Notes: generated by a model not told the origin, from the letters alone. Shown: positions 1 to 64,000, counted from the stretch's first letter. The stretch is 64,000 nt of DNA from an uncultured Pseudomonadota bacterium (GCA_963843375.1 CAWJKT010000014.1:128001-192000), one strand, 5' to 3'. Program-made: numbers and translations.

Positions 1-996
1 CAAGGAGTGGGGGTTGAAGTAGGAGTAAAAGTGTTCGTGGGGGTAAAAGTATTGGTTGGAGTGAAGGTATTGGTGGGGGTATTGGTAAGAGTTGGGGTGC
101 TGGGTGGGCGTGCTGGAGGAAGTCGGTGTTGCCGTTAAGGTGGGAGTAAAAGTGTTGGTCGGGGTAAAAGTGAAAGTGGGACTGAGCGTATTGGTTGGCG
201 TATAGGTGATGGTGGGTGTATTGGTGAATGTAAAAGTGGTAGTGAGGGTTGGGGTCAGGGTTGGGGTAAAAGTCGGGGTTAAAGTGAAGGTCGAGGTTGG
301 GGTTGGGGTAAAAGTGGGTGTTGGTATGGTAATTAATTCTCTCCAGTAGAGAATTCCGCAAGATCCCGGCACATTTCCCGAGGCGTTATAGGAAACAGGC
401 GGAATTAAAGCGCCCGTGATGGGATTATATATAAACGGGGCAAAAGTGGTGCCTGTTACAGGGGCTCCTGTTTCCGTAAAGGGGCTGGATACGGGATTAT
501 ATAGGTAGGAAAACCAAGGATTGCCACTGCCGTCCACGGTCGGCGGGGCTGCGCCTGCGCCCGAACAGCTGGATCCGGCTCCCGCTCCATTAGGGTCAAA
601 ATAAAGGGGGATCGTGGGATAGGTTTGGCTGGAGATCACCCACTGGAATCCACTGGTGCAGGTTATTTCCAGTTCCCAAGCGCTGAATACTAGGTCGGGA
701 TTGATGTTGTCCGTTTCAACGGCAAGGAGCACATTTTGGCCCTCATCGAAATCAGAAGTTGGAACCGGCACAGGGGTTGGCACGCATCCGGAGCCGCAGT
801 ATGGAAAAGTGACTCCTGAGGTGGTGTTGGTCACGGGGAATCCATTGACCCAGGCGTAAGTATTGTCATCCCCCGATTCGAGAAATTGGGCCGAGGCAGG
901 AGTGCATTGGGCCTGGGTCGAATGTGGGATTGAAAATAATAATGCGCAACCCGTCAAAAGGAATAGGTGAAAATATCCTTTCCGTTCGGATTTCAA
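1..996 (-). CDS. Secreted Cys-containing protein with Thr/Pro-rich stalk (runs off left edge; apparent +1 frameshift near 102-104)
   Basis: Manual translation from TTG at 996 (GAGG upstream): MKSERKGYFHLFLLTGCALLFSIPHSTQAQCTPAS...GDDNTYAWVNG...LYWRELITIPTPTFTPTPT. Signal peptide plus TPT repeats. Missing from the ORF track. Confidence 0.8.
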   Translation of the reverse strand, partial: MKSERKGYFHLFLLTGCALLFSIPHSTQAQCTPASAQFLESGDDNTYAWVNGFPVTNTTSGVTFPYCGSGCVPTPVPVPTSDFDEGQNVLLAVETDNINPDLVFSAWELEITCTSGFQWVISSQTYPTIPLYFDPNGAGAGSSCSGAGAAPPTVDGSGNPWFSYLYNPVSSPFTETGAPVTGTTFAPFIYNPITGALIPPVSYNASGNVPGSCGILYWRELITIPTPTFTPTPTSTFTLTPTFTPTLTPTLTTTFTFTNTPTITYTPTNTLSPTFTFTPTNTFTPTLTATPTSSSTPTQHPNSYQYPHQYLHSNQYFYPHEHFYSYFNPHSL

Positions 997-1182
997 TTTT
1001 TTCCTCGGCAAGGTTTTTCCTTTGGATGGCTTATTTATAAGGTTTGAAATTAAACAACAGGTTGGAAAAAATTCAAAGCCAGTTCCTCTTAAATTATTTT
1101 ACCGCATTTTTTAAATCTATAACTAAAACCCTTTAAACCATGCAATTGAAAGCGGTCCCATTGGCGTAATACGTAGCGGGGT

Positions 1183-2705
1183 TTATAACCACCCCTCATT
1201 CATCAAGATACTTTGGAGTTGAGGATCGTTTGCGGATAAGGGAGGGAGCCATACTCCTAAATCCCTTCTTTCCCACCATTGGCCATTGGGATGGCTTAAT
1301 GGAGCGAATTGATAGCGGAAAAGACGGATGCGTATATAAGTGGGCGCTTCACCGGGAAAAGGATTCCCCGCCAAAAGGGTTAGGGCCAACGGGTCGTTAT
1401 GGAGGAGTTTCCAAACAAGATTATAAACCCATGGATATTGGTTAGGTTCGGACATTGCGGCAAACCAGACCTGCCAGTCCAGGCGATATTGATAAGGCGA
1501 ACAGACACATGGTCGCCGATAAAGATTTCCCGGCTGGCATTTGAAATCATAGGGAATCCAAACGGTTTCCGGGGTTACGACCTGGGCGGTCGTCCCTTCC
1601 AAGACCAACTGAAGGCGTTCCCGGCCTACCGATCCAAAGGCCCCATAGGTGTTCACGAGGTGCAGGGATTCAAAGGACGTGTTCATTGCCTGATTGGAAG
1701 AAAATAAATTCAAGACGGGATTTACGCTTAAAAAGGCGATTAAAGCCGTGAGGCCCCAGGCGGCAAATTGGGAAGAGGGGCTTTTTTTGGATTTATAGAT
1801 TGCGATGTGGGCTTTCTCCACCAGGGGGCGTGGCAAAAGGTGATTCCAGAATCCGTCATCAAAACAACTCAGAATTGGAACCAGGGTCAACCAGTTTAAA
1901 AATGAAAGGTTACCACTCAAAATAAGGATGATTTGAAAGGCAGCCATGAGACATCCCGCTGCCGTGCGGATACGCCCCCCGAGGAGGACGCCCCAAGGCG
2001 CAATGAGTTCCGCCAAAAAATTGTAAAGGACTCCGGCTTTGTGGAACCAAAGGGGCATGAAATGAAAATAAGGGCTTAAGGGGTTGGGTATGGGTTGGGT
2101 TTCGTAATGGTACTTCAAGCAGGTCAAATCCCTCCAACAGGAATCACCCCTTATTTTTTGATAAGTCCGGAACCCAGCATGATCCGGAATATAAGCCACC
2201 GGAAAAGCCAGATGACCTGTAAGGGTGGAGGGGATTTAGGAAAGGGGCGCCCGTCGATAATGGGAACCAAAAATATGGCGAGAAAGCCGGTTTCCAATAA
2301 TTGAATTTCCCAGCCATAACCGTACCACTCCTGCCCGATATGCACGAAGGAAAGGTACAGGGCCCAGAGGAATAACAATAAAAGGCCGTTGGCGAAACCC
2401 GCTAATACCAAAAATGAAAAAAGGACACCGACCCAAGCGGCTACTACCATAAAACCATCCGTGTGCCAAAACCAGAAGAGGGATGGCAAATGAAGGAAAC
2501 CTTGACCCAAGGAGCCTGCTTCCGCTTGGAATCGCGAAAGGAAGATCAGGGCGGGAGTGAGTCCTTTTTCCCCTATGAGCGCTTTCAACTGTTGAGCGAG
2601 GGAAAGAAAGGCAACGAAATAAACGAGTCCCAACAGCCGCAGAATCATGAAGCGGGTCAACCAGTACGTCGGTTTGGTTGATGGGAATTTGAATTCGTCC
2701 ACCAT
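1183..2705 (-). CDS. Lipase maturation factor (LMF1) family membrane protein, split by a frameshift at about 2155-2160
   Basis: ORFs 2151-2705 (GWEIQLLETGFL, LFRWLIFRIMLGSGLIK) and 1183-2199 (IRGDSCWRDLTCLKYHYETQPIPNP, PYQYRLDWQVWFAAM) are consecutive halves of an LMF1 protein. The break lies in an A6 run. Confidence 0.9.
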
Positions 2706-2749
2706 GGTTTATTATTTTACTTCAAACTTAAACGATAGCGAGGGAAGGC

Positions 2750-2765
2750 TATACCGAATCTTTAC
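2750..2765 (+). promoter_or_regulatory. TATAC-N6-TTTAC direct repeat, putative OmpR/PhoB-type box
   Basis: Same 11-bp-period motif as at 8131, 14612 and 14773. Lies upstream of the 2873 operon. Confidence 0.45.
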
Positions 2766-2872
2766 CTTATTTGGCACCGCTTTTTTTCCCGAATTTGTAT
2801 GCCGGGACGTGATATGGAATCATGTGATAGGATAAAACCATTAAGCAGGGCCGATTTAAACTAAGGGTATTT

Positions 2873-4057
2873 ATGCGATTTTGCTGTGAAATTTCAAAAT
2901 TGAAGCTGGTTTTTTTTCTAACTTTAGGATTTATAACCCCGTTTTTTGCCTGGGCTCAGTGTCCTAATAATCCTGCCCTCACCCCGACCGCTTGGGCTGG
3001 AGCCGGAGTCACCGCCAATTATTCTGGCGGGGATTACACGGTCGTTGGCACCGGAGAAAATGAGTATGGTCAGGATTATGAAACTGGATACACTGATTCA
3101 ATAACTATGGTGGGAGATGGACAAATACAGACAGAGGTCACAAGCATTACGGGCTATATGAATTTTGACACTTCATCCGGGATTTTTATCCGAGGTGGTA
3201 CTAACGCCGGCGCGGATGGAGGTCTCCTATGGATAGGAGGGTCGTCAAGTTCCCAATATCAATTGGCTGAGAGGATCAATGATCAGGCTTTAACCCAAAT
3301 CCAGTCCGGATCTGCTTCTCTCCCTTATTGGCTTCGTCTACAAAATTCGGGAGGGATCCTCTATCCCTCGATTTCCACTAACGGGAGTACTTGGACCTCC
3401 TTGCCGGTTTTGAACCTAATTGGCGATTCTGAATTTGCCGCGGGCAGTACCTTGACTTACGGATTAATGGTCTGGAGTGGAAGTGTCAGTGCCAGTCAAC
3501 CTACCACGGCTATTTTTGAAAATGTTTGCGTGACCTCCATCTCTCCGATCCCCACTTACACCCCGATTCAAACGATCACTTCCACCAGCACTTTCACTCC
3601 GAGCTTCACCTCGACTTTGACACCGGTCCAAACCTTCACTCCCACTTCAACTTTCACGTCCAGCTTTACCTTTTCCGCGACCAATTCACCCACTATCACC
3701 AACACGCCTACGATTACTCCCAGTCCCACCAATACCCTAAGCCCCCAACCTACCGAGACGCCCACCATTACGGCCACTCCTCCTCCCGGTGTTAAGGTCT
3801 GGCCAAATCCCTTCACGCCCTTGCTTCCCACTAACACCATCACCCATTTCTTTTTGCCCGCCAATCATGGCGCGGGACAGTTGTTGATAGCTGACTTGAA
3901 AAGGAAATTGGTTCGTTCATTGGATTTTGGGGCGGTGGTGGATGTTCAATGGGACGGTAAAGATAATGGGGGCAATGTCGTTCCATCGGGAGTTTATCTT
4001 TATCTTTTGGAATCGAGCGGAACGGTTCAACGGGGAACCATCACCGTGATGCGATGA
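2873..4057 (+). CDS. Secreted beta-sandwich (DUF1349/lectin-like) protein with Thr/Pro stalk and C-terminal FlgD-Ig/T9SS-like sorting domain
   Basis: Signal peptide; LPYWLRLQ...STNGSTW; TPT linker; VWPNPFTP...WDGKDNGGNVVPSGVYLY C-terminus. Confidence 0.75.
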   Translation: MRFCCEISKLKLVFFLTLGFITPFFAWAQCPNNPALTPTAWAGAGVTANYSGGDYTVVGTGENEYGQDYETGYTDSITMVGDGQIQTEVTSITGYMNFDTSSGIFIRGGTNAGADGGLLWIGGSSSSQYQLAERINDQALTQIQSGSASLPYWLRLQNSGGILYPSISTNGSTWTSLPVLNLIGDSEFAAGSTLTYGLMVWSGSVSASQPTTAIFENVCVTSISPIPTYTPIQTITSTSTFTPSFTSTLTPVQTFTPTSTFTSSFTFSATNSPTITNTPTITPSPTNTLSPQPTETPTITATPPPGVKVWPNPFTPLLPTNTITHFFLPANHGAGQLLIADLKRKLVRSLDFGAVVDVQWDGKDNGGNVVPSGVYLYLLESSGTVQRGTITVMR

Positions 4058-5904
4058 AATTTAAAACTCAATCCAACGCCAAGACAGCAAGACGCCAGGA
4101 AAACCTGAAGGTGTTTTGTTTTTGTATGAGAATTGAATTTCTTTTTTTTCTCGTTTTCATCCTGATGAATATTTTTACAATGCCGTTGTGGGCGGCGTTT
4201 TTGGATTTCAGCCCGCCCGCCCGGGAAGCGGCCTTGGGCGGGAACGGGGTGGCTTTGCCGGAAGGTACTTCCAGTTTGGCTTTTAATCCAGCGGGACTTG
4301 GCGATGAAAGCCGTTTCGAGATATCCGCCCGTTATGAGAACCTTTTTTCGGGAATTGAGGGCGACAACCTTTCCACCGGGAACTTGTCGGCGGTTTTTCC
4401 TTTAGAAGTAGGGGATGGGTTAGGTTTTTCCGTGGACCACTTTGGCGCCAATACCCTCCAGCAAGACCAGTTGCAAGCGGCTTTCGGTAAAAGTTTTGAC
4501 ACCAACTCCATTTTCTATCATTTGCGTTTGGGTGTTGATTTGTGCTACTTGCGCCAGCAATTTACCCTTTTGGCTCCATTGGCCGGCGTAAATCCCGCAA
4601 ATGTATCGGCGGGAGCTTTTTCGGTCGGGGCCGGGGCTCTTTACGATATTTTCAAATGGGGAACCCTTGGAATTTCCGTTGAGAACTTAAACCAGCCCAA
4701 CCTCGGGGTGGTGGGCCTTGACATGATCCCTATTCTGCTTCGTTATGGGGTTGCGGTTCGACCGAAGGTTGGGGAGGACCGATTAGCCATCACCCTCGCC
4801 CAATCCTTGAGCGCTGGTTCATTGGATACCCAGGGAGGGGCCGAATGGAATATCACCCGGTGGGGGGTGTCCATAAGAGCTGGAGGCGATGCCAATATGG
4901 GAGTAGCCGGATTTGGATGGCGGACCAATGGATTGACAATTGATTACGCCTACCAATTTTCCTGGAATCAAGCGCCATCCCTCAATGGGGTGGGCCTGCC
5001 CGGAAGCAGTCTTTTAGAAGTTGGATTTAGCTGGGAAAACACCTCGCGGGAAGAAAAGGTTTTCGACGAATTGCTTTTTAAAGGCCGGGAAGCTTTAAAG
5101 CTACAGCAGTGGAAAGACGCTTTTTGGGATTTTCAGCAGGCTTATCTGCTGAACCCCTCCGAACCTTCCGTACTTCAAGGCCGCTCGGAAGCCTTGAAAC
5201 AATACAACCTCCAACGCGCGGATGCTTATTTTCAAGCGGGGGTGAATGCCGAGAACCATGGATATTTCCCGGAAGCCCAAAGGGATTATGATTGGGCCGC
5301 CTCTTTGGCCCCGCAAGAAGGAAGGTATTCGGAAGCTGGGGAGCGGGTAAGAAAATCTTTGACCCAAGGAGCCTTAGAGGATCCAAGGGTAGGGGATATA
5401 CTGGAGAAATCAGTGGCTTTCATGAAATTGGGTGAAAATGGAGCTGCGGTGAAAAAAATCAATGAGGCTCTCGTTCTTTATCCTCGGGACGCTTTTCTCC
5501 AATTTGTCGCCAAGGCCTTCGCCCGAAAAGCCGTACCCGTGGCTGAACGGGAGGATAAAAAATTAGAGCAATTGGCGGCGGAAGCGGAAATTTTCCGGAG
5601 TAAAGGGCGTCTAGACCTGGCCCAGCAAACTTGGCAAGAGATACTTAAAGCGGATCCCAACAATGCGATGGCACGCGAAAACATAGCGGCTAACACCTCA
5701 ACGAGCCCCGCTCAAAACCTTACCGATTCCCAAAAAAACCAGATCCAGGCCCTTTTGCAAAAGGGATTGAAAGATTATGCCAACGGGGACACGGAAGCCG
5801 CTGAAAAGAATTGGGAGTCGGTTCTTCAGATTGACCCTCTCAATGTAAACGCCCTAAATAACTTGACCCGCGTCAAAATGGAGGAAGGTGGCGATCGAAA
5901 GTGA
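4054..5904 (+). CDS. PorV/PorP-like outer-membrane beta-barrel fused to C-terminal TPR repeats
   Basis: N-terminal FLDFSPPAREAALGG...SLAFNPAGL motif; alternating beta-strands ending IDYAY...EVGFSW; TPRs (WQEILKADPNN, WESVLQIDPLN). Confidence 0.75.
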   Translation: MKFKTQSNAKTARRQENLKVFCFCMRIEFLFFLVFILMNIFTMPLWAAFLDFSPPAREAALGGNGVALPEGTSSLAFNPAGLGDESRFEISARYENLFSGIEGDNLSTGNLSAVFPLEVGDGLGFSVDHFGANTLQQDQLQAAFGKSFDTNSIFYHLRLGVDLCYLRQQFTLLAPLAGVNPANVSAGAFSVGAGALYDIFKWGTLGISVENLNQPNLGVVGLDMIPILLRYGVAVRPKVGEDRLAITLAQSLSAGSLDTQGGAEWNITRWGVSIRAGGDANMGVAGFGWRTNGLTIDYAYQFSWNQAPSLNGVGLPGSSLLEVGFSWENTSREEKVFDELLFKGREALKLQQWKDAFWDFQQAYLLNPSEPSVLQGRSEALKQYNLQRADAYFQAGVNAENHGYFPEAQRDYDWAASLAPQEGRYSEAGERVRKSLTQGALEDPRVGDILEKSVAFMKLGENGAAVKKINEALVLYPRDAFLQFVAKAFARKAVPVAEREDKKLEQLAAEAEIFRSKGRLDLAQQTWQEILKADPNNAMARENIAANTSTSPAQNLTDSQKNQIQALLQKGLKDYANGDTEAAEKNWESVLQIDPLNVNALNNLTRVKMEEGGDRK

Positions 5905-7313
5905 AGCTGACGACCAAATTTTTCCTTAGCCACGGCGGAGTCGTGGTGGTGTCACTCCTTGTCAGTTTCTTCCTAATATACGAAGGATCCCGTATTCTTT
6001 ATCAGAGACAGGCGAAAATGAGCCAAGCACAGGAAATATCCGATTTCGCCCTGGCTGCCAAGGAGGCCTTGATCCAACATGAGGATGTGGCCGTTTTGAA
6101 CTTCATGCGGACCGTTGTGAAAAATCCTATCGTTGCTTATGCGGCCTATTCGAATCCCTCTTCGGGCACCCATATTGTATTACCGGCTTTATTCCAAAAA
6201 GAATCATTTCCTTCGGAAGAAGAAAAATACGCTTCACCCAATTACCCTTTCCATCGCCGTTTTCAAAGCGGTCTGGAAACACTTGAGTGGACTGCTTCGG
6301 TGCGCTTGGAGAATGGAATTGCGGGCAGGGTCTGGCTGGGTTATTCCCAATCGGCGCTGGAAAAGGATTTGAAAGAACAAACGACAAAGTGGATGGATGT
6401 GGAAATGGAAGCTGGGGCTGCGGCCCTAATGATTGGTTTGTTGGTGTCACTATGGCTGGGCCGTCAAATGGCCTCGCCTTTGAGAAAAATCCGGGATGGC
6501 ACTCATCTTGTCCGTTTTGGAAAACTTGATTCGCTGGTGGAGGTTAATCGCAGGGATGAGATCGGAGATCTTGCCAGGGATTTTAATTCTATGGTGGTGC
6601 AGTTAAAGGAACTGGATGAAATGAAACGGGATTTCGTGTCGGGGGTCACACACGATCTGGGAACGCCCCTTCACGCCATTCGAAGCGCCATTAACTACCT
6701 TCAAGCCGGGGACGCTGGACCTCTAACGGAAAAACAATCCGACTACCTTTTGATGGTTGCCAATAGTACCGCCAACCTGACCGCTTTCATTAACAACCTT
6801 TTAACCACCGCGCGTATCGAAGCCGGCAAGGTCGATCCCTATCCGGAGCCCGTGGACGTTTTCGCCTTGATCAAAGAATTAGTGGATCTTTACCAGCCCC
6901 AAGCCCGGGAAAAAGGGGTCAAACTTACCTTAGCCCGGAAAACCCAGTACATTTCATTAGTCGCCGACGTGACCATGTTCCGCCAAATCGTATTGAATCT
7001 CCTTTCCAATGCCTTGAAATTCACTAACCAGGGTGAAGTGGGTATTTTTTTATCAGAGGAGGATGGAGATTTTCTTTTGGAAGTTCGAGACACGGGTATT
7101 GGAATCGATCCCCAGCACCATCAACTTATTTTCGATAAATTTTATCGGGTTCACCAACCTTCGGGAACTCCCGCTCGCCAGGGAAGCGGTTTGGGGTTGA
7201 CCATTGTTAAGGGCTTAGCCGAGTCCCACGGTGGGAAGGTGACGGTTGAAAGCGCTTTAAACAAGGGAAGTGTATTCAAAGTCGTTCTGCCCAAACAGCC
7301 AAGGCGGTTTTAA
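5901..7313 (+). CDS. HAMP-domain sensor histidine kinase
   Basis: Two TM segments, HAMP (DEIGDLARDFNSM), H-box VTHDLGTPL, N-box NLLSNALKF, G1 DTGIGI, G2 GSGLGL. Confidence 0.95.
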   Translation: MKLTTKFFLSHGGVVVVSLLVSFFLIYEGSRILYQRQAKMSQAQEISDFALAAKEALIQHEDVAVLNFMRTVVKNPIVAYAAYSNPSSGTHIVLPALFQKESFPSEEEKYASPNYPFHRRFQSGLETLEWTASVRLENGIAGRVWLGYSQSALEKDLKEQTTKWMDVEMEAGAAALMIGLLVSLWLGRQMASPLRKIRDGTHLVRFGKLDSLVEVNRRDEIGDLARDFNSMVVQLKELDEMKRDFVSGVTHDLGTPLHAIRSAINYLQAGDAGPLTEKQSDYLLMVANSTANLTAFINNLLTTARIEAGKVDPYPEPVDVFALIKELVDLYQPQAREKGVKLTLARKTQYISLVADVTMFRQIVLNLLSNALKFTNQGEVGIFLSEEDGDFLLEVRDTGIGIDPQHHQLIFDKFYRVHQPSGTPARQGSGLGLTIVKGLAESHGGKVTVESALNKGSVFKVVLPKQPRRF

Positions 7314-7409
7314 AGAAAAATAAAAAACTGAATAAAATCGGCTGATGATTTTATTCTGAAACGTTTATTCTGAAAAAAGTTTATCTTAATTAAATCCGAA
7401 TTTCTGGAA

Positions 7410-8108
7410 GTGAAAATGAAACATCCGTCGATTCTCATGATCGAAGACGATCTGTCCGTATCCACCTTGACTCGGGACCTTTTTTCGAAGGAAGGATATG
7501 AGATAAAGACGGTTTCGAACGGTTCGGACGGTTGGAATGCCCTCCAACGAGAGGAGTTTGACCTTTTGGTGTTGGACTTGGGTTTGCCCGACATGAATGG
7601 ATTGGATCTTTGCGCTCGTATTAAGAGGGATCCGGTACATGGCAAATTGCCTGTTTTTATCTTGACGGCTCTGGGTTCTTCTGAGGATATTGTTAGGGGT
7701 CTGGAAGCGGGTGCCGAGGATTATCTTCCCAAGCCCTTTAATGAGCGGGAGTTTCTCGCCCGAGCCAGAGCTATCCTCAGACGTCGGAAGCCCTCAGCGA
7801 CCCAGGATGAACCCCTCGTTTCTGGAAAGATCAAATTATCCCTATCGTCCCATGAAGCCTGGTGTTCGGAAAACCCAATCCAACTTACTTTGCGAGAGTT
7901 TGATATTCTCAGGATATTTCTGGGTAATCCCAGTAAAGCTCTGACGAGGGAGGAGATCGTGAAAATGGCCTGGGGCCCTGCCACAGCCATTGTTCCCAAA
8001 GTCGTTGACGTTCATATCGGCCATTTGAGGTTAAAACTGGGAACGGAAGGTAAAAGAATCGAAACCGTTCCCCAGGTTGGCTATAAGCTCATTCCCCCCA
8101 AGAAATAA
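7410..8108 (+). CDS. OmpR/PhoB-family response regulator
   Basis: Receiver domain (IEDD, LDLGLP, KPF) and winged helix (LTLREFDIL, VVDVHIGHLRLKL, IETVPQVGY). Confidence 0.95.
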   Translation: MKMKHPSILMIEDDLSVSTLTRDLFSKEGYEIKTVSNGSDGWNALQREEFDLLVLDLGLPDMNGLDLCARIKRDPVHGKLPVFILTALGSSEDIVRGLEAGAEDYLPKPFNEREFLARARAILRRRKPSATQDEPLVSGKIKLSLSSHEAWCSENPIQLTLREFDILRIFLGNPSKALTREEIVKMAWGPATAIVPKVVDVHIGHLRLKLGTEGKRIETVPQVGYKLIPPKK

Positions 8109-8130
8109 TCGTGCCCTGAGGTTAATTTCC

Positions 8131-8168
8131 TATACGGTTTCTTTACCGGTTATATACCGTCTTTTTAC
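8131..8168 (+). promoter_or_regulatory. Four T(A/T)TAC direct repeats at 11-bp period, putative OmpR/PhoB-type binding array
   Basis: TATAC 8131, TTTAC 8142, TATAC 8153, TTTAC 8164, directly after the response regulator gene. Confidence 0.6.
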
Positions 8169-8268
8169 CCCTCTCGAACTCTTTCAAAAGCTATTTTAAT
8201 TTATCTGTTTTTTGCAAACCGTTAGGTGGTTTGCTGTTTGCTTTTTAATGGAAAGCAAGGACTTTTTT

Positions 8269-8424
8269 ATGGAAGAGAAAAAAATGGTTGAGTTACCTGT
8301 TTGGTCTGAAGAACAGTGGGAAACATGGTTATATTCCTTTGTTCGTGAAATGGAAAACAGTGTACCCCAATATTCCTCTCTCCCTGATGATATACCGACG
8401 AATCAGGTTCCTGCTAGCGAGTGA
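8269..8424 (+). CDS. Small acidic hypothetical protein
   Basis: AAGGA RBS before ATG; MEEKKMVELPVWSEEQWETWLYSFVREMEN. Confidence 0.35.
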   Translation: MEEKKMVELPVWSEEQWETWLYSFVREMENSVPQYSSLPDDIPTNQVPASE

Positions 8425-8462
8425 TTTTATTGAAGTTTTATTCCCTAGAGGAGGGGTTAATT

Positions 8463-9248
8463 TTGAATAACTTAAAATTAAAATTGATGGAAAACAATAC
8501 AGCCGAACTTATCCCATCGATAGCAAGGTCGCAACAAACGGACAAAATCACGATTGGTGTCAGTCAGAAAGGCTTGGAAAAACAAGCGTTCATTTTTTAT
8601 CAGTTGTCCAAAGACCTTTGCCTAGCCTATGTTCGAACCAACGAGGATGAAATGGATTCGGCTCGTCACAGGTTCATTCAAGCCATCTTGGAACAAAGCT
8701 ATAGCAACCAGGATTCGGTGAAGCTTCATTTTCAATATGCCATAGCCCAAATTGTCGACGCTTATGGGAAGAGGTTAGGCATTTATGGTAAAGAACTTTA
8801 TTCTACTCAGGAATCCTTCGATAAAAATATACAAAAGACGGCTGATATCGATGATTTGATGAGGATTTTTCAAGAAACCTTGAAAAATCTATTGGCCCTT
8901 ACGCTAAAGCCGGCCCAAGTTTCCCAAACAATTCGGATGGAGGGAGTAAGAAAATATATCGAGGAGAATTTTAGCCAAGCCCTTCGATTGGAAGAAACAG
9001 CACGGGAAAATGGATTTTCGGTCCCGGTTTTTGGGAGGGTTTTCAAGAAAAACTTCGCAATGAGTTTTTCCGCCTACCTAAGGAAAGTCCGCTTGGAACA
9101 GGCCAAAAAACTTCTTGTTTCTACTCGCCTCCCGATTTCCCAAGTTATCCAAGAATGCGGCTTTAGTAATCAGCAATATTTTTTCGACCTGTTCAAACGT
9201 TCGGTTGGATATACGCCTCAAAAATTCAGGGATTCATTTGATAGGTAG
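8463..9248 (+). CDS. AraC-family transcriptional regulator
   Basis: C-terminal double HTH (YIEENFSQ...FSAYLRKVRLEQAKKLL...CGFSNQQYF...TPQKFR). GAGGAGG precedes TTG at 8463; the track start is 8421. Confidence 0.9.
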   Translation: MNNLKLKLMENNTAELIPSIARSQQTDKITIGVSQKGLEKQAFIFYQLSKDLCLAYVRTNEDEMDSARHRFIQAILEQSYSNQDSVKLHFQYAIAQIVDAYGKRLGIYGKELYSTQESFDKNIQKTADIDDLMRIFQETLKNLLALTLKPAQVSQTIRMEGVRKYIEENFSQALRLEETARENGFSVPVFGRVFKKNFAMSFSAYLRKVRLEQAKKLLVSTRLPISQVIQECGFSNQQYFFDLFKRSVGYTPQKFRDSFDR

Positions 9249-9295
9249 AAAGGGTTTGGCGGAAGAAGAGGCGGGTTAAGGGGTTGCGCCCCTAA

Positions 9296-10270
9296 TCAAT
9301 GTTCATCCAAAACCCCATACCGCAGCCTAGTTATTTTCCCGGATGAATCAAAAAAAACTTCAAGCTTGTCATCGAAATCCAATCCTCGGTCGTGCTTAAA
9401 CTTAATGGTGCTCCCATTTTCCCCGTCATCCTCGCCGTCATACAAATAATATGGACAATCCAAAACGTTCTTCGCCTCGTTGGCAGAAGATTGGAAGGAA
9501 AATCCCCCGGTTAGGAGTATCTCGAAATCATTCGGTTGGGCGGGCTGTCTGATCTCGAAAATACCTCGATCCCGGTTTTGGTAGCGAAGGAGAGACATAT
9601 TACGGATGATCCATCGCCACCGGGCATGGCCATCGGGAGCCCTTTTTTCTAAAGTTTTTTCGACTGGCCAATCTCGAGCAATTGCCAAGTTATAAAGCTC
9701 GGAGATGCGATATCGGGCGCCTTTGTTCCAAATCTCACCATTGACCCAGTCAAGTACCAGGAGATTTTCTTTGCCCGATTCGGTTTTGGCTAATTCTTCG
9801 GATTTTTGCGCTGATTCGAGTCGTTCAACCGTTTCGTCCGGCTGTGTTTCTTTTCCCCCCTGTTTTTCCACTTGGAGACGTAAGGTTTCGATATCCAATT
9901 CTTGCTTTTCTAAACGGGAATTCAAATTCGTGGAAGAGATGAGGTCAGGGGTGGGCGAAAAAACTGGTGTTTCCGCGCTTTCAGGAGCTTTTTCACTTAA
10001 AAAGTCAACCATCTGGCTGAGCAGGGGATTGTCGGGGTTCAAGGCTAAAGCTTTCTCATACTGGGTCAGGGCTTCCGCCTTTTTTCCGATCCTTAATTCG
10101 CAATTCCCCAAGGCTTGGTAGGCTTCCGTAAAATCAGGATCTGTTTGAATGGCGTCCCGATAATAAGCCGCCGCCTGGGCATAATTCTTGGCGCCATAGG
10201 CCATATTTCCCTCCAGCAGTAATGAGGAAGCGGTTTGTGAATATGTTGGAGTGTAAACAATCCAAATCAT
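9296..10270 (-). CDS. TPR-repeat exported protein
   Basis: N-terminal TPRs (AYQALGNC...YEKALALNPDN), coiled coil, unknown C-terminal domain. Confidence 0.75.
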   Translation of the reverse strand: MIWIVYTPTYSQTASSLLLEGNMAYGAKNYAQAAAYYRDAIQTDPDFTEAYQALGNCELRIGKKAEALTQYEKALALNPDNPLLSQMVDFLSEKAPESAETPVFSPTPDLISSTNLNSRLEKQELDIETLRLQVEKQGGKETQPDETVERLESAQKSEELAKTESGKENLLVLDWVNGEIWNKGARYRISELYNLAIARDWPVEKTLEKRAPDGHARWRWIIRNMSLLRYQNRDRGIFEIRQPAQPNDFEILLTGGFSFQSSANEAKNVLDCPYYLYDGEDDGENGSTIKFKHDRGLDFDDKLEVFFDSSGKITRLRYGVLDEH

Positions 10271-10395
10271 TAGGAATATCAGTGAAAGACATTTTAAAAT
10301 GGCGGTTTCTCCTTCTTTGATGATCCGTTTCCGATTTTATATCAAAGTTGAAGCATCCTGTGGAGACTTCCGGTTTCTCATTGCCCGGCGTGAGT

Positions 10396-11592
10396 CTAAA
10401 ACGAATAACGCAAATCCGCTTCGGTCAGAGTAACAATACCGGCGTTAGTACTAGACTGGAATGCGATACCGTTTCCCGGTTCGAAATTATTGAGGGATGT
10501 TTCTAGGGAACGCACGAGGACCCTAGTATCTAAGATCCAATTTTCCCAACGGAAGCCCGCTCCAACACTGAAAACTGCAGTATTGGGAATGGTCGGATCG
10601 TAAGTAATGCCGCTTGAGACTTGCTGGTCGAAAATTGACTTAAAAAGCCCTGCCCGCAGGATCAGCCAAGGGGTAAGCGAGTCCTCGACACTGCCGTTCC
10701 AGCCGATACTCCAATTGGATTGGCTATCTCCGCCGGTGCCATCAACCACGAAACCTGTCGAAACAAGCCCATTCCCGCCATGAACCTCGTGATTTAGGGC
10801 AAGGCCAAAGGTGGCCAGGGTTTGAGTTGTGTCCAAACCGGAAGTATCCTGGTATTGATCCAACCCCAAATCGCCGAACAACCTTAAATTGTCCTGCGGA
10901 CTCATATCATGCTGTAAAAGGGAGCCTAGGCTAAGGGAAAAGATCCCGTTGCTCCTGACGCCGGTGTCGCCGTTTTGGAATGTCCCGAAGGTATAACCGG
11001 CATGAAAGTCGGCCTCACTAAAGGCCCCGCCACCTTTGAATCCTATTCCCATTTCTGCGCCCAAGGTGCGGGCATAATCGGTGCCGCTGTTTTGCATGTC
11101 ACCATAGTTCAACCGGATGCCGAAGTCCGAGGAACCAAAGGATTGGGCCCAGAATAGATCCACCTTGTTCGCTGGCATAGAGGTGGACCCCCAGGGTGTT
11201 GTACCCCCCACCGGACGCCAGTATTCCCCGTACACCGTATAATAAAGGGGAGTGAATGGTCGGTTCACGTAAGCGCCGAGGACCCCAATGTCCTGTTGCT
11301 TGCCGTCGATAACGCCGCCCCATTCATATTGTTCGGAAGTGGAGGTGTCGGCGTTATAACTTCCAAAACCGCTGGGGTTGCCCTTGGTCTCTGATGCCCC
11401 ATTATTCAACTGAAAATCCGTTGTGTCCTGGTATTGGATTACCTTTTGGGGATACATCCAAATCAAGTCCAAGTCCTCAGTCATACGTGGGTCGGAACTC
11501 AAAGAATCGATGCGAGGATCTCCATAAAGCTTGGAACCTAAAACCATTGTCAGGATTCCCAACATAACAGCCCTGGAAGTTTTTTTTATCAT
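10396..11592 (-). CDS. Outer-membrane beta-barrel protein
   Basis: Signal peptide, amphipathic beta-strands, C-terminal ADLRYSF BAM signature. Confidence 0.8.
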   Translation of the reverse strand: MIKKTSRAVMLGILTMVLGSKLYGDPRIDSLSSDPRMTEDLDLIWMYPQKVIQYQDTTDFQLNNGASETKGNPSGFGSYNADTSTSEQYEWGGVIDGKQQDIGVLGAYVNRPFTPLYYTVYGEYWRPVGGTTPWGSTSMPANKVDLFWAQSFGSSDFGIRLNYGDMQNSGTDYARTLGAEMGIGFKGGGAFSEADFHAGYTFGTFQNGDTGVRSNGIFSLSLGSLLQHDMSPQDNLRLFGDLGLDQYQDTSGLDTTQTLATFGLALNHEVHGGNGLVSTGFVVDGTGGDSQSNWSIGWNGSVEDSLTPWLILRAGLFKSIFDQQVSSGITYDPTIPNTAVFSVGAGFRWENWILDTRVLVRSLETSLNNFEPGNGIAFQSSTNAGIVTLTEADLRYSF

Positions 11593-11623
11593 TTTTCTTT
11601 CACCGTTTTTAATGGCAAATCTT

Positions 11624-14482
11624 TTAGTTCATGATCAATTCTTTGAAAATATAGCGGTTTTCCTGACCACCTGCTACAACTTCTAATACCACATAATATA
11701 GGCCGTTGGAAAAATTAGCTGTCGGCAAGTCAAGGGTATAGGTGTGGTTCCCGGCGGAGGTCGGCAAGGAAGAGTTTTGAAAAACCCGACGGAATGCGGT
11801 GGTGAAGACCTTCACTTCGACGCTCTCGGAGGTTTGGGCTAGGAAATAATTAAGGTGGAGAAGTTGAGCCCCCCCGGTGGGGTTGGGAAAAATCGATGGT
11901 CCGCTGGCGGTCACTTGGGTATTTGTGAAAGTTGGGGTAAAGGTGACCGTGGGGGTGTTCGTGAACGTGCGTGTATTAGTGGCTGTCGCGGTCGGGGTGG
12001 GGGTATAAGTAATAGTAGGTGTGTTCGTGATGGTCGGAGTGAAAGTGATCGTTGGCGTAAATGTGATCGTAGGGGTGTTGGTAACCGTGGGGGTGTTTGT
12101 GACCGTTGGGCTGGGCGTGGGGGAAGGCCCGAATTTGGCGATAAAAGCGTCCGGAAGGAACTCATCTGAAGTGTTATTCAAGTTGGTTTGTGGAGCTCCA
12201 GGTGTAGTCGGCATGTTGGCGTCTTCGGTTTCTCCCACGATATATACGCCTCCCATCATATCAATGGCGAGAGCTGTACCGATCTCGTAACCGGTGTTTG
12301 CGACGCTTCCGAAACAAGTCGACCATACCAACGCAGTTCCTGATGCATTGAACTGGGACACAAAAGCCTCACTGGCTGGCGTGGTATAAGGATAATGGGC
12401 CACTGCGTAGTCGCTGGTCGTTCCGGTTACCGGGAAATCGTTTGAGGCGCTGAGTCCCCCTACGTAGGCGTTGTCATTCCCATCCACCGCGATGCCTCGG
12501 CCTTGATCCTCGTTGCTTCCGCCAAGGAAAGTGGAATAGACCAAGGCCGTTCCAGAAGAGTTTAATTTGGAAAGGAAGCCGTCGCTATCCGTTGTGTTAT
12601 TACCCATGTTGATAACAGTGTAGGGAGCTCCGTTGGTTGTCCAGAAATTCGGGGAGAAAGTCAAACCGGTCACATAGGCATTCCCGTCCGAATCCAATGC
12701 GATAGCATTGCCTTGGTCATACACGTTCCCCCCCAAGAAGGTGGAATAGATCAGTGCCGATCCCGAAGGGTTCAATTTCGTCACGAAAGCATTGGTAGCC
12801 CCGGTAGCGCCAAGCGAGGGTTGGAAAGGTGTTCCGGGCCCTGATTCGGTGACGGGGAAATTAGCCGAGGATGCCTCCCCGGTCACGTAGGCGTTCCCGT
12901 TTCCATCCACGGCGATGGCATAACCCATATCACCGTTGGTTCCCCCGTTCCCGCCCAGAAAAGTGGAATAAACCAAAGAGGAGGTTCCGCTCTGGTTCAT
13001 GTTCAATTTGGCCACAAAGGCGTTGGTGGCGTTGGTTGCGCCGAGAGCCGTTTGGTAGGCGCCGTTAGTTATCGGAAAATCGGTGGAGTTGGTTTGACCC
13101 GTCACGTAAACGAAATCGGCTGAGTCAAGCGCCAAGGCGTAAGCGAGATCATTCCCGCCGCTTCCCCCTAAAAAGGTGGAATAAAGCAATTCCGAACCTG
13201 TGGGATCCAGCTCGCTGATGTAAGCATCGGAGCCTCCGCTGGAAGTGGTCTGATAGGCATTCGTGACAGGAAAGGTATTTGTATTGGGGGAGTCGGAGGG
13301 GGGACTGGTCGGCCCGTCCACGTAACAATTCCCGCTTCCGTCAACCGCAATGCCCATATTGAATTCCGCAGGGTTATATTCGGTGCCGTTTCCTCCCAAG
13401 TAAGTGACATAGTCCCATGCCGTACCCGAAGAATTGATTTTGGCGACAAAAGCGTCGGCGGTACCGGTAAAGGTAGTTTGGTAAGATCCGGTGGTTGTCG
13501 GAAAATCAGTAGAAAATGTGTGGCCCGTGAAAAAAGCATCACCCGATGAATCCACGGCCACGCCAAAAGCCCCGTCGTGGTTGCTACCGCCCAGATAAGT
13601 GGAGTAATCCAAGACTGGATCGATAACCAGGGGCCTCGTCTTATCATAGGATGGCACATCAAATCCGACTTCTTTTGTGCCGGTTAACTTGTACCGGCCC
13701 AGTACCGGCTTGCGGACAGTTCCCTGGTTTTGGTATAGGACCGGTGCTTTGAACACCAAGCTGCCCAAGGAAGTTTTCAGGGCAAGGCTTCCGTCGGTGC
13801 CAATGTCCACCGAATCCGCTCCTTCAAAGGATAAGCGAATGACGTCGATATCGGACCCAGGTTGAACTTTAAAATCATATTCCAAACGCCCTTGGCTCCC
13901 GTAATATTCGATATTGATTCCTGGATAAACTCCCTGAATTCCAACTCGAGCATATTGAGGAATATGGGTATGCCAATGGGCGGGTTGATTGCCAATGAAG
14001 TAATTGCTGATTCCCGGAAGCTTTTCCATGCCTTCCGGGGAAAGATTTGAAATAGTTCCTTCCAATTTCATCCTTAAGACGGCTTTCTGGATCGCAGGCG
14101 GGCTTGGCCGATTACCCTTGCCCTTTGGAAATTTTCCAGGCGGTAGTGTGGAAGAAATTTTTTGGAGCACCAAGAAGGCGTCCAGAGATGTAAGAAAGAA
14201 AATGTATCCGGGACCGCGTGAAATGAACTTCGCCCGGGGATTTGTCTGGCCCTCATTGGGTTCAAAATAAAGGGGTAATTGGCTGGAGGAAAATGATAGA
14301 GCGGGCTGAGGGGGCGTTCCCTTTTGGAAAAATAAAGGAGCTTTTAAAGGGCTAAATGCTGGGACTCCACTTTGGGCCCAATCCGCCGATGATTGAAAAA
14401 ACAAATAACTTAAGATGAAGCTCATAAACCATAAATATTTTTTCAGGGACTGCATGACTTCCTTCGCTTGACAATGAATCAT
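11624..14482 (-). CDS. SBBP beta-propeller repeat protein with Thr/Pro stalk and T9SS-like C-terminal domain
   Basis: FEPNEGQ N-terminal domain; repeated YSTFLGG..D.G.AIAVD..GNAYVTG; TPT linker; IFPNP...NGLYYVVL C-terminus. Confidence 0.9.
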   Translation of the reverse strand: MIHCQAKEVMQSLKKYLWFMSFILSYLFFQSSADWAQSGVPAFSPLKAPLFFQKGTPPQPALSFSSSQLPLYFEPNEGQTNPRAKFISRGPGYIFFLTSLDAFLVLQKISSTLPPGKFPKGKGNRPSPPAIQKAVLRMKLEGTISNLSPEGMEKLPGISNYFIGNQPAHWHTHIPQYARVGIQGVYPGINIEYYGSQGRLEYDFKVQPGSDIDVIRLSFEGADSVDIGTDGSLALKTSLGSLVFKAPVLYQNQGTVRKPVLGRYKLTGTKEVGFDVPSYDKTRPLVIDPVLDYSTYLGGSNHDGAFGVAVDSSGDAFFTGHTFSTDFPTTTGSYQTTFTGTADAFVAKINSSGTAWDYVTYLGGNGTEYNPAEFNMGIAVDGSGNCYVDGPTSPPSDSPNTNTFPVTNAYQTTSSGGSDAYISELDPTGSELLYSTFLGGSGGNDLAYALALDSADFVYVTGQTNSTDFPITNGAYQTALGATNATNAFVAKLNMNQSGTSSLVYSTFLGGNGGTNGDMGYAIAVDGNGNAYVTGEASSANFPVTESGPGTPFQPSLGATGATNAFVTKLNPSGSALIYSTFLGGNVYDQGNAIALDSDGNAYVTGLTFSPNFWTTNGAPYTVINMGNNTTDSDGFLSKLNSSGTALVYSTFLGGSNEDQGRGIAVDGNDNAYVGGLSASNDFPVTGTTSDYAVAHYPYTTPASEAFVSQFNASGTALVWSTCFGSVANTGYEIGTALAIDMMGGVYIVGETEDANMPTTPGAPQTNLNNTSDEFLPDAFIAKFGPSPTPSPTVTNTPTVTNTPTITFTPTITFTPTITNTPTITYTPTPTATATNTRTFTNTPTVTFTPTFTNTQVTASGPSIFPNPTGGAQLLHLNYFLAQTSESVEVKVFTTAFRRVFQNSSLPTSAGNHTYTLDLPTANFSNGLYYVVLEVVAGGQENRYIFKELIMN

Positions 14483-14611
14483 CGTGTGTTTCGTTTCTAA
14501 GAAGAACTTAGAATTTATTTCTATTGGTCAAAATCATAACACTTAATAACTTCAGATCAGGTTCTCGGGAAACCTCGATAAAATCGTCAATGTTTTAAGG
14601 TCAATTTGGAT

Positions 14612-14627
14612 GTAAAGAATCAGTAAA
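14612..14627 (-). promoter_or_regulatory. TTTAC-N6-TTTAC box (minus strand) upstream of the SBBP operon
   Basis: GTAAA at 14612 and 14623 on the plus strand. Confidence 0.4.
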
Positions 14628-14696
14628 GACTTTTACCCCTTTCCCATCGGATTGCTGGTAGCGCTTTTATCCCCTCGTGCAAATAACGATTTTAGA

Positions 14697-14714
14697 AATT
14701 GAACCGGTTCAATT
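14697..14714. promoter_or_regulatory. Perfect 18-bp palindrome AATTGAACCGGTTCAATT, LacI-like operator candidate
   Basis: Perfect inverted repeat with central CG in a divergent intergenic region. Confidence 0.55.
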
Positions 14715-14772
14715 GGTTGATTTTAGTAAGACAGGAGATCGAATCCGATCTTGTCTTTGAAGCCTGATTTTC

Positions 14773-14788
14773 TTTACTTCTTCTTTAC
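14773..14788 (+). promoter_or_regulatory. TTTAC-N6-TTTAC box upstream of the 15084 exoprotein
   Basis: TTTAC at 14773 and 14784. Confidence 0.4.
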
Positions 14789-15083
14789 CGTCTTTAAGGA
14801 ATTAATTTCTATTAAAGTGCAGGTAGTTAATAAAGCATATCAAGTTGTTAAAATGTTTTAGATATTCCGTCAGTCTTTAATTTGGGAAACGATGGAAAAG
14901 AGAGATTATAAAACCGATATAAAGTCGGTTTCGAAGGCTGTATGAATGTCATTCTGAAGAAGAAGGCTAAAAATAAAATTCTTCTGTAAGGGAGACGCCT
15001 TTTCTCTTACGAGGATAATTTTCTTGTGCCCGCAAACGAAAGGTCGGTGATTATGGTCAACGGTTCCCTCGCAAGCCGGATTC

Positions 15084-18000
15084 TTGAATCGAAGTTCATT
15101 TCGATTCGCTTTTCTGCTTTGTCTTTACGTCCTTTTCTTTGCCGGTGTTGGCACAGGTCGTGCCTGGACAAACGGCAGCTTTACCGCCGGGTTGACGGGC
15201 TGGGCGACTTCTTTCGCCAATCCAGGACTTGCGAATGGTTGTGGTAACCCTTCGGCGACAGTGGTCAACGCCACCACGGCCTCGGCTGTTGGTACGGGGG
15301 TTGCTCCCAACACGGATGGATTGCTACCAGACCATCCGGCTTGCAGTCCGGACGCAGTTCAACTATGGCCATCCCATGGAGATGCCAACCACGGGGATTG
15401 GGTTCAAATTGAGCAAACCGATACGGTGCCCACCAATGGCGACACCTGTTTCACTTTCTATTTCGCAGGCGTCTTTGAGAATTATCATTATTTACAGGGC
15501 GAAACCGCCAACAATTCAGACGCCTACATGCTGGTTAATATGATCGTTGGCGGCGCCGTGGTGGCCACCCTCAATTATAGTTGGGAAACCACCCTGCCCC
15601 AAATTATCCAACTCACCAACGCCCAGGTTCCGGCCGTCGGAGATGGCACCGTGTGTGATATTGACGGAACCCCAAACAATTGGGGTTACGTGCCCTGGAC
15701 TCAATACACCATCAACCTTTGCAAATATGCCGGACAGCAAGTCACCTTTCAGGCCATTTTTTACGATTGCGACGCGGGCGGCCATTATGGTTTTGGTTAT
15801 ATTAGTTGCCTAAACTGGGAATCGTGCCCGCCTCCCGCCATGACCATCACCAAAACCAATGTACCATCAGGCTTGGTGTCACCAGGCGAAGTCATCGACT
15901 ATACCTTGACCTACAAGAACAACGGTACTGGTCCCGCGGATGGAGTCGTTATCAACGACACAATTCCAACGGGTACCACCTTGGTGGCCGGATCGATTAC
16001 TAGCAATCCTATAGCCTTTTTCACAAGCGAGGTGGGAAACGACATTGTGTGGGATGTGGGATATGTGGCAGCCGGAGCTTCCGGCACTCTTTCGTTTCAA
16101 GTCACGGCCCCCGACAGTAAATGCGTAACCTTCACCAATGTCGCACAGGAGACGGATCTCACGGTGGCTTGTGGCACCACTCCGCCCCAATCCAATCCCG
16201 TGACGAATTGGTTGGGAGGATGCACGCCTACGCCCTCGCCGACCTATACCGCTTCAGACACAGCCACAGCCACGAACACAAAGACGCCATCGCCAACTTA
16301 TACGGCATCGGATACGACCACGAGTACAGCATCCCCAACGAACACAAAAACCGCAACATATACGCCAACTCCCACCAACACAAATACCGATACCGTTACG
16401 CCGACCAATACTCCTTCAGTTACCAACACCCCCACCCCAACGAACACAAAAACCAACACAGTTACACCAACCAACACTCCTACCAATACCAATACTCCCA
16501 CGCCTACAAATACTCCCTTACCAACCAATACTCCCACTAATACGAGCACAAGCACCGAGATTTTTACATCGACAAGCACTAATACGTCTACCTACACCAA
16601 TACACCCACGAATACGTCTACTGGTACCAACACCTCCACCAATACCGTTATGCCGACCAATACTCCCACCCTCACGAATACTTCGACCCCCACCAATACA
16701 CCCACTAGTACTAATACGCCGATAAACACGATAATATCCACCGTCGTGGTAGCCCCAAGCAATACACCTACCAACCCCACACCTATAAACACTATTATTT
16801 CCACTGTGGTGACAGGACCCAGCAACACACCCACAGTTGATCCCACACCTATAAACACGATCGTTTCTACAATAGTATCGGCACCAACGAATACACCCAC
16901 CATTGACCCAACACCGATGAACTCTTTTACTGTAACTGAAACCCCTACGATTTCGGATACACCGATCTTCACGAATACTACGACATTCACTTATACATCC
17001 ACCAATAGCTTTTCCCCGACGAACACATCGACAGAAAGTTGTACTCGCACCCCAACAAATACTCAAGTCGCCACTAATACCAAAACCGCGACCCTCACCA
17101 ATACGGATACGCGTACTTCCACCACCACTTTTACCTTTACGGCTACCCCGACATTAACCCTTACTCCAACGCCGATGTCGACCGTTCAGGTTTCGATGAA
17201 CAAGACTGTGTCTTCATCCACGGCGGTATCAGGGAACATATTGACATACACCTTGAGCCTTGTCGTAACGGGGAATATGGTCTCTGGAGTGGTGGTGATG
17301 GATACTCTTCCAGATTACGTGACTTATGTGGGTAGCGGAATTAATAATCCTTCGACGCTTCCTACGCCTGTTTTTCAACCAACTATTGGTCAATTGATCT
17401 GGACTTTGCCACCCCTTAATCCGGGGGCTTATCAGCTTTCTTATCAAACCCAAGTAAATAATCTCGTGCCAGGTGAAACGCAACTCATCAATAGGGCGGT
17501 AATGACTTATCCGGGGTCGGGTCCAGTGACAAGCGTCGCGCCCGTGATCGTGGTTGGGGAATATTTAGTAAATATTGGGGTTTATAACGAAGCGGGTGAA
17601 TTGGTGGAGCAGTTATTTTCCGAAGAGCTATCGCAACCTATCGAATCTATAGCATTTGGAGCCAGCAACACCATCACGGCCATAAACAGCCCTGGTGGAG
17701 CGGTGACCGTCTATTTCGCGGACCAACCGATAGCGGTTTGGAACGGCAGTAATTCCGTTGGAAACCCGGTGACTAACGGAACTTACCTGATTAAAGCGGA
17801 AAATATCAACAACAGCAATAATATGGTTACAACCACCACCCTAGAAGCGATTGTCAGCCGGACTCTTTACCAGATAACGGTCCTGATCTATAACGAAGCT
17901 GGGGAAGTGGTGAGACATCTTTATGCCTATGTATCTAACCCTGGGGAGACTTCCGTATCAAATATGAGTCTTTCAGCTTCGATGATAGCACCATCCGAAA

Positions 18001-18476
18001 TAGGCGCATCGGTTACACCCTCTCAATTGAACATCCTATTGAGTAATGGGACCACGATCATTTGGGACGGGAAGAGCGATAGCGGAAGTTTCGTACAAAA
18101 TGGTGTGTATCTCGTGGAAGTCCAAGCTGGCACGGGCACTGGGGCTCTTATAGTCCAGCAGGTATCGGTAGAGGGCAACAACAGCTCCTCGGGAGCAGGA
18201 GTGGTGACGGCTTGGCCAAACGTCTTGAACGGTTCTATTGGCCCCATGGTAACGACATTACACACGAACTCCTCTTTAAGCCTAACTTTGAAGGCCTCCA
18301 TTTACACGGTAGCGGGTGAACTCGTCCACGTGATTGAGGGAAGCCCAGGAAGTAATCAAGTCGTGTGGAATGGTGCCGGAGTGGCTAGCGGGGTCTATTT
18401 AGCTCAAGTGGATGAATTTGATGCGAATGGGGGACTGCTGAACCGACAGGTAATCAAAATCGCCGTGATTCGTTAA
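15084..18476 (+). CDS. Large secreted protein: Cys-rich N-domain, DUF11 domains, Thr/Pro stalk, tandem FlgD-Ig and T9SS-like CTD
   Basis: Signal peptide; DUF11 (PGEVIDYTLTYKNNG...NDTIPTG); TNTPT repeats; repeated IYNEAGE.V and WDGKSDSG..VQNGVY; ends IKIAVIR. Confidence 0.85.
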   Translation: MNRSSFRFAFLLCLYVLFFAGVGTGRAWTNGSFTAGLTGWATSFANPGLANGCGNPSATVVNATTASAVGTGVAPNTDGLLPDHPACSPDAVQLWPSHGDANHGDWVQIEQTDTVPTNGDTCFTFYFAGVFENYHYLQGETANNSDAYMLVNMIVGGAVVATLNYSWETTLPQIIQLTNAQVPAVGDGTVCDIDGTPNNWGYVPWTQYTINLCKYAGQQVTFQAIFYDCDAGGHYGFGYISCLNWESCPPPAMTITKTNVPSGLVSPGEVIDYTLTYKNNGTGPADGVVINDTIPTGTTLVAGSITSNPIAFFTSEVGNDIVWDVGYVAAGASGTLSFQVTAPDSKCVTFTNVAQETDLTVACGTTPPQSNPVTNWLGGCTPTPSPTYTASDTATATNTKTPSPTYTASDTTTSTASPTNTKTATYTPTPTNTNTDTVTPTNTPSVTNTPTPTNTKTNTVTPTNTPTNTNTPTPTNTPLPTNTPTNTSTSTEIFTSTSTNTSTYTNTPTNTSTGTNTSTNTVMPTNTPTLTNTSTPTNTPTSTNTPINTIISTVVVAPSNTPTNPTPINTIISTVVTGPSNTPTVDPTPINTIVSTIVSAPTNTPTIDPTPMNSFTVTETPTISDTPIFTNTTTFTYTSTNSFSPTNTSTESCTRTPTNTQVATNTKTATLTNTDTRTSTTTFTFTATPTLTLTPTPMSTVQVSMNKTVSSSTAVSGNILTYTLSLVVTGNMVSGVVVMDTLPDYVTYVGSGINNPSTLPTPVFQPTIGQLIWTLPPLNPGAYQLSYQTQVNNLVPGETQLINRAVMTYPGSGPVTSVAPVIVVGEYLVNIGVYNEAGELVEQLFSEELSQPIESIAFGASNTITAINSPGGAVTVYFADQPIAVWNGSNSVGNPVTNGTYLIKAENINNSNNMVTTTTLEAIVSRTLYQITVLIYNEAGEVVRHLYAYVSNPGETSVSNMSLSASMIAPSEIGASVTPSQLNILLSNGTTIIWDGKSDSGSFVQNGVYLVEVQAGTGTGALIVQQVSVEGNNSSSGAGVVTAWPNVLNGSIGPMVTTLHTNSSLSLTLKASIYTVAGELVHVIEGSPGSNQVVWNGAGVASGVYLAQVDEFDANGGLLNRQVIKIAVIR

Positions 18477-18606
18477 ATTCTTATGCTAAGAAAAAAAGTT
18501 TTATTGTTTCTGCTTTGATAATGGTGAGCTTTGCGAGGTTATCACTTGAAACAAATCAATCAGGTGTTTAATTTCTAAAAATCATTTAGAGAAAAAAGTC
18601 CAAACC

Positions 18607-18828
18607 TTGATATCTTATTTATCTCGTGACGAAATGGAAAGCGTATTGCGTGTCATGACGGATCGCTTATGGTGGTCGGAAAGCATCCTTAAGCAAGGTG
18701 CCTTTTCTGGACTGACTTTAAAGGATAACGAAAAACAGGATTTAACTATTTCTTGCCCAACTCTATCGCAAGAAGAGCTGGAAAGCCTTTTGGTTGTCAT
18801 ACTAGACGGTATATTTCTGTTAAATTAG
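18607..18828 (+). CDS. Small hypothetical protein with internal helical repeat (LSRDEMESVL / LSQEELESLL)
   Basis: ORF track and internal similarity only; no clear RBS. Confidence 0.3.
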   Translation: MISYLSRDEMESVLRVMTDRLWWSESILKQGAFSGLTLKDNEKQDLTISCPTLSQEELESLLVVILDGIFLLN

Positions 18829-18846
18829 AGAAGAAACCGAACGACT

Positions 18847-20673
18847 TCATACAATAAGATTTGTTGCCTCATAAACTTTTACCGGTTCCGAAAATCCCTT
18901 TAGGGGAACAGGCTCCAAGGTTCGCATCTCCACGAGCCCCTTAAGCTTTCGGTACATGGAATCAGAAATTAAAACCTGGCCCGGGGCGGCTTTGGAGCAT
19001 AGCCGGGAAGCCAAGTTGACTTCCTCGCCAATGACCGTGTAATCGGTCCTTTTATCGCTTCCCAGGTTCCCCGACACCACCACCCCCGTATTGATGCCAA
19101 TTCCCATGGTAAGGGGAACCTGATTATTGGTCAGACGCTTCAGGTTGAGTTGTTTTAAAGCGGCTTGCATTTTCAAGGCGCATTTGACAGCTCTTAATTC
19201 CTTATCCTCGAAGGGCACAGGAGCCCCCCAAACCGCCATGAGGGCGTCCCCGATGAACTTGTCCAACGTTCCCTCGTGTTCAAAGACCACATCCACCATT
19301 TGGGTGAAGTACTCGTTGAGCTTGGCAACTAATTTTTCCGGGGCCATGTTCTCGCTGAAAGAAGTGAATCCCCGGATGTCGGTGAACATGATGGCGCATT
19401 CCCGTCTTTCGCCCGAAAGGGTCACTCCTCCCTCGGAGGAAAGAAGTTTTTTTGCCACTTGGGGAGCCACATACTTGCCAAGTAGATTTTTCACCCTTTC
19501 TTTTTCGCTTAAACCCACGATCATTTCATTAAAAGCTTGTCCCAATAGGCCCAATTCGTCCCGGCTTTTGAGATTCACCCTGACGTTCAAATTGCCCTGT
19601 CCGACTTCCTGAACTCCTTTTAAAAGGGTGTTGACGGGGGCGGTAATGCGCTGAGCGATAAAGAGGGCCATGCCAAAAGCAAAAACAGTGCCCAACAGAC
19701 CCAGGAATAGAATTGTTTGTTGGATGGTTTCCTGCACTGCCAGTGCCTTATCCTGGGACCTAAGTAAAACGTAATAACCTGGCTGGTCATTGTTGACGAC
19801 GACAAAAGGTGAGAAAAGACAAAGATAATTTTCATTGTTGAGTTTCACGCTCGCGTTAGTGGCGGCGTCCCCCGGGTTGGTTGGGGAAGAGATGGAAACC
19901 AGAGGGGCTAATGTCTGGGCTAGGGCGGGCATTTGTTGTAGGTTTTTGGTGGCGCCAAAGATTTTACTCGCCACGTTAAAGGTAATTTCACTGTCGGTCA
20001 TGCGGTTCATCCGGGCGGCTAAGTCGTCATCCAGGGCAAATCCTAATAGAAGGGTTCCTAAAACTCGTCCCCGGCTGGAGATAGGAACTGCCACGGTCTG
20101 GAACGCCAAGGAGGTTTCCGATACCTTCGGGTCGTCGGGTTTGAGGGTGTAAAGGAATCCTCCCCGGCTAGTATCCCCCGCCAGGGCCTTTTTGATGTTG
20201 GGCCAGTCGCCAGCGTACTCTTGCAAGGGTTTCTCTTTGGAGGGGTCCGGCTCGCGGCCCTGTAAAAGTGCGAGGTTTATTTCCGGGATGTGAAAACGGT
20301 CAAAAAGCACCCGGCCCGTCTGGTCGGTGACGATGAAAAGGGGAACCCCCACGGTACGATTCAAGTCCATGCAAAGTTCTGTAACAGTGGCCGCAATGGT
20401 ATCGAATTTCGGATCTTTCACGTCCAAAGCGGCGGTTAAACGGGGCAATCCTGCAATAAGGAAAGCTTTTTCAGCCAAATTGTCCGATCTTTCCCGCACG
20501 AAGCTGTTGAAAACAACATTGGTCCTGTCGAGATCCGATTTCAAGGCGTCAATACCGATGGGGTGAAGGCGTGCGTTGAGGGCAACTAGAACACTACCCA
20601 TGAGAACCGCCACTAAAAGTACCACTGCTAAAAGCAACTTGTCGCGAAGACGGATGAAAATAGGACTTCTCAT
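18847..20673 (-). CDS. Membrane adenylate/guanylate cyclase (Cache-like sensor, HAMP, class III cyclase)
   Basis: MFTDIRGFT, DKFIGDALM, GIGINTG, DYTVIGEEVNLASRL; HAMP DELGLLGQAFNEM. Confidence 0.95.
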   Translation of the reverse strand: MRSPIFIRLRDKLLLAVVLLVAVLMGSVLVALNARLHPIGIDALKSDLDRTNVVFNSFVRERSDNLAEKAFLIAGLPRLTAALDVKDPKFDTIAATVTELCMDLNRTVGVPLFIVTDQTGRVLFDRFHIPEINLALLQGREPDPSKEKPLQEYAGDWPNIKKALAGDTSRGGFLYTLKPDDPKVSETSLAFQTVAVPISSRGRVLGTLLLGFALDDDLAARMNRMTDSEITFNVASKIFGATKNLQQMPALAQTLAPLVSISSPTNPGDAATNASVKLNNENYLCLFSPFVVVNNDQPGYYVLLRSQDKALAVQETIQQTILFLGLLGTVFAFGMALFIAQRITAPVNTLLKGVQEVGQGNLNVRVNLKSRDELGLLGQAFNEMIVGLSEKERVKNLLGKYVAPQVAKKLLSSEGGVTLSGERRECAIMFTDIRGFTSFSENMAPEKLVAKLNEYFTQMVDVVFEHEGTLDKFIGDALMAVWGAPVPFEDKELRAVKCALKMQAALKQLNLKRLTNNQVPLTMGIGINTGVVVSGNLGSDKRTDYTVIGEEVNLASRLCSKAAPGQVLISDSMYRKLKGLVEMRTLEPVPLKGFSEPVKVYEATNLIV

Positions 20674-21413
20674 TTTCTTACCTTGCTTAAAATGAGATTG
20701 ACCTTTTTCGTTCTGCCGGATTTAACCGTCACTATGGAGTCAACGGGCTGCCAAAAATCGTGCCAGGCTTCCAAGGTATAGGTGCCTGGAGGAATACCCT
20801 TTATACGGAAAGGTTCTCCTGGTGTTACCACGGTGAAAAATGGATTTTGCAAGACCAAAATGTTGCTGGTCATCTTCGGGTGGATTTCACAATAAAGTTT
20901 TACCGGAATTTCAACATGGCTGAAGGTTACGGACTTGGTCTCGCCATTTTTGCGGCGTCCTAGATCAAACTTTGGATTTTCCTCGGAGTTGGAAAAAACA
21001 TTATGATAAATGGGGTCGTGATTGGTGAAATCCACGGTTGTTCCGGCCAAGACGGGAAGGACATGGTGAGTAAACCGAGTAAATTTTTGATCCAATTTTG
21101 CGTGTGTATGGGGGGCATCCCAGTGACCGGGAACCTTCTGGAGGTAAACCACTATTTCTTCGGGCAGGGGTGGGGCTTTAGGTAAAGTCTGGCTGTTGTT
21201 ATTGGAACCTCCGTAATCATCGTAGCCGTCTGAAGAGGAATTGTCCTCATCCATTGCATCATGGGTTTCGACTTCCTTGCGGGCGGGAGCGGTCACGCTG
21301 ATGGTGCCTTCGAGAATCCCCGTGGAATGGGCCCAAAGCGGGCCATAGGATACTGTCGCAAGGGCTAAAAGGCTCCAAAAGGTGATGGAACGTTTTTGAA
21401 TCGAGCCTTTCAT
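20670..21413 (-). CDS. Exported cupredoxin-like (MauL-like) protein with carboxypeptidase-regulatory-like domain
   Basis: LDQK..F..HVLPVLAGTTVDFTNHDPIYHNVFS, YCEIHPKM, IPPGTYTLEAWH. Confidence 0.8.
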   Translation of the reverse strand: MKGSIQKRSITFWSLLALATVSYGPLWAHSTGILEGTISVTAPARKEVETHDAMDEDNSSSDGYDDYGGSNNNSQTLPKAPPLPEEIVVYLQKVPGHWDAPHTHAKLDQKFTRFTHHVLPVLAGTTVDFTNHDPIYHNVFSNSEENPKFDLGRRKNGETKSVTFSHVEIPVKLYCEIHPKMTSNILVLQNPFFTVVTPGEPFRIKGIPPGTYTLEAWHDFWQPVDSIVTVKSGRTKKVNLILSKVRK

Positions 21414-21581
21414 GAACTCCCCCTAATGGATTGATTAAAGGCATTTCATTATAGTGGAAAGAAGATAGTTAATGTTACAGCCGATTAAAAAGCCGACCAG
21501 ATTATATAGAAGGAAGTGGAAGTGGTTTCCCTGTCTCAAAACCCTAAGAATGACGAGTTCAGTAACTGGAAGATATAGCTT

Positions 21582-22883
21582 TTAGAATTTAACGTCGACT
21601 TCAGTGGCTAGAGTGTAGCGGTTGGTTCCGGGGCTCGGGTCTATCCCGATGGCAGGTTGGATGAGGGTGATCCAATCATTGTCCCCCTCTATTTTAAAAA
21701 TGGTGTTCTTGCCCAGCTTGTAACCGAGGGCAATGCCGGCACGGGAAAAGGATTCGACGTCGTAGCCAAATTCGGTCGCATTATCGTAATCTCCGCCGAA
21801 CATATAACCTTCATTCTCGTCGAATGTGCCAATGGCACTATAACGGCCGCAAATATAAAGCTCCCTTGTAAAATCAAACTTCGCTTCCCCGAAATAATAG
21901 GTTAGGGTGCGGGCAAAGGGAGCAACATCATTAATATAAACCATTCCAAAGTCGCCCTTCAATTGGAGGGGGCCTAATTTGATACGGCCGTCACCCTGCC
22001 AAGCCTGGAAATCCACCATGGCGCTGGGACTCACGCCCAAGACGGAAGGACTAACTATGGAACCAACTGGCGTAATGTCGACGCTGTCAAAGTTCAAGTT
22101 GGACGCGGCATGGTTTCCGCCATTCATGCCACTTAAAGCGAAATGGAGCCAGTTGGTGGGATTGAAAGTTATCTTGGCATTTAGGGACTTGTCGGTGCTG
22201 TCGTCGTGGTCTAAGAAGGGTGTCGCCAAACCGTCGGTAATCGAAGCTTGCCAGCCTATTGAACCCGAATGGCCGAAGATCAGGACGCCCTGGCTGAAAC
22301 CCCATGGCCATTCGGCGGTTCTCAAGATCATCGGGTTATTGATGGGATATTGCCACAAATACTCATCTCCATAAGGGAGATCGATTCGGCCCACCCGGAG
22401 GGATAAGAGGTTTCCGGTCTGAAGGGGATCCTTGAATTGAACGTAGAGGTCCTTCAAGGTAACCGCTTGGTTGTAAAGAAAAAGCTCGTTGTAGACTGAA
22501 ATGTCATTGTCCACTTGGGCGTTTAGGAAGAGGCCGGCCCCGAAGAGCCTTTCCCCAGCGTAAAAATGCCCATCGGTTTCAGATCCACTCGATCCTGTTT
22601 TCACGTAACCCGCATTGGTAAACCCGCTGAGCTTAAAGTTGTCCGTCCATTGACCTGTTGAGTCATTGGAGGTGGCGACAGGGGTGCCCTGATTGAGCTG
22701 ATTGTCTCCACCTTCGCCGGTGGAGGACTGTCCCCAAAGAGGGACGCTCAGTGGAAAAAGGGAAAGAAAAAAGCAAAAAGGAAAAAGGCGGCTGATTTTG
22801 AAATTTTCCATCCTTTTGAAGCCTCCGTAATCTGACCTGGTAGTGGTATAGTCCCAGTCTTTATTCAGCAAAAACCTGGGCAA
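21582..22883 (-). CDS. Outer-membrane porin-like beta-barrel
   Basis: Signal peptide, LRVGRIDLPYG motif, C-terminal EVDVKF. True start probably ATG at 22811. Confidence 0.75.
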   Translation of the reverse strand: MPRFLLNKDWDYTTTRSDYGGFKRMENFKISRLFPFCFFLSLFPLSVPLWGQSSTGEGGDNQLNQGTPVATSNDSTGQWTDNFKLSGFTNAGYVKTGSSGSETDGHFYAGERLFGAGLFLNAQVDNDISVYNELFLYNQAVTLKDLYVQFKDPLQTGNLLSLRVGRIDLPYGDEYLWQYPINNPMILRTAEWPWGFSQGVLIFGHSGSIGWQASITDGLATPFLDHDDSTDKSLNAKITFNPTNWLHFALSGMNGGNHAASNLNFDSVDITPVGSIVSPSVLGVSPSAMVDFQAWQGDGRIKLGPLQLKGDFGMVYINDVAPFARTLTYYFGEAKFDFTRELYICGRYSAIGTFDENEGYMFGGDYDNATEFGYDVESFSRAGIALGYKLGKNTIFKIEGDNDWITLIQPAIGIDPSPGTNRYTLATEVDVKF

Positions 22884-23092
22884 TTCGCAGGTTAATTATA
22901 TTGTCTTTAATCCACTTTCTCTATTCTGTTCCTTGTTAAAAATCCCCATTCTGTTATTAGGATATTTTTTAAAAAGGCGCGGGGAGATGTCCATTTATCA
23001 GACTTTTTTACCTTCAAGTTATAAAAGCTGGGGTGGTTTTTTGCTTTATCTACTATATAATTCTCCCGCCTTTATCTTTCCTTGGAGAAATT

Positions 23093-24619
23093 ATGTTTTC
23101 AGTGGATTCGACATCAAAAAAATATTTGGCTCTGGCCCGCCTTCTTTTTTGTTAGGAACGGCCATGGGCTGGTCTCAAACCTCCGGAAGTTCAACTGATT
23201 TCAATCTGCCGGTCGTGGAAAAGGTCCTGAAGAACGGTCTTCGGGTTTTGATCGTCGAACGCCCCGGCGTCCCCGTCGTTTCCTTCTCTTTCATGATGCC
23301 CGTGGGGGCGCAGGACGCGCCTAAAGGCAAGACAGGGCTTCCCCACATGCTGGAACACATGATGTTCAAGGGTACGGAAACCATCGGCACCAAGGATTAC
23401 CAGAAGGAAAAGCCCATACTCGAACAAATGGACCGGGTGGCGGTGGAGATGAACGAGGAAAAGGCCAAGCTGGAGCCTTCCCCGGACCAGTTGAAGAAAT
23501 TGGCGGAGGAAATGAAACAACTCGAGGAGAAACACCACATGGTCGTGGTGAAAGACGAGCTTTCCTCCATCTATACCCTTAATGGTGGACAGAGCTTGAA
23601 CGCCTGGACCAGCCAGGACGTGACCGATTATCACATCACCCTGCCCGTCAATAAGGTCTTGCTTTACGCCACGGTCGAGAAAGACCGTTTAAGCCACCCG
23701 GTGTTCCGTGAGTTTTATTCCGAAAGAAACGTGGTGGCCCAGGAGCGCCGGTGGCGAACCGAATCCAGCCCCGAGGGGAAACTGGACGAGGCCTTGGAAT
23801 CCACGGCTTTCATGGCGAGCCCTTATCGTGATCCGGCTATCGGCTGGATGTCGGATATTTTCAAGCTGACCCGGCCCGACGCAGTGGCCTTTTACCGGCA
23901 AACTTATCGCCCCGACCGGGGTGTCTTGGCGATCGTGGGAGGAATTAAGGCCGCCGAAATCATTCCCGATCCTGGAAAAGACATTGGGAACCGTACCTAA
24001 TCCTAAAGTTGCCCCTCTCAAGCAGGATTGGACCCAGGAACCTCCACAAGAAGGACAAAAGACTGTCCATGTTCAATTCGATTCCGATCCCATCGTCATG
24101 ATGGGCTGGCACATGCCCAACTTCCCCCACAAAGATTCCGTCGCCCTGGATGTTCTCTCGACCATCCTGACGACGGGTAATACCTCCCGCCTCACGAAAG
24201 ACCTGATTTTCTCCAAAAAAATGGTGACTTCGATTTCGGCTTCCACGGGTTATCCCGGCGACCGGAGTCCGAATCTTTTCACGATGGAGTTTACCCCTGC
24301 GCCTAAACAAGATTCGGATGCGGTGATTGCGGCCATTGACGGGGAAATCGCCGATATTCAAGCCAAAGGAGTTCTGCCTGAAGAATTGGAAAGGGCCCGA
24401 CGAAACGCGGAATCTACCTTCCTTTGGGGAAAAACCTCTACTTCGGGTTTGGCCCAGGACTTAGCTTATAACCAGGCGGTACATGGGGATTGGCGTTATC
24501 TGGTGAAATACCTTGAGATGGTTCGTGCACTTACCTCCAAAGACATACAAGACGTTGCCAATCAATACCTAGTTTCCAAGAACCGGACGATTGCTTACCT
24601 TGAAAGGTCCGCCAAATGA
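23093..24619 (+). CDS. M16 zinc peptidase, catalytic subunit (frameshifts near 23135-23150 and 23965)
   Basis: HMLEH inverted zinc motif, LNAWTS, SERNVVAQERR in ORF 22933-24000; the C-half is ORF 23921-24619. GGAG plus ATG at 23093 opens a signal peptide in another frame. Confidence 0.85.
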
Positions 24620-26037
24620 GAAACCCAGTCATCCGGTGTTTTGTTTTCTCGGTAGCTCTTTTATTTTGCGGTGAAAATAATAATGTTTTCGCAAAACCTC
24701 CAATTGTTCCGGAAACGGCTCCGTTGGAGATCCCAATACCCCATTTTGACGTCAAGACGCTTTCTTGCGGTTTAAAAGTTTTATTTTTAAAAAATGACGA
24801 GATGCCCTTGGTGTCCGTCAACCTTTCGGTTCCGGGTGGGGATTCGATGGATCCGGAAGGGAAGGAGGGGTTGGTGGCCCTGATGAACGCGACAATGCGC
24901 GATGGGGGAGCTGGAAATCTTTCTCCCGAGGAATTTGATGAAGCATTAGAAAATCGCGCCGCTTCTATGACGGCTTCAGCCGACCACGAATCCTTCACAG
25001 CTGGATTTAATTGCCTGGCGGGCGACTTTTCAGAAATCCTCAAGCTTTTCGCCGATATGGTGCTTCATCCCCGGTTTGATTTAAAACGCATGGAAACCTC
25101 CCGATTGGACGCCATCGACGGCCTCCAGCGCCTGGAAGGGACGCCCGATGAATTAACCCGTGTCACTTTTGTGAAGGCCTTGTTCAGCGATAGTCCCTAT
25201 GGTCGGTGGGCCAGCCCCGCCAGCGTCCAAAAAATCACGCGGGATGACATGGTGAGCTATTACCAAAGTCATTACGGGCCCCAGGGTTCGGTTTTGACGG
25301 TCGCCGGAAACTTTGATGAAGCAGAGGTTTTGAAACAGTTGGAATCCCTCTTCTCGGATTGGAAAAAACAAGAGGCTGTTCCCTCAATGGCCGATTCGAA
25401 ACCCTTAGGGCCGACCATTTATTTCTTCCCGAAGGACGTAAGCCAGGTATTCATTCGTTATGGAGTCCTGGGATTGAAACGTCATGATCCCCGGGATATT
25501 CCTCTTCAGGTGGCTAATTACATTCTTGGCGGATCGGGCTTTACCTCCCGTCTAATGCATCAAATTCGTTCGGATCGAGGCTTGGCTTATTTCGTGGACA
25601 GCGTTGTGTTGCCCTATAACATTAAGGGTTTGTTTGAAGTTATCGGCGGTACTCGGCCTGATTCCGTAAAAGAGTTTCTCACAGTTATGTTTCAAGTGCT
25701 GGGGGATTTCGCTAAGGATGGTCCAACCCAAGAAGAGTTGGCCCAGGCCCAGCGGTCCATGGTGGAAGAATTTGCCTATAACTTCGAGTCGCCTTACACC
25801 TTGGCGACCTTCAAAGCGTCCCTGGATTTTCACGGCTACCCAGACGATTATCTTTCCACCTACCGTAAACAGGTGAAGGATGTCACTCGGGAAGAAGCTA
25901 CCCGGGCCGCTAGCGATATTCTTTCCGAAAAGGAATGGGTCTTGGTGGTTTGCGGTCCCGCGGCTTTGGAACCGGAATTGTCCAACTTTGGAAAAGTCGT
26001 CAAAGTGAACAACATCTTTGAACCCCTTGGGAAATAA
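24616..26037 (+). CDS. M16 peptidase non-catalytic partner subunit
   Basis: ILGGSGFTSRLMHQIRSDRGLAY motif, no HxxEH, overlaps the upstream stop. Confidence 0.9.
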   Translation: MRNPVIRCFVFSVALLFCGENNNVFAKPPIVPETAPLEIPIPHFDVKTLSCGLKVLFLKNDEMPLVSVNLSVPGGDSMDPEGKEGLVALMNATMRDGGAGNLSPEEFDEALENRAASMTASADHESFTAGFNCLAGDFSEILKLFADMVLHPRFDLKRMETSRLDAIDGLQRLEGTPDELTRVTFVKALFSDSPYGRWASPASVQKITRDDMVSYYQSHYGPQGSVLTVAGNFDEAEVLKQLESLFSDWKKQEAVPSMADSKPLGPTIYFFPKDVSQVFIRYGVLGLKRHDPRDIPLQVANYILGGSGFTSRLMHQIRSDRGLAYFVDSVVLPYNIKGLFEVIGGTRPDSVKEFLTVMFQVLGDFAKDGPTQEELAQAQRSMVEEFAYNFESPYTLATFKASLDFHGYPDDYLSTYRKQVKDVTREEATRAASDILSEKEWVLVVCGPAALEPELSNFGKVVKVNNIFEPLGK

Positions 26038-26090
26038 GCCCTTTTCAAATTAACCCTAATTCATTAAAATCAGCGTCCTTCAAAGGTAGT

Positions 26091-26165
26091 GGCCCCATCG
26101 TCTAACGGTTAGGACGGATGGTTCTCAGCCATTAAATCGGGGTTCGATTCCCCGTGGGGCTACCA
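26091..26165 (+). tRNA. tRNA-Glu(CTC)
   Basis: GGCCCCA/TGGGGCT acceptor stem, D arm, anticodon arm GATGG-TTCTCAG-CCATT, GGTTCGATTCC T-loop, encoded CCA. Confidence 0.97.
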
Positions 26166-26208
26166 TTATTTTGAAGCCGGGTAATGATTTTGGAAGGTGA
26201 GAGCTCTA

Positions 26209-26226
26209 AATCTAATCCTGATCTAA
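26209..26226 (+). repeat. Arm-like paired motif AATCTAATCCT-GATCTAA (copy 1)
   Basis: GATCTAA starts 60 bp after the GGGGC of the tRNA 3' end. Confidence 0.7.
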
Positions 26227-26530
26227 CGTTCTTTCCTTGGATTAAGGGTTCTCTTAATAAATAGTTTCTTCATTTTGCCCACTTTTTAAATCCTACGTGT
26301 CGTTACCCTAGTTGGTCATATATATAGATAGAAATAGCAAAATTTTGACCGATTTTTTTCCTTAGTCTTCCTTTTGATCTAAATTTTATTCTAAAACAAT
26401 ATATTTTGAAGGTCTTTTTTAAAGTCTCCCCTCATTTACACTTATTAAGACATGATATTTAAACCTGATTTTGACTAGGTTACGCTTGGAATAGTTAGTT
26501 GAATAACCAAAAAAAGCTTGTTAATTCCTC

Positions 26531-26592
26531 TTGTTACACTTCGGTCGAAGCATAATGGCTATAACTAAGATTCCAATCTATTTTTGATCTAA
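26531..26592 (+). repeat. Collapsed junction relic: TTGTTACACTTCGGTCGAA plus AATCTATTTTT-GATCTAA, without att core
   Basis: 17/19 match to TTGTTACGCTTCGGACGAA at 34204, followed by the arm-like pair. Confidence 0.5.
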
Positions 26593-26918
26593 TATTTTTG
26601 TTCTAATCTCATTTTGAGCCATTACCGCTTGGGTTAAAAACGCGTTAAGTAACCGTTATCCACGACGAGGCCCGGATTGGATTGAAAGTGTAGAATGCTG
26701 ACTCTGATTCGTAGGTTGAATTACTGATAGAGACACACTTTGGCGCAATGAAATTAACCCTTTTTGGGTGGGTTTGGAGATGGTTATTATTTTTGGGTTC
26801 TTTATTGCAATTCCTGTCAGGATCAATCAGAATCCCGCTCAAGTTTTTAAAGAAGACCGTTGCCGCGGTCCGGCGATCATTAAATTAAATTCATTGGTTT
26901 GAGTTTTAACTTAATCGG

Positions 26919-29900
26919 GTGTTCGAAATGCTCTGCGACTCAAAAACCGATCCTCTCCCTTATCGTCCGTATCCTTTCGTAAATTTTTTTTTCGCCGTAC
27001 TTTTATTTTATGTTTTATTCATCCCCCGCCTCCTTTTCGCTCAAACCGCTCCCGTCACGGTCAATAGTATCAGTGGGGGCACGGGGACAGGAACCTTCAA
27101 CGATTCCTTCAACGCCATTAACGCCCAGAGCGGCGGCGGAACCATTCAGCTGAATCTTCCCTATAGTTCCAACCTCATTGTGGAAAGCCTTCAATGGGCT
27201 CCGGTCACCCAAAACCTTACCCTCTTGACCACGTCTCCCGTGATCGTGGAAACGGGAGGAATCAACTTAAACGGTAACAGTTTCCTCAGTTTCGGCAATT
27301 TGACGGTGGGATCGGGCATTACTTTTACCTTCTCCAACCTAGATGCCGCCACCAACGGCAATCCCCAAAACGTCATCAGCGATTCCGCTTCCTTAACTTT
27401 GACCTCCCTTACTTTAAACTCAGGTTCAGCTTTTGGGATTGAATACGGGGCGGAAGGCGATGGAGCGACTGGGCAGCCGGGCGATACGGGGGCCTTTGGC
27501 GGATCAGCCTTTGTCACCGTGAGTGGCGGTGTGAGCGTCAATTCGGGTTCTGAATTTTATGACGTCGCCGGAACTGGCGGGGACGGCGGAGGAGCCGCCG
27601 TGGGTAACGGCGGCAACGCTGGAAACGGCGGTAACTCAAGTCTGGGGGCGGGTTCCATGTTCGTCCAAGGATCGGGCGCGGTGGCGGTCATCCAGGGTGG
27701 TGATGGTGGTCCTGGGGGGGACCCAGGCGTAGGTTTTGTCAGCGGCACCGGTGGTAGCGGCGGGTCAGCTTCGGCAACGGTGGGTTCACTCAACATCGCC
27801 CAGGGCGGGTCGGTGAGTGTCATTGGTGGCACGGGCGGAAATTCCTACAACGAAGGAAACACGGGTGCGGGGGGTTGGGCAAGTCTTGCGGATAATTCGG
27901 TTTCCGTCGGTCAGGCGACGCTGGAAGTTCAGGGCGGTGCCGGCGCCGACAATGGGTATGGAGGTTCCAACGGGGGATCGGCGACCCTGGTGGTTTCGGG
28001 TGCGATCAGCGTGAGCGGCTCCTTGGTAAGCGTATCCGGGGGTAGCGGCGGCAACGGCGAAAGCAACCCGGGGGGCGGTTACAATGGCTCCAACGGCGGG
28101 ACCGCCTCCGCTTCGGCGGGCTCTCTCGTTTTGCAAAGTTCTTCCTTCGATGTGCTGGGTGGGCAAGGCGGTTCGGGCGGCAATGGCCCCGAAGGCAATT
28201 CCCCCACGGGAACCAACGGCAATAGCGGTGGCGACGGCGGAGCCGGAGGAGCAGGCGGCTCGGGCGCTAACGCAAGCGTGAGTCTGGGTACTTTGACAAC
28301 GAGCGGTTCCGGAGTCACTTTGGAGGTCATTGGTGGCACCGGAGGAAATGGTGCAACCGGCGGCGGCGGCGGCAACGGCGATTCGGGTGATTCAGGAGGA
28401 GATTCCAACGGTCTTTCCGGTTCCGGATCAGGGAGTCCCGGTGGCGGCGGCGGAACTGGCGGCGGCGGCGGCAACAGCGGTGCCGGGGGAAACGCCGCAT
28501 TAACGGCAACTACCTTCACTCTTAATTCCACAAATTCATTTTTTGATATCCAGGGTGGCAATGGCGGTAACGGAGGTGTTGGGGGACAGGGAGGATCCGG
28601 GGGATTGGGCGGCAATGGAGGCAGCGGTTCGGGAGGTTATGGCGGCAGTAACGGCGCTTCAAGTGGAAATGGTAATTGGGGCGGAGTTGGAGGCTATGGG
28701 GCGGGAGCTGGGAACGCCTCCGTGAGCCTGGTTTCCTTCACCATGTCCGGGGCGGGAGACGAGTTTTCGGTTACCGGAGGCAATGGCGGCAATGCGGCGC
28801 AAAGTGGCGCCGGTGGAAACGAGCCGTCCAACAATGGGTCAACGATTTATGACTCAGGAGGCAACGCCGGGGGTGCCTTTGTAAACGGCGGCGAAGGTGC
28901 ATCCGCCGGCACGGCGGGAAACGGTAATGTCGCACAGGATGGCGGCGACGGTGGCAGCGCTTTGGTCACCATGGGTTCCATCACCCTTGGAACGGCGGGA
29001 GTGACGACCGCCACTCTCTTCAACGTCATCGGCGGCAACGGCGGTTCCAACGGCATCGGCAGCAATGGCGGTGACGCCTCTGTTGCTTACGGGGGAAATT
29101 CCGGCAATGACAACGCCACACTCAGCAATGGATTCCAGGGAGGAACCGGTGGTAATGGCGGAGCGGGGGGGGCCGGGGCCGGTGACGACGATTTCGGCCT
29201 GGGTGGAAATGCCTCCGTGGTTTCTGGCAGCATCACCCTTTTTTCGGGGGCGGATTTCAACGTTCAGGGTGGGGCAGGGGGAGTAGTCACGACAATCGGT
29301 GGGGCGACTATTGTCGAAAGTGGCGGCGCAGGTGGCTACGCCGGAACGGCCGGTACGGGCGGCGGCGGTAGCTGGCTTTATGGCGCTTGCGACACTTGTC
29401 AAACGGGCAATGGGGGTGATGGCGGCTCAGCGCAAGGGGGCGGCGCGGGCGGCGATGGCAGTGACGGAGGAAGTGCGGCGGTTTCAGCGGGAAGTTTACA
29501 AATGGCCTCAGCGGTCACTTTTACGGTGATTGGGGGAGAAGGTGGATGGGGTGGACAGGGAGGCAATGGCGGCGTTGGCGGCGCGGGCGGCGCGGCTGGT
29601 GGAATGGGTTCGGCCACGGACAGCTATGGTGGAAACGGGGCATCGGGTTCCTCAGGAGGTTACGGGAATCTCGGCGGCGAGGGTGGAGCAGGGGGCGCGG
29701 CGGCGTTGGCCCTTGGAAACCTAAGCCTGGGTGCATCGGACAGTATCGCGATTCAGGGCGGAAGCGGAGGCAATGGTGGCGGGGGTGGAGCTGGCTACGC
29801 CGGTGGCGCGGGCGCTGATGGGGCAAGTGCCTCCAGTACCGGTCAAGGCGGAGGTGACGGTGGCAACGGCGGTGCGGGCGGATCCGGTGCGGGCGGCGGT

Positions 29901-32900
29901 GATGGCGGTGACGGCGGATCGGCGACTTTGCTGGTCACGGGTGCGGTCAGCCTTTCCCAGGGAGACAACTTTTCCATAATAGGTGGCGGGGGCGGTGCCG
30001 GCGGTGCGGGCGGCGAGGGGGGTACCGGTGGAAACGGCGCTAATGGCGGCAATGGAGTTTTAGACACAGCCGGTGCGGGCGGCACGGGTGGAGACGGGGG
30101 TTTTGCCGGTTCTGGCGGTGCTGGCGGTAATGGCGGCGACGCTCTTGTGACGTTGGGTTCCTTGGCGATGGCGGATGGAGGCGTCACACTTACGATCCAG
30201 GGTGGCGTGGGCGGGCAGGGTGGAGTGGCCGGTGCCGCTGGAAGTGCCGGAACCGCAGGTAATCCCGGAGGGGGTTTTGGGAACAACGGGGCCCCTGGCG
30301 GATCGGGTTTATCTCCGGGTAGCGGTATCCCTGGTGGTTACGGAGGCTTCGGTGGCTTCGGTGGCGAAGGGGGAAGCGCCTCCTTAACCGTCGGGTCTCT
30401 CACCGTCGGTCAGGACGACTCGCTGGACATTATGGGAGGAAATGGGGGAGTGGGAGCCAACGGCAATGACGGTACCACTGCTACTGGGGGCTCCAACGCC
30501 ACTCAAAGTTGTTGCCAAGGGGCTTCTGGCGGGACCGGAGGCGATGGCGGTTGGGGAGGTTATGGTGGAGTTCCCGTGACCTATCTTTCCAACGGCCAAA
30601 CCATCACCGAAATAGTATCAGGGGGCGATACTTACCTGGCGGTTTATGGAACGGCCAGCCTGGCTTCCGGCTCGATCGTCAACGTGGTTGGTGGTGCGGG
30701 AGTAACGGGCGGTTCCGGTGGATCAGGCGGTTCCGGCGGATCGGGTGCGAGCGGAGGGACCGGAGGCGACGGTGGCGCAGGCGGCAACGGGGGTCTTGGC
30801 GGGGGCGGCGGAAACGGTGGAAGCGCATCGGTGAGCCTGGGTTCTCTTCAGATGGCAAAGGGCGTGACTTTCAATGTGATTGGCGGGATTGGGGGAGAAG
30901 GCGGAGCCAGCGGTTCCGGGGCTCCCGGTGGAATAGCGGGTGCGGCGGTGACTTCCGGTTCAGGAGCCCAGTGGGTCAATTTAGGATTTACCCTGCTTTC
31001 CCTGGCCTTGGCTGCGACCAATCCCGCAAACGCCGAATTGGTCTTCGCCAATAAAATGATTGGTTACGAATTAAAGGCAGCTCAAAACGCCACCAAACTT
31101 CTCAGCCTGGGCCCTAACAACAATAGTAACCCGGATATCCCCACCAATGGCCCCGGCGGGCCTTGGGGCGGAGGTGGAATCGGCGGCAACGGAGGTGACG
31201 CTTCATTCACTTCGGCCCTGGTGAACATGGATTCGACATCGGCCTCCAATGACGACCTGCTGGTGGTGAAGGCGGGGGATGGTTTCATCGGCGGATATGG
31301 CGGGGGGCCGGGGGTCACGGTCGTGGGTCAAACTCCGGGTTTGACGGGCCCGGGCGGCCAGGGCGGTGACGGTGGGACGGCATCGGTGAGTCTGGGGACC
31401 CTGGAGATGGGAACGGGCTCGGGGGTCAGCGTCATTGGCGGCGATGCGGGTGACGGTGGAGCGGGCTTTTATATCAATTCCGCGAGCGACGCGGTCGGGG
31501 CGGGCGGTCAGGGCGGCGTCGGCGGAGACGCGGACGTGACAGTCGGTTCCCTCATGATGAACGCCGCAGGGATGTGGGTGACTGCGGGAGCGGGTGGAAC
31601 CGGCGGGACGGGTGGAGACGGCAATAATGGCGGGAACGCTTTCGTCGCCCTGGGTTCCCTCAACGCCTCCGGGGGCTCCACGGTCTTAGTGGCTGCGGGA
31701 TCGGGCGGCAACGACAACACCGTGGGCAGCGGCGGTGCGGGTGGATTCAGCGGTTTTAGCGCGGACAGCGTGACCCTTTCCTCCTCCATCCTCAATATGA
31801 TCGGAGGCAGCGGCGGGAGCGCCGTTTCGAATTCCGGCGGTTTAAACGGGGCCGATGGCGGCAGCGCAGCCATGACGGTCGGGCAGACGCTGGTGGTTTC
31901 CAATTCGACCTTGTCAATACAGGGGGGCCAAGGCGGTAACGCCTTCCAATACAACAATGGCACAGGTGGCGTGGGCGGCGGGGCCAGTCTGGCGGCGGCC
32001 ACCCTCAACTTATCCTCAGGTTCAATCAACTTGTTGGCTGGCAATGGCAATGCCAGTGGTGGACAGCAAACCGGTGCCCTGGGAGGCACGGCCTATTTGG
32101 CCGCTAACAGCGCCTCGATAAACGGATCTGTAATCCTCCAGGGAGGCAACGGTGGCAACGGTGGTTCAGGGCTCACGAATCCTTCGACCTCGGGCGGGAA
32201 CGGCGGGATTGGCGGGGACGCTTTGGTAACCCTGGGCTCCCTTTCGATGGGCTCTTCGGGTTTACTGCAGGTCACGGCGGGCGCGGCGGGCCTGGGCGAG
32301 GTTGACGGAACCAACGGGACTGCTGGCGATGCGACCATCATGATCGGATTCCTGGACGGGTCGGGAACTGTGACAATGAGTGGAAACATCCTTACGCTCC
32401 AGGTGGATAACGGGTATTTCAGCGGGGTAATCGCGGGCAATGAGGGGCTGGAGGTCGGCGGAGGGGCGCTAACTTTAGCTGGCGCCAATACCTATAGTGG
32501 CGGAACAACTTTGGAAAGCGGGGTCCTCGCCCTTTGGAACGACAACGCCCTAGGCACGGGCGGTTTGATGGTTACCAACGGAACCTTGGAAGTCGGGAAC
32601 GGGTTGGCAGTTTCGATTGGGGGAAATTACACTCAATCGGCTGGAGCAACTCTTCAACTGAATTTGGGAGGCGTGTTATCGGGCAGTTCGGATGGCCTGA
32701 GGGTGGCCAATACGGCTACTTTGGGCGGGGACTTGCAATTGGTTTCCGGCAATGGGGCCTTCTTCCAGGCCCATGGCCTGGAGACCTTCGAAATATTATC
32801 GGCCGGTACGGCCGTGACTGGAACCTTCGCTGGGCTGGTGGAAGGAATATCTGCTAATTCGGTTTCGCTGGTTTACGAACCTAAGGAAGTATTGTTGGAG

Positions 32901-34073
32901 TTGACGGGCCCGACTTTCCAGTCCTTGGGTTTGACCACAAACCAACAGGCGGTGGGCGGAGCCCTGGACGGCCTGAATAAGAGCGGGGCCAACCCGAACC
33001 TGTTGGGAGTCCTGGACACGATCGTGAACTCGTCACTACCGGGGGTCTATAACCAAATATCGCCCGCGGATTTGACGCCCTTGTATCAGATGGGCTTCGC
33101 TACTTCCCAGGCCGAGGCGGGGATGATAAACCAGCGGTTGTTCCAATTGTTCGGCAATCCGGCGTCCGAGTCCAGTGACGTTTCTTGGAACGGGGAAGGT
33201 CCTCGGTTCGCCGCCAATATGCCGCCTTCGCAGGAATCGGGAATGATCCAGGACCTTGAGCCCCAGCGCTGGAGCGCTTTTGTCAACGGCATGGGCAACT
33301 TCGGGACCGTCACCGGCGACTCGAACGCCCCGGGTTATCAATATTCAATCGGCGGCATGACCGCTGGATTGGATTACCGCTTCTCCAAAGATTTGGTTGG
33401 CGGGGTGTTGTTTGGTTACAGCCAATCGGGCACCAGCCAGTCTACCGGTACAGTGAATGCGACGGGCGGGCAGGTGGGCCTCTACGGAGGATGGAAACGA
33501 GATTCTCTTCACGTGGAAGCCCTAGCCGAAGGCGGTACCAATAATTACATCACCCAGAGAATAGCCTTGGGCGGTACCGCTGCGGGAAATACCCAGGGAG
33601 AGATGGTTTCGGGCCAACTGGGTGCCGGATACGATTTGAAAGTGGATCAAATGAAGGTCGGACCTTTTGTGTCGGGTCAGTACACCCATGTGAGCATCAA
33701 CGGCTTCAACGAAACGGGCTCCCTGGCGCCTTTGAGTTTCGAGGCACAAGGTGAAAGTTCTTTGACCAGCGACCTGGGGGCATCGACTAGCCGCAACTGG
33801 GATTTGGGCGGCGTCCGATTATCCCCGGCCCTCAGCGTGGCCTGGGAGCATGTGTACCAGGGTAACTTGGACAGCCTAGCGGCCAGTTTGGATGGCGGAG
33901 GGAACTTCACCGTCAGCGGACCTTCCACGGGAACCAATGCGGCGGTCATCGGGGCCGGTTTGAATCTGGGATTCGAAAAGGGCTTAAATGCCTTCGTCCA
34001 ATACCAGGGCAAGGTGGGCCTGGCCGATTACGCGGAACAAAACCTCTCGGGTGGTGTGAATATAGTATTTTAA
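26919..34073 (+). CDS. Giant Gly-rich autotransporter (type Va) adhesin-like protein
   Basis: Signal peptide; PGRS-like GGxGG passenger; PATR motif LTLAGANTYSGGTTLESG; autotransporter barrel (GMTAGLDYRF...LSPALSVAWEH) ending in F. Confidence 0.92.
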   Translation: MFEMLCDSKTDPLPYRPYPFVNFFFAVLLFYVLFIPRLLFAQTAPVTVNSISGGTGTGTFNDSFNAINAQSGGGTIQLNLPYSSNLIVESLQWAPVTQNLTLLTTSPVIVETGGINLNGNSFLSFGNLTVGSGITFTFSNLDAATNGNPQNVISDSASLTLTSLTLNSGSAFGIEYGAEGDGATGQPGDTGAFGGSAFVTVSGGVSVNSGSEFYDVAGTGGDGGGAAVGNGGNAGNGGNSSLGAGSMFVQGSGAVAVIQGGDGGPGGDPGVGFVSGTGGSGGSASATVGSLNIAQGGSVSVIGGTGGNSYNEGNTGAGGWASLADNSVSVGQATLEVQGGAGADNGYGGSNGGSATLVVSGAISVSGSLVSVSGGSGGNGESNPGGGYNGSNGGTASASAGSLVLQSSSFDVLGGQGGSGGNGPEGNSPTGTNGNSGGDGGAGGAGGSGANASVSLGTLTTSGSGVTLEVIGGTGGNGATGGGGGNGDSGDSGGDSNGLSGSGSGSPGGGGGTGGGGGNSGAGGNAALTATTFTLNSTNSFFDIQGGNGGNGGVGGQGGSGGLGGNGGSGSGGYGGSNGASSGNGNWGGVGGYGAGAGNASVSLVSFTMSGAGDEFSVTGGNGGNAAQSGAGGNEPSNNGSTIYDSGGNAGGAFVNGGEGASAGTAGNGNVAQDGGDGGSALVTMGSITLGTAGVTTATLFNVIGGNGGSNGIGSNGGDASVAYGGNSGNDNATLSNGFQGGTGGNGGAGGAGAGDDDFGLGGNASVVSGSITLFSGADFNVQGGAGGVVTTIGGATIVESGGAGGYAGTAGTGGGGSWLYGACDTCQTGNGGDGGSAQGGGAGGDGSDGGSAAVSAGSLQMASAVTFTVIGGEGGWGGQGGNGGVGGAGGAAGGMGSATDSYGGNGASGSSGGYGNLGGEGGAGGAAALALGNLSLGASDSIAIQGGSGGNGGGGGAGYAGGAGADGASASSTGQGGGDGGNGGAGGSGAGGGDGGDGGSATLLVTGAVSLSQGDNFSIIGGGGGAGGAGGEGGTGGNGANGGNGVLDTAGAGGTGGDGGFAGSGGAGGNGGDALVTLGSLAMADGGVTLTIQGGVGGQGGVAGAAGSAGTAGNPGGGFGNNGAPGGSGLSPGSGIPGGYGGFGGFGGEGGSASLTVGSLTVGQDDSLDIMGGNGGVGANGNDGTTATGGSNATQSCCQGASGGTGGDGGWGGYGGVPVTYLSNGQTITEIVSGGDTYLAVYGTASLASGSIVNVVGGAGVTGGSGGSGGSGGSGASGGTGGDGGAGGNGGLGGGGGNGGSASVSLGSLQMAKGVTFNVIGGIGGEGGASGSGAPGGIAGAAVTSGSGAQWVNLGFTLLSLALAATNPANAELVFANKMIGYELKAAQNATKLLSLGPNNNSNPDIPTNGPGGPWGGGGIGGNGGDASFTSALVNMDSTSASNDDLLVVKAGDGFIGGYGGGPGVTVVGQTPGLTGPGGQGGDGGTASVSLGTLEMGTGSGVSVIGGDAGDGGAGFYINSASDAVGAGGQGGVGGDADVTVGSLMMNAAGMWVTAGAGGTGGTGGDGNNGGNAFVALGSLNASGGSTVLVAAGSGGNDNTVGSGGAGGFSGFSADSVTLSSSILNMIGGSGGSAVSNSGGLNGADGGSAAMTVGQTLVVSNSTLSIQGGQGGNAFQYNNGTGGVGGGASLAAATLNLSSGSINLLAGNGNASGGQQTGALGGTAYLAANSASINGSVILQGGNGGNGGSGLTNPSTSGGNGGIGGDALVTLGSLSMGSSGLLQVTAGAAGLGEVDGTNGTAGDATIMIGFLDGSGTVTMSGNILTLQVDNGYFSGVIAGNEGLEVGGGALTLAGANTYSGGTTLESGVLALWNDNALGTGGLMVTNGTLEVGNGLAVSIGGNYTQSAGATLQLNLGGVLSGSSDGLRVANTATLGGDLQLVSGNGAFFQAHGLETFEILSAGTAVTGTFAGLVEGISANSVSLVYEPKEVLLELTGPTFQSLGLTTNQQAVGGALDGLNKSGANPNLLGVLDTIVNSSLPGVYNQISPADLTPLYQMGFATSQAEAGMINQRLFQLFGNPASESSDVSWNGEGPRFAANMPPSQESGMIQDLEPQRWSAFVNGMGNFGTVTGDSNAPGYQYSIGGMTAGLDYRFSKDLVGGVLFGYSQSGTSQSTGTVNATGGQVGLYGGWKRDSLHVEALAEGGTNNYITQRIALGGTAAGNTQGEMVSGQLGAGYDLKVDQMKVGPFVSGQYTHVSINGFNETGSLAPLSFEAQGESSLTSDLGASTSRNWDLGGVRLSPALSVAWEHVYQGNLDSLAASLDGGGNFTVSGPSTGTNAAVIGAGLNLGFEKGLNAFVQYQGKVGLADYAEQNLSGGVNIVF

Positions 34074-34237
34074 AAGAACAAGGGTTTTATCAGCCAACCG
34101 ATTCCTAAGTTAAAAGGGCGGGGCCGAATGGCATCCGTCCTTTTTTGTGAGTTCAAAGTTAAAATGTTTGTCCGCGACGGGGACCCATCGTGGACAGGTA
34201 AATTTGTTACGCTTCGGACGAAATGTACCGGGATTTC

Positions 34238-34316
34238 TTCCCCGTGGGGCAACCGAAAAGCCCTGAGAATACTCTGCCCTTTGTAACCCTGAATCTACGA
34301 TCTAACTTTGATCTAA
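34238..34316 (+). repeat. att-like copy of tRNA-Glu 3' end plus arm-like pair (copy 2)
   Basis: TTCCCCGTGGGGCAACC (16/17 to 26148-26164); GATCTAACTTT-GATCTAA at 34299-34316, offset 60. Confidence 0.85.
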
Positions 34317-34358
34317 CGACTTCAGCTGCTTCGATTGCGGCTCGGCCTCGGTCGCCAC

Positions 34359-34388
34359 TTGACAAAGTAATACATAAAGTAATACAAT
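34359..34388 (+). promoter_or_regulatory. Sigma70 promoter overlapped by AAAGTAATACA direct repeats
   Basis: TTGACA 34359, TACAAT 34383; repeats at 34364 and 34376. Confidence 0.65.
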
Positions 34389-34572
34389 TTGAATATGGTA
34401 CCTTGAATCTAAGGTGCCTCCGGATAACAAAACCCGGTAGGCGAGTAGCCTTAATCAAATGGCCCCAAAACGCTTATTCAAATGCGTTATAGAGAGAAGC
34501 TGAACATGATCAAAAACTCATACCACCAGGTCGACGTGGCCTTGGGAGGTAGCACAAGGGCGGACACCCCAA

Positions 34573-34857
34573 ATGATAAATCCGAAGAAGCTGGTAGAAG
34601 TAGTTGCTTCTAAGTCGGTTGGCGGGAAACTTGAAAGATTAAAAGAGATAGATAAACCTAGATACGATTTTGTTAAAAAAGTCCTCCAGGACTTTAAAGA
34701 AAAGTACCCCATCGGTGACAAGGTACAACTTCATCCGGTTAATACCGACGGGACCAGGAATTTTGTGGCGGATAGCGGATATAACGTTACCTTCGCGGGC
34801 TGGGCGGAGGAACTTCCGAACAAACATTTGGTCCATATTGAAAAGCTCTTTTTTTAA
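34573..34857 (+). CDS. Small protein, possible divergent RelE/ParE-fold toxin
   Basis: 94 aa; strand-helix-helix-strands pattern (VEVVASKSVGGKLERL...YDFVKKVLQDF...LVHIEKL); context matches the 36031 unit. Confidence 0.45.
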   Translation: MINPKKLVEVVASKSVGGKLERLKEIDKPRYDFVKKVLQDFKEKYPIGDKVQLHPVNTDGTRNFVADSGYNVTFAGWAEELPNKHLVHIEKLFF

Positions 34858-34934
34858 CCTCTTGGGGTGTCGAAAATCATTCTCCCTACCTGTTGTGGGT
34901 TGTTCTTATTTTCCATTTGTTAACTTGATAACGG

Positions 34935-34964
34935 TTGTTTAAGTATTACATTTAGTAATACAAT
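34935..34964 (+). promoter_or_regulatory. Promoter with AGTA(T/A)TACA direct repeats
   Basis: AAGTATTACA 34941, TAGTAATACA 34953, TACAAT 34959. Confidence 0.55.
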
Positions 34965-35072
34965 TCAGTTGACGATGATTTAGAACATATGTATAGTTTC
35001 GAAAATTTTGTTAAAAGTGGAGTGGAGGGAAGAAATTTAATTGGAAACAAGATGTGAAAGGAGATGGTGGTT

Positions 35073-35372
35073 ATGGCACAAGTTCTGCCTTACCGTCCGT
35101 CAATTGAAAAAGAAAAGCTCTTAGAGATAATCGTAAAAAAGTTGAAGTACAAAATGAACCGTTTCATTGATGATGCAGTAAAGGAAAAAATCGTTCGTGA
35201 AACTGTTCAAGAAAACGAGATTGAGAAATTGGGATTGGACATTGGTAAGTTCCTTTATGAAAGAAACAATTGGAAGATTTATGCTCCTGGATCCAAGCTC
35301 AATAGAGAGCTGGACGAAGCACGTAAGAAAGCAAAGAGTGGGAAGACTCGTTATAAAAAACTAGATCTTTGA
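35073..35372 (+). CDS. Ribbon-helix-helix antitoxin-like protein (paralog of 36309)
   Basis: YRP...MNRFIDDAVKEKI matches YRP...LNRYIEEAVSEKI. Track start is 35064. Confidence 0.65.
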   Translation: MAQVLPYRPSIEKEKLLEIIVKKLKYKMNRFIDDAVKEKIVRETVQENEIEKLGLDIGKFLYERNNWKIYAPGSKLNRELDEARKKAKSGKTRYKKLDL

Positions 35373-35407
35373 AGAGATTTAGAAGTTAGCCTGCTTTAAA
35401 AGACGGA

Positions 35408-35443
35408 AAATGCCTGGATCGAAAGATCCGGGCATTTCTATTT
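35408..35443 (+). terminator. Intrinsic terminator
   Basis: AAATGCCTGGATC-GAAA-GATCCGGGCATTT hairpin followed by a T-rich tail. Confidence 0.8.
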
Positions 35444-35485
35444 AATCAATAAATTTAGGATAAAAGCATTCCATGTTGAGATCTC

Positions 35486-35563
35486 TTCCCGGTGGGGCTA
35501 CTAATTGTCTAAGTGGCCCAACGGGTTTGGCAACTTCCAGTTCTTGATCTTCTTTTGATCTAA
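35486..35563 (+). repeat. att-like copy of tRNA-Glu 3' end plus arm-like pair (copy 3)
   Basis: TTCCCGGTGGGGCTACT (15/17); GATCTTCTTTT-GATCTAA at 35546-35563, offset 59. Confidence 0.8.
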
Positions 35564-35992
35564 CCGACTAAGGTGTGACTTAATCAGTGGTGCAAAAGAT
35601 GAGGGCAGGTCAGGTAAATATTGTAGCTATTTAGTGTTTTTAGGGATCTTTATCATTCCAGTACTTGTTCTCGTATTTTTTCTGCGATGGACTTTAAAGT
35701 TTGTTTTCGATGAATAAAAGTAAAAATGATGTTTAAATTACATCCGCTTTTCTCTACATTTAGTCATTTTTCTTTCTCCCTTTTTTGTTTCATTTAAAAT
35801 AGGAACATTCTGAAATTCATCTATTGTTGGATTTTATGTTTAAAGGATCTTTATTTTTTTTCAGTAAGCATTGTGGATTTGAAGGAAGCGCACAGTAGAT
35901 GTCATCCAAGGGAGCGAGAAACAAGTTACTGATTGAATTCATTGTATTTCGGGTTATAGAATACGGCTGTATACCTTGGTTTGGCTTTAAAC

Positions 35993-36021
35993 TTGAAAAG
36001 TGATTACAAAATGATTACAAT
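35993..36021 (+). promoter_or_regulatory. Promoter with TGATTACA direct repeats; probably a leaderless transcript
   Basis: TTGAAA-17 bp-TACAAT; TGATTACA at 36001 and 36012; TTG start 10 bp after the -10. Confidence 0.6.
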
Positions 36022-36030
36022 TATAGTGGC

Positions 36031-36306
36031 TTGAAATTGAATCCTTTGAGCTGGGAACCCAAGGCTTTAGCCGATTATAACAACCTTAAAAGAAAGCTAC
36101 CGCCTGTTAAAAGGGAACAGCTTGAGGAGCGGATTGATTGTTTAAAGGAATGGCCTCCCGCTAAGTGGTATGAGCTTCGGGATCAAGTGGATGGCACGAT
36201 CACCTTTCAAATGGAAACGGACCAATTTGCGATGATTTTAGGCCGGTTCGAGGATGGCGTTGTTTACATTACACATGTGGAACTCAGAACGAAAGGGAGG
36301 GGATAG
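36031..36306 (+). CDS. RelE/ParE-like toxin candidate
   Basis: 91 aa; LSWEPKALADYNNL...QLEERIDCLKEWP...VYITHVELR resembles the RelE/ParE pattern. Confidence 0.6.
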   Translation: MKLNPLSWEPKALADYNNLKRKLPPVKREQLEERIDCLKEWPPAKWYELRDQVDGTITFQMETDQFAMILGRFEDGVVYITHVELRTKGRG

Positions 36307-36308
36307 TT

Positions 36309-36626
36309 ATGGCGAATACTTTTTCCTATCGTCCCAAAAACTATAGCGTTGAGCAGCTTAAAAAAATCGCCCAGAAACATCACACGAATTTAAACCGTTA
36401 TATTGAAGAAGCTGTTTCCGAAAAAATTCACCATGAAAAAAATGAGTCTGTGCAAGAACCGGCTGAACAACTTGCGAGAAAGATAACCAAGGTTGTTGTG
36501 GAACACCTTGGTGTTAAGTTATCCAGGCCGAATGCGGAAACTCATACCAAGATAAATAATAAGTTTGATGAAACAACAAGAAAGAAAAAATGGATATCGG
36601 ATGAGGATGCTCGTCCAGGTCGTTAA
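36309..36626 (+). CDS. Ribbon-helix-helix antitoxin-like protein
   Basis: FSYRP strand followed by helices (EQLKKIAQKHHTNLNRYIEEAV); GGGAGG RBS; 2 bp after the toxin candidate. Confidence 0.65.
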   Translation: MANTFSYRPKNYSVEQLKKIAQKHHTNLNRYIEEAVSEKIHHEKNESVQEPAEQLARKITKVVVEHLGVKLSRPNAETHTKINNKFDETTRKKKWISDEDARPGR

Positions 36627-36852
36627 TGAAGAAAAGGAGGAGAAGATAGCAGACGAGAATTTGAAAATTGAAAAAGGAGGCAGTAAAATATCTTTCGAAA
36701 TTGAGCGTGTTATTGCTAAACACGTCCCTTTGAAATTTGTTAAGGCGAATAGCAATGAGGCTGTGGAATTAGAAGAATCCATTAACCGTTCTAAGAAAAA
36801 GGGTGGATGGCTTTCGATCAAGGAATTAATGAAAAAACATCATATTCACTAA
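36627..36852 (+). pseudogene. N-terminally truncated third antitoxin paralog
   Basis: EEKIADE...IERVIAKHVPLK...KKKGGWLS aligns with SEKIHHE...ITKVVVEHLGVK...RKKKWIS of 36309 but lacks the RHH N-terminus. Confidence 0.5.
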
Positions 36853-36985
36853 ACGCAATGTTTGGGATGGAGAAGCAAAGAAGGGCTAAAATTTGCTTTG
36901 CGAAAAGTTAGCGGAAATTGAACCCTATGAAGACAGAGTAATGTTTTCACGGGGTTTTTCTTTTTTGTCTGATCAACCTGTAGCC

Positions 36986-37380
36986 CACAACAGATTAGTC
37001 CAGGTGAGTTATCTCAACGGCCAACCTCTAGGGGTGGCCAACACCATCAATATGACCTATGACGGAATGGGCAGAAGGTCGAGCATCACGGAAATCGACG
37101 CTGGTGGGAACACCATTGCGGCCAAGACCTACGTGTGATGCGGGAAAACGCTATGCCAGGAGAGAGACAGTACAGGGACAGCGGTTATGAAGCAGTTCTT
37201 CAGCCGAGGGGAGAGGATAGGGACCAGTAATTACTACTACGCCAAGGACCACCTAGGGAGGATTAGAGAGTTAACGGATATCAACGGGACAGTACAGGCA
37301 ATCTACGACTATGATTCTTTTGGGAACCAGACAATTCTGTCTCAAAATATCCCGACGGATTTTGGTTATGTGGGATTCCA
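36986..37380 (+). pseudogene. Rhs/YD-repeat core fragment with in-frame TGA
   Basis: TYDGMGRR...TYV*CGKTLCQERD...YYYAKDHLGRIRELTD..G...YDYDSFG. The two track ORFs are in frame across TGA 37136-37138, where Trp is expected. Confidence 0.85.
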
Positions 37381-38026
37381 TCATCAAATCTTCCAGGGAA
37401 TTTCGGGGAGCGTCACACTTTTCGACCGCCTTTTTGCCCTCTCTAGACCGTCACGCTATTGGACCGGCGTTTACAGTTGTTCACGACCGGTAAAATCAGC
37501 AGACACAATAAATAGCGAATTTGCACAGACACCCCTTTGGTGAAGTTTGAGAAATCATATGGTATTAATTCGCTGAGTAAAGAAAAAAGTTTCAGCAGTC
37601 AGAAGATGGGCTTATTTGATTGAATTAACGAGTTCACCGAGAAAAATAAAAACTTAATATTTATAAGCCGTGATATTCAAAGAAAAAGTCATTTCCCGTA
37701 TGTAGGCCGTCGAGCGACAATGCTTATTTGTTGGCCAAATTCGATTCGGAAACCATCTGGAGAATATCCGACGGCATTTTCAGGGAACCGGTCAAATCTT
37801 GTGAGATACCGTGAATTTGGGGAAGATGTCTAAAGTAGGATGTCGGACCGGAAATTCATGTGAATGTTAAAATTTTGGCGATTTTATCTTTTTGTCTCAA
37901 TTTCGATTTCTTGTGGGCCTGCCATCAAGAAGGTTGGTTTTGAAACTCGTATTATGGCCGACTTTTTCATTCTCGAATTATTTCATTGCCTTAATTCAAC
38001 TTTTGAATTCAACCCTAAGTAGGCGC

Positions 38027-38058
38027 TTGACACTGGAGTATACTCCAGTGTCTATACT
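38027..38058 (+). promoter_or_regulatory. MerR-type promoter/operator
   Basis: TTGACA-20 bp-TATACT overlapped by the perfect 24-bp palindrome GACACTGGAGTATACTCCAGTGTC (38029-38052). Confidence 0.9.
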
Positions 38059-38076
38059 TATAACTCGGATGAATAA

Positions 38077-38442
38077 ATGAAAACGGATAAAACAATATTT
38101 CGAATCGGGGAAGTTTCAAAGAAAAGCGGCGTGTCAATCGACACCGTCCGCTTTTATGAAAAGATAGGTTTGCTAAAAAAAGCTAACCGGAGCTTTGGGG
38201 GGTTCAGGACTTATTCACAGGTTGTGGTTGATCAATTGCTCTTCGTTCGCAAGGCGCAGGAGATGGGGCTAACGCTTAAAGAGATAAGAAAGATTATGTG
38301 TTGTGGCGATAAAGGTTTGGGGCCCTGCTGCGACCTGACGGTTGAAGTATTCACGGCGAAAATTAAAGAGTTTGAGGATAAAATCCGGGAAATTCAAAAA
38401 ATGAAAAAAATGTTAAAAACGGTTTTGGGTGATGGGTCGTAA
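38077..38442 (+). CDS. MerR-family metal(loid)-responsive regulator
   Basis: FRIGEVSKKSGVSIDTVRFYEKIGLL...R.Y; Cys pairs C75-C76 and C84-C85. Confidence 0.92.
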   Translation: MKTDKTIFRIGEVSKKSGVSIDTVRFYEKIGLLKKANRSFGGFRTYSQVVVDQLLFVRKAQEMGLTLKEIRKIMCCGDKGLGPCCDLTVEVFTAKIKEFEDKIREIQKMKKMLKTVLGDGS

Positions 38443-38497
38443 AGAAAAAGAAATTTCAATTTCACACATCTTCATTTGGCGGAAATCATTGAATTCA

Positions 38498-39181
38498 ATG
38501 AACGGTGTCCTGCTGAAAAAATCTTTAGCCGAAGTTATCGGAACTTTCACCCTCGTGTTCTGCGGGTGTGGAAGCATCATGGTGGCAGAGAGGTTCCCTG
38601 GAACCCTTTCCCATGCCTCCATATCGGTCATCTTCGGTCTTGCGGTTGCGGTCATGATCTATGCGGTGGGCCATATTTCGGGTGCCCATTTTAACCCAGG
38701 TGTCACCTTGGCCTTTGCCATCGCAAGGCATTTCCCATTCCGGGAAGTTCTGGTTTATTGGATGGCCCAGTTTTCAGGGGCGTTTGCGGCAATCGGTGTA
38801 TTAAAACTGATCCTTCCCCCCGGTAATTCATATGGGGCAACTTTTCCTTCCGTCCCGATGTTAGCGGCTTTGACTTGGGAAATCATCCTGACCTTTTTTC
38901 TCATGTTTGTGATCGTTGCTGTGGCAACGGATACAAGGGCAGTCGGCACTATGGCTGGAGCGGCCATTGGAGGGACTGTCATGTTGGCAGCTTGGGTAGG
39001 GGGACCGGTCACCGGGGCCTCCTTGAATCCCGCCCGGTCATTGGCTCCCGCGGTTTTTGAAGGAAGATTGGATGAAATGTGGATTTACCTTGTAGGCCCT
39101 TGCATAGGCGCAGTCCTGGCCGCATTATTTTATGAGACCATCCGAATGACACCTACAAACGAAAAAAACGACAAGGAGTAG
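38498..39181 (+). CDS. MIP-family aquaporin/aquaglyceroporin, probable arsenite channel
   Basis: [10 protein letters not shown] and [12 protein letters not shown] motifs; NIP-like; directly upstream of arsC. Confidence 0.92.
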
Positions 39182-39185
39182 GTTC

Positions 39186-39587
39186 GTGAAAAGGATATTG
39201 TTCTTGTGCGTTGCAAATTCAGCCAGAAGCCAAATGGCTGAGGGGCTGGCCAAAAATCTTTTCGGTAATGATACCGTGATCCAAAGTGCTGGTTCCAGGC
39301 CTTCCGTAGTAAATCCAATTGCTATCAAGGTTATGGAGGAAATTGGCATAGATATTTCCAACCATCGTTCCAAATCTGTAGAAGAGATCGATCCAGCTTC
39401 GGTAGACACTGTTATTACGCTTTGTGCTGAAGAAGTTTGTCCTGTTTTCTTAGGAAAGGCGGAACGCCTTTATTGGCCATTGCCGGATCCAGGTCTTGGA
39501 AAAACTACTGATGAAGAGAAGCTCCAAAGTTTTAGGGAAGTTCGTGATGCGATTCTTGGTCGACTGAATAGCATCAAGTCGAGATAG
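39186..39587 (+). CDS. arsC: Thioredoxin-coupled arsenate reductase (LMWP family)
   Basis: [14 protein letters not shown]-loop; TLCAEEVCP redox Cys pair; WPLPDP. Confidence 0.92.
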
Positions 39588-40084
39588 GGCTAGAATTTAT
39601 CAATGGGTTGATTTCAACTAAATGCTTCAATGCGTATTAATTAAAAAAACTTTCACCATTGAGCATTTAAATTGCTATTGTTTTTAAAATTCGGTATCCA
39701 TGACTGGACGCGTCTATCAATGTTCGTTTTAATTTTATTAAGAGATAAGTTGGGTCGATTCTGTAATTTAATAAGTGGTGAAACCGATGGTTTCAGTTTA
39801 GTCCCTTATTGAACCAAACTAGGCAAGTGCAGAAAATTTGTCTTTTTTTGTCAGTTTTTTATTTCTTTTTCCTAATTTAATGTGAAACCGCTTTTTTAGA
39901 AGATTTCCACTGAAAAGTTAACTTTTACAATTGTTTATCGAGAAAATCGTTAAATTAAGCCAATTCAGAATAAGGCATCATTATTGCAACTAATTTAATT
40001 AAGTTTCATTTTAGAATTCCCTAAAATGGGTGATAAATAAGTCTTTGGAAACCCCTGGAATCGTTTTATGGGCAAAAGGTAAAG

Positions 40085-43000
40085 ATGCCAGACAAGAAAA
40101 AAACTATGAACAACGGCCAAGAAAAAAATTCCTTTAAGGGCTATTGCCGGTTTTTTAGGCGGGGAACGGGCACGGTATTACCAGTTCTTTTTTTCTTCTT
40201 TGCGCTTATTTCCCATCTGCAAGCTCAAATTAATTACGGCACGGCTAATTACAATTCCGCCACCTACACCTATACATCTATCGCGACCGCTTATGCTCCA
40301 TCCGGGGCGGGAGCTTGCGGTTTTCCGGCAGGGTCAGACCCGACACTTACAGCAGCTATCAACTCTAACTCCGGGGGCGGGGGTGACGATTATCAAAACG
40401 GTTTAGCTTGCGGAGCCTGCGCGGCTTTAACAGTAACGGGGGATGCGGAAGCCATCACGGTGATGATTGATAATAGCTGCCCCTCTTGTACTGTTGCCGA
40501 CCAATTGGATTTGACGCAAGCGACATGGCAGGCATTGACAGGTGATACAAATTATGGACAGCTCAACATTGAATGGAAATTTGTCGCTTGTCCTTTAAGT
40601 CTTATGGCCGGTGATTCTTCGGGCGATATCACGTACGAATGGAAGTCGGGATGCAGTTCCGGTTATGACCCCATCCAATTTATGGATACTTTGTTTCCTA
40701 TTATAAGCGTGAGTTATAGTACTGCCAGCGGAGGGCCTTATACTGCACTGACCCTTGGGGCAAATGGAGTGGGCGGGAACAATTACTGGGGAACCACCAG
40801 CGGCAACTTGAACGGAACCACGGGCCCCTTTTATTTTGACGTGACGGATGGCGCGGGAGGTTCAGTCACGATCGGTCCTCTTACCGTGGCCAGCTGCGGT
40901 ACCGTCAGCGCGACCAGCGTCCAAGTTCCCGGTCCCGGGCCTACCGCTACACCCACCAAAACAAATACACCAGGCGGACCCACCAATACACCTACGGCTT
41001 TACCGACTGACACCGCCACCCCCGGTACTGGGTGCGGTTATGATACGAATTCCGGTGCAGCCTGCACTTTCACCCAAAGCACCTCCTCTGACAATTGCGT
41101 TACCTCAAGCTCCGCCGCCAGCACGGAAGCCATCAATCAGTTCTATAGTTATGGGGCCTCTGGCGTGTCTGTTCTTTACTGCGGTGGGAGTACGGCCGGC
41201 GCGAACGCATCGCCACAAGTGATTACCATGCAATGTTCTCCACCTGCCGGCGCCACAATCCAAGCGGCATTTTTGGATGTGGTGGAATATAACAGCAGTG
41301 GAACCCCAGCCCCTTCCACGGGAGCCGTAGTTTTAGGAGGTAAAACGACCGCGGCCGGAACGATGACCGGTAGTGGTAATCTCTGGAATGTATTTAATGA
41401 CCCGAGGTATGGATATGACATTACCAGCTATCCCGATCAAACGGCCTACAATATCCGCTACAATGTCACCAGTGATGTTTCTTTGTCAACGAACAGCTAC
41501 ACCGTTACTTACCCCAACATTGGCTCGAATACGGCATGGTCCGCCTCCTTGGTGATCGTCTACACGATTCCGGCTCCCAACGTCTGTGGAGCGGTAGCCC
41601 TAGATGACGGTCTTTTTTATTGGGATACGGGAGATGGAAACCTTCGAGAAGGCGTTACTCCCTATGCTCCGACAGTAGATTGGAGTTGCACGGATCCCAC
41701 CACAAGTTGCGGCACCAACAATTTTTCTGTTTTTGGAGGCAGCCAATACGGGCTTAATAGCAGTCAAACCCCGCCATTTACTGATAATTTTTACGGATCA
41801 ACTACGGGTGGAACCGCTGTTTCTTCCACTGACGCAACCGAATGGAGCAACTGCACCGCCCTGGGAACCTGCGGCCAGCCGACGGCTTTTGATCAGACTT
41901 ACACAGGAGTAGCCACGTCGGGGACAAATAAGATCACCTGGGGCTTAGGGGATCCCATCACCACGAACAAACAAGAATATTGGGTTAACATGTTGGCGGC
42001 TGGCTGTAACGCCACCTGCAATACCCCTACACCGACACCTACCCCGACGCGCACCAATACCAACACGCCCGTACCAACACCCACTTCAACGAATACGACC
42101 ACGGCCACCAGTTCGGCGACTGCCACTTCGACCCATACGACTACTTCAACCGTAACCTCAACCAGTACCAATTCCGTTACCTCAACGGCAACCTCAACCA
42201 AAACGAACACTTCAACGGCGACCGCTGTCGCAACGGCTACCGCCACAGCCGTGCCCCCTACGGCAACCGCAACCGCCGTGGCAACCGCTACAGCCGTTTC
42301 CACCTCTACCCCAACGCCTGTCCCCACTGCTACGGCTGTGGCTACGGCTGTTCCGGCTACCGCTACAGCTACCGTGGCAGTTCCCACTTCCACGTCCGTG
42401 GCTACGGTTGTGCCTCCCACGATGACCTTTACCGCCACAGTTGTCGCGACCAACACCACTGTGGCCACGGTCGTAGCTCCAACTGTTCCACCTACGAATA
42501 CAGCTGTCAACACCGCAACGGCGGTGCCAACCTCCACGGTCACAAATACCTTTACTCCATCGAATACAAAGACCGCCACTAATACAGCTATTGCCACCAA
42601 CACCCCAACCAATACTTTAACGGCTACCAATAGCTTTACTTTTACCGGGACTAGGACTCCCACCAATACTTACACTGTTACGAATACCCCGACGGTAACC
42701 AATACCTCGACCAATACTTTAACGGCTACCAATAGCTTTACTCTTACGGATACTAGGACTCCCACCAACACTAACACGGTTACGAATACCCCTACGACAA
42801 CCAATACCCCAACAAACACTTTTACATCTACTAATAGTTTTACTCCAACCGATACGAAGACACCCACTAACACACCCACCCTTACCAACACTCCGACCTC
42901 AACCAATACTGCCACTACCACTTTTACGCCCACGAACAGTTATACGCTTACGGACACAAAGACCCCTACCAACACCGCCACTAACACTAATACTCCTACC

Positions 43001-44620
43001 GTCACCAATACCTCGACCAATACCTTTACAGCTACCAATAGCTTTACTCTTACGGATACCAGGACTCCCACCAACACTTACACGGTTACGAATACCCCAA
43101 CGGCTACTAATACCCCGACAGATACCTTTACACTTACAAATACACACACACCTACTGTAACTTTTACCCCGTCCAATACACATACGGAAACCAATACTCC
43201 CACCGAGACCGATACGCCGACACCCACAAAAACAGCAACGAATACGGCGACAGCGACGGCAAGCTCGACGCCGACTGCGACTTATACTTTCACGCCGACT
43301 TACACTTTCACCTACACTTCAACCCCGACCTTTACCTTTACGCCGACGCCGGGGGTGAGCATCGTGAAGAAAGCCTCGGAAACGGTGGCGAATTCGGGAG
43401 ACTTGGTGACTTATAGCCTGATCCTGAACGTGGTGGAAGCGGCGGCCAGTTCGGTGACGGTGACGGACGTTCTTCCGGCGAATATGACGTTCAAGGGCTT
43501 CGCGTTGGTGCCGCCGGGTGGAGTGACGAGCGCGGTGGGCAATGACTTGAGCTGGACTTTCCCCAGCTTGCCGGTGGGAGCGGTGACGCTGACGTACCAG
43601 GCGGTAGTGGGGAACTTGCTGGCGGGCGGGACGGTCTTGACGAACAACGCGCAATTGACCTATGCGGGCAACCCGGTGCCGCAGAAGGCGTCGGTGAACA
43701 TCACGATCGCGTCGCTTTATAAGGTACAAGTGGCGGTGTACAACGCGGCGGGAGAACTGGTGGACGAGATATCGGTGGAGGAAATGTCCCAGGAAGTGAC
43801 CAGTTTCAGCCTGTCAGGGGCGACGATTACGAGCCTGGAAGGGAAGACGTACGTGGAAGTGGGTGGGGAGATCATCGCGTCATGGAATGGGCTGAACCAG
43901 TCGGGGACGCCGGTGACCAATGGCACTTATTATGTGAATGTGACGAGCACGGACCCCTATGGGTCGGTGACGAACGTATCGCAGACGGTGACGGTGAGCC
44001 GCTCGATCGCGCAGGTGATAGTGGATGTGTACAACGAGGCGGGTGAAGTGGTGAAGCATTTGTATAGCTACGCGGATGATCCCGGGAATGAATCCTTGGG
44101 GTCGGTGGCGTTGTCGACAGGAATGATCGCGCCGAATATCGGGACGCCGACCCCTGGCGGGAACAACTCGGTGACGATCACGTTCAATGGGACGTCGGTG
44201 GTATGGAATGGGACGAGCGATAGCGGTGGGATCGTGACGAACGGGGTGTATGAGATTGAGGTGAACTGGACGAACGGGAGCGGAGGCCAGCAAGTGGTGA
44301 CGAAGTCGGTGATTGTCCAGCAAGGGAACAGCCCGGTGACGAACGGCAAGGTGTACGCGTCTCCGAACATTCTGAAGGGCGTGAGCTCGACGATGGTGAA
44401 GGTGAATCCGACGACGACGGCCTTGACGCTGACGGTGAGCTTGTACGATGTGGCGGGAGAATTGGTGAAGAAGCCGGTGACGGGAGTCCCGGGTGCCAAC
44501 GAGACGAATCTGGACGTGTCGGGATTGGCCAGCGGCCTATACGTGGTGGTGGTGAACCTGAGCGATCTTAACGGCGACTTCATCCAAAAGCAGACCATCA
44601 AAATCGTCGTCCAGCGGTAA
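40085..44620 (+). CDS. Expansin-domain exoprotein with Cys-rich domain, Thr/Pro stalk, DUF11, FlgD-Ig and T9SS-like CTD
   Basis: GACGF, AAIN, NGLACGAC, DNSCPSC, LDLT, IEWKFVACP (expansin DPBB domain); C-terminal module similar to 15084. Confidence 0.88.
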   Translation: MPDKKKTMNNGQEKNSFKGYCRFFRRGTGTVLPVLFFFFALISHLQAQINYGTANYNSATYTYTSIATAYAPSGAGACGFPAGSDPTLTAAINSNSGGGGDDYQNGLACGACAALTVTGDAEAITVMIDNSCPSCTVADQLDLTQATWQALTGDTNYGQLNIEWKFVACPLSLMAGDSSGDITYEWKSGCSSGYDPIQFMDTLFPIISVSYSTASGGPYTALTLGANGVGGNNYWGTTSGNLNGTTGPFYFDVTDGAGGSVTIGPLTVASCGTVSATSVQVPGPGPTATPTKTNTPGGPTNTPTALPTDTATPGTGCGYDTNSGAACTFTQSTSSDNCVTSSSAASTEAINQFYSYGASGVSVLYCGGSTAGANASPQVITMQCSPPAGATIQAAFLDVVEYNSSGTPAPSTGAVVLGGKTTAAGTMTGSGNLWNVFNDPRYGYDITSYPDQTAYNIRYNVTSDVSLSTNSYTVTYPNIGSNTAWSASLVIVYTIPAPNVCGAVALDDGLFYWDTGDGNLREGVTPYAPTVDWSCTDPTTSCGTNNFSVFGGSQYGLNSSQTPPFTDNFYGSTTGGTAVSSTDATEWSNCTALGTCGQPTAFDQTYTGVATSGTNKITWGLGDPITTNKQEYWVNMLAAGCNATCNTPTPTPTPTRTNTNTPVPTPTSTNTTTATSSATATSTHTTTSTVTSTSTNSVTSTATSTKTNTSTATAVATATATAVPPTATATAVATATAVSTSTPTPVPTATAVATAVPATATATVAVPTSTSVATVVPPTMTFTATVVATNTTVATVVAPTVPPTNTAVNTATAVPTSTVTNTFTPSNTKTATNTAIATNTPTNTLTATNSFTFTGTRTPTNTYTVTNTPTVTNTSTNTLTATNSFTLTDTRTPTNTNTVTNTPTTTNTPTNTFTSTNSFTPTDTKTPTNTPTLTNTPTSTNTATTTFTPTNSYTLTDTKTPTNTATNTNTPTVTNTSTNTFTATNSFTLTDTRTPTNTYTVTNTPTATNTPTDTFTLTNTHTPTVTFTPSNTHTETNTPTETDTPTPTKTATNTATATASSTPTATYTFTPTYTFTYTSTPTFTFTPTPGVSIVKKASETVANSGDLVTYSLILNVVEAAASSVTVTDVLPANMTFKGFALVPPGGVTSAVGNDLSWTFPSLPVGAVTLTYQAVVGNLLAGGTVLTNNAQLTYAGNPVPQKASVNITIASLYKVQVAVYNAAGELVDEISVEEMSQEVTSFSLSGATITSLEGKTYVEVGGEIIASWNGLNQSGTPVTNGTYYVNVTSTDPYGSVTNVSQTVTVSRSIAQVIVDVYNEAGEVVKHLYSYADDPGNESLGSVALSTGMIAPNIGTPTPGGNNSVTITFNGTSVVWNGTSDSGGIVTNGVYEIEVNWTNGSGGQQVVTKSVIVQQGNSPVTNGKVYASPNILKGVSSTMVKVNPTTTALTLTVSLYDVAGELVKKPVTGVPGANETNLDVSGLASGLYVVVVNLSDLNGDFIQKQTIKIVVQR
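42608..43117 (+). repeat. Five tandem 102-bp (34-aa) coding repeats
   Basis: Unit TNTLTATNSFTxTDTRTPTNTYTVTNTPTVTNTS starts at 42608, 42710, 42812, 42914 and 43016. Confidence 0.85.
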
Positions 44621-44917
44621 GTGTAACCCATTAATGGGTAAAGCTGCGAAGTTTAATCCCTTGAATGTAAATCACCGGTGACCCTGAAAATGGGTTTTCA
44701 ATTGATATAGAAAGCTCGTGCCGGAAGTTATAACAAGTGAACCTAATGGCTTCTTATATAAAATATCCAAACTCCAAGTTTCCAATGGCTTGACCTATTC
44801 TATTTTGTGCCAATCAAAAGTTGTTTTTAGAAATCAAACTGAAACTTGGTTGATCAAAGTGATGTGTTAAAATTGGATAAATATTTATAGGGTTTGTATT
44901 TATCTGGAGGAGGTTTT

Positions 44918-45634
44918 ATGAAAAGGTTCTTGTCTGTTTTGTTCCTAATCTTCTTGCTTTATCAGAAAGTTTGGGGAAATGAATTTTACAATTCCGCGCC
45001 CGGATTTACGGTTCCAATTGGTTCCATCGCTTATTTAGGCGCCGGATACAACCCGCTACCAATCTGGAAAACGGGGAGCAGTAACACAACACTCAAAACC
45101 CGTGTGGTGCTGACTAATCCGCCTTCCAGCGCCCAGGCTATTTCCGAGGTGCAAGATGCGGTTATTAAAAACGCCGTAAAATGGAAACTTGATGTGGAGG
45201 CTGTTCCTACTGACATCGAGGACCAAAGAGCCTTGCTTCGATACATTTTTCATCCTGCTCAACCGGACAAGTTTCCATTTAGTTTAAAAAAACTTTCCTC
45301 CCTGGCAGGGGGGAAACCCTATGTCCTGATTGAACTGATCGATTATTACGCGACTTTCGGTTGTGGGGTTAATATCCGGGAATCGCAGGATGGAAAGAAG
45401 ATTAATTACTCCTTGAAGCGATCCATCCTGGAACAAAACGGGGGATTATTCAGCCAGCAGGGCTTCAACAAAGTGGGGGCTTTCGAGATTTTTCTCGTTT
45501 CTACCAAGGATGGAAGCCTTCTTTGGCAAGCCAATGGTTGCGATTCCTTTCAACATACTATTTTTAATTCCTTTAAGGATACTGCGGATCATGAGATGGA
45601 TAAATGCCTAAGGACCCTGGCGGGGAAAAAGTAA
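44918..45634 (+). CDS. Exported hypothetical protein
   Basis: GGAGGAGG RBS; signal peptide MKRFLSVLFLIFLL; LVSTKDGSLLWQA motif. Confidence 0.7.
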   Translation: MKRFLSVLFLIFLLYQKVWGNEFYNSAPGFTVPIGSIAYLGAGYNPLPIWKTGSSNTTLKTRVVLTNPPSSAQAISEVQDAVIKNAVKWKLDVEAVPTDIEDQRALLRYIFHPAQPDKFPFSLKKLSSLAGGKPYVLIELIDYYATFGCGVNIRESQDGKKINYSLKRSILEQNGGLFSQQGFNKVGAFEIFLVSTKDGSLLWQANGCDSFQHTIFNSFKDTADHEMDKCLRTLAGKK

Positions 45635-45733
45635 ACAGTGTCAAGAAAGGCGAGGCACCCTGGCTTTAAATAACCCTTACGAATCCCCGGCGTAGATGGA
45701 TAAATCCATTCCGGCTTAATCTGAAGCGCTTCA

Positions 45734-45817
45734 GGAGTTCTTCCTGTTGAGGAATCCAAGTGTCAAACCAGGGTATAGATATTGGCAGGCCCTTTTTACG
45801 ATCTTCTTTTGATCTAA
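45734..45817 (+). repeat. Degenerate att-like core plus arm-like pair (copy 4)
   Basis: GATCTTCTTTTGATCTAA at 45800-45817 is identical to 35546-35563; upstream GGAGTTCTTCCTG resembles GGATTTCTTCCCC; core 10/17. Confidence 0.55.
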
Positions 45818-45893
45818 ACTTGTAGAAGTGCCACAACGCCAATGGTTTTCGAACATTTCCTCGTTGAAAAATAAAGTGTCTTATTCTTTTTAG

Positions 45894-45953
45894 TTGACGA
45901 ATTATTAAACACGTTATATATAACCATGTAGTTAAATAACCGAAAGGTTATAT
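45894..45953 (+). promoter_or_regulatory. Promoter with two TAACC..GTTA dyads (ArsR-type autoregulatory operator)
   Basis: TTGACG at 45894; ATATAACCATGTAGTTAAATAACCGAAAGGTTATAT. Confidence 0.6.
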
Positions 45954-45958
45954 ACAAC

Positions 45959-46309
45959 TTGCCCACTGACCAACTTTCCGCTACTTTTTCGGCCCTGGCT
46001 GACCCCACCCGGCGCGCAATGCTGGCACGCCTAAGCTCGGGGCACGCCTCGGTTCAAGAATTGGCCAAACCCTTCCATATGAGCCTTCCGGCAATCTCCA
46101 AGCATCTCAAGGTGCTGGAAAAGAGCGGGCTGATCATCCGAAGCCGGAAAGCGCAATGGCGGCCTTGCCACCTGGAAGCGAAACGGTTGAAGGAGGTTTC
46201 CGATTGGGTTGAGAGTTATCGCCGGTTTTTCGAGGAAAGCTTCGACCGTCTGGATATACACCTGAAAGAAATTCAAAGAAAGGAGAAGAAACATGGACAT
46301 AAAACATAA
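45959..46309 (+). CDS. ArsR/SmtB-family regulator (SRPBCC-associated type)
   Basis: FSALADPTRRAML...SLPAISKHLKVLEKSGLI...QWRPC. Confidence 0.93.
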   Translation: MPTDQLSATFSALADPTRRAMLARLSSGHASVQELAKPFHMSLPAISKHLKVLEKSGLIIRSRKAQWRPCHLEAKRLKEVSDWVESYRRFFEESFDRLDIHLKEIQRKEKKHGHKT

Positions 46310-46754
46310 AGAGAAAGAATTGGTGGAGAACCGTCAAATCGTAAGAACCCGGGTTTTTGACGCGCCCCGTGAAATAGTTTGGGATGCCTGGACCGACCCG
46401 AAGCAACTGGCTCTATGGTGGGGGCCTAAAGGTTTTACCAACACTTTCAAGGAATTCAACCTGAGTTCGGGTGGGAATTGGCGCTTCGTGATGCATGGCC
46501 CTGACGGCAAGGACTATCCAAATGAAAACATCTTTGTTGAGATCGTCCGGCCTGAAAGGATCGTTTTTGACCATTTTTCAGGCCCGAAATTCCGTTTGAC
46601 GGCAATCTTCAAGGATAAAGGGGATAAAACCGAATTGGTTTGGACCATGGTTTTTGAAACGGCTGCGGGGTATGAACAAGTGAAACCCTTTGCGTTAGCG
46701 GGTTTAGAGCAGAATCTGGATAAACTGGAGGCTCATCTGGCTGGTAGAGTTTGA
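46293..46754 (+). CDS. SRPBCC/AHSA1-like protein
   Basis: RVFDAPREIVWDAWTDP..L..WWGPKGF, MHGPDGKDYPN. Confidence 0.92.
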   Translation: MDIKHKEKELVENRQIVRTRVFDAPREIVWDAWTDPKQLALWWGPKGFTNTFKEFNLSSGGNWRFVMHGPDGKDYPNENIFVEIVRPERIVFDHFSGPKFRLTAIFKDKGDKTELVWTMVFETAAGYEQVKPFALAGLEQNLDKLEAHLAGRV

Positions 46755-46790
46755 AGTTGTTTGAGTGGATTCAAAAAAACATTCAGGAGA

Positions 46791-47279
46791 ATGGATATGG
46801 CCAGAATAAATAAAAAACTTGGTGAGAAATCCCCTGTAAAAGAGCTAGTCCTTAAGCGTATCTTTGACGCACCACGAGAGTTAGTGTTTAAGGCTTGGAC
46901 TGATCCGAAACAGGTCGCGAAATGGTGGGGACCGCACTTATACACCAATCCGATCTGTGAATGGGACGCGAGAGTGGGGGGCGAAATTCTTGTGCACATG
47001 AAGGGGCCCACAGGTACCCATCCGATGTCAGGGGTATTTAAGGAAATAAAGCCGCCCGTGAAGCTGGTTTTTACCGCCGGGGTGCCGGATGGAAAAGGGA
47101 AGATGGTTCTGGAAAACTTGAATACGGTGACTTTTGGGGTCAAAGGGAAAAAGACCCAAATGACCCTGAAGGTCAAAGTCCTTCAGGCTATGGAAGAGGC
47201 ATTGCCGATGCTTGAGGGCATGAAGGTGGGTTGGAGCCAATCCCTGGAGAAACTCGCCGAACTATTGGGAGAAATCTAA
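46791..47279 (+). CDS. SRPBCC/AHSA1-like protein
   Basis: RIFDAPRELVFKAWTDP...WWGP, GWSQSLEKL; AGGAG RBS. Confidence 0.9.
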   Translation: MDMARINKKLGEKSPVKELVLKRIFDAPRELVFKAWTDPKQVAKWWGPHLYTNPICEWDARVGGEILVHMKGPTGTHPMSGVFKEIKPPVKLVFTAGVPDGKGKMVLENLNTVTFGVKGKKTQMTLKVKVLQAMEEALPMLEGMKVGWSQSLEKLAELLGEI

Positions 47280-47295
47280 ACAGCCCGAAGGTATA

Positions 47296-48699
47296 TTGAA
47301 AGGGGAATGGATCTTGAACACTGAAGAAGGGAAGAACTTGAAAAAACTGGTCCCCTGGATCAATTACTTGATCTTTTTCACGGTCGTGAACGAGACGGTG
47401 TTCAACGTGTCCACTCCCAAGATCGCCGAGCAATTCGCCTTGAGTCCCTCAGGCGTCAGCTGGATGATGACGATCTTCATGGTTTTTTTCGGGATCGGTT
47501 CGCTCATTTACGGCAAACTTTCGGATATCTATAGTCCTAAGGGTCTCATCATCATCGGCGTGGTTGTGTATTGTATAGGTTCGGTCATGGGTTTCGCACT
47601 GAGGTTTTCCTATCCACTGGTCATCATGGCTCGGGCGTTCCAGGGAATCGGGGCCTCGGCCATACCCGCTCTGGTCTTCGTGGTTGTCGCCCGGTATTTC
47701 GAGGTCCATGAGCGGGGAAAGATTTTTGGAACCATCACTTCCACCGTTTCCTTCGGAATCGGTGTGGGCCCGGTTGTGGGAGGTTTCGTATCGGGCTCGC
47801 TCAACTGGTCCTATCTTTTTCTAATCCCTCTTTTCACGCTGGTTTCGATCCCTTTTTTCAACCGAGAACTGCCCTGGGAGCCCCGGCGGGAGGGAACTGT
47901 TGATACCATCGGCGCTATCCTGGTGGCTTTAACTGTCGGAGCCCTTATGCTTTTTTTAAACTTAAGCCAATGGGTTTATTTGGCGGCCTTCATGGCTTTC
48001 CTCGGGCTTTTCCTTTGGCACATTCATCGTTCCTCTGACCCATTCATCAAACCTTCTTTATTCAAAAATATTAAATTCCGGGACGGTGTAATCGTGGGGT
48101 TCAGTCTCTTTTCCGTCGTCATTGGCGTCCTTTTTCTGATCCCTCTGATGCTCCATGAGGTCAATGGCCTAAGTACCAGCCAAATCGGGCTGGTTCTTTT
48201 TCCGGGCGCCATCAGTTCGGTCTTTTTCGGACCTATCGCGGGCACACTGGCCGACCGCAAGGGAAACCCATTTGTGGTGGCTATCGGACTTTCTCTGTTG
48301 GTGGCAAGTATGGTCTTGATGGCTTTCTTTTTGAGCCTATCCCCCTTTCTTGTGGCTTTCGCCTTATTGCTCACCTATGTGGGATTCTCGCTTTTCCAAA
48401 CCGCAATGATCAACAGCATCTCTCAAACCCTGCCCGAAAATGAAACAGGGGTCGGGATGGGGGTATTTAACCTCGTTGGCATTATTTCCGGAGCCGTGGG
48501 AACCACCCTAGTCGGCAAGATCCTCGATGGTCGATGGCTGGAATTTTCCCTGCTTTCCACCCTGACGAAGGGCTATGCCTACAGTAATTTGTTGCTCTTG
48601 CTTTCGGTGGTCGTCATTTTGGGTGGGGCTTTATACCTTCGCAGTTATCGCCAAATGACGCCCAACAAGTCCGACTTGGTAGGTATTTCAGAAGTTTAA
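47296..48699 (+). CDS. 14-TMS MFS efflux pump, Tet(K)/Tet(L)-like
   Basis: FFTVVNETVFNVSTP.IA, YGKLSD, ERGKIFG, GVGPVVGG and YSNLLLL recall Tet(L)/Tet(K) motifs. Confidence 0.8.
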   Translation: MKGEWILNTEEGKNLKKLVPWINYLIFFTVVNETVFNVSTPKIAEQFALSPSGVSWMMTIFMVFFGIGSLIYGKLSDIYSPKGLIIIGVVVYCIGSVMGFALRFSYPLVIMARAFQGIGASAIPALVFVVVARYFEVHERGKIFGTITSTVSFGIGVGPVVGGFVSGSLNWSYLFLIPLFTLVSIPFFNRELPWEPRREGTVDTIGAILVALTVGALMLFLNLSQWVYLAAFMAFLGLFLWHIHRSSDPFIKPSLFKNIKFRDGVIVGFSLFSVVIGVLFLIPLMLHEVNGLSTSQIGLVLFPGAISSVFFGPIAGTLADRKGNPFVVAIGLSLLVASMVLMAFFLSLSPFLVAFALLLTYVGFSLFQTAMINSISQTLPENETGVGMGVFNLVGIISGAVGTTLVGKILDGRWLEFSLLSTLTKGYAYSNLLLLLSVVVILGGALYLRSYRQMTPNKSDLVGISEV

Positions 48700-48717
48700 A
48701 TTGGGGGGGATTCTCGC

Positions 48718-49908
48718 CTAAACCGCCTGCCCCGCAGCCCAGCCAGATGACCAAGCCCAGTGAAAGTTGAATCCTCCCAATTGCCCCGTTACATCCAAAA
48801 CCTCGCCGATGAAAAAGAGCCCCGGCACCTTAAGCGATTCCATGGTTCGGGGGGAAAACTCCCGCGTATCCACTCCGCCTCGCATGACTTCCGCCTGCCG
48901 ATAGCCAAAGGTGCCTTCGGGTATGAAGCGGTAGGCATGGATGTCGGCGGCCAAGGCCAAGAGTCGGTCGTTGGAAAGGGCGGACCAAGGCCCCCGGGCT
49001 TCGGCATTCCAGGCGATGCGTTCGGCCAAGCGGCGGGGAATTCGCTCGGACAACCAGACCCGAAACTTGCCCCGGCCTCCGGCGGCCTTGTCTTTTTTCA
49101 ATTTTCGAAAAGTGGACTCCACGGTGAGCTCCGGCACCCAGTTGACCACGATCTCACGGCCGGGTTCCCAATAAAGGGAAGCGTTGAGCATGACGGGGCC
49201 GCTTAGGCCATGGTGGGTGATCATCAGGTCTTCCACCAAATTCCAATCATCGCAGGAAACACCCACCCGAAGGTGGATCCCGGCCAAATCCTTGAAACGG
49301 GTCCATTTCCCTAGGCGGGAAGGTCAGACCGACCAGGGCTGGGGAGGGTTCTATCATTTTCAGGCCGAACTGTTGGGCGATTTGAAACCTAAATCGGTAG
49401 CGCCCAGTTGAGGCCAGGACAATCCTCCCGTTGCCACAACTAGCTTCAAGGCGGAATAGTTCTCTGCATTTATTCGAACAGTAAAGGTATGCTTTCGGCG
49501 TGGAAACTACCTCATCAACCTTTTGCCCCAAAAACATTTTACGCCCTTTCCTGGGCTCTGGTCACCAGAAGGTCAATGATCGCTTTGGCGCTTTTATCAC
49601 AGAACAACTGACCGTCCTTTTTTTCATGGAAGGGAATGGAGCGAGATTGAACGAGAGAGATGAAGTCTTTCGGGGTGAACCGGCGAAAGGGCGTCATCGA
49701 CAAACGCCGGGTTCGATGAGACGTAATTGGCGGGGTAAACATCCAGGTTGGTGAAGTTACAGCGTCCGCCTCCCGAAACAAGGATTTTCGGGCCGGGGCG
49801 ATGTCCTTGTTCTAATACTAATACCTTGCGCCCCCTTGAGGCGGCTTCAGAAGCGCACATAAGGCCCGCGGCTCCGGCACCCAGGACAATGACATCGCAA
49901 GAATTCAT
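48718..49908 (-). pseudogene. HI0933/YhiN-family flavoprotein with multiple frameshifts
   Basis: GAGAAG, KILVSGGGRCNFTN, THHGLSGP, GGVDT, GEVLDVTGQLGGFNFHWAWSSG spread across four or more ORF pieces. Confidence 0.8.
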
Positions 49909-50016
49909 GCGGATAGAATAACAGTCATGGGTTTAGCAGTTCACTATCCAAATCAAAGATGCCCTGGTAATATTCGAATAGAGGCGATTTGTTTGAGAGA
50001 ATCATTTTGACTGGAA

Positions 50017-50834
50017 TCAGCGCAAACTTAGCCAATAGATAAATCCAAGTTGAGGATAAAAAAGAACCGCCAGACAACCCGCGCAAAGAAAGGGCCCGTA
50101 AGGCATGGGCGATTGGCGGCTTAAGCGGCCGGACAATTGAAGCGACAGGCCCAAAAGGCCGCTGATGATGGATCCGATGAAAAGGCCGCCCATCATGCCC
50201 GGTCCCAACCCAAAACCATACCCAGGGCCGCCATCAATTTGATGTCGCCGCCGCCCAATGCGTCCTTTTTTAAGATAAGAGAGCCAAGCCATCCCATGGC
50301 ATAGAGAACTCCCCCGCCAACTAGGAATCCTGTCACCATGGTGCCCGCGCGTTCTTTCCATCCGGTGCCTAACCAGGGGTTGACATAGGCGGCAAATCCA
50401 AAGAGCGCCATTGCCGGAAGGACAATGCGATCCGGAAGTGTCATAGTCATGATATCGATGACGGATAAAAGGATACAGAAAGCCCCCAGGCCCAAGGCCC
50501 AAACCAAGCGAAGGGGATCGGTTTGAAAGTGCAAGAAAACAAAAGCGAAATATAATCCGGTGAAGGCTTCCACCGCCGGATATTGCCAGGAAATCGAATG
50601 GTCGCAATAGCGGCAAGATCCCCTTAAAAGTAAATAACTCAGCAGCGGGATATTGTCCCACCATTTTAAAGGAGTTTTGCATTGCGGACAGCGAGAAGGC
50701 GGCGACAGAATGGAAAGGTCCGCGGGAAACCTAAGGATGCAGACGTTTAAGAAGCTTCCGATGCACAAACCGATTAAGAAAAAGGCCGCCACCGGCAAGG
50801 TTTGAATGATGGATAAACAGATGTTGGGGTCCAT
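50017..50834 (-). CDS. pilD: Type IV prepilin peptidase, frameshift near 50195-50205
   Basis: GSFLNVCILR, CPQC/CRYC, DNIPLLSYL, GGGDIKL; C-terminal MPYGPFL in another frame. Confidence 0.88.
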
Positions 50835-50895
50835 TGAGCTCTCGCGCGTTTAGGATTGAACTTTGGATCAATGATCTCTTTGGTTTTTGATCTTT

Positions 50896-51213
50896 TTACT
50901 TGCGGCGGTCTTCGTGCGGGGGGTGGGGGGATTGCCCCTTGCGCCGGTCCTTGGAATAGAGCACGAAATTGTTATTGATCTTGCGGTAAACATCCTTACT
51001 TTCGGCATCCCAATAGAGGCCGTGGGTAATGGGTTTCAGGTGGATGGGCATGGCCTCGAATTTGGCGCGCCGGTCTTTGGCTACGGGCTGATGGCCTCGG
51101 CGGCGGTCATGGAGGACGAAAGTGAATTGGCTGCCTTGCTTTTTGAGGATGTGTTTTTTGACAGGATCAAAATAAAAGCTTCCGGTCAACTTGATATAGT
51201 TTGCTTCGGACAT
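50896..51213 (-). CDS. Small basic hypothetical protein with two internal repeats
   Basis: GGAGG RBS; LTGSFYFDPVKKHILKK...HDRRR and ITHGLYWDAESKDVYRK...KDRRK. Confidence 0.7.
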   Translation of the reverse strand: MSEANYIKLTGSFYFDPVKKHILKKQGSQFTFVLHDRRRGHQPVAKDRRAKFEAMPIHLKPITHGLYWDAESKDVYRKINNNFVLYSKDRRKGQSPHPPHEDRRK

Positions 51214-51476
51214 GGTTTCCTCCGGAAATCTCCCGCTATTGAAAAACATCCAGGTGCTTTCGTCAAGGCTTAGGACAGTCTTTCGCCCTGGTTATCTAGG
51301 GGTTTTAGGCATAAAACTAAAAAATCAGCGACAAATCGGTTTGAAAACCTGAAGAATTTACCAAAAGAAAAAGAAAGGAAGACGGAGATTCGCTGGTTTC
51401 GATTTTTTAATTTAGGTTGTTCTGAAATATCCGGATGTTATGGGTCGGCAGATGAAAGATAGGCCTTTTAAAAATC

Positions 51477-51869
51477 TCAGCTTTCGTCACTGGATGTGCC
51501 TGCTTCTTCGAGCCGGGTTTGCCAATATATGACTTCCTGTCGCTTGAAATTGATGAGCTGGTTGGCGTGCTGAATATCGGCGGGGGATTGCTGGGTTCCT
51601 TCCATAGAAGACAAGGCGACTTCGGCCTGGTTAACTTGGGAAGACAGGAAAGCGATTTTTTGCTGATGTTGAGATGATATTTCCTGGGTAGCTTTCGATT
51701 TTTGGATGGCGGCCTGGGCGGTGGCTTTGCTTTCCCGATCGACGGCGGCCACGAGTTGATCAATGGCTTGTAAAAAGGGTGCCGTGTCGCCATCGGCGGG
51801 TGAGGTGTTTTTCGTAGTAGAGGGTTGGAGGTCGGATAATAAAGTTGAGATTTGGTTTATGGAATCCAC
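51477..51869 (-). CDS. Hypothetical coiled-coil protein
   Basis: AAGGAG RBS; helical Gln/Ala-rich sequence. Confidence 0.6.
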   Translation of the reverse strand: MDSINQISTLLSDLQPSTTKNTSPADGDTAPFLQAIDQLVAAVDRESKATAQAAIQKSKATQEISSQHQQKIAFLSSQVNQAEVALSSMEGTQQSPADIQHANQLINFKRQEVIYWQTRLEEAGTSSDES

Positions 51870-51970
51870 GGCTTCTGCTCCTTCAACAAACCTAACGGCA
51901 GAAGTGTTCGATACTTTAGGAGGCTATTTTAGGGGAAATTTAAGGAAAAGACCGTTTTCCTTTTCGGGGG

Positions 51971-54895
51971 TCAGGGTGAATCTTCCAAGGCTAAAGAGGC
52001 GTTTGTGCCATCGTATTTAAGGGACCGGGCTTGTTGGGGTTCAAAGGCAAAGCCGATAGGGTGCAGCTTAGAAACTAAAACCACTTGGAAGGTGCGTTTC
52101 TTCAGCATTTCCTTAAAAGAACCTTCCCTAATGCCCACTATCAAGGTTTTGGTGGCATCATTCCAATGGATGGGGATTTGCGAAGAAGCGCCTTTTTCGT
52201 AATCGTAAGTCAGTCCATCATCTTCATACAGGGTCAAGTCGCCATCGGCCCCTTCGTAAACGTAAAGAGTGATGGGATCCTGTGGTTTTTCGGCAATGTA
52301 TTGGAGTTCAGGGCCGAAGGGAAGTATGGAGCCCGCCCGGACGAAGAGGGGAATGGAGTCGTAAGGAGCGTCGACTTTCTGTAATCCGGAAGGCATAGGC
52401 TTGCCCGTCCAGAAGTCATACCAGATAGTTTTTTTGGGCAAATAAACATTACGGCTTCTCGCTTTATATTGAGTTATTGGAGCCACTAATAAGGCCCGTC
52501 CGAACATATATTCATCCGTAAGTTCTCTGGCAGTTTCGTCTTGGGGAAAATCCATGACCAAAGGTCGCATGAAGGTTCCGCCTTGGTTCGTGGCATTGGC
52601 GGCCAAGGAATATAGGTACGGGAACATCCGATACCGCAGACGGTCAAACTTGAGTTCGGCCTTGTAGGCATGGGAGGATTCGCCGCCAAGTGTCCACATT
52701 TCCCGGGGGCGCAGTTCGCCATGGACCCGCAAGAGCGGGCAGAAGGTTCCGAATTCGAACCAGCGGGTGTTCAACTCCCGCCATTCTTCCTCGTCCCGGG
52801 CTTTGGGATTTTTGGCTGAGAACTTGTTTTGCATGGTGTAGCCGGCGATATCGGATGACCAATAGGGCATGCCCGACAGGCTGAAATTGAGACCCGCGGG
52901 GATTTGTTTGGCTAAAACCGCCCAAGTGGAGGTGATATCGCCGGACCAGACGGAAGCCGCGTAACGCTGCTCACCGGAAAAAGCGGAACGAGTAAGAATG
53001 AAAACCCTCTGTCCAGGGGCGGAGGACCTTTGGCCCTCGTAAACCGCCTTGCTGTTCATCAGGGGATAGCCCAAGAGCATTCGCGAACCCGTGCCCATCG
53101 CCGTAGGGTTCATGTGGCTTTTCAGCGCTTCCAGGTTTGGCGGCGAGGGGGTCAGGTCGGGTTCGGTGGAATCCAGCCACCAGGCGTCGATCCCCTTTTT
53201 AAAAAGGTCCCGGTTGATCTGGTTCCAGAAGAGCGCGCGGGCGCCGGAATTGAAGGCGTCGTAGAAGGTGTAGGGAAAACCCAGCCAATCTTTCATGCCT
53301 TCCTTCAGGTTGGGCCCGAAAAGATAACCCTTTTCGTTCATGGATTTGAAGTTGTCCGTGCCGGTGTAGAACTTACTCCAGACTGAAATCATGACATGAG
53401 CGTGTCTGTCGTGGAGGGCTCTCACCCAGCCCTCGGGGTCAGGGAACCGGGATGGTTCAAAACGGTGGGAACCCCAGGTTCCATCGGCCCAGTAACGCCA
53501 GTCCTGTACGATGTTATCAAAGGGAATGAGACGCTTGCGGAAGCCGTTCACCACATCCAAGCTTTGTTGGGCGGTCTCATAGCGCTGCCGGGACTGCCAA
53601 AGTCCGAAGGCCCAGGAGGGCATCAAGGGTGCCTGACCGGTGAGGAACCGGTATCCGCCCAGGACCTTGTCCAATTCGGGCCCGTAAATAAAGTAGTAAT
53701 CCGTTCCGTCACCTACTTCGGACCAAAGGGAGGTGTCGCCGGAGGAGGCGGGTGTTTTCCAGGTAAAACGAAAGGTCGTGCCTTGTTCCGTCTTCCATTC
53801 GATCTTAAGCGCGTAACTTTTTCCGGCGGACAGTTTCACCTTGGCCCGATCATGGTCGGAAAGCCAGGCCTGCCGCCAGTGATCCATGACCAACCGGCCT
53901 TCCAGCCAGACTTTGATTCCGCCGTTCGAATAGCAGTCCAATTGATAGTCGCCGCTTTCAGGAGCCTTGAGAAATCCTTTCCAGACCCTGCTGGAGGCAT
54001 TCTGTTTTTCCTTAGCGGGTTTGTAGGCGATATTTAGGCTGGAATCCTGGGACGCCGGGGCGGAACCTTCCAGCGGACTAACGGTCAAACCTCCCGGCGA
54101 ATGATCTTTGTCCAACAGATACTCCGGGGGGATGGGGACAAAGTCCCTCAGATCCCCGAAACGGGTAAAGGAAGTGTTGTCCCAAAGGATGCCATAACCT
54201 TTACTGGAGACCAGGAAGGGAATGGCCGCATTGGTGTTGTGCTGCCACAAGTCCAGGTCATAGCCTTTCAAATCCAGCATTCCGAATTGGTTCTGGCCGA
54301 GTCCATAAAGGGATTCGTTGGGGTGGCTGAGCCATTGTTGGCGAATATGAAAAGTCTCTTCGCCCTGAACTTGGGCGGGTTCGATTTGGCGTTCCTCTTC
54401 CGTAAGAATCGAAAGCCCTTTGGTATCAAGGAAATGGACGTGGCCGGTGGAGCGGTCAATGAAGACGGTCAGATATTTTCCCTTGAGGTTCCACCCCTGA
54501 ACAGTTGATTCCAATGCGCATTCGATATTGGGAGTGGATTGGCCCACGATATCGATCGTCTTGCGATTGAAAAAATTACGGTCTTTGGCGAAAGCGACAC
54601 GGACAATGTCATCGGAAAAAAACTGGACATTGAGAAAGCCGCCCGGAAATTCAACGATGGCGCCGTTTGGTTGTTTTTCGGCCTGTTCGGATGCTTGGCT
54701 TGAAACGGAGATGAATCCGAGAGATAAAAGGATGAAGAGAAAAACGAACGATGCCTTATTTGAACTTTGACCCAAGTTTTCTTCCTTAGCCGCAACTTTT
54801 AAGATGTAGGGACGATCTTTTATAGCGAAAAATATCCTGAGGCGCCACGAATCCTTTGGATGAAATACTTTGAAACTGGGGCAAGAATGTTTCAA
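51971..54895 (-). CDS. GH31 alpha-xylosidase with PA14 insert
   Basis: IVQDWRYW, WWLDSTEPD nucleophile motif, WSGDI, WSSDIAG, LRVHG; PA14-like insert. Start may be TTG at 54775. Confidence 0.92.
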   Translation of the reverse strand: MKHSCPSFKVFHPKDSWRLRIFFAIKDRPYILKVAAKEENLGQSSNKASFVFLFILLSLGFISVSSQASEQAEKQPNGAIVEFPGGFLNVQFFSDDIVRVAFAKDRNFFNRKTIDIVGQSTPNIECALESTVQGWNLKGKYLTVFIDRSTGHVHFLDTKGLSILTEEERQIEPAQVQGEETFHIRQQWLSHPNESLYGLGQNQFGMLDLKGYDLDLWQHNTNAAIPFLVSSKGYGILWDNTSFTRFGDLRDFVPIPPEYLLDKDHSPGGLTVSPLEGSAPASQDSSLNIAYKPAKEKQNASSRVWKGFLKAPESGDYQLDCYSNGGIKVWLEGRLVMDHWRQAWLSDHDRAKVKLSAGKSYALKIEWKTEQGTTFRFTWKTPASSGDTSLWSEVGDGTDYYFIYGPELDKVLGGYRFLTGQAPLMPSWAFGLWQSRQRYETAQQSLDVVNGFRKRLIPFDNIVQDWRYWADGTWGSHRFEPSRFPDPEGWVRALHDRHAHVMISVWSKFYTGTDNFKSMNEKGYLFGPNLKEGMKDWLGFPYTFYDAFNSGARALFWNQINRDLFKKGIDAWWLDSTEPDLTPSPPNLEALKSHMNPTAMGTGSRMLLGYPLMNSKAVYEGQRSSAPGQRVFILTRSAFSGEQRYAASVWSGDITSTWAVLAKQIPAGLNFSLSGMPYWSSDIAGYTMQNKFSAKNPKARDEEEWRELNTRWFEFGTFCPLLRVHGELRPREMWTLGGESSHAYKAELKFDRLRYRMFPYLYSLAANATNQGGTFMRPLVMDFPQDETARELTDEYMFGRALLVAPITQYKARSRNVYLPKKTIWYDFWTGKPMPSGLQKVDAPYDSIPLFVRAGSILPFGPELQYIAEKPQDPITLYVYEGADGDLTLYEDDGLTYDYEKGASSQIPIHWNDATKTLIVGIREGSFKEMLKKRTFQVVLVSKLHPIGFAFEPQQARSLKYDGTNASLALEDSP

Positions 54896-54988
54896 TTATT
54901 TGGGTGAAAGGGGGAATTCCCCCGTGACCTTTTTCGGGATGGAGTTAATAATAGGCGCCTTCCCGATATCCCCTGTTTTGGAGGTTGG

Positions 54989-57106
54989 ATGCGATTCAGG
55001 AAAAAGTCTTGTGCTGCTCTTGTTGTCGTTTTATTGATTTGTTCTTTTTATCCAATGCATCCCATATTTGCCAAGGATTCCATGAAAACCTTTCATAACC
55101 CCATTATTTCCGGTTTCCATCCCGATCCGAGTATCGTGCGGGTAGGGGATGATTTTTACCTGACTAACTCCACCTTTGAGTATTTTCCAGGACTTCCTAT
55201 CTACCATAGCCGGGATCTTGTCCACTGGACCCTCATCGGCAATGCCCTGGATCGAGAGAGCCAGCTCCCCTTGAAAGGCGCCACTGATTATGGGGGGCTT
55301 TACGCCCCGACCATTCGCTATTGGAAGGGGCTTTTCTACCTGACCTGCAACAACGTTAGCGGCGGAAAAAACTTTATCGTCACCGCGAAGAACCCGGCGG
55401 GACCCTGGTCCGAACCCATGTGGATGAACGATGACGAAATCGACGGGTCCATGTTTTTTGACGATGATGGAAAGGCTTATTACACCCGGCATGGGGATGG
55501 GGAAAAGGGGGGGATCGCCCAAGCTGAGTTCGATTCGGCAACGGGAAAACTCACGACACTCATGAAGGTCATTTTTAACGACCTGAAGGAGTCCTGGAAC
55601 GAAGGGCCCCACCTTTACAGGATGAAAGGCCGCTATTACCTGATGCTGGCGGAAGGCGGCACCGGCGACCAGCATATGGAGGTCATTCATCGTTCCGATT
55701 CGCCCTGGGGTCCCTGGGAACCATGTCCCTATAATCCCATTCTGACCGAAAGGGACGATCCCAAGAGCCCCATCCAATGCACGGGCCATGCCGACCTGAT
55801 TGAGGCTCCCGATGGAACCTGGTGGATGGTCTTCCTGGGAGTCCGCCCTCAGAAGGGCAAATCGGTGCTGGGTCGGGAAACATTTCTGGCCCCCGTAAGC
55901 TGGACCTCCGATGGCTGGCCGGTAGTGAACGGGGACCATCATGTGGCGCTCGAAATGCCGGCGCCAGCCTTGCCGACCCAACCGTCGCTGAAGCCGACGA
56001 CCCGTTGGGATTTCGCAATGATCAAAAAACTAGGTCCGGAATGGATTAGGGTCCGCAATGGGAACCCCGCAGACTTGTCTCTCGAAGCCCGGCTAGGCTG
56101 TTTGAGGATTCTTTGCGCGCAGGATTCCTTGAGCAATAAGCTGGAGGAACCCGCCTTCGTGGGCCAGCGCCAGAGGGATTTCCGGTTCATGGCGAGCACA
56201 TCCATGGAATTCCGACCCTCCCAAAATGGGGAGGAGGCGGGTCTTTGTGTACGGGCCAATGACAATAACCATTACGAAGTCGGGGTGGAATGGGTCGATG
56301 GGAAGACCCAAGTTTTCGTGCGCAATACAGTCAAGGGCCTGGCCTACACCCTGGACCACCGCCGCCTGGACCAGAGCCATGTGGGCTTAAGGATCTCAGG
56401 GGACGAGGACCAATATCAGTTCGCCTGGTCCAAGGATGGAACCACATGGGAGACCCTGGGCGCGTCACCCTCGGAGGACCTTTCCCGGGAAATGGCGGGG
56501 GGCTTCACCGGGACGGTTATTGGGCTTTACGCTTCCTCCAACGGGAAGCCCTCTAAGGCCTTTGCCGATTTCGGGCGGTTCGGGATGGAGGATGGAAAAA
56601 CTTTGGAACCGGCCGCCCTTTTGCCTAGGCCCACGCCCATACCCCTGACTCCCTCCGATGTTTGGCGGATCCGCTGCGGTGGAAGTTCTTGGACCGACCG
56701 GTCGGGACACAAGTGGAGCGAGGATATCGGCTGGACCAGCGGTGATACCGTTGGCACGGGAAGTCCCATTGACGCTCCTCAAGACCGCGAGCTTTACGCC
56801 ACCGAGCGTTGGGGCGCTGAATTCAGTTACCGGTTACCCGTTCCGCCGGGCAAGTACCGGGTGACCCTCAAGTTCGCTGAATCCTACGTAAATCATCCGG
56901 GTGAAAGGGTTTTCGACGTTCTGCTAAACGGCAACAAGGTGTTGGACCATTTCGACATCCTCAAAGAGGCCGGAGCCATGAACAAGGGAATCGACCGGAC
57001 ATTTTCGGAAATCAAAATGAACTCGCCGGGGATTATCGAGATTCGTTTCGTGGCTTCGGTCCAGAACGCTAAAGTCTGCGCCATTGAGATTGTCCCGCAG
57101 AAATAG
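54989..57106 (+). CDS. GH43 beta-xylosidase/arabinofuranosidase with C-terminal malectin domain
   Basis: NPIISGFHPDPSIVRVG, EGPHLY, GHADL, LGRETFL, GGFTG; malectin LYATER...LKFAE..RVFDV. Confidence 0.93.
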   Translation: MRFRKKSCAALVVVLLICSFYPMHPIFAKDSMKTFHNPIISGFHPDPSIVRVGDDFYLTNSTFEYFPGLPIYHSRDLVHWTLIGNALDRESQLPLKGATDYGGLYAPTIRYWKGLFYLTCNNVSGGKNFIVTAKNPAGPWSEPMWMNDDEIDGSMFFDDDGKAYYTRHGDGEKGGIAQAEFDSATGKLTTLMKVIFNDLKESWNEGPHLYRMKGRYYLMLAEGGTGDQHMEVIHRSDSPWGPWEPCPYNPILTERDDPKSPIQCTGHADLIEAPDGTWWMVFLGVRPQKGKSVLGRETFLAPVSWTSDGWPVVNGDHHVALEMPAPALPTQPSLKPTTRWDFAMIKKLGPEWIRVRNGNPADLSLEARLGCLRILCAQDSLSNKLEEPAFVGQRQRDFRFMASTSMEFRPSQNGEEAGLCVRANDNNHYEVGVEWVDGKTQVFVRNTVKGLAYTLDHRRLDQSHVGLRISGDEDQYQFAWSKDGTTWETLGASPSEDLSREMAGGFTGTVIGLYASSNGKPSKAFADFGRFGMEDGKTLEPAALLPRPTPIPLTPSDVWRIRCGGSSWTDRSGHKWSEDIGWTSGDTVGTGSPIDAPQDRELYATERWGAEFSYRLPVPPGKYRVTLKFAESYVNHPGERVFDVLLNGNKVLDHFDILKEAGAMNKGIDRTFSEIKMNSPGIIEIRFVASVQNAKVCAIEIVPQK

Positions 57107-57168
57107 AACGGAAGCCGGTAAGGCCCATCAGCCGCTGGCCGAGGAAATTAATAAAACCATGAGTCAAT

Positions 57169-59454
57169 ATGACGGTAAGAAAGGAATCCTCTTTGGAAAA
57201 GTCCCTCGGAATTTTCTCCTTCATGAAGAATAAACGACGCCTTTTTTACTTCCTGGCTTCCTGGCTTTGTGTCGGGAGTTCGGTTTGTGCCGATAACCTG
57301 AAGTGGGAATCGGCGGCCACGAGGGCCAAGGTGGACAAGAAGGTCGCGTTAGTGGAGAAGGAAATTGAGAAGGGTTCCTTCAAGGACGACTGGGACTCCC
57401 TCAAAAAATATCAGATACCCGATTGGTACCAAGACGCCAAGTTCGGCATTTTTATGCATTGGGGCCTCTATTCGGTGCCGGGCTACGCCAACGAATGGTA
57501 CTCCCGCAATATGTACCAGCAGGGTGACGATGCCTTCAAATACCATGTGGCCACTTATGGCCCACAAAGCAAGTTCGGTTATAAGGACTTTGCGCCCCTT
57601 TTCACCGCCGAGAAATTCGATCCCGCTCATTGGGCCCATATGTTCAAAGAAGCCGGGGCTCAGTATGTGATTCCCGTAGCCGAGCACCATGACGGATTCG
57701 CCATGTATGACTCAGACTTTTCCCGTTGGACCGCCAAAAAGATGGGCCCCAAAAGGGACGTGATTGGGGAATTGGCAAAGGCCGTCCGGGCCGAGGGGCT
57801 GGTTTTCGGTTTGTCCTCACACCGCGCCGAGCATTGGTGGTTCATGAGCGGCGGCACCCAGTTTGATTCGGACGTCCAGGACCCCAAGTATGCCGATTTT
57901 TACGGCCCCGCCCGGAAGGACTACAGCGATCCGGATGATGAATATATGCGCAACTGGTTGGCCCGGTCCGCCGAGCTGGTGGATAAATACCGTCCGCAAG
58001 TCGTCTATTTCGACTGGTGGATCGGGGAAACTTCCGTCTTCGCGCCTTATTTGAAAAAATTTGCCGCCTATTATTACAACCGGGCCAAGGAATGGGGAGA
58101 AGGGGTGGTCTTGAATACCAAAGACAAGGCTTTCGTCCCCGGTACGGCGGTGCAAGACGTGGAAAAGGGCAAGCTTCCCGGAATCAATCCCGTCGCCTGG
58201 CAGACCGACACCTCCATCAGTTGGAGATCCTGGGCTTTCCTGAAGGATGACCAATTGAAGGATTCGGGATACCTTATCCGGACCCTCATTGACGCCGTCA
58301 GCAAGAACGGGAATCTCCTGTTGGATATCGGGCCGGCTCCGGATGGGACGATTCCCGAGGGCCAAGAGAAAGTCCTTTTGGAAATAGGGGATTGGCTAAA
58401 GGTGAACGGGGAGGCTATCTATGGCACCCGGCCCTGGATCGTCAGCGGGGAGGGTCCCACCCAGGAGGAAGGGGGCAAGTTCAGTGAAAAGGATCTGAAG
58501 TATCAGGAAGGGGACGTGCGCTTCACCCGAAAGGGAAACTCGCTTTATGTTCTTTCTATGGTCCCTCCCACCAAGACGATTAAAATTGCTTTGCTAGGAA
58601 AAAAGTCGGCTCCGGGCGTCTTCATACAAGAAGTTTCCCTTCTTGGGTCGACTGAAAAGGTGAACTGGGAAAGGCAAGACGATGGGTTGAGACTTGCGCC
58701 TCCCATCCAAAAGGCTGACCTGCCCGTCGTTTACAAGGTGTTATTGGAGGGGGCCCAATGGGGCGATTTGAAAATGGAAACGGCTTCCACTGGTTTTAAA
58801 ACGAAAGCGGTCATCCAGAATTACGGGGATAAAGAAACGGTGGAAGAGGCCAACCTGATGGTGAATGGGAAAAAAGTCTCTTCCCAATGGGTCACGGTCG
58901 AGGGGAAATCCACTTCCGTTTTTGAGACGCCATATGAAGCCCCGCAAGCGGGGGTCTATGAGGTTTCTTTAACTTCACCCGGCCAGGCGGCCTTATCCAC
59001 CTATGCGACTCTTCCGGCGATAGACCTTTCCGGGGAATGGCTATTCCATGAAAAGGACGATCCCGCCTGGTCCAAGACGGATTTGGAGGATAGTTCCTGG
59101 GAAAAAGTTAATATTCCCGGCAAATGGGAGAGCCTTGGTTATCAATGCGAGAATTGTTACGGCTGGTACCGCAAGCATTTGCTGATTCCCGAGCAATGGA
59201 AAGGGCATTCGATTATCCTGCCCTTAGGCAAGATCGACGACGCGGACATTTCCTATTTCAACGGGAAAGAGATTGGACGAATGGGGTCTTTTCCTCCGAA
59301 GTTTGAAACGGCATGGAATCAGGAGAGGCATTATGAGGTGCCCGGGGAATTGATTCACTATGGCAAGGATAATGTGGTCGCGATACGGGTTTATAACGGT
59401 CCGGGAGGGGCGGGTTTGTATGATGGACCTTTAAGTCCAATAGAAGTTAAATGA
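57169..59454 (+). CDS. GH29 alpha-L-fucosidase with C-terminal jelly-roll domain
   Basis: AKFGIFMHWG, AEHHDGF, YFDW, VSKNGNLLL, NGEAIYGTRPW; WYRK...LGKIDDAD. Confidence 0.93.
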   Translation: MTVRKESSLEKSLGIFSFMKNKRRLFYFLASWLCVGSSVCADNLKWESAATRAKVDKKVALVEKEIEKGSFKDDWDSLKKYQIPDWYQDAKFGIFMHWGLYSVPGYANEWYSRNMYQQGDDAFKYHVATYGPQSKFGYKDFAPLFTAEKFDPAHWAHMFKEAGAQYVIPVAEHHDGFAMYDSDFSRWTAKKMGPKRDVIGELAKAVRAEGLVFGLSSHRAEHWWFMSGGTQFDSDVQDPKYADFYGPARKDYSDPDDEYMRNWLARSAELVDKYRPQVVYFDWWIGETSVFAPYLKKFAAYYYNRAKEWGEGVVLNTKDKAFVPGTAVQDVEKGKLPGINPVAWQTDTSISWRSWAFLKDDQLKDSGYLIRTLIDAVSKNGNLLLDIGPAPDGTIPEGQEKVLLEIGDWLKVNGEAIYGTRPWIVSGEGPTQEEGGKFSEKDLKYQEGDVRFTRKGNSLYVLSMVPPTKTIKIALLGKKSAPGVFIQEVSLLGSTEKVNWERQDDGLRLAPPIQKADLPVVYKVLLEGAQWGDLKMETASTGFKTKAVIQNYGDKETVEEANLMVNGKKVSSQWVTVEGKSTSVFETPYEAPQAGVYEVSLTSPGQAALSTYATLPAIDLSGEWLFHEKDDPAWSKTDLEDSSWEKVNIPGKWESLGYQCENCYGWYRKHLLIPEQWKGHSIILPLGKIDDADISYFNGKEIGRMGSFPPKFETAWNQERHYEVPGELIHYGKDNVVAIRVYNGPGGAGLYDGPLSPIEVK

Positions 59455-59496
59455 GGTTTTATTGAATTCATAACGGATAAACCCAAGGGAGATGAA

Positions 59497-60540
59497 ATGA
59501 AAAACTTGAAATCGTCCATCCTTTTGCTTTTGGCCGTTGGGTATTTAATGGGGTGTGCCGGCAACCCGCAGGAAAAATATCCCATCAAAATCGGTCTTTC
59601 CATGGATACCCTCCGGGCGGCCCGATGGGCTCATGACCGGGACATTTTCACCCAGAAATGCAACGAGCAGGGTGTAGGGGTCCTGGTGCAATCGGCGGAT
59701 TCCAACGATGCCCTTCAAAATTCCCAGGCGGAAAATCTCCTGACCCAGGGCATCAAGTGCATAGTGGTCATTCCCCATAATGCCAAAAGCTCCGCCACCA
59801 TCGTGGAGTCGGCTCACAAGATGGGCGTGCCCGTTCTTTCCTACGACCGCTTAATCCTCGACAGTGACGTGGACGCCTATGTTTCCTTTGACAACATCAA
59901 AGTGGGCGAACTCCAAGCCTCAACGTTGGTGAAGATGAAACCCGCCGGTAATTACGTGCTCATGGGAGGCGCACCAACGGATTACAACGCCATCCTTTTC
60001 CGCAAAGGCCAGATGAACGTTTTGGATCCCTTGGTAAAAAAAGGCGACATCAAGATCGTCGGCGACCAATGGGCTGACGATTGGCTGGCGGTGAACGCGC
60101 TGAAGAAGATGGAGAATATCCTGACCAAGAACGACAACAAGGTGGACGCGGTAGTGGATTCCTATGACGGGACAGCTGGCGGGGACATCCAGGCTTTGAC
60201 CGAACAGGGACTGGCGGGTAAAGTCCTGGTATCGGGGCAGGACGCGGAACTGGCGGGCTGTCAGCGCATTATCGCGGGTACCCAAACCATGACCGTCTAT
60301 AAACCGGTGAAGTTCCTAGCGGCCAAAGCTGCGGATATCGCGGTGGCGCTGGCCAAGGGCCTGCCGTTGCCCCCTACCGATAAGATGACCAATAATGACA
60401 AGAGGGACGTTCCCAGCTATTTCCTGGACCCCATCCCAGTCACCAAAGACAATTTGGTTAGTACCGTCATCGCAGACGGTTTCCAGAAAATGGAAGAAGT
60501 CTACAAGGGTGTCCCAAAGGACCAATGGCCCCAAAGATGA
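59497..60540 (+). CDS. xylF: D-xylose ABC transporter substrate-binding lipoprotein
   Basis: Lipobox LMGC; RWAHDRDIF, LSYDRLI, SFDNIKVG, SGQDAELAG, QTMTVYKP. Confidence 0.88.
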   Translation: MKNLKSSILLLLAVGYLMGCAGNPQEKYPIKIGLSMDTLRAARWAHDRDIFTQKCNEQGVGVLVQSADSNDALQNSQAENLLTQGIKCIVVIPHNAKSSATIVESAHKMGVPVLSYDRLILDSDVDAYVSFDNIKVGELQASTLVKMKPAGNYVLMGGAPTDYNAILFRKGQMNVLDPLVKKGDIKIVGDQWADDWLAVNALKKMENILTKNDNKVDAVVDSYDGTAGGDIQALTEQGLAGKVLVSGQDAELAGCQRIIAGTQTMTVYKPVKFLAAKAADIAVALAKGLPLPPTDKMTNNDKRDVPSYFLDPIPVTKDNLVSTVIADGFQKMEEVYKGVPKDQWPQR

Positions 60541-60561
60541 AAACTTTATAAAAGGATAATT

Positions 60562-61386
60562 ATGAAACGATCGAAATCCGGCTTTTTTATTTTTCTTTTC
60601 GCAGTCTTTGGTTTTGCGATTTGGTTGTCGGCTCCATTTCTCCTCCGGGCCGAAACCAGCAAATCGACGGCTGATTTTCTCAAGAAATTGAATGGTTATT
60701 ACTATTGTCTTTCACGGGAGGGAGTGAAAAATTATCACTGCGAATTAAGCTGTTCCTTGTCCGGGGACGTGAAAAAAAATCTGCAATCCATGGGGATTTA
60801 CGATGAGAAACTTTGGGAGGCCGTGAAAGGTTTCCGTTTTTCTGTGAATGACACCATTGGTCAACCCATATCGATAGTTGCGGCCCAACCGGCCCCAACA
60901 GGGGATGCGCAGTTGGACGGTCGGGTTGTCAAACTGGATGAAAATATTTTGGAAGTGGTAAAAGCCTTTTCTCAATTTTGGAAGGCGTTTGTGGTGGAAC
61001 CTTTGAACGACCCCTCGGATCTGGAGCAGGGGAACTTGAAATTCCAAAGGTTATCCGACGGGTTTCAGGTCAGTCAAGCGGATCCCTCGGGCGGTAACGT
61101 CGCCGTTACTTTTGATAAAAAAGGGAAAATGCTCCTATTCTCAATGGAAGGGAACGGGCCGAAGACTCTTGTCAAACCGGACTTTGTCTATTCTTCCAGG
61201 GGTTATGTGCTTCAAAGCATGGTTTTTACGGGGTCCGATGCGAGTCAGGAGTGCACGATTCAATATGGTATGGAGAATGGCCTATGGATGCCTAAGAATT
61301 TGACCTTCCAGGTCCAACTGCCGGGAATTCCAGGCACTAACATTGAACTCCTTTTTAATTTTATTAATTATCGAATCAATAATTAA
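60562..61386 (+). CDS. Exported hypothetical protein
   Basis: AAGGA RBS, signal peptide, beta-rich sequence. Confidence 0.7.
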   Translation: MKRSKSGFFIFLFAVFGFAIWLSAPFLLRAETSKSTADFLKKLNGYYYCLSREGVKNYHCELSCSLSGDVKKNLQSMGIYDEKLWEAVKGFRFSVNDTIGQPISIVAAQPAPTGDAQLDGRVVKLDENILEVVKAFSQFWKAFVVEPLNDPSDLEQGNLKFQRLSDGFQVSQADPSGGNVAVTFDKKGKMLLFSMEGNGPKTLVKPDFVYSSRGYVLQSMVFTGSDASQECTIQYGMENGLWMPKNLTFQVQLPGIPGTNIELLFNFINYRINN

Positions 61387-61622
61387 ATCGAATAAATAAA
61401 TTAAACGGGTAAAAAAGGGAAATCTGGATAAATTCGGCCCGTTTATTCGAGAAATAACGTATTTTTGGGCGAAAACAAAACGACAATTCAAGTTTGAATC
61501 GTTATTATGTTCCGAATGATTTTTGGCAAAATTTTGGGTTTTATTGGAACTAATTCAAGAAACTCTCCGTCTAAGGGTTGGGAGTTGTATGTCCCAAAAT
61601 AAAATTTTTTAGGAGTTTTAGA

Positions 61623-61826
61623 ATGAAGAAAGTTATTGCTGCTTTGATGACGATGTTGTTCTTGGGTAACGTCGGTTTGGTGTTGGCTCAGACGCCAGCC
61701 CCGGCCGCCGCCGCTGCCCCGGTCGCCACGCCAATGGCGAAGAAGCACAAAAAGAAGAAGAAAAAGGCCGCCGCTGTAGCCACTCCAGTCGCCGCCGACG
61801 CTTCTACCACGCCAATGGCAAAGTAA
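61623..61826 (+). CDS. Small secreted Ala/Pro/Lys-rich protein (Asr-like composition)
   Basis: AGGAG RBS; signal peptide; KKHKKKKKK tract; own terminator. Confidence 0.8.
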   Translation: MKKVIAALMTMLFLGNVGLVLAQTPAPAAAAAPVATPMAKKHKKKKKKAAAVATPVAADASTTPMAK

Positions 61827-61860
61827 GCTGGGCCTCTCTCCTTCTTGGGGAGAATGATTG

Positions 61861-61892
61861 AAGCCTCCGGATGAAAATCCGGGGGCTTTTTT
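61861..61892 (+). terminator. Intrinsic terminator
   Basis: AAGCCTCCGGAT-GAAA-ATCCGGGGGCTT followed by a T run. Confidence 0.85.
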
Positions 61893-61925
61893 TATGGATG
61901 AACTTCCTTGTGTTAAAATTTCCAA

Positions 61926-62510
61926 ATGTCAAACCACATCCGAACCGCCGTTTTTAATCATGCGCAAATCCAACAGGCGATTCAGGGAATGGCCGGGGAT
62001 ATATCCGCCTGGATCAAGGGAACGCCCGAAAAAGGTTTAAACTTGGTTTCCGTTCTGGAAGGAGCCCGGCCATTCACCCGTGATTTGACGGCTTGTCTCA
62101 ATGAACTAATACCCGAAATTGAAATTTTTATCCATGAAGTCCGGGTGAAAGGTACGGAAGGGACGAATCTTTTGAAACAGCGGCACTGGGTGGGAGGAGG
62201 ACTTGAATCCCGGACCATCGGAAATTATCCAACCCTTCTGGTCGATGACCTCGTGGATTCTGGATTGACGCTCAAAACCTTGAAAGACGAAATTGTGGCC
62301 TTGAGGGTCAAGGAAGTAAAAACCGCGGTTCTTATACGAAAATTCGGCGAAGCCAGTGGCCCGGTGGACTTTTGCGGGTTCGACTTGAACCTGGACCGAG
62401 AAACTTTGTCTCGAAAGGGATTGAAAGATTATTGGCTTTTCGGATATGGAATGGATTTGGATGGCAAACAAAGGGAATTGGATAGCATCGGATGGATGGA
62501 AATAAGTTAA
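61926..62510 (+). CDS. hpt: Hypoxanthine phosphoribosyltransferase-like protein
   Basis: VLEGARPF, LLVDDLVDSGLTL PRPP loop, FGYGMD...RELD. Confidence 0.75.
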   Translation: MSNHIRTAVFNHAQIQQAIQGMAGDISAWIKGTPEKGLNLVSVLEGARPFTRDLTACLNELIPEIEIFIHEVRVKGTEGTNLLKQRHWVGGGLESRTIGNYPTLLVDDLVDSGLTLKTLKDEIVALRVKEVKTAVLIRKFGEASGPVDFCGFDLNLDRETLSRKGLKDYWLFGYGMDLDGKQRELDSIGWMEIS

Positions 62511-62620
62511 GGCGATATCCCCGTGGGTCGGTTCTCTATTGCCAAGCATTATTTTGTATGAATTTGGTCTAAGAAAATTGGCTAAAGGGTTAAAATCTTA
62601 AAATTATTTAGTCGTGGGAT

Positions 62621-63277
62621 ATGTCGGGTCGAACTTATTTAAGGAGATTCACAAATATTATGGACTTTATGAACAATATTTTTTTTACTCAAAAGAGAAA
62701 AAAAGACGCCCGATATTCCAGCGAATACCAAAAATATAAAAAAGCGATTCCGCTCAATTCCCATGATCACGCTTTAAGGTCCCAGTTCGTCAAGTTTTGC
62801 CTAGTGAGCCATTTCGCCCTGGAAGGCGTTCCGAAGGCCCATTTATCGGAAGCCTTGGCCCTCTATAAGGAAATCGCCAAGTCCGATTATTTCGATCCCC
62901 AGGTTTATTATCTGATCGGGCGGTATTATCAGGACAAGGATGACCTCAAGGCCCAAACGGTTTACTTGGCGGGGGTTCGGCATTTCAATCGTTACGTCGA
63001 GAAGAATCCGGGTCTCAAATCAGATTACGTGGAATTGGCTTATGCCCTCGCCCTCAATTTCCTGACCCACCAATACGGCCAAATTCACCCGGATTTGGAA
63101 AAGTTCTTTAAAATTATTCGGAAATCCTATCCCCTGCACAATAAACGGATTGAATTGGAGAACGAACTGAGGAAGACCTCCCCCAACCAGGTCCATATCA
63201 AGCAATTGGCCCAGGAACTTCGGGAGCTCAAAGCCATTGTAGAAAAACCCCGCCAAAAGTCCGATCTGCAAGAGTAG
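62621..63277 (+). CDS. Hypothetical helical/TPR-like protein
   Basis: ORF track; ALALYKE...PQVYYLIGRYY. Confidence 0.6.
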   Translation: MSGRTYLRRFTNIMDFMNNIFFTQKRKKDARYSSEYQKYKKAIPLNSHDHALRSQFVKFCLVSHFALEGVPKAHLSEALALYKEIAKSDYFDPQVYYLIGRYYQDKDDLKAQTVYLAGVRHFNRYVEKNPGLKSDYVELAYALALNFLTHQYGQIHPDLEKFFKIIRKSYPLHNKRIELENELRKTSPNQVHIKQLAQELRELKAIVEKPRQKSDLQE

Positions 63278-63354
63278 AAATCGGACTTCTTGAACCGATT
63301 ATAAAAGATGTCTTTTCAGAGATTGACGGTTTTTCGGTCTCTAATAGACTCGGA

Positions 63355-63807
63355 TTGCATTTTTGGGGTGGAGATCATTTGAATAAAGAAAATTTTAATA
63401 TTGAAAAAGTCCGGGGCAATTCCAAAGCATTCAAAAAACGTCTCGGGAAACGGCTCAAAGAATATACGGAAGCCAAGGGCGGACCTTTTCGACAAAAAGA
63501 AATCGCGTTTGTCGTGACCACGAAAAATGGAAAGTGGGTCGGGGGCTTGTTCGGCTTGACCTATTGGAATGCCTTGTTTATCGACTTGTTATGGGTGGAA
63601 GGGAAATACAGGGGTCGTGGCCTGGGATTGCAATTGATGGATCAAGCGGAGAATGAAGCCCGTCAAAGGGGATGCGCTTTTGCCCATGTTAACAGCCACA
63701 GTCTCCAGGCCCCAGGGTTTTACCGGAAGTTGGGTTATAAAGTTTTTGGAAAACTAACGGGTTTTCCCAAAGGCCAAATGGCTTATTCTTTTTGTAAAAA
63801 ACTTTAA
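63355..63807 (+). CDS. GNAT N-acetyltransferase
   Basis: LWVEGKYRGRGLG, QAPGFYRKLGY. Confidence 0.9.
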   Translation: MHFWGGDHLNKENFNIEKVRGNSKAFKKRLGKRLKEYTEAKGGPFRQKEIAFVVTTKNGKWVGGLFGLTYWNALFIDLLWVEGKYRGRGLGLQLMDQAENEARQRGCAFAHVNSHSLQAPGFYRKLGYKVFGKLTGFPKGQMAYSFCKKL

Positions 63808-63853
63808 TGATCAAGTTGCCGGTTAACGTGGCTAGGACTTTGGATAACGAAAA

Positions 63854-64000
63854 TCAGGAAAGATATTTTTTTACCAGTCGGTTAAGAACCGGGGCAAGTT
63901 CACCCCGGATGCGGGCATTGGCATAGCCTACCCAGTCCAATCCTGTGGTTGTGTCCATCGGCCCATCCAATGGGTGGCCCAAAGCGTCGGTTAAAATGAT
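63854..64000 (-). CDS. 3' end of a gene entering from the right, possibly inositol-monophosphatase-like
   Basis: Manual translation IILTDALGHPLDGPMDTTTGLDWVGYANARIRGELAPVLNRLVKKYLS*. Confidence 0.45.
   Translation of the reverse strand: MILTDALGHPLDGPMDTTTGLDWVGYANARIRGELAPVLNRLVKKYLS

Follow-up and report, generated by a model that had tools for sequence, protein, structure and literature searches.

The window analysed here is a 64,000-nt stretch of contig C14 (GCA_963843375.1 CAWJKT010000014.1:128001-192000) from an uncultured soil bacterium of the Pseudomonadota. It contains a single tRNA gene, tRNA-Glu(CTC), preceded by genes for M16 peptidases (Table 1). The same order, an M16 peptidase gene and then tRNA-Glu(CTC), was found at 19 of 20 loci in this assembly and 19 relatives, and the 3' end of the tRNA is identical in 17 family-level relatives and in the sister species G001. 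Synteny with G001 breaks at 26180, about 15 nt past the tRNA, and resumes at 48717. The region in between (26181-48716, about 22 kb; 22.5 kb) is variable, carries strain-specific genes and is a mosaic in GC content (0.36-0.66 versus about 0.50 in the flanks). The initial annotation had ended this region at 45817 with an open-ended last segment; comparison with G001 extends it to 48716 and closes it. Because G001 synteny stops just past the tRNA and 58 kb of other DNA lies there in G001, the tRNA-Glu(CTC) site is apparently a hot spot.

Within the variable region there are four co-oriented units of ~100 nt, each consisting of a tRNA 3' core and a GATCT-type direct-repeat pair. As first proposed, these repeats delimit strain-specific cargo beside the tRNA, in the place where G001 carries other DNA. 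Segments 1-3 have a unit at each end. Segment 4 (45826-48716) has one on its left side only, and its right end is the resumed G001 synteny, not a fifth unit: in a scan of 45900-49300, core matches never rose above 12/17 and no arm was found, which shows that the array has no terminal unit where G001 synteny resumes.

Table 1. Features of the tRNA-Glu(CTC) locus (window coordinates).
Feature	Position	Strand	Description
Anchor tRNA-Glu (anticodon CTC)	26091..26165	+	ARAGORN; last 18 nt = core
Unit 1	26135..26238	+	tRNA T-arm and acceptor end, 44-nt spacer, AATCTAATCCTGATCTAAC
Arm-only partial copy	26340..26389	+	GTCTTCCTTTTGATCTAAA; cmsearch with R1, E 0.022, model positions 52-100
Arm-only partial copy	26567..26601	+	AATCTATTTTTGATCTAAT; cmsearch with R1, E 5.4e-4, model positions 68-102; nhmmer E 5.1
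Segment 1	26919..34073	+	2384-aa glycine-rich repetitive protein; ORF, no Pfam family at E <= 0.01
Unit 2	34226..34326	+	core 16/17, left flank GGGATTTCTTCC, pair GATCTAACTTTGATCTAAC
Segment 2 (1.2 kb)	34573..35372	+	two small ORFs, 94 and 102 aa; no Pfam family
Unit 3	35476..35573	+	core 15/17, left flank GAGATCTCTTCC, pair GATCTTCTTTTGATCTAAC
Segment 3 (multi-gene)	36031..45634	+	Pfam and ORFs; every gene on + strand
Unit 4	45731..45825	+	core 10/17, left flank GGAGTTCTTCC, pair GATCTTCTTTTGATCTAAA
Segment 4	45959..48699	+	cargo: ArsR-family regulator, two AHSA1/SRPBCC proteins, MFS transporter; Pfam
Right border of variable region	48717	.	G001 synteny resumes (C4:686764); no unit

The ORFs chosen as genes in the cargo (26919-48699) all lie on the + strand, in the same orientation as the units. 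Segment 1 has a GC content of 0.58-0.66 (about 0.50 in the flanks), and its 3' 1.7 kb shows 80% identity to G001:C4:616906-618629, which lies upstream of the tRNA-Glu of G001. By eye only, the C-terminus of its protein has the look of an autotransporter barrel. The two ORFs of segment 2 may form a toxin-antitoxin pair, the second resembling a ribbon-helix-helix antitoxin by eye. Segment 3 carries a small gene pair, an RHS fragment, a MerR regulator, a MIP channel, a low-molecular-weight phosphatase (ArsC-type), a 1511-aa secreted protein and a 246-aa ORF (MerR_1, 1.3e-16; MIP, 1e-56; LMWPc, 2.7e-17; FlgD_ig, 1.1e-16); the RHS and PSK_trans_fac matches were under the curated cut-offs.

The core 17-mer TTCCCCGTGGGGCTACC occurs in the window at 26148 (0 mismatches), 34238 (1) and 35486 (2), and 0 of 100 dinucleotide shuffles gave three or more core matches (mean 0.29). 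Together with the weaker copy at 45741, the recurrences of the tRNA 3' end recorded in the initial annotation were reproduced, and core matches fall with distance from the tRNA (17, 16, 15 and 10 of 17), also as claimed. Searching the whole 4.05-Mb assembly at <=2 mismatches returned four core sites, the three in the array and C9:33758 on contig C9, and the pair is present after all four. In units 1-4 the first repeat starts 61, 61, 60 and 59 nt past the first core base, within 1 nt of the offsets first given (60, 60, 59 and 58), and the distal repeat 72, 72, 71 and 70 nt past it. GATCTAA is rare (141 matches on both strands of the 4.05 Mb), and seven of the matches lie on the + strand of the window at 26220-45811. 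A left flank of the form RGA.YTCTTCC is present in copies 2-4 and missing from the tRNA, as had been noted; the left flanks of units 2-4 are also similar to that of C9:89024. No arm motif was found in the left flanks of units 2-4, so P arms are missing there.

The core at 45741 is weak on its own. At 13 of the 141 GATCTAA sites of the genome the best upstream core match within a 25-offset window is likewise 10/17, and 8 more sites score higher; at three fixed offsets, the chance of a 10/17 match is about 0.009. Unit 4 was counted as a member because of its left flank, common to units 2-4, and its 18-nt arm GATCTTCTTTTGATCTAA. The identity of this arm with the 35546 copy was confirmed, and there are exactly two copies genome-wide. 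The partial arm copy at 26340..26389 lies within a 750-nt non-coding stretch past unit 1.

A search of the assembly with a profile trained on six units found those same six and no others, four in the array and two on contig C9. The genome scan suggested earlier for core, spacer and GATCTAA added only these two units. Including G001 and three other records, 10 units were compared: the distal repeat starts 70-73 nt from the core start in 10/10, and the spacers are dissimilar, unlike this constant offset. At C9:33758, 27 nt spanning the T-run and the pair match metagenome contig L032 without a difference, and the M16 peptidase genes of L032 and this assembly share only about 67% DNA identity. In G001, CCTGATCTA lies at the same offset past tRNA-Glu as the pair of unit 1, and the ~75 nt past the tRNA align between the two genomes at roughly two thirds identity by eye.

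Integrase-occupied tRNAs of the same genome provided a control for the geometry. All three tRNAs with a PF00589 integrase on the 3' side, tRNA-Gln (C1), tRNA-Val (C4) and tRNA-Asp (C6), have an exact 8-10-nt direct repeat with a period of 11-12 at +45 to +82, located <=15 nt from the integrase ORF or inside it; the sequence of the pair differs among the three. A comparable repeat was found at 1 of the 38 tRNAs that lack an integrase within 1.5 kb (Fisher p 3.8e-4), at 1 of 5 with an integrase on the 5' side, and in 260 of 5000 random 130-nt windows. Contig C9 further carries an ICE in tRNA-Thr(TGT), with an integrase and an excisionase-like HTH_17 gene, and this site is empty in the close relatives L031 and L034. 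The att unit of the ICE is built in the same way as the units of the array: the tRNA 3' part, a terminator hairpin, then the pair GATCATCAAAGATCATCA. Because integrase-occupied tRNAs in the same genome show the same geometry, the GATCT pair is supported as a predicted integrase arm site, and the proposal that core and pair form an att-like arrangement held.

These results suggest that 26181-48716 is probably a stack of island remnants left by successive site-specific insertions at the tRNA-Glu(CTC) 3' end. We infer that a tyrosine integrase made the junctions, with the pair as its arm site and the units standing in order of arrival. Each incoming element would have carried an attP composed of a copy of the last ~18 nt of the tRNA (the core) and arm-type repeats, the pair lying 60-80 nt to the right of the core with the consensus GATCTAAC and an 11-nt period. 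Integration at the intact tRNA would displace older residents outward; therefore, the tRNA-proximal unit would be the youngest, and the cores would decay with distance. The internal junctions do combine an element-type left flank (RGA.YTCTTCC) with a right flank of P' type, which is what a tandem array should show. Only cargo is left in the residents, with no recombination genes; this is a CIME-like state (integrase-less, att sites kept) in which they could move only if another element supplied the cognate integrase. The missing P arms and the lack of a unit at the right border count against a stack of islands.

The pair could instead be native to the region downstream of the tRNA and not element-borne, because in the metagenome contigs L032 and L033 the pair comes after an intact tRNA and a strong terminator hairpin (-18.2 and -10.4 kcal/mol), and ordinary-looking genes come next (a porin; ComEA, an epimerase and a glycosyltransferase). 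The unit would then be a tRNA-Glu 3' module of tRNA end, terminator and host-protein-bound pair, copied via decayed tRNA-Glu duplicates or by RecA-mediated Campbell insertion of circles with about 100 nt of homology and no integrase. tRNA-Glu duplicates do exist in the family, as a second, inverted copy or a remnant of one in some relatives. C9:33758, moreover, retains a longer tRNA-like stretch (24/25 nt), and in four related records it has a fixed place ahead of the same sigma-54 regulator. However, among 18 family-level relatives in which tRNA-Glu likewise follows the M16 gene, 17 have no GATCT pair within about 60 nt past the tRNA (~15 of them show, by eye, a terminator-like hairpin and T-run there). 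Homology alone would not conserve core and pair while the spacer diverges, the same geometry recurs in this genome at integrase-occupied tRNAs of other specificities, and units 2-4 have a common left flank unlike that of the tRNA. We consider such a native module unlikely.

The initial annotation had reported no integrase gene in the array, and this was borne out. Whole-genome search for PF00589 gave 14 matches, none of them on C14 and none with the tRNA-Glu core beside it. A profile built from 11 of the integrases of this genome, run against 509 six-frame pieces of 26000-49000, had a best E-value of 8.5; the same 11, as tblastn queries, had no match in the window, in the 80 kb surrounding the tRNA-Glu of G001, or in L032, L033, L035 and L070-L073. 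Decayed integrases within the segments, raised earlier as a possibility, were thus not found, and no integrase or remnant adjoins any of the 10 compared units on either side. The tyrosine integrase expected beside tRNA-Glu or the same arm motif was not found either; the sole integrase near a unit, on C9, targets tRNA-Thr, not tRNA-Glu. G001 (99% complete) has 8 PF00589 matches, none within C4:628-687 kb and none cognate. Since this assembly is 80% complete, the absence of a cognate integrase from the genome is not proven. Integrase-less units without pseudogenes count against decay of islands, as random decay should leave some, and the failure to find a cognate integrase in either genome counts against the island stack too.

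An integrase encoded elsewhere would explain why 0/10 units in several genomes keep an integrase or a remnant. The units would then be att sites of dedicated integrase-less cargo modules inserted serially at tRNA-Glu(CTC), making the tRNA the anchor of an integron-like platform for gene capture in an uncultured phylum, a proposition we regard as doubtful. The co-orientation of all cargo genes with the units, the small size of segment 2 (1.2 kb, two small genes) and the conservation of core and pair but not spacers are in its favor. On the other hand, the tRNA has M16 peptidases upstream and no adjoining integrase, neither this assembly nor G001 has a cognate one, and segments 1 and 3, multi-gene blocks of 8-10 kb, are not single-gene cassettes. 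No segment recurs flanked by units elsewhere in the genome, and when 99 genomes of the phylum were searched with the model, units turned up only in this genome, in G001 and in a copy of the C9 site, with four weak matches besides. The 45-nt spacers of the six units of this assembly, folded by themselves, gave -2.0 to -6.6 kcal/mol (z 0.4 to 0.9), no better than shuffles and unlike attC. Reshuffling was not seen: contigs of four public runs, a type of assembly that drops rare variants, showed the array in the same order with no excision joints at units, and one 3393-nt contig spans units 2 and 3 unchanged. The claim of a non-autonomous cassette family mobilised in trans was therefore not upheld, and an integron-like platform on a tRNA att site, with cassettes captured and reshuffled by an integrase encoded elsewhere, seems quite unlikely. 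The array does resemble an integron in having ordered, co-oriented cargo between recombination-site-like repeats beside a fixed anchor. It differs in that the anchor has no integrase, the units are not attC-like folds and the segments reach 10 kb with several genes. A true integron was not supported, there being no integrase by a primary site in the intI-attI manner.

More than one type of recombinase appears to use the tRNA-Glu(CTC) site, because the island there in G015, a member of another genus, has a large serine recombinase. This 6.9-kb island lies between tRNA-Glu(CTC) and a repeat of its 3' fragment, and its 552-aa protein (Resolvase, Recombinase, Zn_ribbon_recom) abuts the tRNA. A large serine recombinase, or another non-tyrosine one targeting the tRNA, could have made the junctions of the array as well, but the G015 units lack the GATCT pair, and a tblastn search with the G015 protein gave nothing in the window and, in the rest of the assembly, only a single 32% match (C9:137196-137972). 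No serine recombinase was found among the array ORFs by Pfam, and arm sites 60-80 nt from the crossover are not known for serine integrases. We judge this origin very unlikely.

The att sites of phage lambda comprise a core and P' arm-type sites bound by the N-terminal domain of the integrase. The array likewise has 7-8-nt direct repeats, with an ~11-nt period, that lie about 60-80 nt from the core on one side, which would resemble the arm-site coordinates of lambda. As in lambda-type attP, the arm offset is fixed (70-73 nt in all 10 units) and pairs vary with the integrase; the array differs in having no arm motif on the P side, and its pair is a putative arm site. Tandem tRNA islands of cultured bacteria also show an intact tRNA end and tRNA 3' repeats between accessory-gene islands, with cargo of the kinds seen here (arsenic-type genes, surface proteins, small toxin-antitoxin-like pairs). 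Such islands usually retain at least one integrase or pseudo-integrase, whereas none is left in the 22.5 kb of the array.

CIMEs, in the passages of PMC5704250 that treat them, lack genes for integration and transfer but retain att sites, and they are stacked one after another at the 3' end of the gene they target; they arise by serial site-specific integration and decay, with tandem ICE/IME accretion among relatives of ICESt1/ICESt3 of Streptococcus thermophilus. Similarly, the array has an intact tRNA at one end, is divided by tRNA 3' repeats and differs in locus content from close relatives, and its segments lack integration and transfer genes while att sites are kept on both sides (segment 4, left only). 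In contrast to CIMEs, the array has at least four units in a row and no functional partner element at the locus, and it belongs to an uncultured lineage with no cognate integrase found in this genome or G001. Tandem accretion of integrase-less island remnants at the tRNA hot spot is the best reading, a process those passages already describe (PMC5704250). The tandem insertion at tRNA att sites that the initial annotation invoked is thus a known process; the integron-like, trans-mobilised system was not supported.

The absence of an integrase at every unit is the sole feature that textbook accounts do not cover. Should an integrase acting in trans be discovered, the locus could serve as a test case for how genes are captured at tRNA sites by integrase-less elements. 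For these genomes, a tRNA 3' core with a repeat pair (period 10-12 nt) at +45 to +110 nt may serve as an island-border signature. The array shows how accessory genes accumulate at a single tRNA gene, in a lineage represented only by metagenome sequences, with cargo ranging from arsenic-type genes and giant surface proteins to small toxin-antitoxin-like pairs and transporters.

The last 17 nt of the tRNA-Glu(CTC) gene recur at 34238 (16/17 identical) and 35486 (15/17), with a further copy at 45741 (10/17). These core copies, described in the initial annotation together with a decay that grows with distance from the tRNA, were reproduced in full. Three core matches were reached in 0/100 shuffles of the window; outside it, the core at <=2 mismatches occurs at one site of the source assembly (G000; 4.05 Mb, 32 contigs), position 33758 of contig C9 (C9:33758). 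Taken alone, the 45741 core is near chance: in a 25-offset scan of the 141 GATCTAA sites, 13 scored 10 and 8 scored higher, and at three fixed offsets p was ~0.009. We placed this copy in the series because of its left flank and its 18-nt arm, which is identical to that of the copy at 35546 and is found genome-wide at these 2 places only. Across the genome GATCTAA is rare (141 matches on both strands), with seven on the + strand between 26220 and 45811. The array is a real, well-delimited feature.

The full signature consists of TTCCCCGTGGGGC, ~45 nt and the GATCTAAC pair; in 10/10 aligned units, 70-73 nt separate the start of the core from the distal repeat. Scanning the genome and its relatives for core, spacer and GATCTAA, a check proposed at the outset, showed units to be few. 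A search for cores upstream of every GATCTAA site, together with an nhmmer profile, gave six in G000: besides the four of the window, these are C9:33758 and C9:89024 (core 13/17). With filters switched off, a sequence-only model searched against the window returned the four units, whose high scores arise by construction as the model was trained on them, and two arm-only partial copies (see table). Among 99 genomes of the phylum, additional model matches were the tRNA of the sister species (G001) and a unit on contig C47 of G023, the latter 98% identical to the C9 site; four weaker full-length matches lay in G022, G002, G015 and contig C20 of G023. A pattern scan of the 99 genomes for a perfect pair, with 1 mismatch allowed, retrieved G000 and G023:C47 only. 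Public sequence was also scanned for the exact pattern (core, a gap of 40-60 nt, GATCTAAC), which yielded 1 locus in GTDB species genomes, a copy of the C9 site, and 4 in JGI metagenomes. Three of these five correspond to the C9 site, as copies or related loci (L034 and L031 match it); in the other two, L032 and L033, a strong terminator hairpin stands between a tRNA-Glu gene and the pair. No integrase was present in the available DNA of any of the five. The single match of the pair in viral contigs (L074) was judged unrelated or due to chance: it is GC-rich, without a tRNA core and beside a DUF927 helicase gene. A decayed terminator was tried as the origin of the spacer and set aside, because shuffled sequences fold at least as well as the six G000 units and strong hairpins occur only in L032 and L033 (that of G001 is marginal); the spacer could conceivably be one. 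Just before unit 2 there is a ~35-nt palindromic repeat (34168-34205). G001 contains >15 scattered copies of it (87-97% identity), and it resembles dispersed repeats of the REP type.

To evaluate the pair as a candidate integrase arm site, we grouped the 46 tRNAs of G000 by the position of PF00589 integrases. At all three tRNAs with an integrase on the 3' side, the interval +45 to +82 held an exact direct repeat of 8-10 nt with a period of 11-12, which lay inside the integrase ORF or <=15 nt away and differed in sequence for each integrase. Comparable repeats were present at 1/38 tRNAs without a nearby integrase (Fisher p 3.8e-4), at 1/5 tRNAs with an integrase on the 5' side and in 260/5000 random windows. 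The tRNA-Thr att unit of the C9 ICE is built alike, the 3' part of the tRNA being followed by a perfect terminator hairpin and then GATCATCAAAGATCATCA; this unit occurs in four copies. From the integrase-occupied tRNAs and this att unit, we infer that the core-plus-pair signature is the appearance of integrase-linked att sites in this organism.

The M16 peptidases of G000 and G001 share 84% protein identity. DNA synteny between the two genomes extends up to 26180 and resumes at 48717; between these blocks G001 holds 58 kb of unrelated DNA. The ~75 nt after the tRNA are still alignable, with CCTGATCTA at equal offset, so the variable DNA starts beyond the pair. In 17/18 family-level relatives with the peptidase gene, tRNA-Glu lies beside it, and in ~15 of these 17, read by eye, a terminator-like hairpin and T-run follow. 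Within this genus, tRNA-Glu(CTC) is thus a hot spot for insertions. The arrangement in L032 and L033 raises the alternative that the pair belongs to the downstream region of the tRNA, as a native module of the locus copied by other means; we consider this rather unlikely, as the pair is absent in all 17 relatives. The HI0933-like gene after the array had no match within ~1.3 kb of tRNA-Glu in family relatives. Some of these, including G022 (contig C13, L007), have a second, inverted tRNA-Glu copy facing the first across the terminator, and several others keep a remnant alone of the inverted copy, GCCCCACGGGG.

That no integrase is present in the array was confirmed by every search. PF00589 gave 14 matches in G000, none on the contig of the window (C14, where the window covers 128001-192000), and 8 in G001, none inside its island; tblastn with 11 G000 integrases gave none in the window, the G001 locus or other unit-bearing loci, among them the available DNA of the exact-pattern loci L032, L033 and L035. 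The segments might each have held a decayed integrase of their own, but profile search of 509 six-frame pieces detected no remnant (best E 8.5). Likewise, the suggested search for a tyrosine integrase beside tRNA-Glu or the same pair elsewhere produced no cognate enzyme. The C9 integrase, 1.4 kb from unit C9:33758, was rejected as such, its ICE being inserted in tRNA-Thr(TGT): L031 and L034 have this tRNA intact exactly at the ICE position of G000, with homology starting 18 nt inside it, which identifies the enzyme as a tRNA-Thr integrase. The junctions could also have been made by a non-tyrosine recombinase, given that a different island at tRNA-Glu(CTC), in G015, carries a large serine recombinase (552 aa, open frame running into the tRNA); that island is without the pair, however, and this origin is very unlikely. 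The G015 island is 6.9 kb long (L073, G015:C3, 9995-17004), bounded on one side by tRNA-Glu(CTC) and on the other by a repeat of the tRNA 3' end. Elsewhere in G000, a row of three tyrosine recombinase genes (G000:C8:95843-98242) resembles recombinase-in-trio elements.

The conjugative-element module on C9 (~15 kb, G000:C9:17035-32482, outside the window; L001, L028) comprises a TraG-like gene, an HTH_17 excisionase-like gene and a 369-aa tyrosine integrase, and is 89% identical to G001:C4:230655-246041. Contig C47 of G023 is ~98% identical to G000:C9, whereas the M16 peptidases of these genomes share 67% protein identity; one of the two contigs may be misplaced in its bin. A cytochrome b gene ends 37 nt ahead of unit C9:89024 (G000:C9:89012-89699; L039 7011-7700), and a second tRNA-Thr 3'-fragment copy comes 370 nt after the unit, followed by broken type IV coupling-protein genes; core genes and ICE remnants seem to meet at this site.

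Features of the array (window coordinates; every listed cargo gene is on the + strand)
Feature	Position	Strand	Content or basis
tRNA-Glu(CTC)	26091-26165		single tRNA in window (ARAGORN)
Arm-only partial copy	26340-26389		sequence-only model, E 0.022
Arm-only partial copy	26567-26601		sequence-only model, E 5e-4
Segment 1 cargo	26919-34073	+	one 2384-aa glycine-rich protein without a Pfam match
Segment 2 (1.2 kb)		+	two small ORFs, no Pfam match
Segment 3		+	small gene pair, RHS fragment (below Pfam's cut-off), MerR, MIP channel
Segment 3, further genes		+	ArsC-type phosphatase, 1511-aa secreted protein, 246-aa ORF
Segment 4		+	ArsR, two AHSA1-type proteins, MFS transporter

GC content across the variable region ranges from 0.36 to 0.66, compared with ~0.50 outside. 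G001 has a homologue of the glycine-rich gene (G001:C4:611482-618629), with 80% identity in the final 1.7 kb, but on the upstream side of its tRNA-Glu and ~10 kb away from it; at the matching upstream place G000 has an unrelated 1130-aa gene (15084-18476). The last 1.4 kb of the secreted-protein gene (43190-44620) are 97.6% identical to a gene at G000:C7:106184-107614, which points to recent exchange between paralogues; variant letters of public runs cluster in the same interval.

The initial annotation had proposed integron-like cassettes moved in trans. Elsewhere in G000, the segments matched paralogous gene pieces only, none with units around. In contigs assembled from four public runs (three studies), the arrangement of the array was the same wherever it was covered; one contig spans 33762-37154 without any difference. 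Many joints were seen at 28-32 kb, all within the repetitive glycine-rich gene, and none at the units, although contigs cannot reveal rare forms and this absence is no evidence against rare excision. With neither a cognate integrase nor a unit-flanked copy of any segment elsewhere in G000, a true trans-mobilised cassette system is unlikely.

Serial integrase-mediated insertion probably left CIME-like remnants here. Successive insertions beside tRNA-Glu would have accreted in tandem and decayed to such residues. The anatomy fits tandem accretion because the tRNA is intact and the cores decay away from it, because internal junctions combine an element-type left flank with an arm-bearing right flank, and because the cargo is a strain-specific mosaic. 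Three features fit simple decay poorly: an integrase remnant was found at 0/10 units, no P-arm motif was found at the units, and the terminal unit looked for at the right border (48.7 kb) is missing. Tandem accretion and its integrase-less products, CIMEs, are described in section 2.3 of PMC5704250. The array would extend this known process to an uncultured lineage.
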